Assembly (NCBI GenBank): GCA_963799775.1
Contig: CAWCYD010000003.1
Coordinates: 1,056,001 to 1,120,000, forward strand
Direction of reading: 5' to 3'
Source: an uncultured archaeon
Lineage (GTDB): Archaea; Thermoproteota; Nitrososphaeria; Nitrososphaerales; Gagatemarchaeaceae
DNA length: 64,000 nt
The stretch's first letter is position 1; each line of letters opens with the position of its first letter. Below are positions 1 through 64,000 of this stretch, in pieces. The position numbers and the translations under genes are program-made. Below the pieces are notes generated by a model. The model made no database searches, was not told the origin of the DNA, and saw nothing but the letters and a program-made list of their open reading frames with translations.

Positions 1-1655
1 GTCGTGCTCAGGTCAGGAGTGCCTGCTGCCCCCTTGGGGTCGAAGTTTCGGCCAAAGTCGTTGCCCTGAACGACCTCGCCTGTGGCTGGATTCATCAGGA
101 CCCTGCCGTCGTTGTCCTGAGGGTGAGAGAAGTCGAACATGTTCGTGATGCTCCCTGCGAGGTGGTCGTAGGAGGCGGGGCCGAGATTACCGAGGTTCCA
201 GTTGTACTCGATGAAGCTGACTATGGCGGTCTGGCTGGCGAGTGTGTTGTCCACATAGTTGGACTTGGCGTATGGGGATACGACGAGGATTGGGATCCTT
301 GGGCCGTAGCCGCACCTGTTGTCGACTCCCAGCGGCGAGGTTCCTGCGCCGCAGACGCCCGCTCCGTTGAGTACGTCGTTGGGGCCGCTCGAGGGGCTCA
401 CGATCGGTGGCATGACGCTGTCGTACCATCCGTCAGAGTCGTCCCAGTTGATGATCACCGCGGTGCTGCTCCATGACGGAAGGCTCATGAGCTGGTTGAT
501 TGTGTTCACCAACCAAGTCTGTTCGTCGAGTGGGTCGGAGTTGCCTGGATGGCCATCCTGGAATCTTGGAGCTTTCAGGTAGCTGACGGCCGGCAGGTTG
601 CCCGAGTCGGCGGCTGTCCAGAAGGATGAGAGGTCGTATTGGTGGTTCGCCTGATCGGTGTAGCCAATCATGGAGGCCGAGCTCGGAGGCAGGTGATGTG
701 GGTTGGAGGTCGAGGCGAAGTACTGGAATGGTTCGTGGTGTGGGCTGTACGCGCCTTCTATGGTCCCTCCCACTTGTGCCTCGGAGGAGCCGCAGACGGC
801 CGCTCCGCTGGAGGTGTAACTCGTGGGGGTGAATCCGCCTTCGAACCAGCCCCAGGTCACGCCAGCGCTGTTGAGAAGGTTGCCTACGTTCTGGGGCGCT
901 CCCGCTCCTGTCGTCATGCCGAGGGTCGTCGTGGAGCCGTCGCTAGTGTAGGAGCAGTCGTCGTAGACGGGGTCGCCGTCGCCGATGATCTGTCCGTTCG
1001 CGAGTGTCCCTGGGACGTTGGAGGCGGTCGTCGTCGTGCCCTCGGGCCCGAGATAGGCTAGCGCCGGGCCTCCTAGTCCAGAGACTACGTTGAGCGCGCC
1101 TGGCGTCGATGGGCCGAAGGTGGTCCCGAATGCGTTGTCGTTGAGAGCGAAGTTCTGGGCGTAGTTCCAGACTGCTGTGACCGTGTTGCCGTCGTAGTAG
1201 TCCATCACTATGCCACCAGAGCAGCTCGTCTGCTCTGGGAACATGTTCATGAGGCCCCCGTTCATTGCTGCCTGCTCTGCCGTGTAGTCGTGGTCGTTGT
1301 CGCAGGTAACAGGCTGGGTCCTGTCGAGACGCGCCGGGTTGTCGGATGGGTTCCCGGTCACGAGCTCGTTGGGGTTGCTCGTCAACATCGGCCCTGTGAG
1401 CCCGTCAGCGGTCGAGGTGTCCGGGGCTGCGTTGAACTGAGGTTCGTTAGGCAGGTTAGCTGCGTTGGGGTAGGTCGCGAAGTAGTGGTCGGTTGAGACG
1501 TTTTCCTGGAAGATGACGACGACGTGCTTTATCGGCGTCGCCGTGTTCGATCCAGGAGGTGCTGGAGGTACTGCATTGGCGGCGATGTTGGCTGTCAACA
1601 TCACCGCTAACATTAACAGAGGAATAGCGATTGATAGTTTCGTCCTTGTTTTCAT
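1..1655 (-). CDS. Secreted phosphoesterase / phospholipase C (AcpA-like) family protein; 3' end runs off the window
   Basis: Not in the ORF track; hand-translated from ATG 1655. Signal peptide, then TPIKHVVVIFQENVSTDHYFATYP, later RCGYGPRIPILVVSPYAK and ASYDHLAGSITNMFDF. The frame stays open to base 1. Confidence 0.85.
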   Translation of the reverse strand, partial: MKTRTKLSIAIPLLMLAVMLTANIAANAVPPAPPGSNTATPIKHVVVIFQENVSTDHYFATYPNAANLPNEPQFNAAPDTSTADGLTGPMLTSNPNELVTGNPSDNPARLDRTQPVTCDNDHDYTAEQAAMNGGLMNMFPEQTSCSGGIVMDYYDGNTVTAVWNYAQNFALNDNAFGTTFGPSTPGALNVVSGLGGPALAYLGPEGTTTTASNVPGTLANGQIIGDGDPVYDDCSYTSDGSTTTLGMTTGAGAPQNVGNLLNSAGVTWGWFEGGFTPTSYTSSGAAVCGSSEAQVGGTIEGAYSPHHEPFQYFASTSNPHHLPPSSASMIGYTDQANHQYDLSSFWTAADSGNLPAVSYLKAPRFQDGHPGNSDPLDEQTWLVNTINQLMSLPSWSSTAVIINWDDSDGWYDSVMPPIVSPSSGPNDVLNGAGVCGAGTSPLGVDNRCGYGPRIPILVVSPYAKSNYVDNTLASQTAIVSFIEYNWNLGNLGPASYDHLAGSITNMFDFSHPQDNDGRVLMNPATGEVVQGNDFGRNFDPKGAAGTPDLST

Positions 1656-1843
1656 GAGCGGTTAGGGGCTGGGAAAATTATTTCTTCGTTGTCGATGGAC
1701 AACGCGTCGACACCATCAAATTTGGGTCTCCACGTGGCCTCACGGAGCCTGTAATACGGCCATAGAGCCCCAATAGAGTCGTTCGCAGAGCTTCAAAAGT
1801 CTAATCTACTCTCACGATGGCGTAGCTTCTTCACGATTACGTC

Positions 1844-2836
1844 ATGCCAGCGAAGCAGAACGTCCTAGTGACCGGACTGCCGGTCAAGGGACACTTGAAG
1901 AAAGTCCTGAGGTACGCGAACGTCTTTTGGCTCTCTGGCATCGGCGAAGGAGAGCTGGACAGGCTCCTGCCGACGATCGACTGCATCCTCGTCCAGACTT
2001 GGTGGCCAGACTCCCTCACTCCAGAGAGGGTAGCCCGGATGAGGCGTCTCCGATTCGTCCAGTCTGGGATGGCGGGCGTCAACCACATTCCGTTCCACAG
2101 CTTGGGGAGGGATGTCGTCGTGAGCAGCAACGCTGGAGGGTTCTCGACCGGCGTTGCGGAGTTCGCGCTCGCGTTGATGCTCGCATCGGCAAAGAAGGTG
2201 GTAATGCTCGACCACTCGCTCAGGACTGGGGAGTTCGACAAGGCCCGCGTGGGAGAGCTGTTCCGGCTGGTCTCCCCCATGAAGGGGATGAGCCTGGGCA
2301 TCCTCGGGTATGGAGGGATAGGGAAGGCGGTGGGCTCGATGGGGCGGAACCTGGGGATGAGGGTCATCGCCTTCTCCAGGCGACCGGAGACGCGCCAAGG
2401 AGTCTCGGTCTACTCAGGCAGCAAAGGCCTGTCGAGGGTGCTGAGCCAGTGCGACTTCGCGGTAATCGCCCTCCCGCTCTCGAAGCTGACCACGGGCCTC
2501 ATCGGGGCGAAGGAGTTGGCGAAGATGAAAAGCGATGCTACGCTCGTGAACGTCGCTCGGGCAGAGATAGTCGACGAGGCGGCCATGTATCGGCACCTCG
2601 TTAGAAACCCACGATTCACCTATGCGACCGACGTGTGGCGGATAGAGGGCGGGAAGGAGACGTACTCCTCTAGGTTTCCATTCTTGAAACTCCCGAATTT
2701 CATCGGGACCCCTCATGTTGCGGGAGGGAGCGCGGCCGTCACAGGCGCGCCAGGGGCGGCCGCTGTCGAGAACCTCTTGCGCTACCTAAAGGAAAGTCAG
2801 CCCCTGAACGTGGTCGACCCGTCTGAGTATGCGTGA
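1844..2836 (+). CDS. D-isomer-specific 2-hydroxyacid dehydrogenase (NAD-dependent)
   Basis: GILGYGGIG Rossmann motif, LVNVARA, TDVW and catalytic TPHVAG. Confidence 0.9.
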   Translation: MPAKQNVLVTGLPVKGHLKKVLRYANVFWLSGIGEGELDRLLPTIDCILVQTWWPDSLTPERVARMRRLRFVQSGMAGVNHIPFHSLGRDVVVSSNAGGFSTGVAEFALALMLASAKKVVMLDHSLRTGEFDKARVGELFRLVSPMKGMSLGILGYGGIGKAVGSMGRNLGMRVIAFSRRPETRQGVSVYSGSKGLSRVLSQCDFAVIALPLSKLTTGLIGAKELAKMKSDATLVNVARAEIVDEAAMYRHLVRNPRFTYATDVWRIEGGKETYSSRFPFLKLPNFIGTPHVAGGSAAVTGAPGAAAVENLLRYLKESQPLNVVDPSEYA

Positions 2837-2839
2837 TGC

Positions 2840-3604
2840 TCAGGCGACGACTCCGGCTTGCTCCTTGAGCCAGCCGTAGCCCTTCTCTTCGAGCTTGAGC
2901 GAGAGCTCCTGCCCGCCGGACGCTGTTATCCTGCCCTCGTACATCACGTGGACGAATGTCGGCATGATGTACTTCAGGATCCTCTGGTAGTGGGTGATCA
3001 CGAGGATGCCCAAGTCGTTGCTCGCGATCTTGCTTACGCCTTCCGCGACGACCCGGAGCGCGTCTATGTCCAGGCCCGAGTCGGTCTCGTCGAGCACCGC
3101 GAACTTCGGCTTCAGCATCGCCAGCTGCAAGATTTCAGCGCGCTTCTTCTCTCCGCCGGAGAACCCCTCGTTGAGGTAGCGGTTCATGAACGACTCGTCC
3201 ATCCCCAGGAGCTTCATCCTCTCAGCCAGGGTCTCCTTGAACTCGAAGATGGTCGGCGCCTGGTTCTTCTCGTCGGAGTGGACCGCGTTGTACGCGGCAC
3301 GCAAGAAGGAGAACATCGTCACGCCTGGGACGGCCACCGGGTATTGGAACGCGAGGAAGAGGCCCATCTTGGCCCTCTTGTCGGGAGTGAGGTCGACAAG
3401 GCTCTTACCGTCGATCAGGATGTCCCCTTGGGTCACCTTGTACTTGGGATGCCCGAGCATGGTGTTCGCGAGCGTGCTCTTGCCGGAGCCGTTCGGCCCC
3501 ATCAGGGCGTGAATCTCGCCCTGGTTGATAGTGAGGTTAACTCCCTTTAGAATCTCGGTCCCCTCCACTGTGGCGTGAAGGTCTCGAATCTCCAGCTTCG
3601 CCAT
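2840..3604 (-). CDS. sufC: Fe-S cluster assembly ATPase SufC
   Basis: GPNGSGKST, FLAFQYPVAVPGV, LNEGFSGGEKKRAEILQ, LDETDSGLDIDAL, ITHYQRIL. Confidence 0.95.
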   Translation of the reverse strand: MAKLEIRDLHATVEGTEILKGVNLTINQGEIHALMGPNGSGKSTLANTMLGHPKYKVTQGDILIDGKSLVDLTPDKRAKMGLFLAFQYPVAVPGVTMFSFLRAAYNAVHSDEKNQAPTIFEFKETLAERMKLLGMDESFMNRYLNEGFSGGEKKRAEILQLAMLKPKFAVLDETDSGLDIDALRVVAEGVSKIASNDLGILVITHYQRILKYIMPTFVHVMYEGRITASGGQELSLKLEEKGYGWLKEQAGVVA

Positions 3605-3762
3605 CGCTAAGACTGGACCGGCGAACGGGTTTCGTTATATAAATCTATAACCTAAGTTATAGCCCGAAAAGATGAGTTATCGAATATAGATGGCGAGCCA
3701 CGAGTCCTTACGGAATAATTTAGCATGCCTTCCTAAATAACACCCAAGCGACAGCGGACCTA

Positions 3763-4122
3763 ATGACCGGCCAATACAAGGCGCCCGACATCCCGAAGGA
3801 CAAGGTCACGCCGACGCTCGTGAGGGACGAGCTCCTGAAGTGCTTCGAGAGCGCGAACAAGGAGTTCATGGACGTTCTTAACCAGCCGACGAACGACGCG
3901 CAGCTGAAGGCCCAGGTGAGGCAGTTCGTGACCGGGTCCTTCCAGAGCTGCGGGGCGAGCTTCGACCAGCCGACCAAGGATGGCATCGTCACGGCAATCG
4001 GCCAGTGCAAGGCCAACGCAGAGGCAATGATGGGTCAGAAGGGGGCGAGCATAATCCAGCACCACTACAACGAGATGATGAAGCTCGTTAACAAGCTCCC
4101 CGAGGCCAAGTCGCGCAGCTGA
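3763..4122 (+). CDS. Hypothetical helical protein (3 Cys plus HH), divergent from sufC
   Basis: 119-aa ORF with host-like codon use and an AT-rich upstream region. Confidence 0.7.
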   Translation: MTGQYKAPDIPKDKVTPTLVRDELLKCFESANKEFMDVLNQPTNDAQLKAQVRQFVTGSFQSCGASFDQPTKDGIVTAIGQCKANAEAMMGQKGASIIQHHYNEMMKLVNKLPEAKSRS

Positions 4123-4328
4123 ATGGTCGGACCGCCTCCGGCCAAGAACCCTTATTATTCGACAGAAGTCGTTGAGGTCGTGCAAAGAGGCGGTTCCTGA
4201 GCACGTCATCACCACAGACTAGCGGTAGTGGTGGGCCAGCCGTCACGAAAGCGGGCGCCAAGATAGCCGCACCCAGGCGTCCGCGCAGGCCCCCTAGCGT
4301 TCTCAAGATCTTCGGCCCCGTCGGAGCG

Positions 4329-5616
4329 ATGGCCATCCTGACGTACATGGCAGAGTACGCGTCCTTCCAGGTTCTGCTCGTGTTCATCTCCAACAAGTTC
4401 ACCGTGACCTTCGCGTTGGGAAACTTCGGCTACTTCTTCGTAGGTTTGGTCTCGAGCGGCTTCCTAGTGGTGTCAGGGGTGGTCGCTATCGCGATGGGCC
4501 ACCTTAGCGACAAATACGGAAGGAGAAAGATAACCATCCTGGGCTGCCTGTTAGGGGCCGTCGCGCTCATCTCGTTGATTCTAGGAAGCGCGGCGACCCA
4601 ACTCGCGCCATTCGCACTAGCGACTGCAATATCGCTCATCGCCCTAGGGCTCGCGCACGGGACGTACACGTCGAGCACCCTGGCATACGGAAGGGCACTT
4701 TGCCGAGCGGCACAAGATGATGGGTAAGGCCTACGGGATCGTCGACGGCGCGGAGTTCGCAGGGTTTGCATTTGGCCCCGCCCTTGGATCAACGGTCGAG
4801 TTCCTCACGAAGAGCAGCACCAACGTGTTCGAGCTCTCGGCGTTAATGATGCTGATTGCCGCCGTTGTGGCGGTGATGGCCATGCCTGAGATAAGGGAGA
4901 GACACTCTAAGTCCAGCCAGGTCGGCCCGCCCGTCCCCGGCGAGGCCGTGGTGGAGAAGGAGATAGAGACGGTGCACGACGTTCCATTGGAAGAGCACGG
5001 GCACAACCACAGCGCGAGCTGGGGGGACTTCATCAACGCCTTCAGGATCCCCATCGTCGGTGTGGCGCTGCTCACAACTCTCGTCGGGGCGGTCGGCTTC
5101 GCGGGCTTCTTCTACTACGTGCCTCTGTACGCTCATTCTCTCGACATCCAGGTGCCCATATTCAGCTGGTTATGGGGCTACTTCGCCTCGATAATGGCGG
5201 TGACCGGCGTGCTCTTCATGGTGCCCTTCGGTCACTACGAGGACAAGACAACAGTCCGCATGCCCTACCTAGTCGCCGGCCTCATAGGAGCCGCTGGGGC
5301 GCTTGCGCTTGTATTCTTCACTGCCAGCGTGGCGACCTTCCTCGTAGCAGCGGTTGCCTTTGGGTTGGCCATCGGCATGGTGAGGGTCAGCCAGCTCGTC
5401 ATCCTGGCGGAGGCGAGTCACGTCTCGAATCGCGCAACGATAATGGGTACGAACCATGCGATGGAACATGTCGGCTATGGCGTGGCTTCCCTTGTGACGG
5501 GGTCGCTGATAGCCTTCTTGGGAGGCTTCGCTCCGGCGTTTCGCGTACTCGCTGTCATCTTGATAATCTCAGGCGTCCTTTTCCTGCTCTACGCCCGCAG
5601 GGCCAAAGTCAAGTGA
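4329..5616 (+). CDS. MFS transporter, split by one frameshift at about 4690; true start probably slightly upstream
   Basis: Motif A GHLSDKYGRRK in 4329..4727 continues in 4717..5616. Paralogue at 59623..60978. Confidence 0.85.
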
Positions 5617-5623
5617 AGAGCTC

Positions 5624-6100
5624 TCAGACGCAGAACTTCGAGATTTTTCCCGCGAGGGCCTCGAGAAACTCTCTGTCGACAGAAGAGTAAGCGTTCAGGA
5701 TGTCGCCGTCGATGTCGATCTCCGCGACGACCTTGCCATCGTGAAGGACCGGGACGACGATCTCAGACTTTGTGTTGGCGAAGCACTGGAGGTAGCGGGG
5801 GTCCTTGGAGACGTCGGAGACTATCTCGGTCCGTCCAGACTTGGCTGCGAACCCACAGATACCCTTGCCGGCAGCGATTGTCGTGTGAGTCGTCGGGGCA
5901 GGTCCGTTCCAAGCGTCTAGCCTGAGCTCACCGGCCCGCAGGAGATAGAGGCCCACCCAGCTGTAGGTCGACTCGCCGGCGAGGAGCTGGACAACGCTCT
6001 TTCGCAGTGCCGCAGGGGCCTGGGCCTTGGAGACCAGAATGTCGACCTCGCTGAGGAGCTCCTTTGCCCTCTCACGGTTGAGTCTTGGTTGAGGTTTCAT
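5624..6100 (-). CDS. GAF-domain protein, free methionine-R-sulfoxide reductase (fRMsr/YebR)-like
   Basis: WVGLY, GKGICGFAA, DPRYLQC, KSEIVVPV, EIDIDG. Confidence 0.8.
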   Translation of the reverse strand: MKPQPRLNRERAKELLSEVDILVSKAQAPAALRKSVVQLLAGESTYSWVGLYLLRAGELRLDAWNGPAPTTHTTIAAGKGICGFAAKSGRTEIVSDVSKDPRYLQCFANTKSEIVVPVLHDGKVVAEIDIDGDILNAYSSVDREFLEALAGKISKFCV

Positions 6101-6214
6101 CGAGCTACACTGTTTTCTGGCAGAGGGGGTTACGAGGTTGCGAGAGGGCTAGTCTGGCGTCCATCTCGCTTTCGATTCTCCGAGGCGATTCTCGTGACTT
6201 AAGGCCTTTGAGCA

Positions 6215-6484
6215 TCATGGTAGCGCCTCTCCCTGCTCGCCGGTCTCGGGCTTGCCCCATCGTCCCACCTTTGGCAGGTTCTTTTCCCTGAAGAGATGCA
6301 GCCCTCTTTGATATCGCTCGAGCTCCACTTCGACGAAACCTATCTCGGAGACCAGGGCGTCGATCTTCTTCTTGTGGTCGCCCTTCGCTGCCCTGAGCGT
6401 CTCGAGCTGCTGCCTCTTCCCGCTGAGCATCTCCGAGAGGAGCTGCTCGTATTCGGTCACCAAGCTAGCGTCGCCTCGCCGCAT
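6215..6484 (-). CDS. Hypothetical coiled-coil protein
   Basis: 89-aa ORF with a plausible helical sequence, in line with the flanking minus-strand genes. Confidence 0.55.
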   Translation of the reverse strand: MRRGDASLVTEYEQLLSEMLSGKRQQLETLRAAKGDHKKKIDALVSEIGFVEVELERYQRGLHLFREKNLPKVGRWGKPETGEQGEALP

Positions 6485-6493
6485 TCAAAATCT

Positions 6494-6530
6494 GTGGCAA
6501 CCTCCCACGAACAGAAAACTGTGGGTTTTC
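6494..6530 (-). mobile_element. Probable right end / omegaRNA 3' hairpin of the IS200/IS605-family element
   Basis: Stem-loop CCCAC-GA-ACAG-AAAA-CTGT-GGG at 6504-6525. The minus strand ends GTGGGAGGTTGCCAC, resembling IS605-group right ends downstream of tnpB. Confidence 0.5.
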
Positions 6531-6580
6531 AGCGCCTGTTTCAGCGCGTTTAGTTCCTGCCTCATCGATAGAGCTTGCCC

Positions 6581-7769
6581 CTACAGTGACCTGTAAGGGT
6601 AGAGGCATATCTCCTCAGGCTTGAGTTGGGGCGTGCCCCGCCCTACCTTTGAGATGGTCAAGCCGGCTATGGCCAGACCGCGTCTTAGCACAACTTGCGC
6701 TGAATTCTGGTCACGCTTGATGGGATAGGCGCAATTCACGCAAGAAAACTCCCTGATCCCCAGGTCGATCTTGTTATGCGTCCCGCAGTGGTAGCACTCC
6801 TGCGTGGAGTACGCAGAGGGAACTCTCACTATTCTCGTGCCTGCCCGCGAACCTTTGCTCTCGACGAGCCTTACGAGTTGTCCCCAAGAGGCATCTCCAA
6901 TCGACTTGGCGAGCCTGTGATTCCTGACCATATTGTTGATTCTCAGGTTCATCGAATGCGATGAAATCATGGCTTTTCACTAGTCGAGCGGATAGCTTGT
7001 TGTTAAAATCAAGGCGCTGTCGCCCGACCCTAGCGTACTGCGACGCGACCCGAGTTCTTGCCTTGAATCGATTTTTCGATCCCTTCTTTTTCCTAGAAAA
7101 GACACGCTTCAGATGCTTCAAACGCCTCTCTCTCTTTCGGAGGAAGCGAGGATGCTCGATTTCCTCGCCATCAGACGTTGTAATCAACGAGAGCAGCCCG
7201 AGGTCAATGCCAATTGCCTTCACGGGCATCACTCTAGCGACTGCGCTCTGAATGGGCAAGACCTCCTCGAAGACGAGGCATGCGAACCACTTGCCATCAG
7301 CCTCTCTCACAATGGTGCATGTCTTGAATAGAGTGTCCTTTGGAAGAGGCCTATGGAAGACGGCCCTGACATTCCCTATCTTCGAGAGGAAGATTCTCTT
7401 TCTCAGGATGTCTGGTCTTACAGAGCCATTGTACGCCTGAGGGTAAGTAAATGAGCCCGCACAACCTTGCCTCTTGAATCGTGGATAATTGGCGCGGTGT
7501 GCGAAAAAAGCACTGAAAGCCTTATCGAGGCGCCTTAACACATCCTGGCAAACCTGGGAATGAAGCTCACGCAGACCTGTTTCTGAGTTACGTTCAGAAG
7601 TCAGAATTGCAGCTTGCATGTTGTAGGAGGTCGACAACCCTTGTGTCTCCCATCTCATTTTTCTGTGAGCAAGTGCATCGTTCCAGAGTCTCCTCGATGC
7701 CTCTAGAGCTTGACACATTCTCGCTTCTTGCTTTTTGGACGGATAGAGGCGAAACTGGAAGCTCTTCAT
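6581..7769 (-). CDS. tnpB: IS200/IS605-family RNA-guided nuclease TnpB (solo, IS1341-like), frameshifted at about 6951
   Basis: N-terminal MKSFQFRLYPS..., RuvC-I GIDLG, RuvC-II IAF[E]NL across the frameshift, Zn finger CYHC/CVNC, RuvC-III RDQNSA. No tnpA nearby. Confidence 0.9.
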
Positions 7770-7888
7770 CAGACTTACCAACAGTTCAACTCGTATTAAA
7801 ATCCCCATCTAGGACCGGGGTTTTGCGAGCCTTTTTCCGGCTTACCGCTGGGAAATCTATAAACGCATCGACGAGGTCGGGAGGTTTC

Positions 7889-8176
7889 ATGAGGTCTAGC
7901 CTGGTCACGGCCGGTGGCCTGATCGCCCTCACTGGGGTGGCATTGTTCGTGGCCCTCGGAGGGCTCGCTTGGCTGGCCTTCATCGCCGGCGGGGTCGTGG
8001 TCTTGGCCTGCGGGTTCGTCCTAGACGAGATGACCCAGCACCTCGAAGCTCCTCCTGGTCACCACTTCTGTCCCTTCTGCTCGACGGTCGTGGCGGACGG
8101 GACCGAGAGGTGCGCGCACTGCAACGGCCTTCAGGAGCTTCAGGCTCAGACCAGGACCGCTCCCCAGTCGCAGTAG
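7889..8176 (+). CDS. Small membrane protein with C-terminal zinc ribbon
   Basis: Two TM segments followed by CPFC...CAHC. ATG 7889 is preceded by GGAGG. Confidence 0.7.
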   Translation: MRSSLVTAGGLIALTGVALFVALGGLAWLAFIAGGVVVLACGFVLDEMTQHLEAPPGHHFCPFCSTVVADGTERCAHCNGLQELQAQTRTAPQSQ

Positions 8177-8199
8177 CGGAGAGGTTGGTCTGATACCCG

Positions 8200-8643
8200 A
8201 TGGAGATCGCCGAGCAAGCCTGCTTGTCGGAAGAGATCGCGTTCGCAGGTCACCATATGGTCAGCGCCCTTCACGAACGGACGATAGAGATAACGACGGA
8301 AGCTCACCTCACCCCCAGAGGAGACTGCATAGTGGGTGTGAGCGCGGAGAAGGGCCTTTCGCAGCTCTCTCCGGCGATGAAGCACGCCCTGAGATCGGAC
8401 GACGCCAAGGTGAGGCTCACGATCCTCACGCCGGGAGGCGATTTCTCGTTCGAGGCGAAGGGGAGCAAGGACCTTACCTTCGAGAGCGCGACGGACATCG
8501 TCATAAGGAAGAGCGGGTTCGTCTGCGGCAGGACGCTGGCGGTCCATGCCGACTCCTCGGCGAGAGAGATACCACGCCCGCTGGTGCGAACTTTGAAATC
8601 CCCTGACGCGATAGGCATACTCAGGATCGAGGTCCGCGCTTGA
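8200..8643 (+). CDS. DUF371 family archaeal protein
   Basis: GHHMVSALHERTIEIT..HLTPRGDCIVGV and DIVIRKS signature. Confidence 0.85.
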   Translation: MEIAEQACLSEEIAFAGHHMVSALHERTIEITTEAHLTPRGDCIVGVSAEKGLSQLSPAMKHALRSDDAKVRLTILTPGGDFSFEAKGSKDLTFESATDIVIRKSGFVCGRTLAVHADSSAREIPRPLVRTLKSPDAIGILRIEVRA

Positions 8644-9621
8644 CTCTCTTCAAGTCCACAGCAAACACGATGCAGGCCCTCGTCAAGTACCACGGGCTGA
8701 AGGACTGGAAGCTACGCTTGCCTTACCACGACAGCATCTCGGTGAACACGACCTCTCTTGGAAGCGAGGTGATAGTCAGAGAAAGCGAGAAAAGTCAGAG
8801 CGAGTTGATGGTGGAGGGGAGGAAGAACGAGGACGCGCTCAGACGGCTCCAGAGCGTCTCCGAGAGGCTCACCGGCAAACCGTTCGAGGAGCTGGGCCTT
8901 CGGCTCGACTCTCGCAACTTCCCAGGGGTGAACGCCAAGGGACTCGGGTTCTCTTCGTCGGCGGGCGCGGCGCTGACGCTAGCGCTCTTCCACGCCACAA
9001 GCAAGGAGAAGCCGGACTACAAGGAGCTCTCCAAGGTCGCCCGCCTGTTCGCAGGGTCGGCATCTCGCACGGTCGTCGGCGGATTCTCCAGGCTCTACGC
9101 CGGAAAGGGGTACGACGACACCTACGCCGAGAAGTTCGCCGACGAGAGGGCACCTTCCCCTGAGGATGGTCATCGTCCCCTTGACCTCGGGCGTCAGGAC
9201 GGAGGACGCCCACAAGGAGGTCGAGAGCTCCCCTTTCTTCAAGTCGAGGATAGAGTCTGCGTCGAAGAGGTGCGAGGAGATGGAGAAGGCGATCAGGGGC
9301 GGAGACCTCCGTAAGATGGGCGAGCTCGTCGAGCAGGACACGCTGGAGCTCCACAGCATCACGATGACCGGGACCAACAGGCTCGTGATCATGAGCCCCG
9401 ACACGATTAGGGTGATCACCAAGGTGAAGGAGATGAGGTCGAACAGCATCGAGGCCTACTTCTCCATGCAGACCGGGCCGTCCGTCTTCATCAACACGAA
9501 CGAGGAGGACCAGGAGAAGGTCAGAAGGGCGATCTCCCACATGGGGTACAAGACCGTCGTCTCGGGCGTGGGCAAGGAGGCGAGGATAGGCCGGGTCGGG
9601 ACGCGAGAGGCGGTTATTTAG
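8640..9621 (+). CDS. mvaD: Phosphomevalonate/diphosphomevalonate decarboxylase-family GHMP protein (haloarchaeal PMD-like), frameshift at about 9150
   Basis: ALVKYHGLKDWKLRLPYHDSISV, GLGFSSSAGAA, SASRTVVGGFS, EQDTLELH, YFSMQTGPSVFIN. Confidence 0.8.
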
Positions 9622-9653
9622 TCCCTCAGGGTTATCCTGTCGGAAACCCTCTC

Positions 9654-9869
9654 ATGCCAGGCAGAGCGAAGATGGTCGTCAGGGAGTACATCGACCAGCT
9701 CAAACAGACCAAGAAGGGCAAACCAGCCCAGATCAAGGACGCGTTGGACATCTACATCGAGCTGTGGGAGAGCTCGATCAAGAACGGGACCGTGTCAGGT
9801 GAGGACTCGATCGAGGACGCGCTGGCCAAGCTGGACGAGGCGGGCGGCCTCTACAGCGCGGCAGAGTGA
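9654..9869 (+). CDS. Hypothetical protein
   Basis: 71-aa ORF with host-like codon use filling an intergenic gap. Confidence 0.6.
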   Translation: MPGRAKMVVREYIDQLKQTKKGKPAQIKDALDIYIELWESSIKNGTVSGEDSIEDALAKLDEAGGLYSAAE

Positions 9870-9873
9870 GGGC

Positions 9874-10623
9874 TCAATCTGAGACCTCGCCCCCGTCCAG
9901 AACGATCCCCTGGCCGGTCATGAAGCTGGACTCGTCGCTCGCCAGGTAGAGCGCAAGGTTCGCGACGTCCTCCGGCTCGCCGAACCGTTTCAGGGGTATC
10001 GATGAGCGCAGCTCGTTCACGGCCTTCTGGTCGAACCACTGGAGCCAACCCGTCTTGATTGAGCCGAGGATCATGCAGTTCACTCTTACGGAGGGCGCCA
10101 GGCTCCTCGCCAGCATCCTAGTCATCGTGAGGACGGCCCCCTTTCCGCAGCCGTAGACGAGGCCTTGGACATCCCCTGCGAGGGCCGGGGTCGAGGAGAC
10201 GTTCACTATCGCGCTGCCCTTGCGCATCATCGGCAGGGCGTTCTGGACGCAGTCGAAGGCACCGAAGACGTCAACTGCGAAGACCCTGAGCCACATCTCT
10301 CTGTCGATCTCCTCGATCTTGGCGTTCCATATCCCCCCGTCCGCCAGCCCCGCGTTGTTGACCAAGACGTCGACCCGACCGAACCTCTTCTTGACCTGAG
10401 CGAACATCGCCTTGCTCTCTTCGGGTATGGAGATGTCCGCTTTCACGGCGACAGACTCGCGCCCCATCTTCTTGATGGAAGAGACGACTTCGTTCGCCTC
10501 GGCGTCCGACTTCCTGTAGTGGACTACGACGTCCGCACCCTCCTTGGCGAAGGCGCGAGCGATTGCGGCTCCGTTTCCTGTGCTCGAACCTGTCACGACC
10601 GCGACCTTGCCCTTGAGCTTCAA
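9874..10623 (-). CDS. SDR-family NAD(P)-dependent oxidoreductase (FabG-like)
   Basis: TGSSTGNG, LVNNAG, YGCGK (YxxxK), PLKRFGEPEDVA. Confidence 0.9.
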   Translation of the reverse strand: MKLKGKVAVVTGSSTGNGAAIARAFAKEGADVVVHYRKSDAEANEVVSSIKKMGRESVAVKADISIPEESKAMFAQVKKRFGRVDVLVNNAGLADGGIWNAKIEEIDREMWLRVFAVDVFGAFDCVQNALPMMRKGSAIVNVSSTPALAGDVQGLVYGCGKGAVLTMTRMLARSLAPSVRVNCMILGSIKTGWLQWFDQKAVNELRSSIPLKRFGEPEDVANLALYLASDESSFMTGQGIVLDGGEVSD

Positions 10624-10692
10624 AGCTTCGAGAGAGACAAGACCGATAGGGACTTAAGTATTTGACCGCCTTGTCCTGCTCTCGCCGCGGCG

Positions 10693-11223
10693 ATGCGGCA
10701 CTCTATGTGGGACGCTTTCCGACGCTGGCGCAGATCTCCGGAGTCGCTCCTCGCTGAGATAGGGCTCAAGAAGGGAATGAAGGTAGCCGATGTCGGGGCC
10801 GGGTTCGGCTATTTCGCGTTCCCCGCCTCTGAGATCATCGGGAGCGAGGGGGTCGTCTATGCCGTGGAACCAAGCCCCAAAAGGGCGGAGGAGATCTCAT
10901 CGAGGGCCAAGGACCGTGAGGTCAAGAACATCCAGGTCTTGGTGACCGGTGCGGAGGACATGGGCGCGGTCGCTCCTGGGGAGGTCGACGTGGCCATGTC
11001 GATCTCATCCTTCCACCACTTCGACGATCCGAAGAAGGGCCTTGCAGAGATGCGGAGGATAGTCAGGCCTGGAGGCCTGGTCTACGTCAGGGACATGAAG
11101 GCGGGAAGAATATTGAAGCACGGAAGCGTCCCCGATGAATTTCGCAGGATTGTGACAGGCGAGTTCCCCGATGCCGAAGTGACAGAAGAGAGGGGGTTCG
11201 TCGTCGCAAGGGCGAGAGTCTGA
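10693..11223 (+). CDS. Class I SAM-dependent methyltransferase
   Basis: VADVGAGFGY motif I, SFHHF, RIVRPGG. Confidence 0.9.
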   Translation: MRHSMWDAFRRWRRSPESLLAEIGLKKGMKVADVGAGFGYFAFPASEIIGSEGVVYAVEPSPKRAEEISSRAKDREVKNIQVLVTGAEDMGAVAPGEVDVAMSISSFHHFDDPKKGLAEMRRIVRPGGLVYVRDMKAGRILKHGSVPDEFRRIVTGEFPDAEVTEERGFVVARARV

Positions 11224-11234
11224 GCCGGCGGCCG

Positions 11235-11747
11235 TCAGGGCCTTGGCGCTCTGTCCCTTGCGGTGCCCCCTATGGCGAACGTCTCCAAGAACTCGAGGTT
11301 GAAGAGTGATGCTGCGGCAGAGTTCCTCACGAGCTCATCGGGGTCCTTGAGGGCCTTTTGGAGCGAGCCCTTCGCGGTCTGGCTCCCTATCGAGCCGAGC
11401 GCAGCGGCCGACTCGTGGCGGACGATGGGGTCCTTGTCGTTCAGGGTCGCCTCCTCCAGCCCTCGGACACCGGACGTGAGCCCTATCTGGCCCATCGTGA
11501 ACGCGGCCTCGTGCCGCACGAGCGGGTCGGGATCGTGGAGGAGCACGTCGGTGAGGGTGGGTATCGCTGCCTCGCTCCCCAAGTCCGCGAGGATCGTGAC
11601 CGCATGAACCCTCAGGACGAGGCTGGGTTCCTCCTGCATGACCTTGATGAAGAAGCGTTCGTCGCCGGTCTTGAACTCCTCCTCCATCCTCCTCATGACG
11701 TCAAGGCAGTGCTCCTTGTCATCGACGACCACGGTCGTGTAATTCAT
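11235..11747 (-). CDS. HEAT-repeat (PBS-lyase/deoxyhypusine hydroxylase-like) protein
   Basis: LVRHEAAFTMGQ and IVRHESAAALGSIG repeats. Confidence 0.8.
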   Translation of the reverse strand: MNYTTVVVDDKEHCLDVMRRMEEEFKTGDERFFIKVMQEEPSLVLRVHAVTILADLGSEAAIPTLTDVLLHDPDPLVRHEAAFTMGQIGLTSGVRGLEEATLNDKDPIVRHESAAALGSIGSQTAKGSLQKALKDPDELVRNSAAASLFNLEFLETFAIGGTARDRAPRP

Positions 11748-11800
11748 TGTCCGCCTCGACCCCCTGCAGACGAATGTAATAACAGGGACGAGACGAACAA

Positions 11801-12415
11801 CTAGAGCAGGGTAAGGGCGGCAGCCAGGGTTGCTAGTTCCGCGGCCCCCTTGGAATCGGCCCCCACGACTATCACGGCGTCTCCCTCCTTGGGGCCGGCC
11901 GACCTAACGGCTGTCCAAAGTCCTCGTGGTCCCCCCTTTTCGCAGTCGGTGCCTTCCCCTGGAAGCGTGAACCGCCCTCCCGCGAAGAGCGCTGTGAGCG
12001 CACCGTTGGCACCTGCCCTCACAGCGGCGTCGCGCTGCTCCAACCCTTTCTTGACCCTCTTGGCGGCCCCCCTTACCAGGACGCCGGCGCACTCGTCTCC
12101 TATCCCGAGGGAGCTGGCGCGCACCCGAGAAGACCACGGGACCTTCTCCTTCAGCATCTGAAACTCCCTCTCCCCACGCTTGCTCAGCTTGCACCCCTCT
12201 GGTCGAATCGAAATCAGGTCGCTCTCCTTCATCCGCTTGATGAGGGTCCGCACCTCCCCCTGCCCCAGGCCTAGGATTGTGCCGAGCCTGCCCCTTCCCA
12301 CCGAGCCGTTCTCACCGAGGGTCAGGATCGCCCGAAGGACGTGGACCTCCGAGAAGACGGCGCGCGGCCCGCGATAGTCCGATGACAAGACCTCGCGGAG
12401 GGATGAGATCGTCAC
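11801..12415 (-). CDS. Winged-HTH protein with DUF4443-like C-terminal domain
   Basis: GRGRLGTILGLGQGEVRTLIKRM HTH; GLEQRDAAVRAGANGA. Confidence 0.75.
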   Translation of the reverse strand: MTISSLREVLSSDYRGPRAVFSEVHVLRAILTLGENGSVGRGRLGTILGLGQGEVRTLIKRMKESDLISIRPEGCKLSKRGEREFQMLKEKVPWSSRVRASSLGIGDECAGVLVRGAAKRVKKGLEQRDAAVRAGANGALTALFAGGRFTLPGEGTDCEKGGPRGLWTAVRSAGPKEGDAVIVVGADSKGAAELATLAAALTLL

Positions 12416-12571
12416 AGAGCAACGAACGAAGGTCCGTCATATTTCTGTTTTCTCGGGGCGAGCTGGACTTTAATCGGGACTGCGTGGGAGAGCAACCACA
12501 ATGGCAAATCCTATGTTTAGCTTTATATAATCGTTTCAAATGTCCTAACCGTTGCCTCTACCTGGGAAGTC

Positions 12572-13435
12572 GTGGAGTCACGCAAAGAGTTGACACCGTC
12601 AGAGTTCTTCGTCGTTGTGTTGGCCGCATCCGTCATAGCAGGTACGCTAGGCTCTCTCCTGGGCCTGGGCGGAGGCGTGGTGGTCGTCCCCTTGCTGACG
12701 ATATTCCTCGGCGTCCCGCCCTTGTTCGCGATCGGCGCGAGCATCATCTCCGTGATAGCGACCTCGAGCGGTGCGGCCTCCACCTATGTCAAGGACGGGA
12801 TGACCAACCTGAGGATAGGGATGTTCCTAGAGCTCGCGACAACGACGGGGGCGATCTTGGGCGCCGTGCTGACGATAACGCTTGCGCGGGCAAACCTCGA
12901 GGACGTTGTCTACGTGACATTCGGAGTGGTGCTTCTACTGTCCGTGATCCCCCTCTTGAGAAGGATTGGCGAAGAGCTGCCCGCGGGGGTCGCGCCAGAT
13001 GCGGTGAGCAGGAGGCTCGAGTTGAGCGGGGAGTACTTCGACGGGGCTCTCGGGACCACCGTGGACTACAGAGCCACGAGGTCATTCTTGGGGCTCGCCA
13101 TCATGTGGGTCGCCGGACTCATCTCCGGTCTGCTGGGGATAGGGAGCGGGTCGTCAAGGTCCATCGCACTGGATGTGGGCATGAAGCTGCCGATGAAGGT
13201 CTCGTCGACAACGAGCAACTTCATGATCGGCGTGACAGCCGCTTCGAGCACCGGGATATTCTATCTGGGAGGATACATCGACCCGTTCGTCGCCGCGCCT
13301 GTGATGCTCGGGGTCGTGCTCGGGTCCCTGGCGGGCACGCGCATCCTAGTGAGGACCAAGAACTCGTCGATCCGGAAGGTGTTCGTCGCGATAATCGTGG
13401 TCCTGGCTGTAGAGATGCTGCTGCACGGGGTGTGA
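12572..13435 (+). CDS. Sulfite exporter TauE/SafE (TSUP) family permease
   Basis: GSLLGLGGGVVVVP, ATSSGAA, STTSNFMIGVTAA. Apparent compensating indels near 13150 (GSGSSRSI). Confidence 0.9.
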   Translation: MESRKELTPSEFFVVVLAASVIAGTLGSLLGLGGGVVVVPLLTIFLGVPPLFAIGASIISVIATSSGAASTYVKDGMTNLRIGMFLELATTTGAILGAVLTITLARANLEDVVYVTFGVVLLLSVIPLLRRIGEELPAGVAPDAVSRRLELSGEYFDGALGTTVDYRATRSFLGLAIMWVAGLISGLLGIGSGSSRSIALDVGMKLPMKVSSTTSNFMIGVTAASSTGIFYLGGYIDPFVAAPVMLGVVLGSLAGTRILVRTKNSSIRKVFVAIIVVLAVEMLLHGV

Positions 13436-13441
13436 GATGGC

Positions 13442-13840
13442 ATGGAGAAAGAGGCGACAGACCTCAAGAGCGCCATCGGCCTGGTCCTGCGCTATGGCGT
13501 CGTCATCTCGTTCGCCATCGTCGCCTTCGGCTCGATCCTCCTCTTCGTTGAAGGGCAGACAGGCTATGGGCCGATTCAGAGCACGCAAAGCCTCGTCGGG
13601 GCGCGCGACACATCACTGGTTGGATTAGCCCCACTCCTTCAGGGAGTTCTCAGCGCCAGACCGTATGCGATCATAGACCTTGGTCTGCTCGTCCTCCTCG
13701 CGACCCCGGTGGCGCGGGTGGCGATCTCGATCCCGCTCTTCGCTGTGGAGAGGAGGTTCGCGTTCGTGGCTATAACGGCGGCCGTGCTCGGAATCCTACT
13801 CTTCAGCATCTTCGTCGTCGCCCCGCTGGTCGTCGGGTAA
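13442..13840 (+). CDS. DUF1634 family membrane protein
   Basis: IGLVLRYGV..., GLLVLLATPVARV; usual partner gene of TSUP permeases. Confidence 0.8.
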   Translation: MEKEATDLKSAIGLVLRYGVVISFAIVAFGSILLFVEGQTGYGPIQSTQSLVGARDTSLVGLAPLLQGVLSARPYAIIDLGLLVLLATPVARVAISIPLFAVERRFAFVAITAAVLGILLFSIFVVAPLVVG

Positions 13841-13897
13841 CGGCCCTGAAGCGCTGAGCGATTATTATTATACGCCACACCGGAGGAGCGGTCATCG

Positions 13898-14611
13898 ATG
13901 AACAAGGCGGTCACAATCACGGGCGCCCTTGTGTGTGCGTCCGGTGTGACGATGTTCTTCTTGGTCGGCCTTCTGCGTTCGGAGACGTATCGGGCCGCGA
14001 TAATGATCTACGAGTACTCCGCCCTCGTGGTGGGAGTGATAGGCGCAGGCGCGTTTGTCTTCGGCCTGGTGGCACGGGACTCGCCTCTCGGCATGATCGA
14101 CACGGAAGGGGTCGCGCGGTTCTACTTCCGCCTGGCGCTCATCAACACGATCTCGGCGGCTCTCTTCGCTGCGCCGGTGCTCGACCCCAGGTTCGAGTTC
14201 CCCATCCTGATAACCCGTTGGCCCGGCGTGTACATGGTAATCGCCTACACTTTCTTCGTGGTAGTCGGCATCATAGGGGCCCTATGCTGGGGCATCTTCT
14301 TCCATCTCCTCCCAAGCATGTTCGATAGGGCCTCCGTGAGGCGGTTCTGGCTCCTCACGCAGGTGGGGGTCACGGAAGTAGGGATCTATCTCTTGGCGAT
14401 CTTCATGTTCTTGGGCGGGTACATAGGGGCGTCCTTGAATTACGTGGGAGACGGGGACTTCATCGTGGGGGCGGCGATGGAGGTTGCGGTCATCCCTGCG
14501 GCACTGGGCATATTCCTGGTCGTCCTCGGGGCACCTCATCGGTGTGGTCAACGTCCTGCTCGCAAGGACCGGGAACTGACGGGATTCTCTCGCCACCTTG
14601 CGGTCGGCTAG
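13898..14611 (+). CDS. Unassigned multi-pass membrane protein, WPG family paralogue 1 (frameshift at about 14530; true stop probably 14579)
   Basis: PVLDP..WPG..VGIIGALCWGIFFHLLP..FDR shared with 31288..31812 and 35027..35586. Confidence 0.75.
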   Translation: MNKAVTITGALVCASGVTMFFLVGLLRSETYRAAIMIYEYSALVVGVIGAGAFVFGLVARDSPLGMIDTEGVARFYFRLALINTISAALFAAPVLDPRFEFPILITRWPGVYMVIAYTFFVVVGIIGALCWGIFFHLLPSMFDRASVRRFWLLTQVGVTEVGIYLLAIFMFLGGYIGASLNYVGDGDFIVGAAMEVAVIPAALGIFLVVLGAPHRCGQRPARKDRELTGFSRHLAVG

Positions 14612-14648
14612 CCCTTAATAATCACCTAGGCGAGTTATCCAGGCGGCA

Positions 14649-15038
14649 ATGGCTTCAAGGACCGTCAAGATCGAGGTTGCCGGCTTGGCCTTGGTGTTGG
14701 CCTTGGGGATCGGGTATTTCGTCTACTCAAACGCGTCTTCCAACACGAAGGAGATTGACGTCACTCTGGGGGAAGGGAACAGCTACTTCACGCCGACGAA
14801 CGCGACCGCCAAGCTGGGAGACCACGTGACCTTCGTCGTGTTCAACGACGACAGCAATCCTCATGCCTTCGCGATCCAAGCATTCAACGCGACGACCGGC
14901 GTAATCCAGCCGAGCTATTCAGCCAGGATGAGCTTCGTCGCTAACGCGACAGGCAGCTTTCCTTTCTACTCCCCGTTGTCAGCAGACGACGCTTCAGGCA
15001 TGGACAACATCAACGGGACGTTCACGGTGACACAATGA
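14649..15038 (+). CDS. Membrane-anchored cupredoxin-fold protein with a degenerate type-1 Cu site
   Basis: FTPTNATAKLGDHVTF..N.D..PHAFAI..GSFPFYSP..GM. The Cys and second His ligands are absent. Confidence 0.7.
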   Translation: MASRTVKIEVAGLALVLALGIGYFVYSNASSNTKEIDVTLGEGNSYFTPTNATAKLGDHVTFVVFNDDSNPHAFAIQAFNATTGVIQPSYSARMSFVANATGSFPFYSPLSADDASGMDNINGTFTVTQ

Positions 15039-15943
15039 CAGAGCCGAGCAGGACGGGGAAGAGAGTAGAGTCGTACTGGTACCTCGCCCTCGTCCCGATC
15101 TTCGCGATCCTCGCCGTGGTCGAGTTCTATCCAGTTCTCTACTCCTTGTACCTTAGCGTGACGGGTCCGAGCGGCAACTTCACCTTAGGCTACTACTGGC
15201 AGATGTTGACGGACACGGACTTTTGGAGCGCACTGGCTTCATCCCTCACCTACTCGACCATGAGCACGCTCGTCGCGGTAGCGATAGGGCTCTTCCTCAC
15301 CTACCTGGTCACACAGGATTTCCGCGGCAGGAGCATCTACGAAGGCATCTTCATACTCCCGTTGGCCGCGGCCCCGATTGCCGTGGGGATATTCTGGGGC
15401 CCATCAGCTTTCTGGGACGACCTGCAGTCTCTGCTGCACTATCCCATCTCCAGCCTAATCCACTATCAGATACCATATTTCACGGAGACCGGCGTGCTGT
15501 TCTACTTCCCCGTGATGGCCCTATCGGATGCCTGGGAGTGGGCGCCGCTAATCATGCTGGTGGCCTTGAGCATCATCAACTCTAACCCGAAGGAGATCTT
15601 CGAGGCAGCGAAACTGCACGGCGCCTCAAGCTGGCAGGTATTCACGAGGATCGTCGTTCCCACTGTGATGAGGTCTCCAGTCATGCAGTTCGTGATAGTC
15701 CTGAGGTTCATGGACGCCATGCGAGCCTTCGAGATACCTTTGGCCTGGTCAACCTGGGTCGCTCTGTCCACCTCGGTCGGCTCGCCCGTCGATACCCTGA
15801 GCCTCTACCTCTACAAGCTACTCTTCATACCCACGTTCGGCTTCCCGATCGCTCTAGTCTCGACCATCGCCGTCGCCCTATTGGTCGTGACCTTGACAGC
15901 GGTCACCCTGCTGATGCGTCTGCTGGGGACGATTGGAAGGTAG
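15035..15943 (+). CDS. Carbohydrate ABC transporter permease (MalF-type)
   Basis: YPVLYSLYLS, WEWAPL, EAA loop EIFEAAKLHGASSWQVF. Confidence 0.9.
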   Translation: MTEPSRTGKRVESYWYLALVPIFAILAVVEFYPVLYSLYLSVTGPSGNFTLGYYWQMLTDTDFWSALASSLTYSTMSTLVAVAIGLFLTYLVTQDFRGRSIYEGIFILPLAAAPIAVGIFWGPSAFWDDLQSLLHYPISSLIHYQIPYFTETGVLFYFPVMALSDAWEWAPLIMLVALSIINSNPKEIFEAAKLHGASSWQVFTRIVVPTVMRSPVMQFVIVLRFMDAMRAFEIPLAWSTWVALSTSVGSPVDTLSLYLYKLLFIPTFGFPIALVSTIAVALLVVTLTAVTLLMRLLGTIGR

Positions 15944-15949
15944 ACGAGA

Positions 15950-16867
15950 TTGACCCGACCAGACAACATCCAGACCGGGGCGAAGGCTGCAGTCGCTCCC
16001 CGCCGCCGTTCGAGGAAGGTCGCGAGGAGGCTGCTCTTCTATCTGGCCTTGCTACTGTTCTCCTTGTATAGCCTGTACCCGTTCATCGCCGTTGGGATGG
16101 ACGGCTTCGACGCGAACATAGCGGCGCTGTTCGTGGGCAACAACATCATCGAGATAGCTGGGTCTCCCTTCCACCAGGGGATCTTCACATTCAATCTGAC
16201 GCACTATCTGGACGCCCTCAGCCTGGGGTCATTCCCGGCAAGGGTGGTCAACAGTCTCCTCATAGGTGGCATCAGTGTCGCCGTCGCGCTCGGAGCCGGC
16301 ATCCCAGTCTCGTACGTCCTCGCGAGAATCGACATCAAGGGAAGGAACGCTATCTCTTACCTGCTTCTCGCCCTAAGGACCGTCTCTCCCTTTGCGGTTG
16401 TCCTCCCACTCTACATCCTGTTCACGAGGATAGGTCTGTGGGACACGTTCCAGGGCGTCGCTCTTGCCGAGCTCCTCCTCATACTCACCGTGGTCGTGTG
16501 GATGGTGAAAGGGTTCTTCGAGGATATCCCCAGGCAGATCTACGACGCCGCCTCTGTGTTCGGCGCTTCAGAGGCGCAGATCCTTCTCCGGGTCGCCATC
16601 CCGATAATATTCACCGGGATCGTGATTACCGCGATATTTGGATTCATCTTGGTCTGGAACGAGTATCTTATAGCGGTGATAATCTCCGGCCCCGTCACAA
16701 AGCCTGTCTCGGTTGGCGTCTTCAACGGTCTCGGGCCCCTCAACCGTTCGCCGGACTTCGTTGACATAGAGGCGGGGGCGACTTTGGCGTTCATCCCCGC
16801 GGCAATCGTGATGCTGGCGATAAGGAAGTACCTGGCGAAGGGATTCAGTCTGGCAACCGCCCGCTGA
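15950..16867 (+). CDS. Carbohydrate ABC transporter permease (MalG-type)
   Basis: GFFEDIPRQIYDAASVFGAS, FILVWNEY, KYLAKGF. Confidence 0.9.
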   Translation: MTRPDNIQTGAKAAVAPRRRSRKVARRLLFYLALLLFSLYSLYPFIAVGMDGFDANIAALFVGNNIIEIAGSPFHQGIFTFNLTHYLDALSLGSFPARVVNSLLIGGISVAVALGAGIPVSYVLARIDIKGRNAISYLLLALRTVSPFAVVLPLYILFTRIGLWDTFQGVALAELLLILTVVVWMVKGFFEDIPRQIYDAASVFGASEAQILLRVAIPIIFTGIVITAIFGFILVWNEYLIAVIISGPVTKPVSVGVFNGLGPLNRSPDFVDIEAGATLAFIPAAIVMLAIRKYLAKGFSLATAR

Positions 16868-16978
16868 TCCGAGCCCTCACCCAGACAAGTTGGGGCGGAG
16901 TCCTCGACCTAACGCGGTAAGGACTAGCCTATCGCCGATTCAGGGCCAGAACGGAGTGCAAGTCCTGGCGAAGCCCCG

Positions 16979-17815
16979 TTAGACCAAGTCGACGAACTTG
17001 AAGAGGATTATCATGAGCCCCATGGAGAGGATGCCCCAGAGCAACAGCCCTAGGCTCATGATGTAGACCCCGTTGGCAGCCCCAAAGGAGTTCTCGATGA
17101 TCTCACCGGTCCCAATTAGCTCGGCCCCGTATGCGTTCAGGTGGATCTCGGAGATTAGGCCGGCGCTCTCTATCGGGTTCAGAAGGGCCGCAACGAGCGC
17201 CACCTTCGTCCCGTTTGCGATGGTGAGGATGACTCCGAACGAACCTCCAAAGTCCGAGACGAGGACCAGAAGGAACCAGAGGAAGATGGCGACGCTCAGG
17301 GCCGTGACCTTCCTCCTGCTCATCGTCGAGATTATTATCGCGACCGAGAGCATGATGATGTTTAACCCCAGCGACAGCAAGACTATGAAAGCCAGCCCGT
17401 TCAGGACGCTAGCTCTCACGTTCGCCGCGACGAGGACCGATATCAGGTATCCTGCCGCCAGGACCATGGATGTGGATATCGTCAGGCCGATGAATCTTCC
17501 AGCGAGGAACTGCATCCTCGAGAGGGGATTCGAGAGCAGGTACTGCAGGGTGCCTGACTCCTTCTCCTCCACTATTGTGAGCGCCCCCAGCGGGAGAGAC
17601 AACAAAGGCAGGTATGGGAAGGAGGTGGTCCCGAGATAGACCAGGTAGCTGTTGAGCGTGCTCGGAGGCAGGAGTCTTTCGAAGATGAGTATCAGGAAGG
17701 GGACGTTGATCGTCACGAGGAAATAGACAATCGTGAACATGATCAGCCACTTCGCTCGGATGGACTCCCAGAACGTCTGGGAGACTATCGCGCCGACGAT
17801 CCTTGGGCTGTTCAT
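16979..17815 (-). CDS. ABC-2-type (NosY-like) permease, copy 1
   Basis: IVEEKESGTLQYLLSNPLSR..LAGRFIG, LLNPIES. Confidence 0.85.
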   Translation of the reverse strand: MNSPRIVGAIVSQTFWESIRAKWLIMFTIVYFLVTINVPFLILIFERLLPPSTLNSYLVYLGTTSFPYLPLLSLPLGALTIVEEKESGTLQYLLSNPLSRMQFLAGRFIGLTISTSMVLAAGYLISVLVAANVRASVLNGLAFIVLLSLGLNIIMLSVAIIISTMSRRKVTALSVAIFLWFLLVLVSDFGGSFGVILTIANGTKVALVAALLNPIESAGLISEIHLNAYGAELIGTGEIIENSFGAANGVYIMSLGLLLWGILSMGLMIILFKFVDLV

Positions 17816-18717
17816 GCTGCCGGCTTCTCCTCCAGGAACTTTGTGTAAGCAGCCTCTATCTTCGACGGCTCGATCGCGATGTCGTCCAAGATTCCGCCGT
17901 TCGAGAAGAGGTTGTTGAGCAGAGCGAACTTCCTGCTGTTCGGGATCGAGATGACCATAGTGAGGCTCTTGTCGTTGATTATCTTCGCGTTGTTCTTCGC
18001 TAGGATCTCGGTGACCTCCTTCTCGTGGCCCGCCTTGGGTCTCACGTACAGGATCTGGTCCGCGTCCAGCTGTGCAAGGAGAACGTCCGGGTTGCCTTCC
18101 GCTATCTTCCTTCCTCTGTTCAGCACGATTACCTGGTCAGCGAACTCGCTCAGACCGGTGAGGTGCGTCGCGATCAGGAGCGTGTGGCCCCCGAGAGCGA
18201 GGTTCCTGACCAGCCCAAGGAAGTCGAGCTGTCCTTTGAGGTCGATGTTTGCCAGCGGCTCGTCGAAGATGAGCATCGGCGGGTTCGTCAAAAGCGCCAT
18301 GCCCAAGGCGAAGCGCTGCCTCATACCGCCCGAGAGGGCCTTCATCGTCTTCTTTGTAGCATCTGTCAGCCCGACGATCGCAAGCTTCTCTTGGATCGCG
18401 TCCTTGGATGCCCCCTTGATCTTGGCGATGAAGCGGGCCTCTTGGTCGAGCGTCAGATTTTCGTAGAACGCGCTATATTGAGGGACGTAGCCGATACGGC
18501 CTCGGGCTTGCACTCCCTTCTTCTGGACGTCGATTCCGTCCACGAGGATCGTGCCTGAAAAGCGATGCACGCCCATCGTGGCTTTGATCATTGTGCTCTT
18601 CCCGGCGCCGTTGGGGCCTAGCAATAACGCTCGGCCGTTTTTCGGGACTGTGAACGATACATCCTTGAGCGCTTGGAACTTTCCGAATCTCTTACTTACA
18701 TTCTTGACTTCTAGCAA
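17812..18717 (-). CDS. ABC ATP-binding protein (NosF-like), copy 1
   Basis: GPNGAGKST, LSGGMRQR, IFDEP, ATH. Confidence 0.9.
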   Translation of the reverse strand: MLEVKNVSKRFGKFQALKDVSFTVPKNGRALLLGPNGAGKSTMIKATMGVHRFSGTILVDGIDVQKKGVQARGRIGYVPQYSAFYENLTLDQEARFIAKIKGASKDAIQEKLAIVGLTDATKKTMKALSGGMRQRFALGMALLTNPPMLIFDEPLANIDLKGQLDFLGLVRNLALGGHTLLIATHLTGLSEFADQVIVLNRGRKIAEGNPDVLLAQLDADQILYVRPKAGHEKEVTEILAKNNAKIINDKSLTMVISIPNSRKFALLNNLFSNGGILDDIAIEPSKIEAAYTKFLEEKPAA

Positions 18718-18837
18718 GAATAGACCAGCAGTTCAAGATGGTGACCATATAACCTTTGTTTCCAGATGGAGATTTTCTCTTTTTCGACAATGCGCGACTT
18801 TCTTCTCGGCGGACTTCGCGCCGACTCACGCCGGCTT

Positions 18838-19560
18838 TCAGACCGCACCGGGGGCCTTGTCGCTCGTCGTCGACGTGGGGGTCTTCTTCGGGCGCATCAC
18901 GATAGCGACCCCGACGACGATGATTCCTAGGCCCAAGACGCCGAACCCGACGTAGTTGGGCGAAGCACCGGGCGGTACCCCGTTCTGCACGAGCATGTAG
19001 CCGATGTTCGTCTGGTTGTCCTCAGGCCTGTAGAAGTTCACGGGCGGGTTGAGGTAGATTTGCGCGTCGACTCTAAGAGTGATGTTCGCAAGCGCCTCCT
19101 GCCCCTGGCCGAGGCCTGTGTTCGCCGGCGTGAGAGGCAGCGTGATGTTGACCGGCCCCCAGGCCTGGCCAGAGCGTAGCTGCAAGGCCCCAAGGTTCTC
19201 GGCCGCTTCGTTGCCGCTCACTCCGACCGTCCCCGAGAGGCTCTTCCCGTTGCTCAGAGAGAAGAGCAAGGTAATGTTGTAGCTGTCCAGGAAGTTCATC
19301 AGTCCCGTGAAGCTGTTGACGCTCATCTTGACTGGAATGGTGAGGTTTTCGTCCACCTGGGTTGTCTGTGGGACTCCGTAGAACACGGTGAAGGTCCCCG
19401 TCCCCTGGCCGTAAGGGTCGACCAAGCTGATGTTGACTTCTCGGTTCAAAGGGATGTCGGCTCTCGCCTGGCTCATCGTCCCAAGCAGGAGGAGGCACAA
19501 TAGGGAACCGACGGAAACGAGTCTTGCAACCTCTCTTCGGCGTCTTGCCTTCTCGTTCAT
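18838..19560 (-). CDS. Secreted protein with C-terminal TM anchor, unknown function
   Basis: Own ATG at 19560 with signal peptide (..SQARA-DIP) and a C-terminal TM plus basic tail. Fused to the SBP in the ORF track only through a frameshift. Confidence 0.7.
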   Translation of the reverse strand: MNEKARRRREVARLVSVGSLLCLLLLGTMSQARADIPLNREVNISLVDPYGQGTGTFTVFYGVPQTTQVDENLTIPVKMSVNSFTGLMNFLDSYNITLLFSLSNGKSLSGTVGVSGNEAAENLGALQLRSGQAWGPVNITLPLTPANTGLGQGQEALANITLRVDAQIYLNPPVNFYRPEDNQTNIGYMLVQNGVPPGASPNYVGFGVLGLGIIVVGVAIVMRPKKTPTSTTSDKAPGAV

Positions 19561-19580
19561 TCTAGAGCAACTCGGGCCGG

Positions 19581-21147
19581 CTAGAGGCTCGCTGCCTCTG
19601 TGAAGGTGAGGTTGGGAAAGTCCTGGTTGATCTGGTTCTGGGCGTTGGTCAGGGCCTCCTGGGGCGTCTCCGAGCCGGTCCAAGCGTTGTTCAGATGCAC
19701 CGAGAGAGGGACCAAGACATTCAGCCATTGAGGAAAGGGCGTAAGCGCGGTGGTGCCGGTAGACCACGCCTGCTTCGCGACATTGAACGCGGATAGAGCG
19801 CCCGTGCTGATCTCGTTCTGAACCTCCTGCACACTGAGGACCGAGGTCAGTGGTGGGGAAGATGTGGTATTGACCGAGGAGCATCTGCTCCTGCACGCCC
19901 ATGCACGTCGCCCATTGGATCCAGAGATACGCGGCTTCTGGACGATTGGAGAACGCCGAGACCCCGAGCCCAGCCCCTCCGTAGGTCGAGAACGACCCGT
20001 TGGGGCCTGCTGGGTTGAGAGTTGGCACGAACTGCCCTGCCGCGAGCGGCGAGCGCTGGGGGTCGTTGAGCCAGTTGTAGTAGTCGTGCCAGAGGACCGC
20101 CGTCGCCGATGTGCCTTGGGCAAGGGATGTGAACTGGTCGGTCCATGTGAAGCTGTGCGAGCCCGGGTCCGCGTATTGCGCGAACCTCACGTAGTTTTCG
20201 AGGGCCGCAAGGCACTCGCTGCTCTCAAAGTTGGGGGAGATGTTGTTCCCATCGATTGTCCACAAGCTTCCCCCGAAGCTGGCAAGGTGGTTGAGGAACT
20301 CGTAGACTATCGAGACGTCCGCGTTCGCCATGCTGACCGAGGCGAAGGCAGTCCCGTTCCCTCCCAGCTTCTGGCACTGCTGGTAATACTCGTCCCAAGT
20401 CGTTGGCGCGGAGAATCCGAGCTTGTCGTAGATGTCCTTCCTGTAGAACAGGACCATCACGGGCGCATCGAGTGGGAACAGATTGAAGTTGGTGCGTGAG
20501 GCAATCGTGGTGCTGGTCGCGGTTCCTGTCGCCGCGATGGGCGGTGGATATGAGGCCACGTAGTCCCACACCGTGTTCGAGAAGTCGCTTGTATTGTATT
20601 TCGGGTAGGTCAGCTCGGGATACGTCTGGGCCAATTTCACCGGAGAGATGATCCCGTTCTCGAATGAGGCGATGTTCTGGTTGTCGATGCTGAAGACGTC
20701 GTAGGAGGGGCTCTTGGTGCTCACGGCAAGGGTGACCTCCTCCAGTTGGACCAGGTAGGGGACGGGGTTGTAGCCTGCAGAGATGCCGCTGTATTGGAAG
20801 AAGGTCGGGTCGAGAGCCTCGAGAGCATATGGGGCGAACTCTGCCTCCAAGGAAGTAACAACAGTCTTGGAAGGCACCTTGTCTACGACGCTCTGCATCC
20901 ACTCCAAGAAGTCAAGGTAGTCCGGCAGGAGGTTCGAGGCGGAAGAAATCGTCGTTGTTGTGGAAAGAATCTTGTTGATGCCCGCATTTGGGTTGACCTG
21001 TAGCCCGTATATGCCAAGGTCTGCCGCGCCCGCTGCAATCAGCGCGCCGCCTGCCGCGCCGAGCGCCAATCGCAGGAAGTTCCTGCGCGAAGTCCTCCTG
21101 ACTGCCGGTTTCTTAGGAGGGGTCTGGGCCTCGGTTGGACTAGACAT
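19581..21147 (-). CDS. Tat-exported sugar-type extracellular solute-binding protein, frameshift at about 19850
   Basis: SRRNFL Tat motif, LFYRKDIY..APTTWDEY, GGAGLGVS..PEAAYLWIQW. The C-terminus is in ORF 19581..20123. Confidence 0.85.
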
Positions 21148-21211
21148 CGGCTAAAATCAGCGACTGAGACGCGTCAACCGCGGCGTAATAATGTTTGTCC
21201 ACGTTTGAGGA

Positions 21212-21224
21212 TTGACACTGTCAA
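21212..21224. promoter_or_regulatory. Perfect palindrome TTGACA-C-TGTCAA, candidate operator
   Basis: Intergenic, 65 bp upstream of the SBP start. Near-copies at 46690-46702 and 61115-61127. Confidence 0.45.
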
Positions 21225-21284
21225 GGGTCCAGGCGGATGCACCTGCTTACAGGTTGGCTCGATACTGGATGGCCCTGGAGGTGG

Positions 21285-21833
21285 CTAGTGGGTCGACGTC
21301 TTCGTCGTTGTTGTAGAGGACTGGAACTGGAACCCGCCTCCCTTGCAGGCGAGTTTCGGAGCAGAATAGGAGTGTCCGCCGTTGCGCAGGGTGTTGACAG
21401 TGACGGTGGTGTTCTGGCCTACCTTGTAGGGCGCGGGCCAGCAACCAATGAACGCGCTGAAGGTGCCATAGGACGTCGAGATGGTGAGTCGGGCATTGGG
21501 GCTGGCAGAATTTGACTGAGTGGTCAATTGTACGGAGGCGTTGTTGATGCCCGTAATGATGCCGGTTGTGGTGCTCGTCGAGACCACGGCGGTCGCATAT
21601 GGCGAATCCTCGATGTAGTAGTAGGTCGAGCCGACCACCAACAGGACAACAATAACGGAGGTCACGATCAGGATCTTCCTGCGCCTCGCCTTTCGCTCCT
21701 TCGCCTTGCGGATTCTCTCGGCCGCTTCGTCCTTCGGGGGAGGAGGCGGAGGGGCATTGGTACCCGCTCCATACTGCCCTGGGAGTCCCGCCCGGAGAAG
21801 ATCCATTCGGTGCGTGGAGCGCCGGAGTGACAC
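21285..21833 (-). CDS. Single-TM membrane protein, unknown function
   Basis: Basic stretch, TM helix, then a Ser/Thr-rich extracellular domain with 2 Cys. Confidence 0.65.
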   Translation of the reverse strand: MSLRRSTHRMDLLRAGLPGQYGAGTNAPPPPPPKDEAAERIRKAKERKARRRKILIVTSVIVVLLVVGSTYYYIEDSPYATAVVSTSTTTGIITGINNASVQLTTQSNSASPNARLTISTSYGTFSAFIGCWPAPYKVGQNTTVTVNTLRNGGHSYSAPKLACKGGGFQFQSSTTTTKTSTH

Positions 21834-21907
21834 TTAAAATCGTTTCTTTCGGCGCTTGCAGAACTCATATATCACCCACGCAGGCTCCCACATAGGCAGC
21901 TCCCTCA

Positions 21908-23068
21908 ATGGTCGAGATCAGGGTCGAGGGCGTCCGGAAGAGCTACGGAAAGACGGAGGTTCTTGACGGCATCACGTTCACTGTCGGCGACGGCGAGTTC
22001 GCCGTGCTCCTCGGTCCATCCGGATGCGGGAAGACAACACTGCTTCGGTGCGTCGCTGGGCTGGAGAAGGTGGACAAGGGCGAGATCTACATCGGCGGCG
22101 AGCTTGCGAACGACCTTCTGCCCAGGGAGAGGGACCTTGCGATGGTCTTCCAGAGTTTTTCTCTCTTCCCGACCATGAACGTGCGCGAGAACATCGCCTT
22201 CCCCCTCAAGGTCAGGGGCGTGTCACAGCAGGCAGCCGATGAGAAGGTCAGAGAGGTCGCGAAGATCCTAGGAATCGAGCCCCTGCTTGACAAGCCCCCC
22301 AGACAGATCAGCGGCGGAGAACAGCAAAGGGTCGCCATCGGCAGGGCCATCGCGCGCGAGCCGAAGGCCTTTCTCATGGACGAGCCTCTCAGCAGCTTGG
22401 ACGCCCCTCTGAGGGCCCAGCTCAGGTCAGAGCTGAAGCGCATCCAGAGAGAGATCGGCGTGACGACGCTCTACGTGACCCACGACCAGGCAGAGGCCCT
22501 GGCCCTGGCGGACAAGATAGGCGTGCTCAATAAGGGGTCGCTCCTCCAGTACGGGCCCCCTCTGAGCGTCTTCGGGAGCCCGTCGTCGGCCTTCGTCGCG
22601 AGGTTCGTGGGCGACCCGCAGGCGAACATCCTCAATGTCTCGCTCGTGTCTGGAAGCTCCCCCGGAGAGTATGTCCTTCAGGCCGAGGGGTTCCGCCTCC
22701 CTGTGTCTGCTGGGATGGGGAGCACCATCAGTCAAAGCGCAAAGTCGCCGGGGAAGTCTAGCGAAGAACAGGCGCACATGCAGGTCGCGATCAGGCCAGA
22801 GGACATCCAGCTCGTCCCGACCCGCGACTCGGACGAGCTAGTCGAGGCTAAGGTGCTCCTCGACGAGCCCCTTACGCTCTACAGGATCGTCACTGTCAAA
22901 GTAGGAGACGGGGAGGTGAGCCTCGGCGAACATGAAGGTCCTTGTGGGGAAAGACGTGAAAGTGACCCAGGGGCAGCAAGTCTGGCTCAGGTTCAACCCA
23001 AGCAAATTCCACCTCTTCGACCGCGCGACGGGAAACCTAAGAGCCTAGTCGTGGTTCGACGGGTCTGA
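21908..23068 (+). CDS. Carbohydrate ABC transporter ATP-binding protein (MalK-type; frameshift near 22920 in the TOBE region)
   Basis: GPSGCGKTT, ISGGEQQRVAIGRA, MDEPLSSLDAPLR, YVTHDQAEA. Confidence 0.92.
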   Translation: MVEIRVEGVRKSYGKTEVLDGITFTVGDGEFAVLLGPSGCGKTTLLRCVAGLEKVDKGEIYIGGELANDLLPRERDLAMVFQSFSLFPTMNVRENIAFPLKVRGVSQQAADEKVREVAKILGIEPLLDKPPRQISGGEQQRVAIGRAIAREPKAFLMDEPLSSLDAPLRAQLRSELKRIQREIGVTTLYVTHDQAEALALADKIGVLNKGSLLQYGPPLSVFGSPSSAFVARFVGDPQANILNVSLVSGSSPGEYVLQAEGFRLPVSAGMGSTISQSAKSPGKSSEEQAHMQVAIRPEDIQLVPTRDSDELVEAKVLLDEPLTLYRIVTVKVGDGEVSLGEHEGPCGERRESDPGAASLAQVQPKQIPPLRPRDGKPKSLVVVRRV

Positions 23069-23098
23069 GCCCGCGCTGTGGACTCTTCCAGACCTTGC

Positions 23099-25750
23099 TC
23101 AGGTAGGCGCCACGCCAGGCCCGACTCGCTTGCGAGTGAGCACCATCGCTCCCGCGATCACTGCGAGTATGACGACCGCGCCCACGAGGGCATAGAAGGC
23201 GTCGCTGTAGACGCCTATTCCAGACACGGTGGTCGTCTGGGGCCCCGTGCTGCTGCTGCTAGACCCTGATCCCAGTGAGAGCGAAATCACATCTCCCGGC
23301 ACGATGTACCCATGGCCGAGCGGCCCGTGGAGGCCTACCTCGCCTAGCACGGCGTGCTGAGTGCCTCCGAAGGTCAGGAGCAGGTGCATGTTCCCTGCGC
23401 CGTCGGGTGCGATGCTCATGGGTGCGAGCAGAGGCAGCCCGAAGTTGATGTCGCGTATCACTTGGCCGTTGCTGGCGTCCAAGAAGATCAGCTGGCCGTC
23501 AGGCCATTGGGTGATGAGCATCCCGCCGGTGGCTAGGACACCGCCTCTGTAGTAGATCCCTCTCGTGTAGTTCCAGACTACCTGACCGGTGGCCGGGTTG
23601 AGGGCGAGCACGGTCGCGTTCGTCGGCATTGTCCCTGCGAAGTAGAGGTCCGTATCGAACGTCAGGCCGGAGGTGCCCTTGTAGTTGACGTCGCTGATGA
23701 AGTCGTGCTCCATGGGGCCGTCCTGAACGACGACGTAGAAGTACTTGCCATCGTAGGCGTTCTCAGACTCCATCAGATACCTCGCCTCGGTGAATCCCTT
23801 CTTCGAGGCTTCCAGTGATGGGCAGGAAGGCACCGAGGAAGAGATGCTCGTCGAGAACTCCGGGCATCCCAGATTCGTCCCCACTCCCGCCAAGGCTTGG
23901 CACTGGGCAGTCGTACCTATCGGACACGTGAACTGCATCATCTCAGTGTTGTTTAGTGGGTTGAAGTCGACGCTGCCCCTGTATGGGCTGGGGGACACAT
24001 AGCCGTGTGGATGCGGGTTGGTCCCCTGCATCTTCAGAGTCCCGGTGTCATACGCATGGTAGATCTTGTCCCAAGCCGCTCCATAGTTGCAGCTCGTGAC
24101 ATTGGTCGCGCTGCATTCGAAGGGCTGAGATAAAGCGGAAGTCCCTGACGAGGAGCCTACGGTGCTCTGGTTCGGCATCGTAGTGTCGAGGATCCAGACG
24201 GGTGCGCCGGTTATCTCGTTTATCCCGTACACGACGCCGCCCTTGCAAGCCTTCAACACCATCGGGTTGTTGTTGACGTTAGCCATCGTCACGTTGAGGT
24301 TGCAGTCTTGGTCGTTGATGTCCTTCGCGACGGTCTTGTCGACCCAGATGATGCTGCCGTTCGTCAAGCTCAATGACACGATCGAGTCGGCCAACAGGTT
24401 CGGGCCTGTGCGGAAGGTAGAGTTCCAGTCGGGAGCTGCCTGTGAGGTTCCCATGATGAAAGTGCCGTGGGCGTCATCTAGCGCGAAATTACCCCAGCTG
24501 TTGCTCATTCCGCTGCTAGGGCCTATGGTCGTGTTCCATGCAGCCTGGTTGGCCGGGAACTGCCAGTCGTTCTGAATTAGGCTCTGCGTTAGGTCCGAGC
24601 AAGGTACCCCAGCAATCCAGACGTGAGGATTCTTGCAGATATTTACTGAAAAGTTGGGCGTGCTGCCGTCGAGTGCGGGGAACTCGAATGTTCTCCATAG
24701 AAGGCTGCTGCCCGAGGAACAAACTCCTCCGGCCGACGTTGTGCACGGACCCCCGTTGACGCCGTCTAGGCTAGTCGACATGTTTGCGGTGCAGTTGTCC
24801 CCTGGATTGGTGTACTTGCCGGTGGTTGCGTTCAGGTTCAAGGCGTCCGATAGACTGCATCCTTCGACGAACGCTCTGCCTTGACCCGTGCCCTCCGCCG
24901 ATCCACCGCCATACTCTAGAATGACGTTGTGCGCGGCGTCCACTTGGATCTCTGCGTCGCCGTACGGGTAGTACTGCCCGGTACCTGTCGTCGGCCTGAC
25001 GTTTCCAGGGATGTTGTCACAGAGCCCTGTTAGGTTCGCCCTGAGCTGGTAAGTGTTCGCGTCCCAGCCCTGAAGCTGGCAACCGAATCCTGGGACCCAG
25101 ATGATCCCGTCGACTAGATTGACACCATGAAGATGTCCTGGACCGTATCCTGGCGCTATCGGTTCCTTGGCGAAATACGCCCAGTCCATGCTTGGGAAGT
25201 CAGAGCCGAGGAGCTTGCCAGTCGCGAGATCGATGGCATAAACAGAGAGACCATTTGTGACCACGTATCCCACTCCACCAGAGGTTACAACAGGTGCCTG
25301 GGTTCCTTCCAGGCCTGTGCTGTAGACGAGCCCTGGGAAACGGCACTGCGATGTCCCGTTGACGTAGTTGCAGGGACCCCATGCGGGCGTGCTGCTCCAG
25401 ATGCTAGGTATCGGGAAGATGTATGAAGTCTGAAGGTTCCCTACGTTACTCGATGTGATCTGCGTCTGTGGCGAGTAGTTCCAGCCATTAGTCCCATAGG
25501 TGCCGGGACCCGTGTCCTCTGTCCAATCTAGGCTGCCCCCCGAGGAGCTAGAAGAGCTGGAGTTGGTCGTGGTTGTCGCGAGAGGCGAAGTCCCAAGGGG
25601 GACGGAAGCCTGCGCCAACGCGTTAGTGCTGCCTTGGGTGGATCCGGCTGCGCTCTGAACGAGCGGGACGCCGACCACGGAAGCCATCAGAAGCAATCCA
25701 GTGATTGCGAAGCAAGAAAACGCAGAGATTCGAGTAGACTGTGAACCCAT
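23099..25750 (-). CDS. Membrane-anchored PQQ-type beta-propeller protein 1 (883 aa)
   Basis: Signal peptide, YSPQTQITSSNVGNLQ, GTSQAAPDWNSTFRTGPNLLADSIVSL, ACKGG, YRGGVLATGG, C-terminal TM plus RKR. Confidence 0.85.
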   Translation of the reverse strand: MGSQSTRISAFSCFAITGLLLMASVVGVPLVQSAAGSTQGSTNALAQASVPLGTSPLATTTTNSSSSSSSGGSLDWTEDTGPGTYGTNGWNYSPQTQITSSNVGNLQTSYIFPIPSIWSSTPAWGPCNYVNGTSQCRFPGLVYSTGLEGTQAPVVTSGGVGYVVTNGLSVYAIDLATGKLLGSDFPSMDWAYFAKEPIAPGYGPGHLHGVNLVDGIIWVPGFGCQLQGWDANTYQLRANLTGLCDNIPGNVRPTTGTGQYYPYGDAEIQVDAAHNVILEYGGGSAEGTGQGRAFVEGCSLSDALNLNATTGKYTNPGDNCTANMSTSLDGVNGGPCTTSAGGVCSSGSSLLWRTFEFPALDGSTPNFSVNICKNPHVWIAGVPCSDLTQSLIQNDWQFPANQAAWNTTIGPSSGMSNSWGNFALDDAHGTFIMGTSQAAPDWNSTFRTGPNLLADSIVSLSLTNGSIIWVDKTVAKDINDQDCNLNVTMANVNNNPMVLKACKGGVVYGINEITGAPVWILDTTMPNQSTVGSSSGTSALSQPFECSATNVTSCNYGAAWDKIYHAYDTGTLKMQGTNPHPHGYVSPSPYRGSVDFNPLNNTEMMQFTCPIGTTAQCQALAGVGTNLGCPEFSTSISSSVPSCPSLEASKKGFTEARYLMESENAYDGKYFYVVVQDGPMEHDFISDVNYKGTSGLTFDTDLYFAGTMPTNATVLALNPATGQVVWNYTRGIYYRGGVLATGGMLITQWPDGQLIFLDASNGQVIRDINFGLPLLAPMSIAPDGAGNMHLLLTFGGTQHAVLGEVGLHGPLGHGYIVPGDVISLSLGSGSSSSSTGPQTTTVSGIGVYSDAFYALVGAVVILAVIAGAMVLTRKRVGPGVAPT

Positions 25751-25778
25751 GCTGTGCTACGTGAACCGAGAATTTCTG

Positions 25779-25786
25779 TATTTAAA
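25779..25786 (-). promoter_or_regulatory. Archaeal TATA box (TTTAAATA) for propeller 1
   Basis: About 30 bp upstream of ATG 25750, the spacing expected for a leaderless transcript. Confidence 0.55.
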
Positions 25787-26003
25787 TTTGCCTAAATTCT
25801 CCGAAGCGTATCTGAACTCCGGGGCGCCGCAGAAAACCGAGCCAATCAGTCCCCGATTTGCGCTGCTTCTGGGATGGGGGGCGAAATAGAACTCCCGCTA
25901 GAACCTTGGGTGAGCGGCTTGTTGCAGAAAAGAGCAAGCGTTCGAGCTTTGCTATCGGTACGGGACTGGAGGATGACTTGGGATAGGCAAGAAAAAAGGA
26001 AGG

Positions 26004-29000
26004 TTAGGCGCTTGGTCTCCTGCGGAGAACGACCAGAGCGCCTGCGACGATAGCGAGGATAGCTGCGACGCCTACTGCCCCGTAGAATGCGAGGTTGGAG
26101 ACGCCAGATGTGCCGATGCTAGTTGTCACGATAGAGGTAGCGGTCACCGTTGCAGAACCACTGACCACTGAGGTCGTGGTGAATGTCGAAGTGGTGACTG
26201 AGCCGCCTGAACCAGTGATTGTTGTTACACCAGTGCTAGTGACTGTTTGAGTTGTTGTTGTTACGACCGTTGATGCTGCTGTTGCTGGACCTAGGACGTA
26301 CGAGATGATGCCGCCGGTGGTCACTTGTCCGCGACCAAGAGCGCCATGGATGCTCGGGTTGCCCAGGTTGCCGTGGTTAGCTCCGCCGTAGCTGACGAGT
26401 ATGTGCATTACGCCATTCGCGTCAGGTGCGATGCTGTTCGGCGCCAAGAGTGGGATACCCACGTTGATGTCTCTCAGAAGGGCGCCCGTCTGTTCATTAA
26501 TGAAGTCGAGGTGCCCGTCTGGGTACGCGGCCATTACCATTCCACCGAACGTGAGGACTGAGCCTCTGTAGTAGATTGGCCTCTGGAAGTACCAGAGAAG
26601 TTGGCCGGTTGAGATTTGGATTGCCCACACTGTGGAGTTGGATTGCTGGAGACCTGCGAAGTACAGAGAGATGCCCGAGACGTTGCCGGACTGGCCTTGC
26701 TTCGCCACATCACCGATCCAGTCGTGTTCGGCTGGACCTGTCATGGCTGAAGTGACCCAGATTCCGGTTGACGGGTCGATCGAAGTCTCTGTCTCACCTA
26801 TGTACCTCTCCTCGTAGTATCCATTGCCCTTGCCCTGGACGTCCGCAGCAATGCATGCTGCATGGGAGCCTGTTGGGCAGGTGAACCCTGGGTTGCACGA
26901 GTTGTTGGTTGTTCCAACGCCTGTACACGTGCCTACCTCAGTGTTGTTCAATGGGTCGAGGTTGGGTGAGCCTCTCATGAGGCCTCCGTTGATGAATCCG
27001 TGCGGATGCGGGTTGGTACCCTGCATCTTGATGGCGTTCGCGCCGCCCAACCAGTTGTTGGGGTAGCTCGAGTTTTCGTTGATTCTGTGAGCGATCGCAT
27101 CCCAGATCTTGCCTGAGTCGCAAGCAGTCGCGTTAGTCGCGCTGCAGAGCAACGGGCGTGACATTTGAGATGTCGTTGCGGAGTTGATTGTCGTGTAGTC
27201 TGGCATAGATGGATCGATCCACCACAGGGGTTGCCCTGTAATGGCGTTCATTGCGTATCCAACTCCCGACTTGCACTGCTTGATGAAGACGCCGCCGCCG
27301 TTGGGCATCAGTCCGCCACTAGGCAGGGGCAAGTTCATCGGTATGTCGTTGATCGGTGTTGCACTGTATTGGGATCCTTGGTTGTTCGTACCTACGCCGG
27401 ATATGGTTTCGACCGAGCCTGTATTGACGGTCGAGCCGCCGCCGGTGACGTACGCTGTTGGGTTGTTAGCGCTTCCCGCGGGACCAAGCGACGTGAAGAC
27501 TGTGTTAAGGTTACAGTCTTGGTCGTTGATGTCCTTGGTGAAGCTCTTGTTGCTCCATAGGATTGCACCGTTGCTCAAGTTGAACGCGACGTCAGCATTA
27601 CAGAATATGCTGAAGCCCATACGGAGGGTGTCGTTCCAGTCGGGTCCGGTGTCACCGGTGCCCTCTGCAATGATGTTATCCTTCGGGTCGATTGCCAGCT
27701 GTCCCCAGACGTTGCTGCAACCAGTGCTCGGGAAGACTGCGTCTCCCTGATCCTGTGATACAGCTAGGTCGGGCCTCTGGCCGTCGGCCGCGATGATGTT
27801 GGCGTTAACCGCCATAATTGCAGAACATGGAACGCCTGCGATCCATATGATGTTCGGGGTATGTGTGCAGTACGGAACTGCAAAGTTGGGGTTGGCTCCT
27901 GAATATGCCGGCATGGTGAATGTTCTCCAGAGCATGGTGCTACCGGACGAGCAAACGCCTCCTGAGACGGTGTTGCACGCACCGCCGGAACTACTATCAG
28001 TGTAGTTCGGCGCGCAGGTAGAGCCAGTTCCTGGCACATACTGCGAGAGTGCGAGCGATAGGCTGCACGCGTAGGTAAAGGCGGGGAATCCGCCGCTGCC
28101 TTCGCTAGAGCCAGACGCCCAGAAGACGATCTCGTTGTCCCACGGAACGACCTGGACGGGTCCATTGCCGTTGCTGGTCATCTTTCCAGAGCCTGCAACC
28201 GGGTGGATGCTTCCAGGTACCGGGTTCGCTGCGCTTCCGCACATGCCGGTCAGGTTAGCAACGAGTGCTCCCGTCGCTACTTGCCAGCCGAGGATGCTGC
28301 AGCCGAATCCGCCTACCCACGCGACGTCACCGACTGAACCACCGACGTTAACGATGTTCCAGGAGTGGTCGTGGGTAGGTCCGCCAGACGCCATCGGGTT
28401 CTTTAGCCATGCTGTGAAGTCATTTGCATTGAACATCTCGCTCACCGAGCCGATACATGGAGTCGGAGAACCAGCAGGCAGCGCCTTCGCTGCAGCTGCG
28501 ATTACCGAGCCCAATGATTGACCAGTGCCAACTGTGCAGCTAGTAGGTGTCGGCTGAGACAGTGTTGCCCCAGCGGCGGCGCCCGTAGCCAAGTTGAACG
28601 CGAAGATGTCCAGATAGTTGGTGAGTGTGTATCCTATTCCGTTAGACGTGAGCGTTGCTACCTGCGTTCCCTCGGAATTGCCTGAGTATGTTAGCCCAGG
28701 AACTCTTGTTGCGAACGGAGTAGAGGAGCTCAGCGTGCTAGGGATTGGGAAGATGTACGAGACTTGCAGCTGTCCAATGTTCGCCGAAGTAATTTGCGTC
28801 TCCGGTGAGTAGTTGGATGTGCAGCTTAGAGTCTGTGTATTGCACCCTCGTGTACCTCCAGTTCCCTCAGTCCAGTCGAGCGACGAGTTGTACGCAGTCG
28901 CACCCGGCAAGATTGTCGGGGCTACTGGTGCTAACGGCGCCGTTGCGATTGAAGAGGGGGTAGAGGCGGTCGCGGCCTTGCTGTTGGCAATGCCGAAAAC

Positions 29001-29078
29001 GGGGGAGTTGACCATTGAAGAGCATAGAAGGATTGTTGATATTGCTATCGAAGTTAGTAGAGTTGCCTTTGTTTTCAT
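26004..29078 (-). CDS. Membrane-anchored PQQ-type beta-propeller protein 2 (1024 aa)
   Basis: YSPETQITSANIGQLQ, GTGDTGPDWNDTLR, KDINDQDC, QCKSG, Thr-rich stalk, TM plus RRR. Closest paralogue of propeller 1. Confidence 0.85.
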   Translation of the reverse strand: MKTKATLLTSIAISTILLCSSMVNSPVFGIANSKAATASTPSSIATAPLAPVAPTILPGATAYNSSLDWTEGTGGTRGCNTQTLSCTSNYSPETQITSANIGQLQVSYIFPIPSTLSSSTPFATRVPGLTYSGNSEGTQVATLTSNGIGYTLTNYLDIFAFNLATGAAAGATLSQPTPTSCTVGTGQSLGSVIAAAAKALPAGSPTPCIGSVSEMFNANDFTAWLKNPMASGGPTHDHSWNIVNVGGSVGDVAWVGGFGCSILGWQVATGALVANLTGMCGSAANPVPGSIHPVAGSGKMTSNGNGPVQVVPWDNEIVFWASGSSEGSGGFPAFTYACSLSLALSQYVPGTGSTCAPNYTDSSSGGACNTVSGGVCSSGSTMLWRTFTMPAYSGANPNFAVPYCTHTPNIIWIAGVPCSAIMAVNANIIAADGQRPDLAVSQDQGDAVFPSTGCSNVWGQLAIDPKDNIIAEGTGDTGPDWNDTLRMGFSIFCNADVAFNLSNGAILWSNKSFTKDINDQDCNLNTVFTSLGPAGSANNPTAYVTGGGSTVNTGSVETISGVGTNNQGSQYSATPINDIPMNLPLPSGGLMPNGGGVFIKQCKSGVGYAMNAITGQPLWWIDPSMPDYTTINSATTSQMSRPLLCSATNATACDSGKIWDAIAHRINENSSYPNNWLGGANAIKMQGTNPHPHGFINGGLMRGSPNLDPLNNTEVGTCTGVGTTNNSCNPGFTCPTGSHAACIAADVQGKGNGYYEERYIGETETSIDPSTGIWVTSAMTGPAEHDWIGDVAKQGQSGNVSGISLYFAGLQQSNSTVWAIQISTGQLLWYFQRPIYYRGSVLTFGGMVMAAYPDGHLDFINEQTGALLRDINVGIPLLAPNSIAPDANGVMHILVSYGGANHGNLGNPSIHGALGRGQVTTGGIISYVLGPATAASTVVTTTTQTVTSTGVTTITGSGGSVTTSTFTTTSVVSGSATVTATSIVTTSIGTSGVSNLAFYGAVGVAAILAIVAGALVVLRRRPSA

Positions 29079-29106
29079 CCTTGTTCTACAGTAAACGAAT
29101 ATTGTC

Positions 29107-29113
29107 TATTTAA
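29107..29113 (-). promoter_or_regulatory. Archaeal TATA box (TTAAATA) for propeller 2
   Basis: About 30 bp upstream of ATG 29078. Confidence 0.5.
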
Positions 29114-29181
29114 CTCTAGCGACAAATCTGCAAATTTATTGAATCCTTAACAGGAGGATGCAGATTTTTTATTAAAATCGC

Positions 29182-31074
29182 TCAGCCGAAGGTCGGAACG
29201 CCGCTGCCAGCTATGCCCACGCCCCCAGGCGTGAAGAGCTCGGTCTCCACGACCTCCTTGCTTATCTCACTACGTCCGGCGACGACGAGGCCGCTCTGAC
29301 CGTGCTCGCCCGCCATGACAAGTATGCTAGTTATCGTCTGGACCGCGTGGATGTCCGCCAATTGGGACCCGGTGACGGTGCTTGCGACGTAGATCTCGCC
29401 CTGGATCGTACCCATGTAGGCGATTCCGCTGGCGACCATTATGAAGCTGAATTGCTGGTTCGCGACGGGGGCCTGCCAAGCGAAGGTGAGCTTTGACAGG
29501 TCGAAGGCGAAGGCAGTGCTGTTCCAATTGTTGCCAAGAGGGGTCTGACTTCCGAGGGAGCTTGAACGAGGGTCGAGCGCTCCGATGAGCAGCTTGTTGT
29601 TCGAATCGTAGGAGATGTTCGCGTTGTTGACCTCCACCGGTCTGGTAGAGTTCGAGGCCCCCGTGATGGATGCGAGTGTCTCCTTCATCTGCGTCTGGTT
29701 CATGATGTTAGGGATAGTCGCGCCCGAGACCCTTGAGACGCCGGGCATCTGACCCGAGTATAGCAATGCTCCGGTGGTCGGGTTGAGAAGGAAGAGGTAA
29801 CCGTTCTCGCACTGCTTGGCGATGACCTGTTGACTGGTCCCGCCGATGGTGGCCTGGACGAGTGCGATGTTTCCCTTGCAACCCCAGCCCCAGACGTCGT
29901 GTGGTGTGAGCTGGAAGGTCCACAGGATGTTCCCTGTCGTCGTTTGGAGGGCGATTATCGAGCTGCTGAACAGGGCCGGCCCGTTGAAAGCGCTGTTCAT
30001 CGAGACAGTCTGAGGAGGGCTGGTGACGATATAGGTCGTGTCCGTCGCTGTGTCCGAGACCCAGCTCGAGTTCGAGTCAGGCCCTGAGCTGTATACGGCG
30101 TTCCCTGACTGCGCTGTCCAGTCGTTGGACAAGAGGGATTGCACCGTGCTTGTTGGAAGGGTCCTCAGGTCGACGGCCGAGGGCCCGTTGAACTCCCAGA
30201 CGTGAGGAATCGAGTTGACCTGCGCCAGCTCCCAGCCAGGGTTGCTCCCGTCCTGAGGAGGCGAGAGATACGTCAGCCATTGCTGGGTGGCACTCTCCAC
30301 CTTGAACGATGTTGAGGCGAAGGAGAGCGTCACGTTCTTCGTCCCCAGCTTCCAGCCTTCGATGAGCCCCCGTCCGGGAATTCCGGTGGTGTTGACGCTC
30401 GGGCCTGTCACCAAGATCGACCTAGGTTCGTCGATTGCAAGGTTGGGCGCCGCCCATGAGTACGTCCCCACGTTGCCGTCTTGCCCCTTGGCGGGGACCG
30501 TCTCGTTGAATCCGTAGTTGGCGTTGACTGCTCCTACTGACAAGAACCCGTAGACGCCGTCCCACGGAGTTGTCGCCCAGACCTCAGGCTGGCCGCCGAT
30601 CGTCCTAGTGGCTTCCACATGGAAGTAGGGGGCGACCGATGGTATCTGGTTGCTTGGTGCGTTGGGCATCGGCGCACTGTAGACTTCGAGCTGAGTCTCG
30701 ATGTTCACCGCGTACATCTCGAAGTTGCCGACGTTGCCGAGGTAAGCAATCCCTCCCAGACCCACCTGTCTGCTTATGCCTCCGGCCACGAAGGGTGTGG
30801 CTTGGTAAGGATAGGAATTGTAGGCGCTCTCAGCAAGCAGAGAGGCGTTGGCAGGCGGTAGCCCCGGGTCCGAACTACAGCCGCAACCGAAGACGTCTCC
30901 GTACTCTGTGAGGGAGTCGTATGACGGCGGCCCCGTTGACGTCGTACTCGTCTTTGTCAATACGGCAGGTGCCTCAACGTAAATCACGGCGATTACGATC
31001 AGGGCCGCGATCCCGAGCGCGATGAACATGTTCCGATCTCTGGATTTGGAACGCGGCCTTGACTTGACGGCCAA
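29182..31074 (-). CDS. PQQ-type beta-propeller protein 3 (N-terminal TM anchor, degenerate active site)
   Basis: GRGLIEGW, GPALFSSSIIAL..TGNILWTFQLTPHDVWGWGC, QCENGYLF. Confidence 0.8.
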   Translation of the reverse strand: MAVKSRPRSKSRDRNMFIALGIAALIVIAVIYVEAPAVLTKTSTTSTGPPSYDSLTEYGDVFGCGCSSDPGLPPANASLLAESAYNSYPYQATPFVAGGISRQVGLGGIAYLGNVGNFEMYAVNIETQLEVYSAPMPNAPSNQIPSVAPYFHVEATRTIGGQPEVWATTPWDGVYGFLSVGAVNANYGFNETVPAKGQDGNVGTYSWAAPNLAIDEPRSILVTGPSVNTTGIPGRGLIEGWKLGTKNVTLSFASTSFKVESATQQWLTYLSPPQDGSNPGWELAQVNSIPHVWEFNGPSAVDLRTLPTSTVQSLLSNDWTAQSGNAVYSSGPDSNSSWVSDTATDTTYIVTSPPQTVSMNSAFNGPALFSSSIIALQTTTGNILWTFQLTPHDVWGWGCKGNIALVQATIGGTSQQVIAKQCENGYLFLLNPTTGALLYSGQMPGVSRVSGATIPNIMNQTQMKETLASITGASNSTRPVEVNNANISYDSNNKLLIGALDPRSSSLGSQTPLGNNWNSTAFAFDLSKLTFAWQAPVANQQFSFIMVASGIAYMGTIQGEIYVASTVTGSQLADIHAVQTITSILVMAGEHGQSGLVVAGRSEISKEVVETELFTPGGVGIAGSGVPTFG

Positions 31075-31178
31075 AGGAAAACTAGCCCGAACCCGCCCTT
31101 TGATTTATTAAAGTCTTTTGCACAAATGCCGAACTCTTGCAATATCTCGGAAAAACGGCGATATCCGAAACGTGCGCT

Positions 31179-31280
31179 CTAGTAGTGTCCGAAGACCAGG
31201 TAGATCTCGATGCCCACGATGACAGCCATGACGGCAAGGATTCCTATGAGCACGAGGGACCTCTTCAGTCGCCGGCTCAC
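31179..31280 (-). CDS. Predicted 33-aa single-TM small protein
   Basis: Hand translation MSRRLKRSLVLIGILAVMAVIVGIEIYLVFGHY*. GTG start 7 bp after the 31288 stop. Confidence 0.5.
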   Translation of the reverse strand: MSRRLKRSLVLIGILAVMAVIVGIEIYLVFGHY

Positions 31281-31287
31281 TCCGATC

Positions 31288-31812
31288 TCAACCTTCGCTT
31301 GTTGCAGTGATGACATTGATGATCCCCGTTATCGTCGAGAGCAGCGCGATCACGATTAGAGTGCCTATGGGAATGACAGCCCAAGCTATGATCTGGGTGA
31401 TGACGGCCTGGCCGAATCCGTTGTGATACAAGTGCCCCCCATAGTAGCCTGCGTCTATGCCCATGAATGCGCAGATTCCGAATACGGCCCCCTCGAACGT
31501 GGTCAACTGGGCCAGAGCTAGAAAGTCGCTGACCGTGTTCCTGTCGTAGACCCTCGGCAGCATGTAGTAGATGAAACACCACAGGAAGCAGCCCACGACG
31601 CCGACTATCACAAAGACGAACCAGGAGATGAACATCCACGTGCCCGGCCAGACCTCCATCTTGAGAGGAAGGCCAAGTTGCGGCACTAGGACAGGGAGAG
31701 TAGCGGCGACGGCCACCACGATGTTGAACAGGCCCATCTTGAAGAAGTACCTTGAGGCCTGCTCAGAACGGACCGGCCCGAAGAGCGGCTGCTGACCCAT
31801 GTTCTTCACCAT
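31288..31812 (-). CDS. Unassigned membrane protein, WPG family paralogue 2
   Basis: LPVLVP..WPGTWMFISWFVFVIVGVVG..FIYYMLPRVYDR. Confidence 0.75.
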   Translation of the reverse strand: MVKNMGQQPLFGPVRSEQASRYFFKMGLFNIVVAVAATLPVLVPQLGLPLKMEVWPGTWMFISWFVFVIVGVVGCFLWCFIYYMLPRVYDRNTVSDFLALAQLTTFEGAVFGICAFMGIDAGYYGGHLYHNGFGQAVITQIIAWAVIPIGTLIVIALLSTITGIINVITATSEG

Positions 31813-31877
31813 TCAACCTCCTAAAGCACTTGCAAATGAGGGTTTGGGAGTCTCAGGCGTCTCTTCGAGGCCCGGCT

Positions 31878-32706
31878 CTACTGTAGAGTTCGCTCGCTGG
31901 ACCTGTTCGTGCTACGCTTCCTCTTGATGTAGACCACGAGCGGAAGCGAGGCCAGGTAGCACGCCACGGCGATCGCAGCGGCAGCCCCTCCGTAGAAGTA
32001 GACCCAGTTCTTGAACGGGCTCTCAGAGTATCTCTGCGGCAGCGGAGGCCCTGTCAGCTGCCACTGGGGGAAGGTGGTCGCCCCGAGCGAGAATTGCGTG
32101 GTGAAGCTCTGGTAGTACGAGTTCTCCTGAGATATCAGCCACTGCCCTCCTTGATTGACGTAGTCGAAAGTAGAGTCGATCACGCCGTTGAAGTTGCCCA
32201 GGATGTGGCTGTTACCCGTGAAGTTCAAGACAGCGGTGGCCTCGGCTATATTCGGGTTGCTCGGGTTGCCCTTGGCCGTGAAGTTGCTGATGGTGTAGGA
32301 CAGCGCCGTCGCACCACCGATGGCCGTTGAGAGAGTGAACTTGATGTTGCTCTGACCGCTATAGGTTCCACCCAGCCCTTGGGTGTTCCCTGACCAGATC
32401 ATCACGCCGTTGGAGGTAAAGTCACCCGCGGAAGCCGTCGGGTCGCGCGCGTTGATGTGCGCAATGTGAGTCTGGAGCACCGACAGACCAAAGCCGGCCG
32501 GCGCATGGACCTGTGCAGCCTTGGCAGCCCGTCGCTGCGGAGGTGGTCACGCCCGTGCTCGAAGACCCCGTTATCGAACTCGAAATCGAAGAACCGATGC
32601 CGCTCAAAGCCGAATTTCCTGCCACGAAAATTGCCGCCATCCCAGCGATTGCGATGACGACGATTACCACTCCCAGTGCAAATGACCTAGCTATGCCCTT
32701 CTGCAA
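31878..32706 (-). CDS. Surface protein with NTF2/SnoaL-like domain and C-terminal TM, paralogue 1 (frameshift at about 32490)
   Basis: KG-IA signal, W.G...G.Y.G, GQWLISQE, TTFPQW..YSESPFKNWVYFYGG. Paralogue at 58831..59574. Confidence 0.7.
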
Positions 32707-32884
32707 GTTGCATGAGGATGTCGCAATATGAGTTTAAAAGATTTCTCTTTCCCCACTTCGAATTCTCTGTTCTTTCAAGACTTGCTTCGCCACACCAAAG
32801 TGATGTTTGCACGTGACTGAAACCGGGTGCGGAAAACAACCTCGGTCTAGTGAAAACAGAAGGAAATCTTCAGCTGGCCTGGGA

Positions 32885-33406
32885 CTACGGTCCTTGAGTC
32901 GCCGCGCCAGGACTCTGCGGGGGCGTCGTCGTCGGATTAGCCTCTGCTGGGTTCACGTTCGTGTACGGGATTGTGAGCTCACAGATGCCACCAAGACCCG
33001 AGGCTCTCCCTGTGTACGGGTCGCAAGACAATCCCTGTGGCGTCCCGCAGTCTATCGGGCATGTGCTGCACGACTCGTTGGGGTCGCAGACGCCGTTACC
33101 GCAAGACGCCTTGAACTGGGTGCATTGCGTCGAGTTGAAGTTGGACGGGCACGGGTAGGTGGCTGCGTTCGGCAGAAGAGGCGCTACCACGTATCCAGCC
33201 GGGATGTATCCGAGGTACTTTTGGCCCGGATCGACTTGGTTGTTCTGCGTGATTTGCGCCGAGGTGAGCGAACCGTTGTTTGCCGAGCTGGATGAAGAAC
33301 CAGCTCCGCTCGAGGAATAAGTGTAAAGCCCTCCTGCGCCCAGTCCAACCAATCCGATTAGGAGCACTACTATGGAGACTTGAACCATCGCTCCAGAGCG
33401 TTCCAT
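32885..33406 (-). CDS. Membrane-anchored Cys-rich small protein
   Basis: CGNGVCDPNESCSTCPIDC module plus further Cys. Confidence 0.7.
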   Translation of the reverse strand: MERSGAMVQVSIVVLLIGLVGLGAGGLYTYSSSGAGSSSSSANNGSLTSAQITQNNQVDPGQKYLGYIPAGYVVAPLLPNAATYPCPSNFNSTQCTQFKASCGNGVCDPNESCSTCPIDCGTPQGLSCDPYTGRASGLGGICELTIPYTNVNPAEANPTTTPPQSPGAATQGP

Positions 33407-33581
33407 ATTACCAAAACACCGACAAATAACGAAGGCCCCGGGATAATTAAAGCTTTTTCCAGTTCATTCGAGCTCATAATTGTCTCCATTAGCATAGCGG
33501 GGTTCTTACTAAGACAAGCCGGATGATTTAGTGTGCTAGGCCGCTTTTTCGGGTTTCAAGTTAATAGCATGATGTCCGCCG

Positions 33582-34715
33582 TCAGGCCTTGACCAGAGCG
33601 GTCATCGAGACTATCGAAGGGGAAGAGCAGACCGGAGGCGCCGTCGTGGAGGAGGCCGAGCCCGCACCGAGGCTGGCGCAGATCAGTGCGACGTAGTAAT
33701 CTGCCGCAGCGTACTCGGTCCAGGCGAACTGATTAGACGGATGGGCGAAGCTTTCTAGAATCTGGTCGTGGGTCATCGATGAGATGGGCAGGGCGGTCGT
33801 CGAGGTTGCCGTCGTCGAGTTCGATGTCATCCCTGATGAGGTGGTGGTCGTTGCTTGACCAAAGTCTTGGGCGTCCGCCCCCAAGACGGCGTAGTTACCC
33901 CAGATCGTGTAGGGTGTTCCCACGTAGTTGTTCTCGCTGACTATGAGGTTGGAGGCCGCCTCGTAGACTGAGTTGTTCAGCTCCTTGGCCTGCTGCTGGA
34001 AGTATGTCAGGGACGCCATGTTGAATCCCTGTGTTATCGGGGAGGCGTAATCGATTGACACGAAATTCACATACGTGCCATTGAAGGAGTTCCCCCAGTC
34101 CACGGCCGACGTGGAGTTGTAATGGGCGGGCGCCCAATAGAGGGTAGGGACGTCGCCATCTCCCAGCGAGCTATAACCGATGAAGAGGTTCTCGAACGAG
34201 CCGAACCTGCTCAATGCCAGGGCCATGGCCCATCGGTTCTCTCCGCAATAGACGCAGGATATCGCACCCAGGTATGTCACGGTGGGTTTGCCATTGACCA
34301 GGAAGGTCGGGGCGGGGGCTATCTCCTGTCCAACGGCGTTTGTAAGGCTCCCATTGAGATACATCCTGGCGGCCGTCTCGAAGTAGGAGGTGGGTTCGTC
34401 GTTAATCATCGCGAGCTGCGACGAGTTCAAGGGAAGATTGATGTCGGTTAGCCTCTGACCGAAAGGCTGCTGGACGAGTATTGGGAGCGCGTCGGGAAGA
34501 GAGAGAGGGGGGGTTATCAGAGAGCCGGTCACAGAGATGGGCGCGAGGCTAGTCGTCCTGGTCGACGTGCCAGCCTGTAGCCGTTCCACCTGCAAGTAAA
34601 GGGAAGCGACCAGGGCCAGAGCGATGAGGCTGACAGCCAGCGCTGCATAGGAGACCAGCTTCACTCGCCCGTAGCTGCTCTTCGGCTTGGCCGGTGGTGC
34701 CTGCATTGATCTCAA
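33582..34715 (-). CDS. DUF929 family membrane-anchored thioredoxin-like protein
   Basis: NGKPTVTYLGAISCVYCGENRWAMALALSRFGSF, VPTL. Confidence 0.8.
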   Translation of the reverse strand: MRSMQAPPAKPKSSYGRVKLVSYAALAVSLIALALVASLYLQVERLQAGTSTRTTSLAPISVTGSLITPPLSLPDALPILVQQPFGQRLTDINLPLNSSQLAMINDEPTSYFETAARMYLNGSLTNAVGQEIAPAPTFLVNGKPTVTYLGAISCVYCGENRWAMALALSRFGSFENLFIGYSSLGDGDVPTLYWAPAHYNSTSAVDWGNSFNGTYVNFVSIDYASPITQGFNMASLTYFQQQAKELNNSVYEAASNLIVSENNYVGTPYTIWGNYAVLGADAQDFGQATTTTSSGMTSNSTTATSTTALPISSMTHDQILESFAHPSNQFAWTEYAAADYYVALICASLGAGSASSTTAPPVCSSPSIVSMTALVKA

Positions 34716-35026
34716 CGGTCGGAAGGCTCTAGATAAGACTTGGCTAGGGTCAATCGAGCCATTACAACCCGGTTCGGCAAGAACGAATCATTCCTCCGAC
34801 TTTTCATTTCATCTCAGTCGTGTTACATAGAATCCGCGAAGTGCTTATGGTCCAAGTAGGCTCCGTAACGATTCGTTTTCACATCGCGCAATTGGCTTCG
34901 ACCGAGGTTTTCAACAAGGGGCAGAGCGTGAAAGACGGGCAGAATTGAATCTGTTTGAGCCAAGAAGCTGACATTGGGGTCGTCATCGAGCAAAAATTAT
35001 ATAGTCTGAGTGCAAACCGACGCAAG

Positions 35027-35586
35027 ATGCGAACTGAGGACTTAGCAAATGAGTTCCTGAAGCTTTCCGTCGTGAACGGTTTCTTGGCGCTGGTTTTCAC
35101 CGTCCCCATTCTTGACCCGTCCCTATGCATCGCAACCCCTCCGGGTCTCTTCGGGTGCCTGTCCACGATGGACATCCAATGGCCAGGGACCTGGCTCTTA
35201 TCGCGTGGATAGTCTGGATCATCGTGGCCGTCGGAGGGAGCATGTTCTTCGGCGTGTCCTACTACTTCATGGCCAAGTTCTGGAACAGAGTCAAGGCCAA
35301 CAACCTCCTGAGCACTCTCCACCTGGTCCTCTTCGAGGTGGGCACCTTCGGTGCGTGCGGATTGATGGCGGCGATTGGGTACGTGGGAGGAAGCTACCTA
35401 GCGCACGGCGGAAACGCCATAGTCTCGTCAGCTATAATCCAGCAGAACATCATTCCACCCTTGTCCAGCGACCCATCTAGCGTGTTCTACGACATGCCCC
35501 CTGTGGTCGAGGCGGCCTTCATAGGCCTCGCCCTCCTAGGCGTCCTTGTAGGCCTAGTCAACTGGTACATGCTAAAGTCCGAGTAG
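35027..35586 (+). CDS. Unassigned membrane protein, WPG family paralogue 3 (frameshift at about 35197)
   Basis: VPILDP..WPGTWL joins IAWIVWIIVAVGG..SYYFMAKFWNR. TATA-like AATTATA lies about 30 bp upstream of ATG 35027. Confidence 0.7.
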
Positions 35587-35619
35587 GACGCGCCTCGACC
35601 CTCTCAAAACAGCAACGGG

Positions 35620-35727
35620 CTAGCTGTAGCTGGTCCTCTCGCGGTCAATCTTCACGGACTCAGTCCGTTGTCCAAGGATATTCCCCGTCGCGCCGCGTTT
35701 CAAGGCCACCAGGTAGTCGAGAGACAT
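35620..35727 (-). CDS. Putative 35-aa peptide with a C-terminal ExxxY (ERTSY) motif
   Basis: Hand translation MSLDYLVALKRGATGNILGQRTESVKIDRERTSYS*. GAAGG upstream. Coding status uncertain. Confidence 0.3.
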   Translation of the reverse strand: MSLDYLVALKRGATGNILGQRTESVKIDRERTSYS

Positions 35728-35776
35728 AGCCTTCGCTAGCAGTATGCTTGACTGTCTAGTGAGGTCTACTCGTGAC

Positions 35777-36136
35777 TTAGACGCCGTCGCCGTCAGAGTC
35801 TTGGACGCCGCTGAACTCTGTCGTAGTCCCGTAGATGGTGGTAGTCACTGTGCCGAGAGACGTGGTCGTCGAAGTGGTGGTGGATGTGCTCGTCGTGCCT
35901 GCTGCTCCGCCGACCGTTGTCACCACCGTCGTAGTGGAAGTGCTGGTGCCTCCCGCCGTTCCCGTAATGGTGGTCATGGCCGTTGACGTGCTCGTGGTGG
36001 TTGTCTTGGTGCCCGAGCCGGTCCCAGCATAGTAGCCTATTACGCCCACGACGATGGCTACGACGATTATGGCGCCTACTGCCGCGCCTGAGGCCAGAGC
36101 GCGCCGTCTGCTACCCGAGGATGAGAATTTAGTCAA
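35777..36136 (-). CDS. Thr-rich pilin-like small surface protein ending DSDGDGV
   Basis: RRA-LA class III-like signal, hydrophobic helix, Thr tracts. Probable TTG start at 36136. Confidence 0.7.
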   Translation of the reverse strand: MTKFSSSGSRRRALASGAAVGAIIVVAIVVGVIGYYAGTGSGTKTTTTSTSTAMTTITGTAGGTSTSTTTVVTTVGGAAGTTSTSTTTSTTTSLGTVTTTIYGTTTEFSGVQDSDGDGV

Positions 36137-36140
36137 TTTC

Positions 36141-36488
36141 TTACACTCCATCTCCGTCCGCATCATTCACACACCCTGGACAAAGGGAGTAGACCGTTTG
36201 CACGGAGCTCTTCGTTATCGTTGTGTTGCTGCCGACCGTCGAGAGGATGGTGGTCGTAGTAACGATCGGTGCGCCTGGGGCTCTAGTCGCGGTGGAAGTC
36301 GCCGTGACAAGGACGACCGATCCGCTCCCTCCGACGCTGGCGGTGCTGGTGGTCACCATGACCGTCGTCGAGGTCGAAGAGGACCCGCTCTGCCCGACGA
36401 AATATCCTATCACGCCTACTACGATTGCTACAACTATGACTGCCCCTGCGAGGGCCGCTGTCCCGACACCCTTCCGTTGGAACTTCAC
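36141..36488 (-). CDS. Thr-rich pilin-like small surface protein ending CPGCVNDADGDGV
   Basis: RKG-VG signal and IVVAIVVGVIGY helix shared with its neighbour. Confidence 0.7.
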   Translation of the reverse strand: MKFQRKGVGTAALAGAVIVVAIVVGVIGYFVGQSGSSSTSTTVMVTTSTASVGGSGSVVLVTATSTATRAPGAPIVTTTTILSTVGSNTTITKSSVQTVYSLCPGCVNDADGDGV

Positions 36489-36597
36489 GAGCGAACCGCC
36501 CCCGGAAGGAGATATTTAGGAATTTCCCAGCATGCTCGCTCGAGGGACGGGCTCACCCTGTTTGCGGACCCTTGCAGTGCACCTAGAGCCGGTTGGG

Positions 36598-38346
36598 CTA
36601 AAGATAGCCCCAACGCCGCCGCCTCCTCGTTGCGATGTACCCAACGGCGACGAGACCCAGGCATATCACGAAGGCAATAGCAGCGATTTGGACGGTTCCA
36701 AGAGACTGTGGCTTCGCTCCGCTGCCACCCACGGCGATCAAGAGCACGCTGTTGAGCAATGAGGTGGGAATGTTGAGACACGCCACTCCGGCGGTCCCAT
36801 TGAGTTGCGCAGCCACGACCCAAGATGGCGCTTCGTAGAGGCTCGCTTGCGACGAGCCTGGGAGGTTCGGGCTGCGAATGCAGATGTTTGTCGTCCCTCC
36901 CGAGATGCCCGATACTTTGGCCTCGAAGAGAACGGGGTTCGAGAGCCCTGCGTTCCCAGTCCCGGGGGGCTGGGATGAGAGGTCAGCGGAGAAGAAGTTG
37001 ACCAGCGACCCCGAGGTGACACCAGAAGACTCGAGCCTGAACCCAGTCTTCGACGTCTCATCAACGCCAGCCACGCCGCCAGAGACGATGGCGTCAGCTC
37101 CAGCGGTGACGGAAGCGGGCCCCGCAAACTCAAGGACTCTATCATTCGCTTGGTCAGCCACCCAAAGGTTTCCCAGATGGTCGAAAGAGACGCCGAGTGG
37201 ATTTTGGACGCTATCCTGCGAGAGCGAGAAGACGTTGGTGGTAAACTGCGACGGCCCTTCGGGTTGGCCTATCTCGAAAGATGCGCTCATGCCGTCAGAG
37301 AATGGCGGCTTGAATCCCAGGATCCTGTTGTTTGCCCGGTCTGAGACGAGGAGATCACCGGAGGAGTCGAAGGCCAGCCCCACTGGCGCATTGAACCCGG
37401 ATGCGGTCAGAGCCGAGGAGTTGGCAAGGAACTGGCCGGGACCAGCCGGCTGGCCTATCTCCACCTCTGCGTTGGGCCCGTTCGATTTCAGAGACGCAAC
37501 ACCGAATTCAAGGACACGGTTGTTGTTCTCGTCGGTCACCCAAAGGTTCCCCGCAGAATCGAAGGCGATGGCCTCTGGTCCGTTCAGGCCGCTCTGCGTA
37601 GTAGACGCAACGCTTGTGTTGAGAAACCTCTGGCCGATGACGACGGAGGGGGAGGCTCCGTCGATGAAAGGAGGGACGTACTCGACGATTCTGCTGTCGA
37701 CCCTGTCTGTCACCCAGAGATCTCCCGCGGAGTCGAATTTCAAGTCTAGAGGAGCCGCGAGCCCGTTGCTTGGCGGCCGTTGGCCGTGAGATATGAATTG
37801 CAAGTCGCCGGCGGGCTGACCTAGCTCCAGGGACGCGTTCATCCCATCCGAGAAAGGCGGGACATACTCCGTGATGCGACTGTCCACGAAGTCGCTCACC
37901 CAGAGGTCGCCGTTCTTGTCGAATGCAAGACCCACAGGTCCAAACAAACTGCTCTGGCTGGCGGTGGTTTGGTTGGTGGCGAAGTCGGGCTGGCCAATCT
38001 CGAGAGTGGCCGCCTCTCCGTCGGTGAAAGGCGGCTTGAATTCCACGACCCGGTGGTTGTTTTCGTCAGCCACCCAGAGATTGCCCGATGCATCGAAGGC
38101 GGTCTTGAACGGCTTGTTGAGGCTGTCCGGCGCCAGGCTTGGAGCCACTGATGAGAAATTCGCCTGGCCGATCACTGTGGACGCGAATTGACCCCCCGCC
38201 TGGAACGCGTCCGCCCTATGGAGAGAGACAGAGAGGACGCTGACGCATGTGGATGCCAAGAGCAGAAAGAGGACACCGCCTGCCGTAAGATCGGTGCGGC
38301 GTACAATCAAGCCGCTTCGGTCGGCTCTCGTTCCCCGGTGTCTCAT
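36598..38346 (-). CDS. NHL-repeat beta-propeller surface protein 1
   Basis: Repeated P..+AFD.SG.LWV.D..N.RV+EF.PPF.DG; signal peptide; C-terminal TM plus RRRRR. Confidence 0.9.
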   Translation of the reverse strand: MRHRGTRADRSGLIVRRTDLTAGGVLFLLLASTCVSVLSVSLHRADAFQAGGQFASTVIGQANFSSVAPSLAPDSLNKPFKTAFDASGNLWVADENNHRVVEFKPPFTDGEAATLEIGQPDFATNQTTASQSSLFGPVGLAFDKNGDLWVSDFVDSRITEYVPPFSDGMNASLELGQPAGDLQFISHGQRPPSNGLAAPLDLKFDSAGDLWVTDRVDSRIVEYVPPFIDGASPSVVIGQRFLNTSVASTTQSGLNGPEAIAFDSAGNLWVTDENNNRVLEFGVASLKSNGPNAEVEIGQPAGPGQFLANSSALTASGFNAPVGLAFDSSGDLLVSDRANNRILGFKPPFSDGMSASFEIGQPEGPSQFTTNVFSLSQDSVQNPLGVSFDHLGNLWVADQANDRVLEFAGPASVTAGADAIVSGGVAGVDETSKTGFRLESSGVTSGSLVNFFSADLSSQPPGTGNAGLSNPVLFEAKVSGISGGTTNICIRSPNLPGSSQASLYEAPSWVVAAQLNGTAGVACLNIPTSLLNSVLLIAVGGSGAKPQSLGTVQIAAIAFVICLGLVAVGYIATRRRRRWGYL

Positions 38347-38427
38347 GGACGGTTCACCAGGATCGCCTCAGAAAGGCTCGTTCTCCGATCGTCGATCGAC
38401 CGCTGACCTACCTCCAGTCGCGGACGG

Positions 38428-39279
38428 CTAGGCAAGGTCCGTGGACCTGAAGAAGAAGACCATGAGTCCAAACGCCAAGACAACCCAGACCAACAAAGAG
38501 CATCCCATGAGCGTCACGGCCAAGCGGACACCTGTCGACGGGCCTCCGAGATAGTTCTTGAGGATCTCGGCTGTCGGACCCAGCTGAGGTCCGTACGCGT
38601 TGAGCGACATCTCCGAGATGAGGGCCGCGCTCTCGACGGGGTTTACCAGGGCGGCTCGGACATCCGCGTAGATCCCGTTGGGGAGGGTCACTATGAGGCC
38701 GAAAGAGATGCCAAAGTCAGACAGGAGCACAAGAAGGAACCAGACGAAGATTGCGATGCTGAGAGCCGTCACCTTCCTCTTGCTTACGGTGGATATCACC
38801 ATCGCCAGGCTGAGCACTATCAGGTTGAGCAGGAGCGAGAGGCCTGCTTCGAATCCCAAGCCAGAGAACACCGACGTGTCCACGCTCAGCACCGCCAGCC
38901 CCACGAGAAGGTAGCCGCCCGAGATCACGAGCGACGTCGCGGCGAGCAACCCGAGGAAGCGACCGAGGAGGAACTGCGTCCGCGTGATGCGCGTGCAGAG
39001 CATGTAATGGAGGCTCCCCGACTCCTTCTCCTCGACTATGCTCAGGGCACCTAGCGGGAGGGAGAGCAGGGGCAGGAATGGGAAGGAGACGCTGCCAAGG
39101 TAGACGATGTAGCCGTTAAGCGTGGCGGCGGGCAGTGAGCCGTCGGCGATCAGTATTAGGAAAGGGACGTTGACGAGCACGAGGAAGTAGATTACGGTGA
39201 AGAAGATGAGCCACTTGGCCCTGATCGCCTCCCTGAACGACAGGGCTGAGAGCGCGAATACGGTCCTACTTCCCGTCAA
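38428..39279 (-). CDS. ABC-2-type (NosY-like) permease, copy 2
   Basis: Close paralogue of 16979..17815 (IVEEKESG, VNPVESA). Confidence 0.85.
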   Translation of the reverse strand: MTGSRTVFALSALSFREAIRAKWLIFFTVIYFLVLVNVPFLILIADGSLPAATLNGYIVYLGSVSFPFLPLLSLPLGALSIVEEKESGSLHYMLCTRITRTQFLLGRFLGLLAATSLVISGGYLLVGLAVLSVDTSVFSGLGFEAGLSLLLNLIVLSLAMVISTVSKRKVTALSIAIFVWFLLVLLSDFGISFGLIVTLPNGIYADVRAALVNPVESAALISEMSLNAYGPQLGPTAEILKNYLGGPSTGVRLAVTLMGCSLLVWVVLAFGLMVFFFRSTDLA

Positions 39280-40227
39280 TGCTCGCCACGGTCGTTTGCA
39301 GCAGCCTGCTGTAAGATGACTCGATCTTGGCCGGCTCCATCGAGACGTCGTCGAGCAGGTCTTCGTCCGCGAGCAGGGACTTCAAGAGCGCCACCTTGGA
39401 GCTCGTGGGGACGGTGACAACCACGGGGACCGTCGTTGGGTCGACCACCTCTGCCGTGTCCGGCTTCGACGAGCTCGACGACCGACTTCTGCATCCCTGC
39501 CTTCGGTTTGAGATAGAGAGTCTCGTCAGCGTTTATCCTCGCCAGGAGGTCAGCGGGAGCCCCCCGGGCGACCAACCTGCCTCGGTGCAACACCACGACG
39601 TCGTCGGCGAAGTCACCCAGCCCGGTGAGATGGGTGGCGATGAGAAACGTGGTGCCCGTTGACGAGAGCTTCCGGACGAGCTCCAGAAAGCTCAGCTGTC
39701 CCCTGAGGTCGATGCTGGCAAGAGGCTCGTCGAAGACGAGGAGCGGTGGGTCGGTAAGCAAGGCCATCGCCAGGGCCAGCCTCTGTCGCATCCCTCCTGA
39801 GAGCGAACGAATCGGCTTCCTTCTCACCTTCCCAAGCCCCACGGCCTCGAGCTTCTCGATGGCCGCCTCCTTCCCGGTTCCTTTGACGGTTGCCATGAGT
39901 CTCGATTCTTGCTCCACGGTGAGGTTCTCGTAAAACGCCGCATATTGCGGGACGTAGCCGATCCTCTCCCTGGCCTTCGAACCCTCCTTCACGACGTCGA
40001 ACCCGTCCACCGTTATCGTCCCCGTGAACTTGTAGACTCCCATGATCGTCTTCACCAAGGTGCTCTTCCCGGCGCCGTTCAGGACCCAGTAGGAGGGTCT
40101 TCCCCCCCTTCCGCACCCTGAATGAGACGCCCTTGAGCATATGATACGCACCGAAGGACTTGGAGACGTCGGAGACCTCGAGCATCTCCCCTGTGCCGCC
40201 TCTCGCCGTGTCCTCGCCCTGGCTCAT
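39266..40227 (-). CDS. ABC ATP-binding protein (NosF-like), copy 2; frameshifts at about 40085 and 39450
   Basis: Pieces MLEVSDVSKSFG..LLG / NGAGKST..LSGGMRQR..FDEP / MEPAKIESSY align to 17812..18717. TGATG overlap with the upstream gene. Confidence 0.8.
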
Positions 40228-42018
40228 CAGGACTCGTCCTCGTCCATCTCTTCCCAGGTCTCGACGCTGCGGCCCCTCCGCCACACCATGACCGCAAATC
40301 CGCATACGATGATCGCCCCAAAGAACAGGATCAGATAGACTCCCGAGCTGGAGCCGGGCAAGGTCACGGAGCCATTCGAGCTCCCGACGGCGATCAGAGC
40401 TGGTCGAGAGGCGACGACCGAGAGAGGGATGGTGCCGCAGATCGACTTGCCCACGCTCCGCGAGGTGCTGGTAGGGGAACCCCAAGAGCGGCCCGAGAAG
40501 TAGGCCATCTGAGTGGAGGGCTGGACATTGGGCTGGTCTATGCAGACCGTCGCCGTGCCGTTGCCTATCCCCCAGACGGCGATCTCATAGAACGCGATGG
40601 GTGATGAGACCAGACCCTGGGCCGCCTCTGCGTAGACAGGCTCCTTCGACCCCAGGTCTGCGGTGTAGACGTTCGCGGTGGAAGCAGAAGCGACCCCTAT
40701 CATGTCGGCTTCCACCCCAGTGGTAGAAGTCTGATTGACTGCGACGTGACAGATTGTTTGTTCAGCCATCTGATAGCATGTGTTCCCATTCGACGCCACG
40801 CCAACATTCTTCACGGCGGACGTTGTGGGGACATCGACATTGATGCCGGCGGTCGTCAAGGCAGCACCGCTGAACTCCAGCACCCTGTTGTTCAATTGAT
40901 CCGAGACCCAGAGGTCCCCCGCGGTATCGAAGGAGATCCCCAGCGGGTTATTCAACGAACTCTGGGTCAATCCGGTTGAGTTCGCCGTGAAAGCGCCGGA
41001 GCCGGCCGGCTGGCCGATCTCGTTCGATGCGTTCATCCCGTCGGTGAATGGAGGGACGAACTCCAAGACGCGGTTGTCTATACGGTCCGATACCCAGAGG
41101 TCGCCCGAGGGGTCGAAGGCGGGGCTCAGGGGTGCGTAGAGACCACTCCTGTTGTCGGCCGAGACCTCAGAGGAGAACTGGGAAGCGCCAGGGCGCTGCC
41201 CCAGCTCCAGGACGGCCGGAGGATCGTTGCCCCCCAGTGACGCCGCGGCGAACTCCAATACCCTGTTGAAGTTCTCGTCAGCGACCCAGAGGTTTCCCGA
41301 GGAGTCGAACGCTATTCCGTTGGGGCCGAAGAGACTGCTCTCTGAAGGAGAGATGTAGGGCGCGACCGTGCTCAGGTCGACCTGCCCTACGACAGATGAA
41401 GCGTTCATGCCGTCGGTGAAGGGCGGCTTGAACTCCATGACCCGGTTGTTGCCACGGTCAGATATCCAGAGGTCGCCAGAAGGGTCGAACTTCATGTCGA
41501 CTGGGGAGTTGAGGCCGTTGGGCCCCACTGAAGGCGTGCTGGTCATGAACTGCAGGCCCCCGGCCGCATGCCCCAGTTCTAGAGAGGCGTTCATGCCGTC
41601 GGTGAAGGGCGGCTTGAACTCCATGACCCGGTTGTTCAGGACGTCCGCGACCCAGATCTGCCCCCTGGTGGTCGAAGGTGACGCCCGCCGGTATCCAGAG
41701 TCCGTCCTGGCTTGTGCCTGGGGCATCCGAAGTAAAGCTCGGCTGACCGATCTCCAGAGAGGCGAGCTCGCCATCGGAGAGGGGGTACTTGAACTCCAGG
41801 ACGCGGTTGTTGTCCTCGTCCGCGACCCAGAGGTTACCCGAAGAGTCGAAGGTGATGCGAAAGGGATGATACAGGTGGTTCTGCACCGCGCGTGTCGAAG
41901 AAACGAAGTTCGACTGACCGATCACGGTGGAGGCGAGCTGCCCGCCGCCGCTCTGGAAGCCGAACGCGGAGGAAGCAACGGAGGCCACCGTCATGAGGAA
42001 AGCGAGCGCCATCAGCAC
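40227..42018 (-). CDS. NHL-repeat beta-propeller surface protein 2 (frameshift at about 41662)
   Basis: ORFs 41458..42018 and 40227..41774 join at a G run; NHL repeats; C-terminal TM. Confidence 0.85.
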
Positions 42019-42053
42019 GGAGAATAGCTTGCTACTGAACGGAGGAGTGGCTT

Positions 42054-44052
42054 TCAGGCCCAGATGTCCATCTCCTCCGACTCGGCTTCCTCGGCTTCTC
42101 GGGCCTCTTCGGCTCTGGCTCGCGCGCTCCTCCGTCTTGCCGCAATCACCGCGAGGACGACGATGGCCGCACCGACCACCAAGGCCAGCGCGGTCGTCGT
42201 CTGTGGGGAAAGGATCGATCCCGAACTAGAACGAACTGCGGCCGAACCGGATCCGATAGAGTTCCCCACCGCGATGACCGTATTTCCCGCGGAGAACGCG
42301 GAGAGTGGGAGGTCGGCGCAGACGGTGGACCCGTTTCTTGTCGGGCCGCTGGTGTTGACCCACCTGCCGCTGAGAAGGTATTGCAGGGCGAAAGAAGAGT
42401 TGGCCCGGGGCTGGTCTATGCAGACGGTCGTAGTGCCGTTGCCTATCCCCCAGACGGCGATTCTCATAGAACGCGATGGGCGACGAGACAAGGCCCTGGG
42501 CCGCCTCTGCGTAGACAGGCTCCTGCGGCCCCAGGTCGGCGGTGTAGACGTTCGCGGTGGAAGCAGAAGCGACCCCGGTGGCAGCCACCTTGACTCCTGT
42601 CAGCGCGCTCTGGTCGGCGACCACCGTGCATACTTCCTGCTCTCCCACCTGATGGCAGTTCTGACCCGATTGGCCGTTCTGGTTCGCCCTCTCCGTCGCA
42701 TTCGAGATGCTTATGGTTGTTCCAGCCGTCACGATGGCCGAGGAGCTGAACTCTAACACCCGATAGTTGCTCTCGTCCGCGACCCACAGGTCGCCTGAGG
42801 GGTCGAATCCTAGCCCGAGCGGGTTGTTGAGCCCCGTCTGATTCGTTGCAGAGACGCTGCTGGTGAACTCAGTAAGGCCGCTTGACTGGCCTATCACGAA
42901 GGACGACGATTCACCATCTTTGAAGGGCGGCTTGAACCCCAGGACCCGGTTGTTCAAGTGATCAGAGACCCAGAGGTCGCCGGACGAATCGAAGGCAATG
43001 AAGGTGGGCCCGTCCAACGTGCTCGACGTGTCTGCGGCAGTCTCGTTGGTGAACTGATGGGCTCCAGGGGGTTGGCCGAGCTCAAGGGCAGCAGGCGGGT
43101 CATTCATGTTCAGAGACGAGTTCGCGAATTCCAGAACCCGGTTGTTGTTCTCGTCAGAAACCCAGAGGTTTCCTTGCTTGTCGAAGGCCAAGCTCTGAGG
43201 CCCGAGGAATCTCGACTGTGTTGCCGTTACGTTCGTCGAGTAGTCATCCAGGCCGACCTGGCCCACGACGATGGAGGCGTTCATGCCGTCGCTGAATGGC
43301 GGCCTGAACTCAAGGACGCGGTTGTTGCCACGGTCAGCCACCCAGAGATCCCCCTGGTGGTCGAAGGCGACATCGATCGGGGCGGTGAACTCGTCTGCGA
43401 GGTGCGGGTTGACGAACTGGAGCGGAAAGTGAGGGACGGCGTCGTTGGTGCTGAACTCCCCGCTCCCAGCTGGCTGGCCCAGCTCTAAGGAGGCGTTCAT
43501 CCCGTCGGTGAAGGGCGGCTTGAACTCAAGGACGCGGTTGTTCTGCAGGTCAGAGACCCACATGTCGCCTGACGAATCGAAGGTCACGCTCGTAGGCTCG
43601 GAGAGTTGCGACTGGGTGGTCGCGCCCGAATTGGAGTCGAGGTTATCTTGCCCGATCACCAAGGAGGCGTTCATTCCGTCGGTGAAGGGCGGCCTGAACT
43701 CAAGGACGCGGTTGTTGTCCTCGTCCGCGACCCAGAGGTTACCCGAAGAGTCGAACGTCGGTTTGAATGGATGAGCGAGGGCGCTTGGGGTGGATGCCCG
43801 GATGGAGGATAGGAAGTCCACCTGGCCGATGACTGTGGAAGCGAACTGTCCCCCGGTCTGGAATCCGCTCACCGGGGGACGCGGGATCACGGTAGCGATA
43901 AAGGCAGAAGCGAGGAGCAACCACAGGGCCACGACGGCGCACGACTTTATTCCGGAGCTCCTGTCGTCCTCCCTGGGACGACCGATGGAGGAGTGATGGG
44001 CAGTCAGGCCGGTACAGGCACCTCCTCTGACTGGTGGCAACTCAGCCACCAC
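42054..44052 (-). CDS. NHL-repeat beta-propeller surface protein 3 (frameshift at about 42462; start approximate)
   Basis: ORFs 42226..44052 and 42054..42491. The extra T is visible against the paralogous DNA at about 40580. Confidence 0.85.
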
Positions 44053-45869
44053 CCAGCGACCCCTGGGCCATCGGGAGGAGCTGGTATGGCCGCATCATCT
44101 CGTTGTCCTCGTGCTCCAGTATGTGACAATGCCAGACATAGTAGGGGGCAGCGGTAGCGTCGAAGGAGAACTCTGTGCCGGTCCTCGGGGCGAATCTCAC
44201 GATGAGCCGTGTTATCAGGTCGGGATACGCCTTGATCGTGTCCTTCCAACCGGCCTCCTCGGGCGGGACCAGGAAGGGGAGGTCCTCGAAGTACGGTGTC
44301 GGGTCTAGGAGATTCCCCGCGCCTGCCCCCGCCGCGAGATTGGGATTTGCCGCAAGGTAGTCGGCCGAGTACTTTTCTGCGTTGAACTCTTGTCGGTTGA
44401 GAATCTGGAACTGGACCAAGTGGATGTGGATGGGATGCGCGTCCTCGGTTATGTTGAGCAACTCCCAGACCTCCGTGGACCCCATCACGGGGTTCTCTGT
44501 TATCGGGTTTCCCCAGTTTGTGTTGTTGAGCAGGCTTATGGTCGGACCCGCGGAGGTGTCGAACTCGTTGAGGAGGAGCCTCCTCGTCGTCGAGACGCTC
44601 TCCCCCGCTAGGGGCAGCTTGGGCACCTGCACGAGCGAAGATGGGAGGACGCTCCTGTCGGGCACCTTGGGACTCGACGACGTTGAACTGCATTATCTGC
44701 CCGGTCGTCTCGGTGTCCGGAAGGTCTCCCCCTGGATAGGGGCCGGGTGCCGTGTTGTAGAGGATGGCCTTGTCGCCCACCTCGAGGGCCGAGAAGTCGA
44801 CCACCGTGTCGGCTCGTTCCGCGGGGGCCAGGAAGATGTCCGAGATCTGGACGGGCGCCGAGAGGTATCCTCCGTCGGTCCCGATCTGATAGATCTTCAC
44901 AGGCTCGTCGGCGAAAGAGAGGTCGTAGAAGCGAGCGTTCGAGCCGTCCAGGAATCTGAGGCGGTATTTCCTCGGCTCGACCTCGAGGTAGGGCCAGACC
45001 ATCCCGTTAACAAGGATCGTGTCGCCGAAGTACTCTGGGATCCACATGGGATGGAGGCTCGGGTTCACCCCCTGGTTAGGATAAAGGATCGAGCCGTCCG
45101 AGTTGAAGAGCCTGTCTTGGATGAGCAGGGTGACCTCGTAGGGCCATCCGACTCGCTTCCCGTTCTGGACTATGGGAGGGTCGTTAGCACCGCCCGGGAG
45201 GGCGGCCTCGAACTGGAGGGTCGGGTCTCTGATGAAGTAGAAACCCGCCAATCCCGCGCAGACGTTCAGCCTAGTGATCCCGAGGGCGTGGTCGTGGTAC
45301 CAGAGCGTCGTCGCGTCCTGAGAATTCGGGTAGTCGTAGGTCTGGTTAGTCCACCCGGACCCCGTGGTGTTGAAGTTGAAGGAAAACCAGGCGGTCGGGT
45401 TGCCGTCGCTGTCCGCTCTTACCTCGGCACCGTGGAGGTGGACGACCGTCCTGACGTCGGGAGCACCGTATACTCCGTGGATGGTCACGTCGACCGTGTC
45501 TTGGAAGAGATGCGTCGTTGGGAGTTCGTTCAGGTATGTGACAGATATTGGGACCCCCTTCACGGCCTCGAAGGAAGGGCCAGGGTACGTCCCGTTGTAG
45601 CCCCAGAGCGGCGTGGGAGGGAGCTGGCTGTGGAGCTGCTGCTTGAACTCTGTCATCTTGATGTCGAAGGAGGTGCCGCCGGGGCTCGATGGGGAGATCA
45701 CGCTCGGGATGGGCAGGGGGTCGACGAATTTAGTGAGCTTCTTCGAGTTAAGTTGGGTTATCGTCGACGGGTGGCTCGAGGGCAGCACGAACCTAGAGAC
45801 GCCGTAGCCTAGGGCTGCGACCCCGACGACGCCGCCGACGGCCGCGGCGATGAATCTGCGCCTGTTCAT
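44042..45869 (-). CDS. Tat-exported multicopper oxidase (CotA/bilirubin-oxidase-like), frameshift at about 44670
   Basis: NRRRFI Tat signal; Cu motifs VHLHG, WYHDH, HPIHIHL, WHCHILEHEDNEMM. Confidence 0.92.
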
Positions 45870-45888
45870 CCGAAGCCTCTACCGGCGG

Positions 45889-46636
45889 TCACACCAAGTT
45901 CACTATGAAGCCGAGGAGGAATCCAAGGAAGACACCGAGATAGCCCAGCCGTTGCGAGCCGAGGGAAGGGCACCTGAAGATGGCCTTGAGCATCGGAAGG
46001 ACCGCGTACAGAATGGCTCCGAGGGCTAGGCCGTAGAAGACGAGGTTGAAGCTTGCAGAGCTGTAGTAGAACCCAATAGCGCCGCCAAACACCGCCGGCA
46101 GGCCTCCGATGAGGAACAGCACCGTGATCAAGCCTACTTTGCCCTGGGGCTTCCCCAGGAAGGGCAGGGCGATCGGGAACCCTTCGGTGATGTTCTGCAA
46201 GATGAATCCCACAAGGATGACGAGCGCCGCCCTCGAGAGACCGAACGCGATCGTAAGCGATCCGAAAACGAGCCCCTCTGTCAGGTTCTGGAATGCCATG
46301 CCGACGGCTATGATTGACGCGAGCTGGCTGGGAGACAGTCCCTTCTTCGACCTGCTCTCAGCGAAGAAGAGGACGAGGAACCCGAACGACAAGGAGATTC
46401 CAAATATCGCGTCGTTCGTGGCGGAGGGCCCGTACTCCGTAGAGGGACCCGTTATACAGAGACGCCGCTGCGTCGGTGAAGATGTCGCCCACCAGGAATA
46501 CAAGGATTCCTGCGGCTATCGCAGTAAGGAGCGTTATCCTCAGAGCACCGGTGTCCTTATGGAGGACTATGGGGAGGGAGATGAAGATCGAGAGGCCCAT
46601 TATCGCGGAGAGCGCGATGGTCTCTGCGAAGTCCAT
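45889..46636 (-). CDS. ZIP-family divalent metal transporter (frameshift at about 46435)
   Basis: AIAAGILVFL, GMAFQNLTEGL, LQNITEGF, ALGAILY. Confidence 0.75.
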
Positions 46637-46728
46637 GATGTTCGCGATAATAACAGGCCTTATAATTCATACGGTGTTAACGTGAACTGTTAACAGTGTT
46701 ATTAACGGAGACCGGGGCTCTCAGCGCG

Positions 46729-47109
46729 TTACTGCGTCGCGAAGTTGAAATCAAAGCCCTGCGTCTCGGTCGCCCCGGCCACAAGCTCGGTCGCCGTCCC
46801 CTTCAACTCCCACGTACCCGCGCTGGTTATCGGAGTGGTCACAATCACGTCTCCAAGGTTGACGTCTACCGTCTCGTTCAACAGATGAGTCGATCCGGGA
46901 GTCAGCACGAGGTTGTCAAACCAATCCGATGAGGTGAGGTCATTTCCGTTCTGACTGATCAAGTATGAGGCGCTCTGGTACGTGATGTTCTTGTCCGACG
47001 CGTTGTGAACAGAGATGACGATTAGCAGGATAATGTCAGCGCTGTTGTATTCCGTCACCTTACCGGACTGCAGGTTAATGACGACTCCCGTGGGAGTCGG
47101 ATGCTGCAC
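46729..47109 (-). CDS. Membrane-anchored beta-sandwich protein, unknown function (frame extends upstream through a TM helix to about 47230)
   Basis: In-frame IGVILGVVVIIVAIAAVIL precedes the ORF. Confidence 0.55.
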   Translation of the reverse strand: MQHPTPTGVVINLQSGKVTEYNSADIILLIVISVHNASDKNITYQSASYLISQNGNDLTSSDWFDNLVLTPGSTHLLNETVDVNLGDVIVTTPITSAGTWELKGTATELVAGATETQGFDFNFATQ

Positions 47110-47364
47110 TAGGATGACGGCTGCGATGGCGACGATTATGACTACGACACCCAGGATGACGCCAATCCTGATCTTGTTGGAAGGCCGCCACCTCAGACGG
47201 CTCCATCCCCTCTGGCTCGTCTTGACTTTCCAGTCGGGTCAGTCGTCGATGTGAGATGGCTTTCTGGTATCGCGCGCGTGTCACGCCGTGCATCTATGCG
47301 ACCGTCGCTGCGGTACTCCGTGCCCCGCTTAAGAACGCATCGAAGCGTGTGTGGATTCCCTGCG

Positions 47365-47940
47365 CTACCTGACGGGACGCGTATATGGGGAGCGAGAGAT
47401 TAGTCTGAGGTAGTAGTAGACCGAGACAAGGTCCAAGACGACTATCGCTCCGATGATCTCTTGCTGATATGATGCGAAGAAAGAGATGGCTCCGCTTACC
47501 TCAAGGCTGTTGAGCCCTATGAAGTAGAGGGCAGGACCGAGGAGAGGGATGCTGCAGGAGCAGCTCGCCGCGATCGCGCCGATAGCGACGCCGATTGGGC
47601 TCTGGGCGACCCCGGTGAGAGACCGTGCCTTCCTGGAGCCCCACAGGTAGGACAAGGCAACTGTGGCCAAGAGAGAAGAAGCAAGAACGAGTAGCACGAA
47701 GAGGTAATAGGGGATGACGAGGAAGAAGAGCCCTGCGTTGGAACGAGTTATCGTCTCGTAGAAGAAAAGGTAGTAGACCCCGAAGAAGAGGGCGTTGATG
47801 AGGAGTGTCTTCCAAGAAGAGTAGAGGGAAAGAAACGCTCTTCTGATCGAGGGCGGATGCGAGCCCGCGGGGGACTGCGACTGCAGATCGTTCTGAAGCA
47901 AGGATCTTCCCGCCACAACTCTGACGCGGATTGGTCTCAT
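47365..47940 (-). CDS. Multi-pass membrane protein with an intramembrane CxC (SCSC) motif
   Basis: Four hydrophobic segments; GAIAASCSCSIPLL. Confidence 0.65.
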   Translation of the reverse strand: MRPIRVRVVAGRSLLQNDLQSQSPAGSHPPSIRRAFLSLYSSWKTLLINALFFGVYYLFFYETITRSNAGLFFLVIPYYLFVLLVLASSLLATVALSYLWGSRKARSLTGVAQSPIGVAIGAIAASCSCSIPLLGPALYFIGLNSLEVSGAISFFASYQQEIIGAIVVLDLVSVYYYLRLISRSPYTRPVR

Positions 47941-47967
47941 CCCGCGATTTAATGGTTTGGAGCGCAG

Positions 47968-49005
47968 AGGTGTGTCGAATAACTAATCGTTTGGTCAAGG
48001 TTCCCTCGCTCAGGTGGATGAGAGGAGAGGGAATCCTCTCATGATGGCGTGGTCACGAAGAAGAAGCGCAACTGGAAGGAGTACAACGAGTCGCTGGTGA
48101 GGAGGGGAGAGCTCCTCTTCGATACCGATTTTTTATCTGGATGGAGCGCAGAACTAGGGAAGCTCAACGAGGAGAAGGAAGGAGCGAGATATCGCTATCC
48201 AGACTCGTTAATGAGTATGCTCGCAGCCATCCACGTCTACCTGCTCCCGTACCGGGAGCTGGAGGGGTTCCTCAGGATGTTCGCGGGACACGTGGAAGGG
48301 CTCAAGGTCACAGACTACACCACGATGTGGTGGCGGATATCGCGAGTAAAGATAGAGCTGGACCCGAACGTAGACCCAGACGAAGACGTCACCATAGCGG
48401 TTGACTCGACCGGGATCAAGGTCTCCAACCGAGGGGAGTGGATAAGGCAGATGTGGGCGGTGAAGCGAGGCTTCATCAAGGTCCACCTGGCCGTGGACGT
48501 CAAGACCGGGAAGATACTCTCGATGGAGGTGACGAAGGACGACGTGCACGACAGGAGGATGCTCGTCCCTCTGGTGGAGGGAGCGTCGTCGAAGGCGAGC
48601 GTCACGAGGGCGATAGCGGACGGGGCGTATGACTCGAGGGAGATATTCAGCTACCTGGACTCGAAAGGGATAGAGCCCGTGGTCAAGGTGCGAAAGGACG
48701 CCTCTGTGCACTCTCTCGGGTGCATGCCCAGGAAGCTCGTCGTGATGGAGCAGCTGAGGGACAGGGAGCGGTGGAAGAGGAGGCACGGGTACGGTCAGCG
48801 GGCGAGGGTCGAGTCGGCGATATCCTCGTTCAAGCGTACGTTCGGGGAGCACATAACCTCGGTGAAGTGGGAGAACATGGTGAACGAGCTCCTGCTGAAG
48901 GCACAGGTCTACAACCTGTTCGTCGGGATCTCGAACCCCTAGACGAGAGGCGGGCGGAGTAGCGATGCGCGAAAGTAGCCGATCGTGAAGTTATTCGACA
49001 CACCT
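47968..49005 (+). mobile_element. Complete IS5-family insertion sequence (1038 bp)
   Basis: Perfect 17-bp TIRs AGGTGTGTCGAATAACT (47968-47984 and 48989-49005). 8-bp target duplication GAGCGCAG (47960-47967 and 49006-49013). Confidence 0.95.
48049..48942 (+). CDS. IS5-family DDE transposase
   Basis: NWKEYNESLVRRGE, DYTT, AVDSTG, ADGAYD, YGQRARVESAISSFK. Confidence 0.95.
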   Translation: MVTKKKRNWKEYNESLVRRGELLFDTDFLSGWSAELGKLNEEKEGARYRYPDSLMSMLAAIHVYLLPYRELEGFLRMFAGHVEGLKVTDYTTMWWRISRVKIELDPNVDPDEDVTIAVDSTGIKVSNRGEWIRQMWAVKRGFIKVHLAVDVKTGKILSMEVTKDDVHDRRMLVPLVEGASSKASVTRAIADGAYDSREIFSYLDSKGIEPVVKVRKDASVHSLGCMPRKLVVMEQLRDRERWKRRHGYGQRARVESAISSFKRTFGEHITSVKWENMVNELLLKAQVYNLFVGISNP

Positions 49006-49070
49006 GAGCGCAGAGAGAATGGCGACCAAGCTATGGGCAAGTTTCGAAGAGTCTAAATCGAGAAGTTCGA

Positions 49071-51149
49071 GTGGGACGTCAAGGGAAAGGGTTCCGGGGA
49101 ATCTTGAAACTCCAAAAGCGTCGGTCGGCTTTGGCGACCATAGTAATCCTGGCCCTGCTAGTCGTCCTCGGGACAAGCTCGGTGCCAATCTCCCACGGCG
49201 CCCAACCTTCTACGTCGGCAAACTGGACGGGGCATGAGAACAACTTCCCGCTGAACTGGAGCTATGACAATCAGACCACCATAAACAGCAACAACGTCGG
49301 CCAGCTCCAGGTGAAGTGGACGTTCCCCGTCCCCTCCGCCCCGCCGGGACAAATCACGACGGCCGAGGGCGTGATGGTGACTCCCCTCATCTACCAAGGG
49401 ATCGTGTACGGCGTGACCAACTGGAACCGCATCTATGCGCTTAACGCGCAGAATGGGGACGTAATCTGGTATGTAGACCTGCCCGAGATGACCAACTACT
49501 CGCTCTATTTGCAGCCCTCCGTGCCCGGACCGCTCGGCGTCCCCTTAGGACACTATCACGCGATGTTCTTGACGACGCAGCTTTGGGGCGAACCTCTCGT
49601 CTGGGTGGTCTCGAACACCTATCAGGTGTTCGCGCTCAAGGCCTCGACCGGAGACATCGTCCTCAATTTCAACCCGTTCGTCTCAGACCGGCAGGCCGGC
49701 ATAGCAGGGAGCTATGGTCTCTATGACGAGGACACGCCCGACATGCTAATCGACCAACGGCACGCCGTCCTGATATTCTCGCCTTCGGTGACCGAGGGGG
49801 ACAGCGCAGGCAGGGGCTTCATCGAGGGATGGAGCGTCTCGACAACCACGCCCAAGTTCCTCTGGAGGACATACGTCATTCCGCCTCAGGACGGGAGCGA
49901 ACCGCAGTGGTCGCTTGACTCCGTCATGAACATGAGCCACGCATACATCTTCAACGGGACGGGCGCCGTAGACCTGAAAGCACTTCCACCGTCGCAGTTG
50001 AGCTCCATGCTCACCGGTGATTGGGGGAACTTCGGGTTCAACGGCACGAACAGCTTCGCGGGAGATAGCGCTGCTTGGGGAGGAGCGTGGGCGATCGACG
50101 AGGAGACGGGGACGGCCTACGTGGGGACCAACGTGCCGGGGCCGGACTGGAACGCCACTTACCGGCCAGGGCCGAACCTTTGGTCGGCCTCCGTTCTCGC
50201 GCTGAACGTGACGAGCGGCAAGCTGGTGTGGGGATTCCAGGCGGTCCCTCATGCGTTGGGAGACTTTGACTGCTCCTGGAACGTCATGCTCGCGAACCAG
50301 ACCATTAATGGGCGGAGCACTCCGGTGATCTACAAGGGGTGTAAGAACGGGTACATCTTCGCCCTGAACGGGACCACGGGACAGATGCTGTGGTATCTGA
50401 AGCCGCCGTCGATTCGGTATGAAAATGTAATCGCGCTCAACCCGCTCAACGCCACCCAGATGGACAAGTACAACTGGGACGGCTATCCCTCCACGCGCCC
50501 CATAGTCCAGAACCCGGCGGACACGGGCGCGCTCGAATCGGACCTGGCCTTCGACCCCAGCAAGAACCTGGTCTTCGCGGCGACCTACAACGACCCGAAG
50601 AACTTCACCTACAGCGACGTGGGGCCTCCGAAGACGCCCGAGAACATCACGCAATGGGAGTTCACGTGGGGCGTCCAGATCCTCAAAATCATCCCGCTGG
50701 GGTCGCAGAACACCACAATCTACGCGATTGATGCTTCCAACGGCGAGGTCCAATGGGCATTCCCCATACCCAATATCGCGTATCGAGGAGGCCTGACGAT
50801 CAGTGGCGGGGTGGTCTATGCGTCCACCCTGGACGGCACTCTGTGGATGATCAACGAGGGCTCTGGGAAGTTGATTGCGACCAAGTCAATCGGAGGCTCG
50901 CTTCTCATCCAGCCCTCTCTTGGTGAAGACGCGAGCGGCTCGATGACGCTGGTCCTCACGGACATGGGCTCCACTCGCTGGGGTCCGCCATTTCCCGGCT
51001 TCATCCAGGCCCTAGGGCTCCCTTCGCCCACAGGTGGGAGCGGATCGCAGGGGACCGTGATCGAGGCCTCGGCGGTCGCGGTAGTCGCAATCGTGATCGT
51101 GACTGCTGTGGCCCTAGTCAGATATCGAAGAGACTGGAGGCGATATTAA
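49071..51149 (+). CDS. Membrane-anchored PQQ-type beta-propeller protein 4
   Basis: INSNNVGQLQVKWTF, EGDSAGRGFIEGW, PGPDWNATYRPGPNLWSASVLAL, HALGDFDC, GCKNGY, C-terminal TM. Confidence 0.9.
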   Translation: MGRQGKGFRGILKLQKRRSALATIVILALLVVLGTSSVPISHGAQPSTSANWTGHENNFPLNWSYDNQTTINSNNVGQLQVKWTFPVPSAPPGQITTAEGVMVTPLIYQGIVYGVTNWNRIYALNAQNGDVIWYVDLPEMTNYSLYLQPSVPGPLGVPLGHYHAMFLTTQLWGEPLVWVVSNTYQVFALKASTGDIVLNFNPFVSDRQAGIAGSYGLYDEDTPDMLIDQRHAVLIFSPSVTEGDSAGRGFIEGWSVSTTTPKFLWRTYVIPPQDGSEPQWSLDSVMNMSHAYIFNGTGAVDLKALPPSQLSSMLTGDWGNFGFNGTNSFAGDSAAWGGAWAIDEETGTAYVGTNVPGPDWNATYRPGPNLWSASVLALNVTSGKLVWGFQAVPHALGDFDCSWNVMLANQTINGRSTPVIYKGCKNGYIFALNGTTGQMLWYLKPPSIRYENVIALNPLNATQMDKYNWDGYPSTRPIVQNPADTGALESDLAFDPSKNLVFAATYNDPKNFTYSDVGPPKTPENITQWEFTWGVQILKIIPLGSQNTTIYAIDASNGEVQWAFPIPNIAYRGGLTISGGVVYASTLDGTLWMINEGSGKLIATKSIGGSLLIQPSLGEDASGSMTLVLTDMGSTRWGPPFPGFIQALGLPSPTGGSGSQGTVIEASAVAVVAIVIVTAVALVRYRRDWRRY

Positions 51150-51247
51150 CGGAACTCCGAGTGTTATATCGATTTGACTGAAAGAAAAAATCGAGCCGAA
51201 TATGAGAATCTTTTATTAGCTCGTCAACTGTCGAGCCGCGCTGAATT

Positions 51248-53183
51248 ATGGGTTTTCAGCGGATTCTCACCAGACCAGTAATCATTGCGGTCATCGTCCT
51301 CCTCTCCTTCGGTGGGTTCGCGAACGTCATCGTGCATGCAGCAACTACCATCTCGCCCTATCCCAACTGGCCGGCCTCGTCGTACAACTTCCAGAACACC
51401 AATAACGATCCGCAGGATGTGATCAACGTCAACAACGTCCAATACCTGGAGCCCAGCTGGATCTACGAGGGTCCCGGTCAACCCATTCAGCATCCCCGGC
51501 GCCCCTCCCGCGCTAGGGGTGGAGGCGCAAGAACTCGTTGTGAACGGGTTTGACTATGTGGCGACTCCTTACAACTCGATAATAGCGCTCAACACGGAGA
51601 CCGGAAACGTCGCTTGGACTTACCCAATCAACATGACTCAGTTTGTCGGCGAAAAATGGTGGTCTGGCGCGTACGTGATAAGCGGGATATCTGACTACAA
51701 CCAGACCATCTACGTCACCGCCTCGAACACAGCCATCTATGCGCTCAACGCACTCAACGGCAGCCTAGACTGGATGATTCCGCCAATCGCGGCGAACATC
51801 CCTGGCAACACCGGGACTTATTATGGTGAAAAGGCCCCGATACTGGTCGGCGACAACCTGATCGTGAGGGCGTCCACTACGGACTACGGAGGAAGGGGCT
51901 TCGTCGCAGCCTACAACATAGACACGAAGAAGCTGGTCTGGCAGTGGTACTCGGTGCCGTCCGCGACCACCCCTGACCCCAACTGGGACTCTCAGGACGT
52001 GGTGACGCTCGCGAACGGGACGACCGTGAACTACGGCCAGGCTCAAGGGAACATCACGCCGTATACGGGGGACTGGGGGACAACCAACCAGTCGGTCTCT
52101 CTCATTGGGGGAGGAGCGGCATGGGGTCTAATCGCCGTCAACAACCAGACAGGCGTAATCTACTTCTCGACAGGCCACCCATCCGATGGGTACGATGCCT
52201 CCCTGCGACCAGGCCCGAACCTGTTCACGGACTGCATCGTGGCGCTCAATTCGACCACCGGAAAGATGATCTGGTACTACCAGATGACCTCGCACGACAT
52301 CACCGAGCACGAAGGCGGGTGGAGCGACAGCCTCTCGACCATCACGCTCTCCAACGGGCACCTCGGTCCAGGTCGTGATCCAGGGGGCCAAGAACAACGA
52401 GGTCTATGTGCTCAACGCCGCGACGGGCAAGCCTGTGTACACCCCGATCATGGTCGGCCCGAAGTCTTCAAACAACTGGAACGACGGCCTAACCGCGACT
52501 GCCAACCTCACGGCGTCTCAAGCCCTGTTTGGGAGTAAGGACATCTGCCCGGGGCCTGACGGTGGGATCGAGATGGCGCCCGCTGTCGACGGCAACATGC
52601 TCTATTTGGTCACCCAGAATGCTTGTGGGGTGATGAGCTACGCGGCCGGTGCTTATCCGTATAAGGGCCAGAACATCAACGGATACATCTACACCGACGA
52701 CCCCGCGGCGCAGGAGAATGGGACCGTCTACGCGATCAACCTCGCCAACGGGCAGCCGGTCTGGGATTACAACCTTCCCAACAGGTACCAAGGTTCGTCT
52801 GCTGTAATCAGCGGCGGGGTGCTCTACATCATCGACAGGGCAGGAATTCTCTACATGTTTGATGCCGCGAACGGGAACCTGCTGAAGAACTTCCAACTCA
52901 ACGGCATCGGGGCTGCTGGAGTCTCAATCGCGACCAACACTGAAGGGACCATGACGCTCTTCGCTCCGGCAGGTGGAGGGCCTTGGGCGGTGCCACTCCG
53001 GGCGTCGTGGTCGCTTACAATATAGTCAACGCCCCCCCGCCCGGCGGCGGGGCCGTCTACGAGCCCATCATAATAGCGCTAGGAGTGCTCGTGGTAGTCC
53101 TCACCATGTACGTGCTGCTAAGCAGGAGGAGAAGGGAAGCTACGCCATCTCGCGCGAAGCCTCCGCGGACTCGCGCCCTCTAA
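51248..53183 (+). CDS. Membrane-anchored PQQ-type beta-propeller protein 5 (frameshifts at about 51500, 52360 and 52980)
   Basis: ORFs 51248..51553, 51519..52538, 52375..53025 and 52983..53183. DYGGRGFVAAY, GGAAWG, RPGPNLFTDCIVAL, CPGPDGG. Confidence 0.85.
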
Positions 53184-54642
53184 ACGCGCAGTACGTCGCG
53201 ACCGCGGCGAGCAGGGCACCTACGACGAAGAAAAGGTCGACGGCCGAGATGTACTTTTGAATCGAGACACTTCCGGTCAGCTTCTCTCCGTACAAGTAGA
53301 TTCCAATCAATATGGTTCCTATAGCGAGGCTGATGCTCTGCCCTGTCGACCTCATCATCCCGAGGATGCCGTTTGACATGGCCCTGTCCCCCGGGGGCAC
53401 CGAGGCCAGGTTGGCGTTGGTGTTGCTCGGGGCGAATGTCCCGACCCCGGCCCCCAGCATCGCGAGGAGGAAGGCGATTGTCATCGTCGAAGTCCCTTCA
53501 GTCAGGGTCGACAGAAGTATCAGCGCCGCCGCCGCAATGACACATCCCGCGACTGCCGGGTCCCTGCTCGCCGTCCGGCTCGCTATCCATCCCCCGAACA
53601 CCGCGAAGATGGTCACGGTGAGGGGCTCGACCGTCAGGAGGAGGCCCGCCGTGAGCGGGCTGAATTCCCGAATCAGCTCGAGATAGAACGATAGGAGGAT
53701 CAGCGTTCCGTAGTGCGCCATGTAGATGAAGAGGGCCGAGAAGTTCGTGGAGGCGAACATCGAGTTGGTCCTGAAAGTGTTGAAGTTGATGAGGGGGAAC
53801 GGCGTCCTCGTCTCGCGGATGACGAACAGGACCGTGGAGATTATCCCCACGGCGCCGATTAGGGTGAGCGGGATGGAGAGCTCGTAGTTGAGGTACGAGT
53901 AAAAGTGGAGGCTGGTCCCGGGAAACGGGATGTAGATGTCCCGGATGTACGTGTTGATAGCCGATAGGCCGTTGGCAGCCGCAGTCAGGGCGACCAGGGC
54001 CGAGCCGAGTGCCCCCGCGAAGAATATTGCGCCCAGCCAGTCGGTCTTGATAGCGAGGTTCTTGGGGCTCTCCCTGAGGACGAGAAGGGAGATAGGAATA
54101 GCCACGGCCGCGATGAGGGCGTTCGCATAGAAGACGTACCTCCAGCCAACCGAGGCGGTGATGGTCACGATGCCCCCCGTCAGGGCCACGCCGACGGTCA
54201 TCCCGATGTAGATTACCGAGATGTGGGGCCCTAGCGCAAAGCCCCGGAGCTTGGGCTCGAAGGCGTCGACGATGAGGGCCCGCCCGTTGGAGAGGATGAA
54301 GGCCCCGCCCAGCGACTGGATGACCCTGTAGATCAGAAGGTCGTAGATTGTCAGCGAGTTGCCCGAGAGGTAGGCCCCTATCGAGAAGAGGACGAGCCCA
54401 AGGATGAAGTAGCGCTTCCTCCCGTGCCTGTCGGAGAACCTCCCGAAGATCGGCATGAAGGCTGCGGTGATGATGAGCGACTCGAGCGGTACCCAGAGGA
54501 CTACCCCGATGGGGGCCTGGAGGCTTATCGCGATTGTCGGAAGGATGAGCGACATTATCCCGGTGTCGAGGGGAGGGACGAAGTTGCCAAGGTTCACAGC
54601 TGCGAGCGAGAACCACTTGCGCCGTTGCGCCAGTGACTGCAA
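53140..54642 (-). CDS. MFS transporter, DHA2/EmrB-QacA type
   Basis: PLDTGIM, FGRFSDRHGRKR, RVIQSLGGA, GWRYVFY, 14-TM pattern. Confidence 0.9.
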   Translation of the reverse strand: MQSLAQRRKWFSLAAVNLGNFVPPLDTGIMSLILPTIAISLQAPIGVVLWVPLESLIITAAFMPIFGRFSDRHGRKRYFILGLVLFSIGAYLSGNSLTIYDLLIYRVIQSLGGAFILSNGRALIVDAFEPKLRGFALGPHISVIYIGMTVGVALTGGIVTITASVGWRYVFYANALIAAVAIPISLLVLRESPKNLAIKTDWLGAIFFAGALGSALVALTAAANGLSAINTYIRDIYIPFPGTSLHFYSYLNYELSIPLTLIGAVGIISTVLFVIRETRTPFPLINFNTFRTNSMFASTNFSALFIYMAHYGTLILLSFYLELIREFSPLTAGLLLTVEPLTVTIFAVFGGWIASRTASRDPAVAGCVIAAAALILLSTLTEGTSTMTIAFLLAMLGAGVGTFAPSNTNANLASVPPGDRAMSNGILGMMRSTGQSISLAIGTILIGIYLYGEKLTGSVSIQKYISAVDLFFVVGALLAAVATYCAFRGRESAEASREMA

Positions 54643-54748
54643 CCTGAATCACGACCGATTGTGCCCTTTAAGACCGTTCCGAGACAGCTCGAGCCACGGC
54701 CGAATCGGAGTCCGACCAATCCACACTTAAAGTGCGGACCCGGCCCCA

Positions 54749-56691
54749 ATGGCGATAAGACCTGTTGAAGGACCGCGCCCCTGTCGTGAAGAAGTCCTGA
54801 CCGGGCTGCTCCTCTTCCTGCTCGTCTCCATCGCTATTCCGAGGGGAGCTTCTGCGTCGTCCGGCACCTCTAACGCCTCAGGAGCGGCGTGGACGACCAT
54901 GAACGCGAACGGGAACCACACGAACTACGTGCCCCAGGACCAGGTCTCCGCCTCCAACGTCCAGAACCTTCAGGTGGCCTGGACCTTTCCTTTCCCCGCG
55001 GCCTACAACGTCCCTGGACTGGCTGTGACCGGCGAGGGGTCCATCTCCCCTCCGCTGGTCGTGAACGGGACCGTGTTCGTCCTGACCAACTTCCTCACCG
55101 TCTACGCGATAAACGGAGAGACGGGCGCCGTGGTGTGGTCGTATGTCGCGCAGCTGAACACGACAGGCCTGCCTTTGGGGCCGTTGGTCGGGCACATGCA
55201 CGGGATGAATTACTACCGGGGCGACCTGTGGGTGAATCTTCCTGATTGCTCGGTCTTGGCGCTGAACGCGCTCAGCGGGGCCGTCGTCATGAGGATTAGA
55301 GACATCTGTGCGGGCATCCCCGGGAACGCAGGCTTCTACGACTCCTCAGGTGTCCCGCCCGTCTTCGACGGCGACACGATGATCTGGACGAGCTCGGTCT
55401 CCGAAGGGACGGACGTCGGCAGGGGGTTCGTCGCCGCCTACGACATCACGGATGGGCAGCTGCTCTGGAGATGGTATGTCGCTCCGCCCGCCGGCGGCGA
55501 CCCCAACTGGGATGCTGACTCCTGCTCCGTCAACGCGACTTCCAGCTGCCACGGGAACGTGAGCCCCTACGTCGGAGACTGGGGTGGGATGGGCATGACG
55601 ACCACAATCAACGGGACGACGAGCCACCCTCTGGCGGGAGCAGGCCCGAGCTTCGGGTGCACCGGTCGTAGATACGAGACGCGGCGTGGTCTTCGTGTCC
55701 ACGTCGCAGCCCTCTCCGGATTGGAACGGGACTTACAGGCCCGGGCCTGATCTCTATGCAGACTCGATAATAGCCCTCAACGCGACGAACGGGCACATGC
55801 TCTGGTTCTACCAGACCACGCCCCACGACCTCTTCGACTTTGATTGCGGCTGGAACACCGTCCTCGGGAACGTCACCGAGGGAGGGACGGTGCACGAGGC
55901 GGTCTTCAAAGCATGCAAGAACGGCTACGTCTACGCGATAGACGCCGTCGCGGGGACGCTGCTCTGGAAGTTCGACCCTCCTTCCGTTACGAGGAACCTG
56001 ACTGGTAACGCGAACTATGTGGCGACCGGGAACTACTCGGCCACGCTCCCCTGGATAAACTACCCTTCGACACAAGAATTCGAGCAATGCCCTGGGGAGA
56101 ACGGGGCCATCGAGTCGGACATCGCCTACGCCTACTCGACGGTCTACGTCGCCACATACAACTTCTGCACCTTTGGGCAGGTCGCTCCCGTCTCGACCGA
56201 GGGGGCGCTTGTCTGGGGGGTGAAGGACCTCACGCCGGATTGGCAACATGCGAACACGACGATATACGCGATAAACACGTCGACGGGGAACGTCACCTGG
56301 AAGTACTTCATGCCCACGATCCCGTATCGCGGGTGGCTGACGGCAAGCAACGGCCTGATCTTCGCCGGGAGTTTGGACGGGAGCATCCACATCCTGGACG
56401 CGAAGAGCGGGAAGCAGGTGTACGACCTCTATCTGGGGCCGCCGCTCTACGAGAGCCCGACATTGGGCACGGCTCCGGACGGCCAGGTGTATCTCTACGA
56501 GCTCGTGGGGGCGCCCGGATACGAGGCGTTCCCGGGAGGCGTTCCGGGAGACGTAATCGCCCTCGCGCTCCCGCCCCAAGCGTCGACGTCCTGGGAGACC
56601 TTCCTCCCTGTTGCTGCCGTGGGTGGCCCTTGCGGCGATCGTCACGGTCCTGCTGATCGAAAACAGGTCGTTGAGGAGGCGGAACCGATGA
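54749..56691 (+). CDS. Membrane-anchored PQQ-type beta-propeller protein 6 (frameshifts at about 55660 and 56628)
   Basis: NVQNLQVAWTF, EGTDVGRGFVAAYD, SQPSPDWNGTYRPGPDLYADSIIAL, HDLFDFDC, ACKNGY, CPGENG. Confidence 0.85.
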
Positions 56692-56702
56692 CAGAGGTGC
56701 GC

Positions 56703-57509
56703 CTATCCGGAGAGCGAGTCCGAGAGAGGCCTGTCCTGGATGACGTAGGCGACATAGATGGCGTCGTGCAGGCTCCAGTAGATGTCTGCCATCGACTCCG
56801 CGGCCTCGATCGCCTTCTGCTGCATCTCTCTAGTCCTACAATACCTGAGCACTATTCGGAGAGTGGTCTCGTTCGCTTCGTCGAGCTGGCCCAGCCTCGA
56901 CATGAAGAACCTGTAGCCCTCAGGCTCGATCCAAGGATAGTGCCTCTTGAAGGCCTCGATCCTCTTGACGAGCTCGCCCTTCGCGAAGTACTCGATGAGT
57001 GATGCTGCGACCCCCTCGGTCCAGTCCGCCCTCCTCGCAAAATTGACGTAGCCGTTGACCGCGAACCTCACCCCGGGCAGGCACCTCGCCCTGAGGATGT
57101 CGTCCCTCGCGACCCCTGCGGACTCGGCGAAGCCTATCCAGCCCTCCACGTCTCCTATGCTCCCGCCCAGTCCCTCCCTCTTCAGTATCCTCCCGATCCA
57201 GAGCCTGCGCACCTCGGTCTCCGGGCAGTTGGAGAGGATGGCGGCGTCCTTCAACGGGATGTTCTTCTGGAGGTAGAACCTGTTGATTATCCAGGCCCTG
57301 AGCTGCTTCGGGGTCAGCTTCCCAGAGTAGAGCATCACCATCAGGGGGTGCTTGTCTTGCATCTTGTCCTTGAGCTTGGTCTCGAGGAGTCTCAAGAACT
57401 CCTTCCTCTCGAGGGCAGCCCCTGCACCTGACTGCGGCGAGAGGGTTCCCCTCGGTGGGACGGGTCTGCGACGGCCGGCGACGCTCCGCTGCTTCGAAGA
57501 CTTCCTCAT
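56703..57509 (-). CDS. pqqC: PqqC (pyrroloquinoline-quinone synthase)-family protein with substituted catalytic residues
   Basis: NRFYLQKNIPLKDAAILSNCP, LPGVRFAVNGYVNFARR, HYPWIEPEGY, DIYWSLHDAI. Confidence 0.85.
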   Translation of the reverse strand: MRKSSKQRSVAGRRRPVPPRGTLSPQSGAGAALERKEFLRLLETKLKDKMQDKHPLMVMLYSGKLTPKQLRAWIINRFYLQKNIPLKDAAILSNCPETEVRRLWIGRILKREGLGGSIGDVEGWIGFAESAGVARDDILRARCLPGVRFAVNGYVNFARRADWTEGVAASLIEYFAKGELVKRIEAFKRHYPWIEPEGYRFFMSRLGQLDEANETTLRIVLRYCRTREMQQKAIEAAESMADIYWSLHDAIYVAYVIQDRPLSDSLSG

Positions 57510-58282
57510 TCCTTGAACCCCCTTGTCTTGACCTCATAGATGCACGCCGAGGAGCCGCCTCCCTCCTTCTGGTCGAGCCTCTGTATGCTAGTCCTTCCGC
57601 TGTGCTTGCCTTTGATTGCGCCCGTGAGCATCCCCCTCGTGAAGGAGCAGACGAGGCTGCCGTACTCCTTGTTCTCGAAACAGCCCGAGCAGTGGATCAT
57701 AGAGTCCCCGCGCTTCCTCGTCTCAAGAGTGAGATGGGCCATGTTCTGGTCTTCGAGGTAGCCTACCAAAGCCTTCAACCCGCTCTTCATCGTCGAGAAC
57801 TTCACGAAAGGGGCGATGAGCTCATGGCCGACGCGCTCGCCAAAGCCCTCGAAGACCGCGTCGTTCATCGAACCAGAGTCTGCGGTGAGCCTGAAGAGAT
57901 GGTAGAGGAATATCTCGATCTCATCCGCTGGCTTTCTTGTCGGCTCTAGGTGCCAGCTCACCAGTAGCTTCTCGAAGAGTTCGTCCAGCCTTCCCAGCGC
58001 GCCTTCTTGCTCGTCTCGTCGTCTCGCGAGGACGAGGCCGCCATGCTTGAGGGCGTATGTCTTGCTGTAGACGCCTCCCCTTATGCTCTTGATGTCTGCG
58101 ATCTCAATCATGTCCCTCCTCAGGAGAGTCTTGGTGTGGTAGGAGACGGTCGCCTTCGAGACTCGTAGCTCCTTCGCAATCTCAGTCGCCGTCGAAGGGC
58201 CCTTTGAGAGGACGGTCAGGATCGCGTCCCTTACCCAGCCCTTTAAGGGGCTGGAGCCGCGGATTTCTAGCAGCTGGCTCAT
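57506..58282 (-). CDS. ArsR-type wHTH transcriptional regulator with C-terminal V4R-like domain
   Basis: TATEIAKELRVSKATVSYH; CSGCFE..CSFTRGMLTG..ACIYEV. ATGA overlap with pqqC. Confidence 0.8.
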   Translation of the reverse strand: MSQLLEIRGSSPLKGWVRDAILTVLSKGPSTATEIAKELRVSKATVSYHTKTLLRRDMIEIADIKSIRGGVYSKTYALKHGGLVLARRRDEQEGALGRLDELFEKLLVSWHLEPTRKPADEIEIFLYHLFRLTADSGSMNDAVFEGFGERVGHELIAPFVKFSTMKSGLKALVGYLEDQNMAHLTLETRKRGDSMIHCSGCFENKEYGSLVCSFTRGMLTGAIKGKHSGRTSIQRLDQKEGGGSSACIYEVKTRGFKE

Positions 58283-58346
58283 TCCAGTTCGGTTAATTCT
58301 AACTGATTCCTCTATAAAGGCTCGCAATTACCTATGACCAATCGCA

Positions 58347-58886
58347 ATGCCTGGAGAACGCGCGAAAGGGAAGAATCACGTCGACGAGACGCTAAGGATA
58401 GGCGAGGCAGGACCCAAGGGGAAGGGCGTCTTCGCTACGCGGAGGATAGAGCCCTTGGACCTTGTCTGGGACTACGCGGGGGAGGAGAGATGGATCAAGG
58501 ACATCCCGAAGAAGCTCTGGCGATACTGCTTCCAGGTCGACTACGACAGATACGTGATGCCGGAGAAGGGCTCGCCAGGCTGGTTCATGAACCATTCATG
58601 CAAGCCCAACTGCGTGATCATTGGCAGGACGAGGATAGTCGCTCTCGGGCGCATAGAGAAGGGGGACGAGGTGACCTTCGACTACTCGACCAACGTCGGC
58701 TGGGACGGGTTCTCGATGAGATGCCATTGCGGCACGAAGGAATGCCGAGGCACGGTCAAGAGCTACAAGTTCCTCCCAGACGAGCTCAAGATGAGGTATG
58801 GCGCGTGCGTCTCCTCGTTCCTCTTGCGCGTTACGTGGCATCGCGGAACCGGTGTAGCCGTTCCTCCCGACGGCGCAGCCAAATGA
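58347..58886 (+). CDS. SET-domain lysine methyltransferase with post-SET Zn motif
   Basis: KGKGVFA, FMNHSCKPNC, GDEVTFDY, CHCGTKECRG. Confidence 0.9.
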   Translation: MPGERAKGKNHVDETLRIGEAGPKGKGVFATRRIEPLDLVWDYAGEERWIKDIPKKLWRYCFQVDYDRYVMPEKGSPGWFMNHSCKPNCVIIGRTRIVALGRIEKGDEVTFDYSTNVGWDGFSMRCHCGTKECRGTVKSYKFLPDELKMRYGACVSSFLLRVTWHRGTGVAVPPDGAAK

Positions 58887-59574
58887 GGATCGGCATTGTC
58901 GCCATGAAGGCCACTACAGCAATCACAGCCGAGGCACCGCCGTAGAAGTAGACCCAGTTCTTGAAAGGGCTCTCTGAGTAGCGCTGCGAAAGCGGAGGGC
59001 CCGATGTTTGCCACTGTGGGAAGGTCGTCGCGCCCCCGCTGTACTGGGTGGAGAATGACTTGAAGTTCCATGACTCTTCGGATATCAACCATTTTCCGTC
59101 GGAGTGGACGTAGCGGTACTGGGCGTTTACGTTCCCATTGAAGTACCCCAGGTCGGCGTTCTCTCCGCTCAGGAAAATGCTGCCGTTCACCATGGCGACG
59201 TTGGGGCTGCCTGAAGGGAGGCTCGAAAGGCCGCCGCTCGATATCATCATCCTGGTCGTAGACGAGAGGAAAGCGACCAGCAGATTCCGCACGCTGTCAA
59301 TCCCGTTGTAAGACCCCGCGAAAGAAAGCGTGTTGCCAGACCACACGACCGAGGCGTTCTGGGAGTAGTCCGAAATCGCCTCGCCAGGGTTGAGGTTTTC
59401 TAGGTTTTGGAAATGACTCTGGACGATCGACTGGTCGAACGAGCCTGAGGCTGCAGTAGTGGTCGCCGCTGGCTGGCTGATACTTGGAGGCACCAGCTTG
59501 AACAGGGCGAAACCAAAGATGACCAGGACCATCAGACCCACGAGGAGCCAGAAATGAGGACGAGAGGTGTCCAA
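58831..59574 (-). CDS. Surface protein with NTF2/SnoaL-like domain and C-terminal TM, paralogue 2
   Basis: AAGGAG before TTG 59574; GKWLISEESWNF; TTFPQW..YSESPFKNWVYFYGG. Confidence 0.7.
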   Translation of the reverse strand: MDTSRPHFWLLVGLMVLVIFGFALFKLVPPSISQPAATTTAASGSFDQSIVQSHFQNLENLNPGEAISDYSQNASVVWSGNTLSFAGSYNGIDSVRNLLVAFLSSTTRMMISSGGLSSLPSGSPNVAMVNGSIFLSGENADLGYFNGNVNAQYRYVHSDGKWLISEESWNFKSFSTQYSGGATTFPQWQTSGPPLSQRYSESPFKNWVYFYGGASAVIAVVAFMATMPILIWLRRREERLHRFRDAT

Positions 59575-59622
59575 CTCCTTGAAGACGTGGTGTCTGGAGG
59601 CGGCGGTCTTCAATAAGCGTCG

Positions 59623-60978
59623 CTACCTCCACTTCTTCCTGATCGCGAAGGCCATGAACGCTAGGCCAGCCAAGAGAAGGCAGAGGGAGATGAACCCGGA
59701 ACGCGCTCACGAACCCGAGGAACCCCACCATGAACCCGATGGAAATTGCGGCGATGCCGTACCCAGTGTGCTCCATCGCGTGATTGGTTCCCATTATGGC
59801 GGCGCGACTGGATTGGTTGGTCGCTTCGGCAAGGATCATGAGCTGGCTTATTCTGATCATCGCGATAAAGAACCCGTGGGCGAACGATGCTATGATGAAG
59901 ACAGGGAGGGTGGAATAGATGAAGACGGCCCCGATTGACAACGAACTGCCTACCAAACCGGCGACGAGGTACGGCATTCGCCTCGTGCCCCTGTCGAGCC
60001 GATGCCCAAGGGGTATCATCACGCTGACCGTGGTGAGCGCCATTATGGTCGCAAAGTATCCGTAAAGAGCGCCATAGAGCGGCACGGTAGCAGTCAGGGA
60101 ATGCGCGTAGAGCGGCACGAACTGGAAGAAACCTGAGAACCCGATTCCCCCGTCTATCGTCGTGAGCAACGCGACGCTGACGATCGGAGTCTTGAAGGCC
60201 TTGATGTAGTCACTCCAAGAGGCGCTGTGGGCATGCTCCTCCATGCTTATCGGAGCGTCGAGGCCGAGCGGATGTGGTTCCACGTTCACCTCTTCGCTGC
60301 CGTGCATCGGCTTCATCCTGTAGGACGCTCCCTTCACCTCAGGCATGAGAAAGAAAGCGATCACAGCAGACAAGGCCATGAGGTAGAGCGCGTCTTGGAA
60401 GACGGCGATGCTGCTCCCCGTGTTATCGCGCCAATCGCCGTTCCCAGGCCCGGGCCGAACGCAAAGCCGGCGAACTCCACACCATCGACCAAGCCGTATG
60501 CCTTGCCCATCTCCCTGTATTGTTCCGCGAGATCTGCAGAATACGAGAGGGTGCTCGCAGTGTATGTCCCGTGAGCTATGCCGAGCAGGCACAGAGAGAG
60601 AGTCATGGCCGCCAAGAATTCGGGGAGCGCGGTGAACGAGTTCGAGACGATGAGCGAGCCGAGGGCGACCGCCCCCATAGAGGAGCCGATGATCGTCAGC
60701 TTCTGGCGGCCGTACTTGTCGCAGAGATGACCCATCGGGACTGATATCAAACCCGAGGTGACGAGATAGATCCCGGAGATGCCACCCACGAAGGCGTACC
60801 CCACGGTCCCCAGCTGGAAGGTAATCGTCAGCTTGTCTGAGAGGAAGACGAGAACGATGATGAAGGACGAATATTCGGCGACATGGGTAAGAAAGCCTAC
60901 AGCCCCGACTCCCGCGAAGAGCCTGACGAAGTGCGAGACTCCGCTTCGAGGGCGCTTTTGTCTCAGTCTTGTTACCAT
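59623..60978 (-). CDS. MFS transporter (paralogue of 4329..5616), frameshifts at about 60420 and 59700
   Basis: GHLCDKYGRQK, HGTYTASTL, GKAYGLVDGVEFAGFAFGP, MGTNHAMEH. Confidence 0.85.
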
Positions 60979-61254
60979 GGCACTAGCTGGCCTCCTGCCC
61001 TGCTCCGGTGAGGAGCGTGCTCAAGTTAATAGGATTTGGCTGCTATATATGTAATAAAGATTACTTATCTTGAGAAGCTTATGCTGTGACTATTAGTGCC
61101 CACCTGACGCCATATTAACACTGTTGACTGGGCCTTGCGGATGCCAAGCGGTGGTCAGAGGCAGCGGTGAGGTCGGGGTGTGCCTGCGCAACGCCCCTGC
61201 ATACCGATAGCCGACCAGAGAAGTCGGGGGCTGACCATCATACCATGGCGCGTG

Positions 61255-62184
61255 TCAGGGTTCGGGCCCTTCGTGCGTGTACCCTGGCCCGGGTTCAAGA
61301 GGCATGTGCCGCGACCTCCGAGTCATGTCGTGGGGAACCCGATACCTGAGACTTGCGTGTATGGCCCTGACCAGGATGTATAAGCCGAATACTTCCGCAG
61401 TTATGAAGAAACTGACGGGGTACGGGGTGTAGTAGGCGATGAAGAGCCCCGACCAGGTCGCTGCGACCGCTATCGCAACCGAGATGATGATGGCACGCTG
61501 CGGGCGCCTCGCGAGATACACCGAGGTTGCTGCAGGTGTGACCATCAAGGAGAAGATAAGAAGCACGCCAGTGACCTGGACCGAGAAGGACACCGACACC
61601 GCGACGATCAGCATGAACATGGTGCCTAGGAAGAGCATCGGCATGCCCTTTGCTTCAGCGACATCCTCGTCCAACGACGCGAAGAGCAGCGGCCGATACA
61701 GGAACCCCAGCAAGATCAAGATCACTCCGCACCCTTCAAGGCTCAGATAGACGGCGCTCGTGCTTATTCCAAGTATCTCACCGAAGAGAATCGAGTACGC
61801 CTCGGTCGAATAGCCGGAATACAGACTGAGAAACAGGAGTCCGAGACCGAGCGAGAATGCAAGCACTATGCCGATTTGGGTGTCTCGGTTCGTGGCGCGG
61901 CGGCCGAGCGCCGCTATCGCTAGGCCACCCGCAATTGAACCGCTCAGGAGGCCGATGATCGGGGCGACGTTGATTAGGATTGATGCCGCGGCACCCGCGA
62001 ACCCAATTTCCGAGAACGCGTGGGCGGTGAATGCGGATCGACGGAGCACCACAAAATAGCCCGTGACGCCGGCCAGGACCGCGATGATCGTGCCCGCTTC
62101 GAAGGCGTGCTGCATGAACTGGTAGTGCCACATCTGCTCGACGTCGTAGAAGATGTTGGGACTGATGTTGAAACTGCCGCTCAC
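61255..62184 (-). CDS. Zn/Mn ABC transporter permease (ZnuB/MntB-type)
   Basis: FMQHAF, GYFVVLRR..AHAFSE, ILFGEILG, DEDVAEAKG, LMVTPAA. Confidence 0.9.
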   Translation of the reverse strand: MSGSFNISPNIFYDVEQMWHYQFMQHAFEAGTIIAVLAGVTGYFVVLRRSAFTAHAFSEIGFAGAAASILINVAPIIGLLSGSIAGGLAIAALGRRATNRDTQIGIVLAFSLGLGLLFLSLYSGYSTEAYSILFGEILGISTSAVYLSLEGCGVILILLGFLYRPLLFASLDEDVAEAKGMPMLFLGTMFMLIVAVSVSFSVQVTGVLLIFSLMVTPAATSVYLARRPQRAIIISVAIAVAATWSGLFIAYYTPYPVSFFITAEVFGLYILVRAIHASLRYRVPHDMTRRSRHMPLEPGPGYTHEGPEP

Positions 62185-62185
62185 T

Positions 62186-63028
62186 CTAGGCCGCCCCAGG
62201 AGCGCCGTGATGCTCTTCCACGCCGATTATAGCGACGTTGCCGTGGGGGTCGCGAAGAACCTCCACCTGGACGCCGTAGAGCGCGGTAAGGCTCTCGGAT
62301 GTCAGGACCTCTTCAGGCCTCCCCGTGGCGACCTTGCCGTTCGCGATATACATTACCTTGTCGAGGTGAGGCAGAAGAGGGTTGATGTTGTGAGCGATGA
62401 GCAACGCGGTCACCCCCCGGTTCCGGACGATGTCGTTCACCAGGTGAAGGAGCTCCGTCTCACGACGGAGGTCGAGATTAGAGAGCGGCTCATCCAGCAG
62501 GAGGACATCAGGGTTGCTCACAAGGGCTTCAGCAAGAAAGATCCGCTGGAGCTCTCCCCCAGACATGACTCCGAGCGGCTTGTGCGCGAGCTCCGTCGCG
62601 CCGACGGCCTTCAATGCATCGAGCGCAGCGTCTCGGTCCTTATGGTCGATTGGATTGAAACCCCACTTCTTCCCTGACAAGCCCAGCCGGACCAATTCGA
62701 GGGACTCGATGTTGGTCTCGTTGTCGATCGTATGCCTTTGAGGAACGTAGCCTATTCGCGGGCTACCACGGGTAGGATTCCCTCCGAAGAGCTTGAGGCT
62801 GCCGGCCAAGGCGGGCTGTAGCCCCAAAAGCAGGCGAAACAGCGTGGTCTTTCCAGCGCCGTTCGGGCCTATTATGGCCACGAACTCGCCGCGACCGAAC
62901 TCGAAGTTCGCGTTTTGCCAGACGACCTTATCCCTGTAACCGGCCGCAAGGCGCTCAGCCGTGATGAGCCCTATTTGCACTCCCACGGCGAGTGTCTTCG
63001 AGGCCCTATTCATTTGTTTAGCCGCCAA
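62186..63028 (-). CDS. Zn/Mn ABC transporter ATP-binding protein
   Basis: GPNGAGKTT, IGYVPQR, MSGGELQR, LLDEP, EVLTSESLTALY. Confidence 0.9.
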   Translation of the reverse strand: MAAKQMNRASKTLAVGVQIGLITAERLAAGYRDKVVWQNANFEFGRGEFVAIIGPNGAGKTTLFRLLLGLQPALAGSLKLFGGNPTRGSPRIGYVPQRHTIDNETNIESLELVRLGLSGKKWGFNPIDHKDRDAALDALKAVGATELAHKPLGVMSGGELQRIFLAEALVSNPDVLLLDEPLSNLDLRRETELLHLVNDIVRNRGVTALLIAHNINPLLPHLDKVMYIANGKVATGRPEEVLTSESLTALYGVQVEVLRDPHGNVAIIGVEEHHGAPGAA

Positions 63029-64000
63029 GGGCTTGCGAGTTCAGGCAGTTATGCAAGGCAGAAACCTCGCCTTGCATCCATGCCTGGAATGTGAGGCCCG
63101 GAGGCTGTAGCGTCTCCGATACGAAGGTGATAGGAATCTCGTACTGAGTGGCCTCCACCTTCAGCTGTTGGGTGATGGGCGTGAGGGTCTGGACATTGTA
63201 GACCATGCAGGCGATCGTTTGGTTCCCTTGGGTCAGCTGGTTCTCGAACGTCGCGACGTCCTGGGGAGATGGGTCGTTGCCTTCAGCTATGGCCTTCATG
63301 AACGGTTGCGGGGTGATGATGTTCAGACCGGTCGCGTTTGCCAAGAAGATGACTATGCTCTCTGTGGCTTCTATGGTCGTTCCATTCTTGGCCGTGCCAT
63401 CCCCATAGGGAGTACCACCCCACTGTGCCTTGATCTGCTCCTCCTGCGCCATGTAGTCATGATAGAGCGAGTAGTTCAGGCTGGCGTAGTTCGACTGGAA
63501 ATAGGCGTCATCGGTGGGATTGGAATCGATTTTCACGAGCGTTTTGTACATTGCGTGGACGGTATCATTTACGTAGAAGGGGCTGTACCAAAGGTGAGGA
63601 TTTATCGTCGAGGTCACCCCGTTTATCGTCTGCTGCTGGTCGGGCGTCTTGATGCCCACGACTTGTTGGGCGTTTAGTACGATCTGTCCAGAAGTGTTGC
63701 TAGCGTTGATGAGCAGCTGCGCCCACGTGTCGTAATTCATACCATTGATGATGACAAGCTGAGCGTTGGCTATGGCCTTCGCGTCCGCTGGATTGCTTTG
63801 GTACTCGTGGGGATCCGTGTTAGGGTCTGAGACTACGCTGGTGACATTAGCGTGAACACCCGCCAGCTGGCTTACCAAGTCGCCCCAAAAGTTCTCAGCC
63901 GCAACTATGTTGATTACGGTCTTGGAGCCTGTGCTTGCCGAACTAGACCCACTGCCAACGGTTACTGTCGATGTCGCTGTCGACGTCACGGTCGAGCCCC
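63018..64000 (-). CDS. Zn/Mn ABC transporter substrate-binding protein (5' end off the window)
   Basis: VAAENFWG, DPNTDPHEYQ, NPHLWY, VSETL. Confidence 0.9.
   Translation of the reverse strand, partial: GSTVTSTATSTVTVGSGSSSASTGSKTVINIVAAENFWGDLVSQLAGVHANVTSVVSDPNTDPHEYQSNPADAKAIANAQLVIINGMNYDTWAQLLINASNTSGQIVLNAQQVVGIKTPDQQQTINGVTSTINPHLWYSPFYVNDTVHAMYKTLVKIDSNPTDDAYFQSNYASLNYSLYHDYMAQEEQIKAQWGGTPYGDGTAKNGTTIEATESIVIFLANATGLNIITPQPFMKAIAEGNDPSPQDVATFENQLTQGNQTIACMVYNVQTLTPITQQLKVEATQYEIPITFVSETLQPPGLTFQAWMQGEVSALHNCLNSQALGG

Follow-up and report, generated by a model that had tools for sequence, protein, structure and literature searches.

The 47-kb region at positions 13898..60978 of the window, the whole 64,000-nt stretch of DNA that was analysed, is crowded with genes for PQQ-type propellers, small membrane proteins and transporters, raising the question of whether these genes encode a single system. 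A preliminary description had proposed that they do: a cytochrome-free extracellular oxidation system, assembled from repeated modules (propeller, WPG membrane protein, NTF2-like protein and ABC-2 pair) and equipped with its own metal or cofactor loading machinery. Our data support this interpretation in part, as a smaller module recurs in other genomes and the 47 kb as a whole does not behave as one system. The host is a soil-type archaeon. The features discussed are listed in Table 1.

Table 1 Features of the 47-kb region (window coordinates).
Feature	Position	Strand	Description
WPG1	13898..14611	+	237 aa; clade A; two extra N-terminal TM segments
Cupredoxin-fold protein	14649..15038	+	PF13473, 32.7 bits; cysteine-free; outside module
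Permease pair of an ABC importer (sugar-type, binding-protein-dependent)	15035..16867	+	Orthologues elsewhere
ABC-2 permease and ATPase, pair 1	16979..18717	-	Occasional module member
Tat-signal solute-binding protein (SBP) of importer	19602..21147	-	Frame change near 19840
ABC importer ATPase	21908..23068	+	Frame change near 22905
PQQ1	23099..25750	-	883 aa; Glu and D-Q-D present; N- and C-terminal TM segments
PQQ2	26004..29078	-	1024 aa; Cys-rich inserts; NDQDC; N- and C-terminal TM segments
PQQ3	29182..31074	-	Lacks metal-binding Glu and Asp-x-Asp, WGWG instead; directly adjoins WPG2
WPG2	31288..31812	-	174 aa; 4-TM; clade A; core of conserved module
NTF2a	31878..32706	-	NTF2-fold; ATTFPQW motif; C-terminal TM anchor; core module
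Cys-rich anchored protein	32885..33406	-	173 aa; frequent module neighbour
DUF929 protein	33582..34715	-	CVYC; linked in nearest relative only
WPG3	35125..35586	+	153 aa; clade B; HDGHPM replaces WPGTWM
NHL1, ABC-2 pair 2 (38428-40151), NHL2, NHL3	36598..44052	-	Separate cluster
Tat-signal multicopper oxidase	44042..45869	-	Split, frameshift near 44667; outside module
5-TM protein, ZIP-like	45889..46503	-	ZIP match at chance level
DDE transposase (IS element)	48049..48942	+	PF01609, E 1.4e-28
PQQ4	49071..51149	+	692 aa; Glu, GDFDC, CKNG
PQQ5	51248..53025	+	Broken, three frames; E-H-E replaces D-x-D
PQQ6	54749..~56700	+	Two frames, junction near 55656; Glu and DFDC
PqqC (last step of PQQ synthesis)	56703..57509	-	TIGR02111 and PDB 1otw
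ArsR/MarR-type HTH regulator	57506..58327	-	MsvR-like match weak: 63 bits, cut-off 220
NTF2b	58831..59613	-	Full-length, 260 aa; anchored at both ends

The gene inventory is largely real

All six PQQ-type propellers of the preliminary description match PF01011 above cut-off, four of them intact and two broken by frameshifts, and the propeller profile aligns over its full length with XoxF (6dam_A, E 6e-61). We assign the propellers to the XoxF/ethanol-dehydrogenase kind and predict them to be eight-bladed, extracellular and membrane-anchored, most with an Asp-x-Asp metal/base motif. PQQ1, PQQ4 and PQQ6 carry the Glu, D-x-D and Lys motifs; PQQ3 is probably non-catalytic, and its best NCBIfam match, far under the cut-off, is TIGR04528 ('acido-empty-quinoprotein'). 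The PqqC homologue is a true PqqC (PDB 1otw, E 1.7e-60; TIGR02111, 224.6 bits with a cut-off of 240). Its gene overlaps the stop of the upstream HTH regulator gene by 4 nt, and the open frame of PQQ6 continues into its antisense.

The three NHL propellers, the DUF929 protein with its CxxC motif and the permeases, SBP and ATPase of the sugar ABC system are all present. Hydropathy predicts TM-like segments at the N- and/or C-terminus of nearly all non-transporter products, as expected of the surface anchoring described earlier. Likewise in agreement with that description, no called ORF of the window contains a CxxCH heme-c motif, and no Pfam match in the window corresponds to PqqB, PqqD, PqqE or a radical-SAM protein.

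Other entries stood only in part. Two ABC-2 permease/ATPase pairs are indeed encoded, with 56-59% identity between them, but they score under the cut-offs of the NosFY family to which they had been likened, and of PedBC; the second-best NCBIfam match of both ATPases is TIGR03864, a PQQ-dehydrogenase-system ABC ATPase (145 and 122 bits, cut-off 302). The cupredoxin has the expected fold match, but it contains no cysteine at all and therefore no type-1 or CuA site. The multicopper oxidase is present as a gene divided between frames, with domains 1-2 in ORF 44004-45869 and Cu-oxidase_2 in another frame (44042-44665), which, together with the cysteine-less cupredoxin, leaves the proposed copper theme weak. 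The ZIP identity of the 5-TM protein is unsupported (E 0.25, 11 bits, cut-off 35.1).

At least ten genes are interrupted in the 64-kb window, reflecting either indel errors in the 2.06-Mb contig or many pseudogenes. Frame changes also affect NTF2a, the SBP (whose ORF then reads on into the next gene), the sugar ATPase and an MFS gene (59297-60978), and the second ABC-2 ATPase has an unaligned N-terminus; beyond the 47-kb region, TnpB, an MVD-like gene and a further MFS gene are likewise in pieces.

WPG and NTF2-like proteins form two families with recognisable folds

The three WPG membrane proteins are paralogues, as had been proposed (BLASTP E 8.6e-19 and 6.7e-10). Homologues of WPG2 number 70 in a word-indexed search, or 122 representative clusters, and the family tree splits into two deep clades, A and B. 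The AF2 model of WPG2 (pLDDT 90.8) consists of four long helices. Several lines of evidence connect this fold to heme-copper oxidase subunit I (PF00115): the ESM Atlas clusters nearest to WPG1 carry PF00115 (score 0.93); 5/15 WPG members match profile positions 297-405 of 436, sub-threshold, with a best E of 4.8e-6; and the top Foldseek PDB matches are COX1 chains (TMq 0.57-0.67). A transitive link is provided by P0188, which was found by the WPG profile (E 1.2e-9; hhalign probability 91%) and which itself matches PF00115 with E 7.6e-31, all matching stretches falling in 267-431. No full-length COX1 was reached at E 1e-3 in the WPG representative search.

On this evidence, WPG proteins are four-helix relatives, poor in histidine, of the C-terminal portion of the twelve-helix subunit I, and descent from that portion, without the heme-binding histidines, is the best explanation of these matches. 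WPG has no conserved histidine, and W64-F65-V66 of WPG2 stands where repeat 1 of P0188 has H-T-H in the alignment. Since conserved redox ligands are missing from the family (its most frequent histidine columns are at 67% and 48%), WPG as such cannot hold heme. Unlike in heme-copper oxidases, there is no gene for a subunit II partner bearing a copper site. A quinone site in WPG would be pure conjecture.

The two NTF2-like anchored proteins, likewise named in the preliminary description, share 41% identity and the TTFPQW motif. The NTF2b model (pLDDT 83) retrieved scytalone dehydratase-like, LinA and SnoaL-like chains in Foldseek (E 4e-8), and W, Y and E residues are invariant in the family. The main ORF of NTF2a covers 31878-32480, its N-terminal 33 aa lying in another frame (32608-32706); the orthologue in locus L001, 271 aa long, matches the window in two different frames. 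Both the motifs conserved in WPG and a conserved juxtamembrane stretch in NTF2-like proteins would lie at the predicted outer face of the membrane.

WPG, NTF2-like and propeller genes are linked across genomes

Using the WPG profile, we fetched 16 loci from species-representative genomes, 15 MAGs of non-ammonia-oxidiser-like Nitrososphaerota, Ca. Calditenuis included. With counts that are one-sided because the loci were fetched through WPG, and that do not represent 16 independent events because many MAGs are close kin, an NTF2-like gene adjoins the WPG gene in 13/16 loci, a PQQ propeller is encoded at 12/16, and clade-A and clade-B WPG genes stand side by side in 12/16. A Cys-rich anchored protein, which in the window has no Pfam or NCBIfam family, is found in nine loci and a sugar-binding protein in eight. 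NTF2 and WPG genes stay together although the gene order takes at least five forms, and they do so even in Ca. Calditenuis; module genes are spaced by -14 to 226 bp, and junctions in L003, L004 and L005 overlap or measure 4 bp. The adjoining propellers belong to four different subfamilies (FastTree, midpoint root). In L014, the 6.3-kb upstream flank contains neither NTF2 nor PQQ genes.

An independent hint of linkage comes from the homologue tables of WPG and NTF2, which have nine 'longest contig' sizes in common (including contigs of only 1330, 1960 and 3155 bp), and from one homologue pair with consecutive NCBI locus tags (OK455_06485 and OK455_06490). No WPG-propeller fusion was found, 121 of the 122 WPG representatives being at most 345 aa long; nor was an NTF2-propeller fusion, the 'longer' search for NTF2b being empty, which is weak evidence. 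Orthologues of the sugar permeases occur in L002, L005, L006, L008, L010 and L016. In L005, the stop of the WPG-A gene overlaps the start of the sugar-binding protein gene, an arrangement just as compatible with a function alongside the importer.

The remaining genes of the 47 kb do not follow. Orthologues of an ABC-2 pair sit inside the module at just two of the loci, L002 and L007 (2/16), DUF929 is found in the nearest relative only (1/16), and the NHL, multicopper oxidase, ZIP-like and cupredoxin genes occur in none of the 16 WPG loci, the NHL cluster as a whole being unlinked to WPG elsewhere. Even pqqC lies near a WPG gene in a single locus, as a 71-aa fragment match. The synteny expected from the preliminary description is borne out for propeller, WPG and NTF2-like genes but not for NHL, and the ABC-2 pair is an occasional member of the repeated module. 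Given the rarity of this pair and its scores below the NosFY and PedBC cut-offs, a dedicated metal or cofactor loading machinery is unsupported.

A candidate quinoprotein dehydrogenase module

We tentatively favour, with somewhat less than even confidence, the explanation that the region contains two or three partly scattered copies of one conserved module among unrelated surface-protein genes, with the WPG and NTF2-like products acting as accessory subunits. The module is best explained as at least one anchored PQQ propeller, a C-terminally tethered NTF2-fold protein, and one clade-A and one clade-B WPG, usually accompanied by a sugar ABC importer and a short anchored protein rich in cysteine; it reads best as a membrane-bound quinoprotein dehydrogenase that has new accessory subunits in the membrane and a link to the uptake of sugar. 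From the families, folds, gene linkage and catalytic motifs observed, we infer which proteins bind one another, which way electrons flow and what is oxidised, as follows. The propeller would oxidise an extracellular sugar or alcohol; the NTF2-like protein and the two WPG types, A and B, would bind the propeller and hand its electrons to the respiratory chain, or else attach it there, standing in for the cytochrome c or N-terminal membrane domain of bacteria; and the importer would bring in either that substrate or the compound formed from it by oxidation. According to PMC7300363, thaumarchaeal PQQ dehydrogenases have no known electron acceptor, which we count in favour of accessory subunits, as we do the linkage, the quinoprotein motifs, the presence of PqqC and the SldA/SldB precedent discussed below. 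Against them stand the lack of a conserved redox ligand in WPG, the one-sided linkage counts, the flank of L014, the overlap with the sugar-binding protein gene in L005, the fusions that were looked for and not found, the absence of catalytic residues from PQQ3, the direct neighbour of WPG2 in the window, the Foldseek E-values of the COX1 matches (all > 0.08), and the propellers' own TM anchors, which make an anchor subunit unnecessary. If the accessory-subunit reading holds, these partners may show how cytochrome-free archaea wire PQQ-type enzymes to respiration.

The same linkage evidence would serve equally if WPG and NTF2-like proteins were maturation factors that export PQQ or metal, or insert it into extracellular apo-propellers, rather than stable electron-transfer subunits, an alternative we judge unlikely. 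Being synthesised in the cytoplasm, PQQ has to pass through the membrane, and NTF2-fold proteins commonly have a small-molecule pocket; indeed, the NTF2-fold matches are small-molecule enzymes and binders, and the invariant W, Y and E, the lack of redox ligands in WPG and the presence of PqqC in the same region point in this direction. However, a protein of four helices that shows no known transporter fold makes a poor exporter candidate, the single pqqC-bearing WPG locus speaks against a link, the module also adjoins a propeller without active-site residues, and no known PQQ-handling family was matched in Pfam or NCBIfam. Somewhat less probable still is that WPG, NTF2-like and Cys-rich proteins are accessories of the sugar importer or of general envelope biology, merely sharing a neighbourhood with propeller genes, which are numerous and colocalised in these archaea (PMC10640624). 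The recurrence of sugar-binding and Cys-rich proteins and the gene overlap in L005 favour this view; yet the propeller is the more constant neighbour (12 loci against 8), NTF2/WPG genes adjoin a propeller with no importer gene nearby in L003, L004 and L007, and, with at most eight such propeller genes per ~2-Mb genome, a random 20-kb stretch would by our estimate seldom hold one.

That the whole 47 kb forms one cytochrome-free extracellular oxidation system with metal loading, extending to the NHL, ABC-2, oxidase, cupredoxin, DUF929 and ZIP-like genes, is very improbable. The genes do lie together, nearly all products are predicted to be surface-anchored, the ABC-2 ATPases have their TIGR03864 matches, and PedA1A2BC of Pseudomonas putida is a known ABC system serving PQQ enzymes (PMC6839425). 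Nevertheless, the synteny counts largely refute this reading, the TIGR03864 scores are far under the cut-off, neither permease nor any NHL protein matches a Ped-type model, the cupredoxin and oxidase are compromised as described, and the IS transposase divides the region into two halves.

Comparison with known systems

SldB is a small hydrophobic protein, and the hosts of the module probably use menaquinone and not ubiquinone. In Gluconobacter, the activity of sorbitol dehydrogenase SldA depends on what the gene upstream of it, sldB, encodes (work cited in PMC8102297). This pair and the membrane glucose dehydrogenase resemble the module in combining an outward PQQ propeller with an adjacently encoded small multi-helix membrane protein. 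By contrast, WPG is related to oxidase subunit I, the archaeal module has two WPG clades and an NTF2-fold protein, and its propellers already have TM anchors.

PedA1A2BC, an ABC transporter and beta-propeller protein serving lanthanide-dependent PQQ enzymes (PMC6839425), and NosDFY likewise place an ABC-2 permease and ATPase, partnered by a beta-propeller or a beta-helix protein, beside enzymes that use PQQ or copper. Here, no score reaches the cut-off of its family, just two loci tie the pair to the module, and no Ped-type binding protein, YVTN propeller, NosD or NosZ was found with Pfam and NCBIfam.

Expansions of colocalised PQQ dehydrogenase genes are known from Gagatemarchaeum (PMC10640624) and heterotrophic marine Thaumarchaeota (PMC7300363), although no locus of our species-representative scan was labelled as a marine heterotrophic lineage. 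The shared features are several divergent signal- or TM-bearing propellers in adjacent pairs or trios, without the Cys-Cys motif and in some members with D-Y-D or D-x-D, in organisms with pqqC and no cytochrome c found. A quinone or blue copper protein as acceptor in cytochrome-free Thaumarchaeota has also already been suggested in print (PMC7300363). We consider the WPG and NTF2-like partners new, having found no description of them in the literature: neighbouring genes of either kind go unmentioned in the accessible text of PMC10640624 and PMC7300363, and NTF2, SnoaL and PF00115 occur nowhere in two supplement files of PMC10640624. The MAG names of two of our loci, AcS1-13 and AcS1-27, are listed in its Supplementary Data 18.

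A conserved core of propeller, NTF2-like and WPG genes

The preliminary description had read the 47-kb region as one cytochrome-free quinoprotein/copper system. To follow its genes across related genomes, one genome per species was scanned with a profile of the small WPG-motif membrane proteins, yielding 16 loci (L001-L016) from 15 MAGs, with flanks of at most 10 kb, and the window proteins were compared with them by tblastn and ORF-level BLASTP. Because WPG served as the bait for retrieving the loci, and many of the MAGs are closely related, the following counts do not represent independent events. An NTF2-like gene adjoins WPG in 13 of the 16 loci, the exceptions being L009 (2.6 kb), L015 (3.2 kb) and L014, whose 6.3-kb upstream flank lacks it. 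A PQQ propeller lies within 12 loci (all except L009, L012, L014 and L015), and two WPG genes stand side by side in 12. The sugar-binding protein was found in eight loci and the Cys-rich 173-aa protein in nine. These neighbour counts show that the core is real: a propeller, an NTF2-like protein and the WPG A/B proteins, often with an importer and the Cys-rich protein. By the same check, most members of the 47-kb region are unlinked to the module of propeller, NTF2-like and WPG genes. An ABC-2 pair is embedded in the module in 2/16 loci (L002, L007), DUF929 occurs only in the nearest relative (L001), PqqC is represented by a 71-aa fragment match in one locus, and the NHL, oxidase, ZIP-like and cupredoxin genes occur in none. 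The block made up of the NHL, second ABC-2 pair, oxidase and ZIP-like genes is therefore local company, as are the cupredoxin and DUF929, and the system is much less than the proposed 47-kb "copper island".

Gene order within the module varies between groups of loci: NTF2, WPG-A, PQQ; PQQ, NTF2, WPG-A, ABC-2; NTF2, WPG-B, WPG-A, PQQ; NTF2, WPG-B, WPG-A and the sugar-binding protein; or PQQ, NTF2 and WPG-B divergent from WPG-A. Spacers measure -14 to 226 bp, and the adjoining propellers are spread over four subfamilies. Nine contig sizes, some of them below 3.2 kb, recur in the homologue lists of both WPG2 and NTF2b (one of the two window NTF2-like proteins), and two of the homologues bear consecutive NCBI locus tags; this hint of linkage is independent of the WPG-based retrieval. 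Between importer and propeller, one group of loci carries genes for an aldo-keto reductase and a methyltransferase. The loci are labeled Thaumarchaeota, Nitrososphaerales or "archaeon", with one Ca. Calditenuis fumarioli and one contig binned as Alphaproteobacteria. The latter (L011, CAVTGB010000083.1, "uncultured Alphaproteobacteria bacterium") has WPG-B, WPG-A, NTF2 and MFS genes that barely differ from their counterparts in the Thaumarchaeota MAG L010, and its label is probably a binning error.

WPG proteins descend from an arc of oxidase subunit I

All three WPG membrane paralogues listed in the preliminary description (WPG1-WPG3) are present in the window. None of them matches a Pfam or NCBIfam family. 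A word-indexed search returned 70 homologues of WPG2, none usefully named, including one with a precomputed PF00115 domain and one named oxidase subunit 1 by its source. Against 1.84 billion representatives, the WPG profile retrieved 122 clusters at E <=1e-3, all but one of at most 345 aa, which makes this a small, isolated family. Tree building with 32 WPG proteins gave two deep clades, A (WPG1, WPG2) and B (WPG3), the deepest joins being unsure owing to long branches; side-by-side pairs consist of one clade A and one clade B protein, the Calditenuis pair included.

Canonical oxidase subunit I is made of three four-helix arcs, with an H-x-H heme-ligand pair in its C-terminal region. The Pfam COX1 model (PF00115) matched 5 of 15 WPG family members below threshold (best E 4.8e-6; best member 26.1 bits, against a gathering score of 34.8), the matched stretch in each case spanning roughly positions 297-405 of the 436 in the profile, and gave no match to WPG1-WPG3 even at E 10. 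The WPG profile also detected P0188 at E 1.2e-9 (hhalign probability 91%). This 669-aa protein repeats the C-terminal four-helix arc of COX1 three times in tandem and matches PF00115 at 7.6e-31, with every stretch falling within profile positions 267-431. Its units begin with HTH, HAH and HAQ, respectively, and in WPG2 the residues W64-F65-V66 stand opposite the HTH; the ESM Atlas score of 0.76 for P0188 is a lead only. The best PDB fold matches of WPG2 were COX1 chains (TMq 0.57-0.67, none with E below 0.08), and the ESM Atlas neighbours of WPG1 were PF00115 clusters, while the WPG profile run against PDB sequences gave chance GPCR matches only (E 0.7-2). Whereas heme-copper oxidase subunit I has twelve helices and conserved His for its hemes and CuB, the AF2 model of WPG2 (pLDDT 90.8) comprises four long helices, and no His column exceeds 67% in 67 WPG sequences. 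Our conclusion is that WPG arose from the C-terminal arc of oxidase subunit I and is heme-less, and that it lies outside PF00115 membership.

The NTF2-like partners

Two NTF2-like anchored proteins had been proposed, and the window does encode two ATTFPQW paralogues with a C-terminal helix, NTF2a and NTF2b, which match no Pfam or NCBIfam sequence family. The AF2 model of NTF2b (pLDDT 83) displays an NTF2-like cone flanked by an N-terminal and a C-terminal helix. Foldseek aligned it with many NTF2-like chains (E 4.3e-8 to 1e-6, TMt 0.6-0.84), including scytalone dehydratase-like, LinA and SnoaL-like chains at E 4e-8, and a search for fused, longer NTF2b relatives found none. Conservation is highest in ATTFPQW...QRYSESPFKNWVYFYGG, a stretch directly outside the C-terminal helix. 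The conserved loops of WPG are predicted to lie on the outer face as well, on the side of this stretch, a placement that we infer from the model and from how the charges are distributed.

PQQ propellers and PqqC

The six PQQ-type propeller genes that had been counted all score above the PF01011 cut-off. A profile of 17 propellers aligned with XoxF (6dam_A) at E 6e-61 over 597 positions, its full length; the best TIGR03075 score in the window propellers is 148.7, below the stricter cut-off of 480, and TIGR03074 matches among NCBIfam models are confined to the propellers. We take the conserved Glu to bind the metal, the Asp to be catalytic and Asp-x-Asp to be typical of lanthanide types. The Glu, the Asp-x-Asp and the Lys are all retained in PQQ1, PQQ4 and PQQ6; PQQ2 retains the Glu and D-Q-D and has lost the GRGF arginine, PQQ5 has E-H-E in place of Asp-x-Asp, and PQQ3 has neither Glu nor Asp-x-Asp. 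The vicinal Cys-Cys is absent, the "CC" of XoxF aligning to non-Cys consensus columns of the propeller profile; PMC7300363 reports marine thaumarchaeal PQQ enzymes likewise without it. PQQ1 (883 aa) and PQQ2 (1024 aa) are enlarged by long Cys-rich insertions, and the propellers of L006-L013 have related insertions with Cys pairs.

The gene proposed as a PqqC homologue matches the solved PqqC 1otw_A at E 1.7e-60 over 212 residues, compared with about 3e-7 for the related 4-aminobenzoate synthase and CT610 chains; its score of 224.6 bits is just below the TIGR02111 cut-off of 240. As described previously, the window holds no pqqB, pqqD or pqqE by Pfam and NCBIfam, and no called window ORF contains the CxxCH motif of a heme-c partner. 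An HTH regulator with a CSGC motif, which aligns weakly over its full length with the redox-sensing MsvR model (63 bits versus 220), overlaps the pqqC start by 4 nt, making co-transcription probable.

Positions of genes and features in the window
Feature	Position	Strand	Remark
Gene	4329-5616		frame change
TnpB/IS605-type gene	6581-7808	-	frame change
Gene	8640-9621		frame change
47-kb region	13898-60978
Cupredoxin-fold protein	14649-15038		129 aa
ORF of 769 aa	18838-21147	-	two proteins
Separate anchored protein	18838-19437	-
Gene	19602-21147		frame change
Gene	21908-23068		frame change
PQQ1	23099-25750	-	intact
PQQ2	26004-29078	-	intact
PQQ3	29182-31074		intact
NTF2a	31878-32706		frame change
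Thr/Ser-rich protein	35777-36166	-
Thr/Ser-rich protein	36141-36488	-
Gene	44042-45869		frame change
DDE/IS transposase	48049-48942	+
PQQ4	49071-51149		intact
PQQ5	51248-53025		frame changes
PQQ6	54749 to about 56700		frame changes
PqqC homologue	56703-57509
HTH regulator	57506-58327	-
NTF2b	58831-59613
Gene	59297-60978		frame change
ZnuA/ABC-3/ATPase metal importer	61255-63998	-

Other genes of the region

The inventory in the preliminary description was largely right. The three NHL propellers, the two ABC-2 permease/ATPase pairs, a DUF929 protein with CVYC and a binding-protein-dependent sugar-type importer are all present. By hydropathy, almost every non-transporter product has predicted membrane segments at its termini, in agreement with the proposed surface anchoring. 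The multicopper oxidase has its Tat signal and is split, its third domain lying in another frame. By contrast, the presumed ZIP gene rests on a match of 11 bits (E 0.25), and the supposed copper protein, matched only by the fold profile PF13473, contains no cysteine, so that neither type-1 nor CuA copper is possible; the cupredoxin was accordingly dropped as an electron acceptor.

The NosFY-like identity given to the ABC-2 pairs did not hold, their scores lying below family cut-offs, and both a NosFY and a Ped identity were dropped for this reason. Their permeases match PF12679, which we take to be the Pfam family of NosY. Unlike NosDFY systems, which have NosD and NosZ, the window has neither, its sole NosZ-model match being the Cys-less cupredoxin (34 bits versus 625). 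With the PedA1A2BC model TIGR03864 (cut-off 302), the two ATPases reach 145 and 122 bits, and the permeases and NHL proteins have no match to Ped-type NCBIfam models; the pairs resemble the Ped lanthanide transporter in general make-up only. The Cys-rich protein, u182, u191 and the Thr-rich proteins likewise match no Pfam or NCBIfam family. Two small anchored Thr/Ser-rich proteins have a common C-terminal motif, D-x-D-G-D-G-V.

A possible role in electron transfer

PQQ dehydrogenase expansion and colocalisation have been published for Gagatemarchaeum and marine heterotrophic Thaumarchaeota (PMC10640624, PMC7300363, PMC13374868, bioRxiv 2019.12.22.886556), and these sources report a lone pqqC and no cytochrome c, with quinone or blue copper acceptors as guesses; onward electron transfer without cytochrome c is posed there as an open question (PMC7300363). 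No description of the WPG or NTF2-like partners was found in the literature text that was searched. Two supplement files of PMC10640624 have no NTF2, SnoaL or PF00115 entries, and Supplementary Data 18 of that paper lists propeller locus tags only. The system is thus of a known kind, and its new part is the two conserved partner families without a found description. These unnamed families are conserved beside the enzymes, one of them being descended from the respiratory oxidase. They supply the electron-transfer question with concrete candidates, open to expression, pull-down and assay, and so make it testable; with most of the "copper island" falling outside the unit, the range of what merits testing is narrower.

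The WPG A/B and NTF2-like proteins may be accessory membrane subunits that couple surface quinoprotein dehydrogenases to the respiratory chain, a reading to which we give slightly less than an even chance. In this scheme, outward-facing dehydrogenases would act on sugars or alcohols at the surface of the cell, WPG A/B and the NTF2-like protein would link these enzymes to the chain, and the adjacent importer would take up substrate or product. What is observed here is the protein families with their folds and motifs and the linkage of the genes; binding, electron flow and substrate are inferred. Among working enzymes, the closest parallel is SldA/SldB of Gluconobacter, whose propeller reportedly requires a small upstream gene product.

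A simple electron wire fits less well, since WPG has no redox ligand, the propellers have their own anchors, and a dead propeller, PQQ3, lies beside WPG2. These archaea are thought to use menaquinone. With a PQQ potential of about +90 mV, as stated in a preprint, direct quinone reduction would be uphill, which keeps alive both docking to the terminal oxidase and a role in maturation. A more specific form of the accessory-subunit reading, which we regard as unlikely, is that WPG A/B and the anchored NTF2 protein constitute a heme-free module derived from one arc of subunit I, wiring extracellular PQQ dehydrogenases to the respiratory chain of cytochrome-c-free archaea as either a quinone-reducing anchor or a direct dock on the terminal oxidase, with the three-arc P0188 as an assembly relic.

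Gene integrity and surroundings

Window genes were called by third-position G+C and annotated with Pfam and NCBIfam; tRNA and Rfam scans of the window gave no matches. A mevalonate-3-kinase domain match had raised Thermoplasmatota as the origin of the window, a reading that was dropped since the module homologues all come from MAGs labeled Nitrososphaerota. The G+C content is about 59% (range 0.56-0.63 throughout), with no visible compositional break or island boundary. Across the 64 kb, frame changes affect at least 10 genes, roughly one every 6 kb, with short G or C runs near the junctions. These changes could be long-read indel errors in the 2.06-Mb contig or widespread pseudogenes. The 769-aa ORF is two proteins: the binding protein changes frame near 19840 and runs into a separate anchored protein, which has its own orthologue in L002 (17263-17919). 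The split TnpB/IS605-type gene, of low third-position G+C (0.54), flanks the 47-kb region and the DDE/IS transposase sits within it; both are mobile elements. Just outside the region lies the metal importer. A similar operon, which includes a NikR-like gene, lies at a distance of 3-6 kb from the WPG pair in several loci (L006, L007, L010); its neighbours there are a membrane protein of the PF09819 family and a 281-aa protein without a name.
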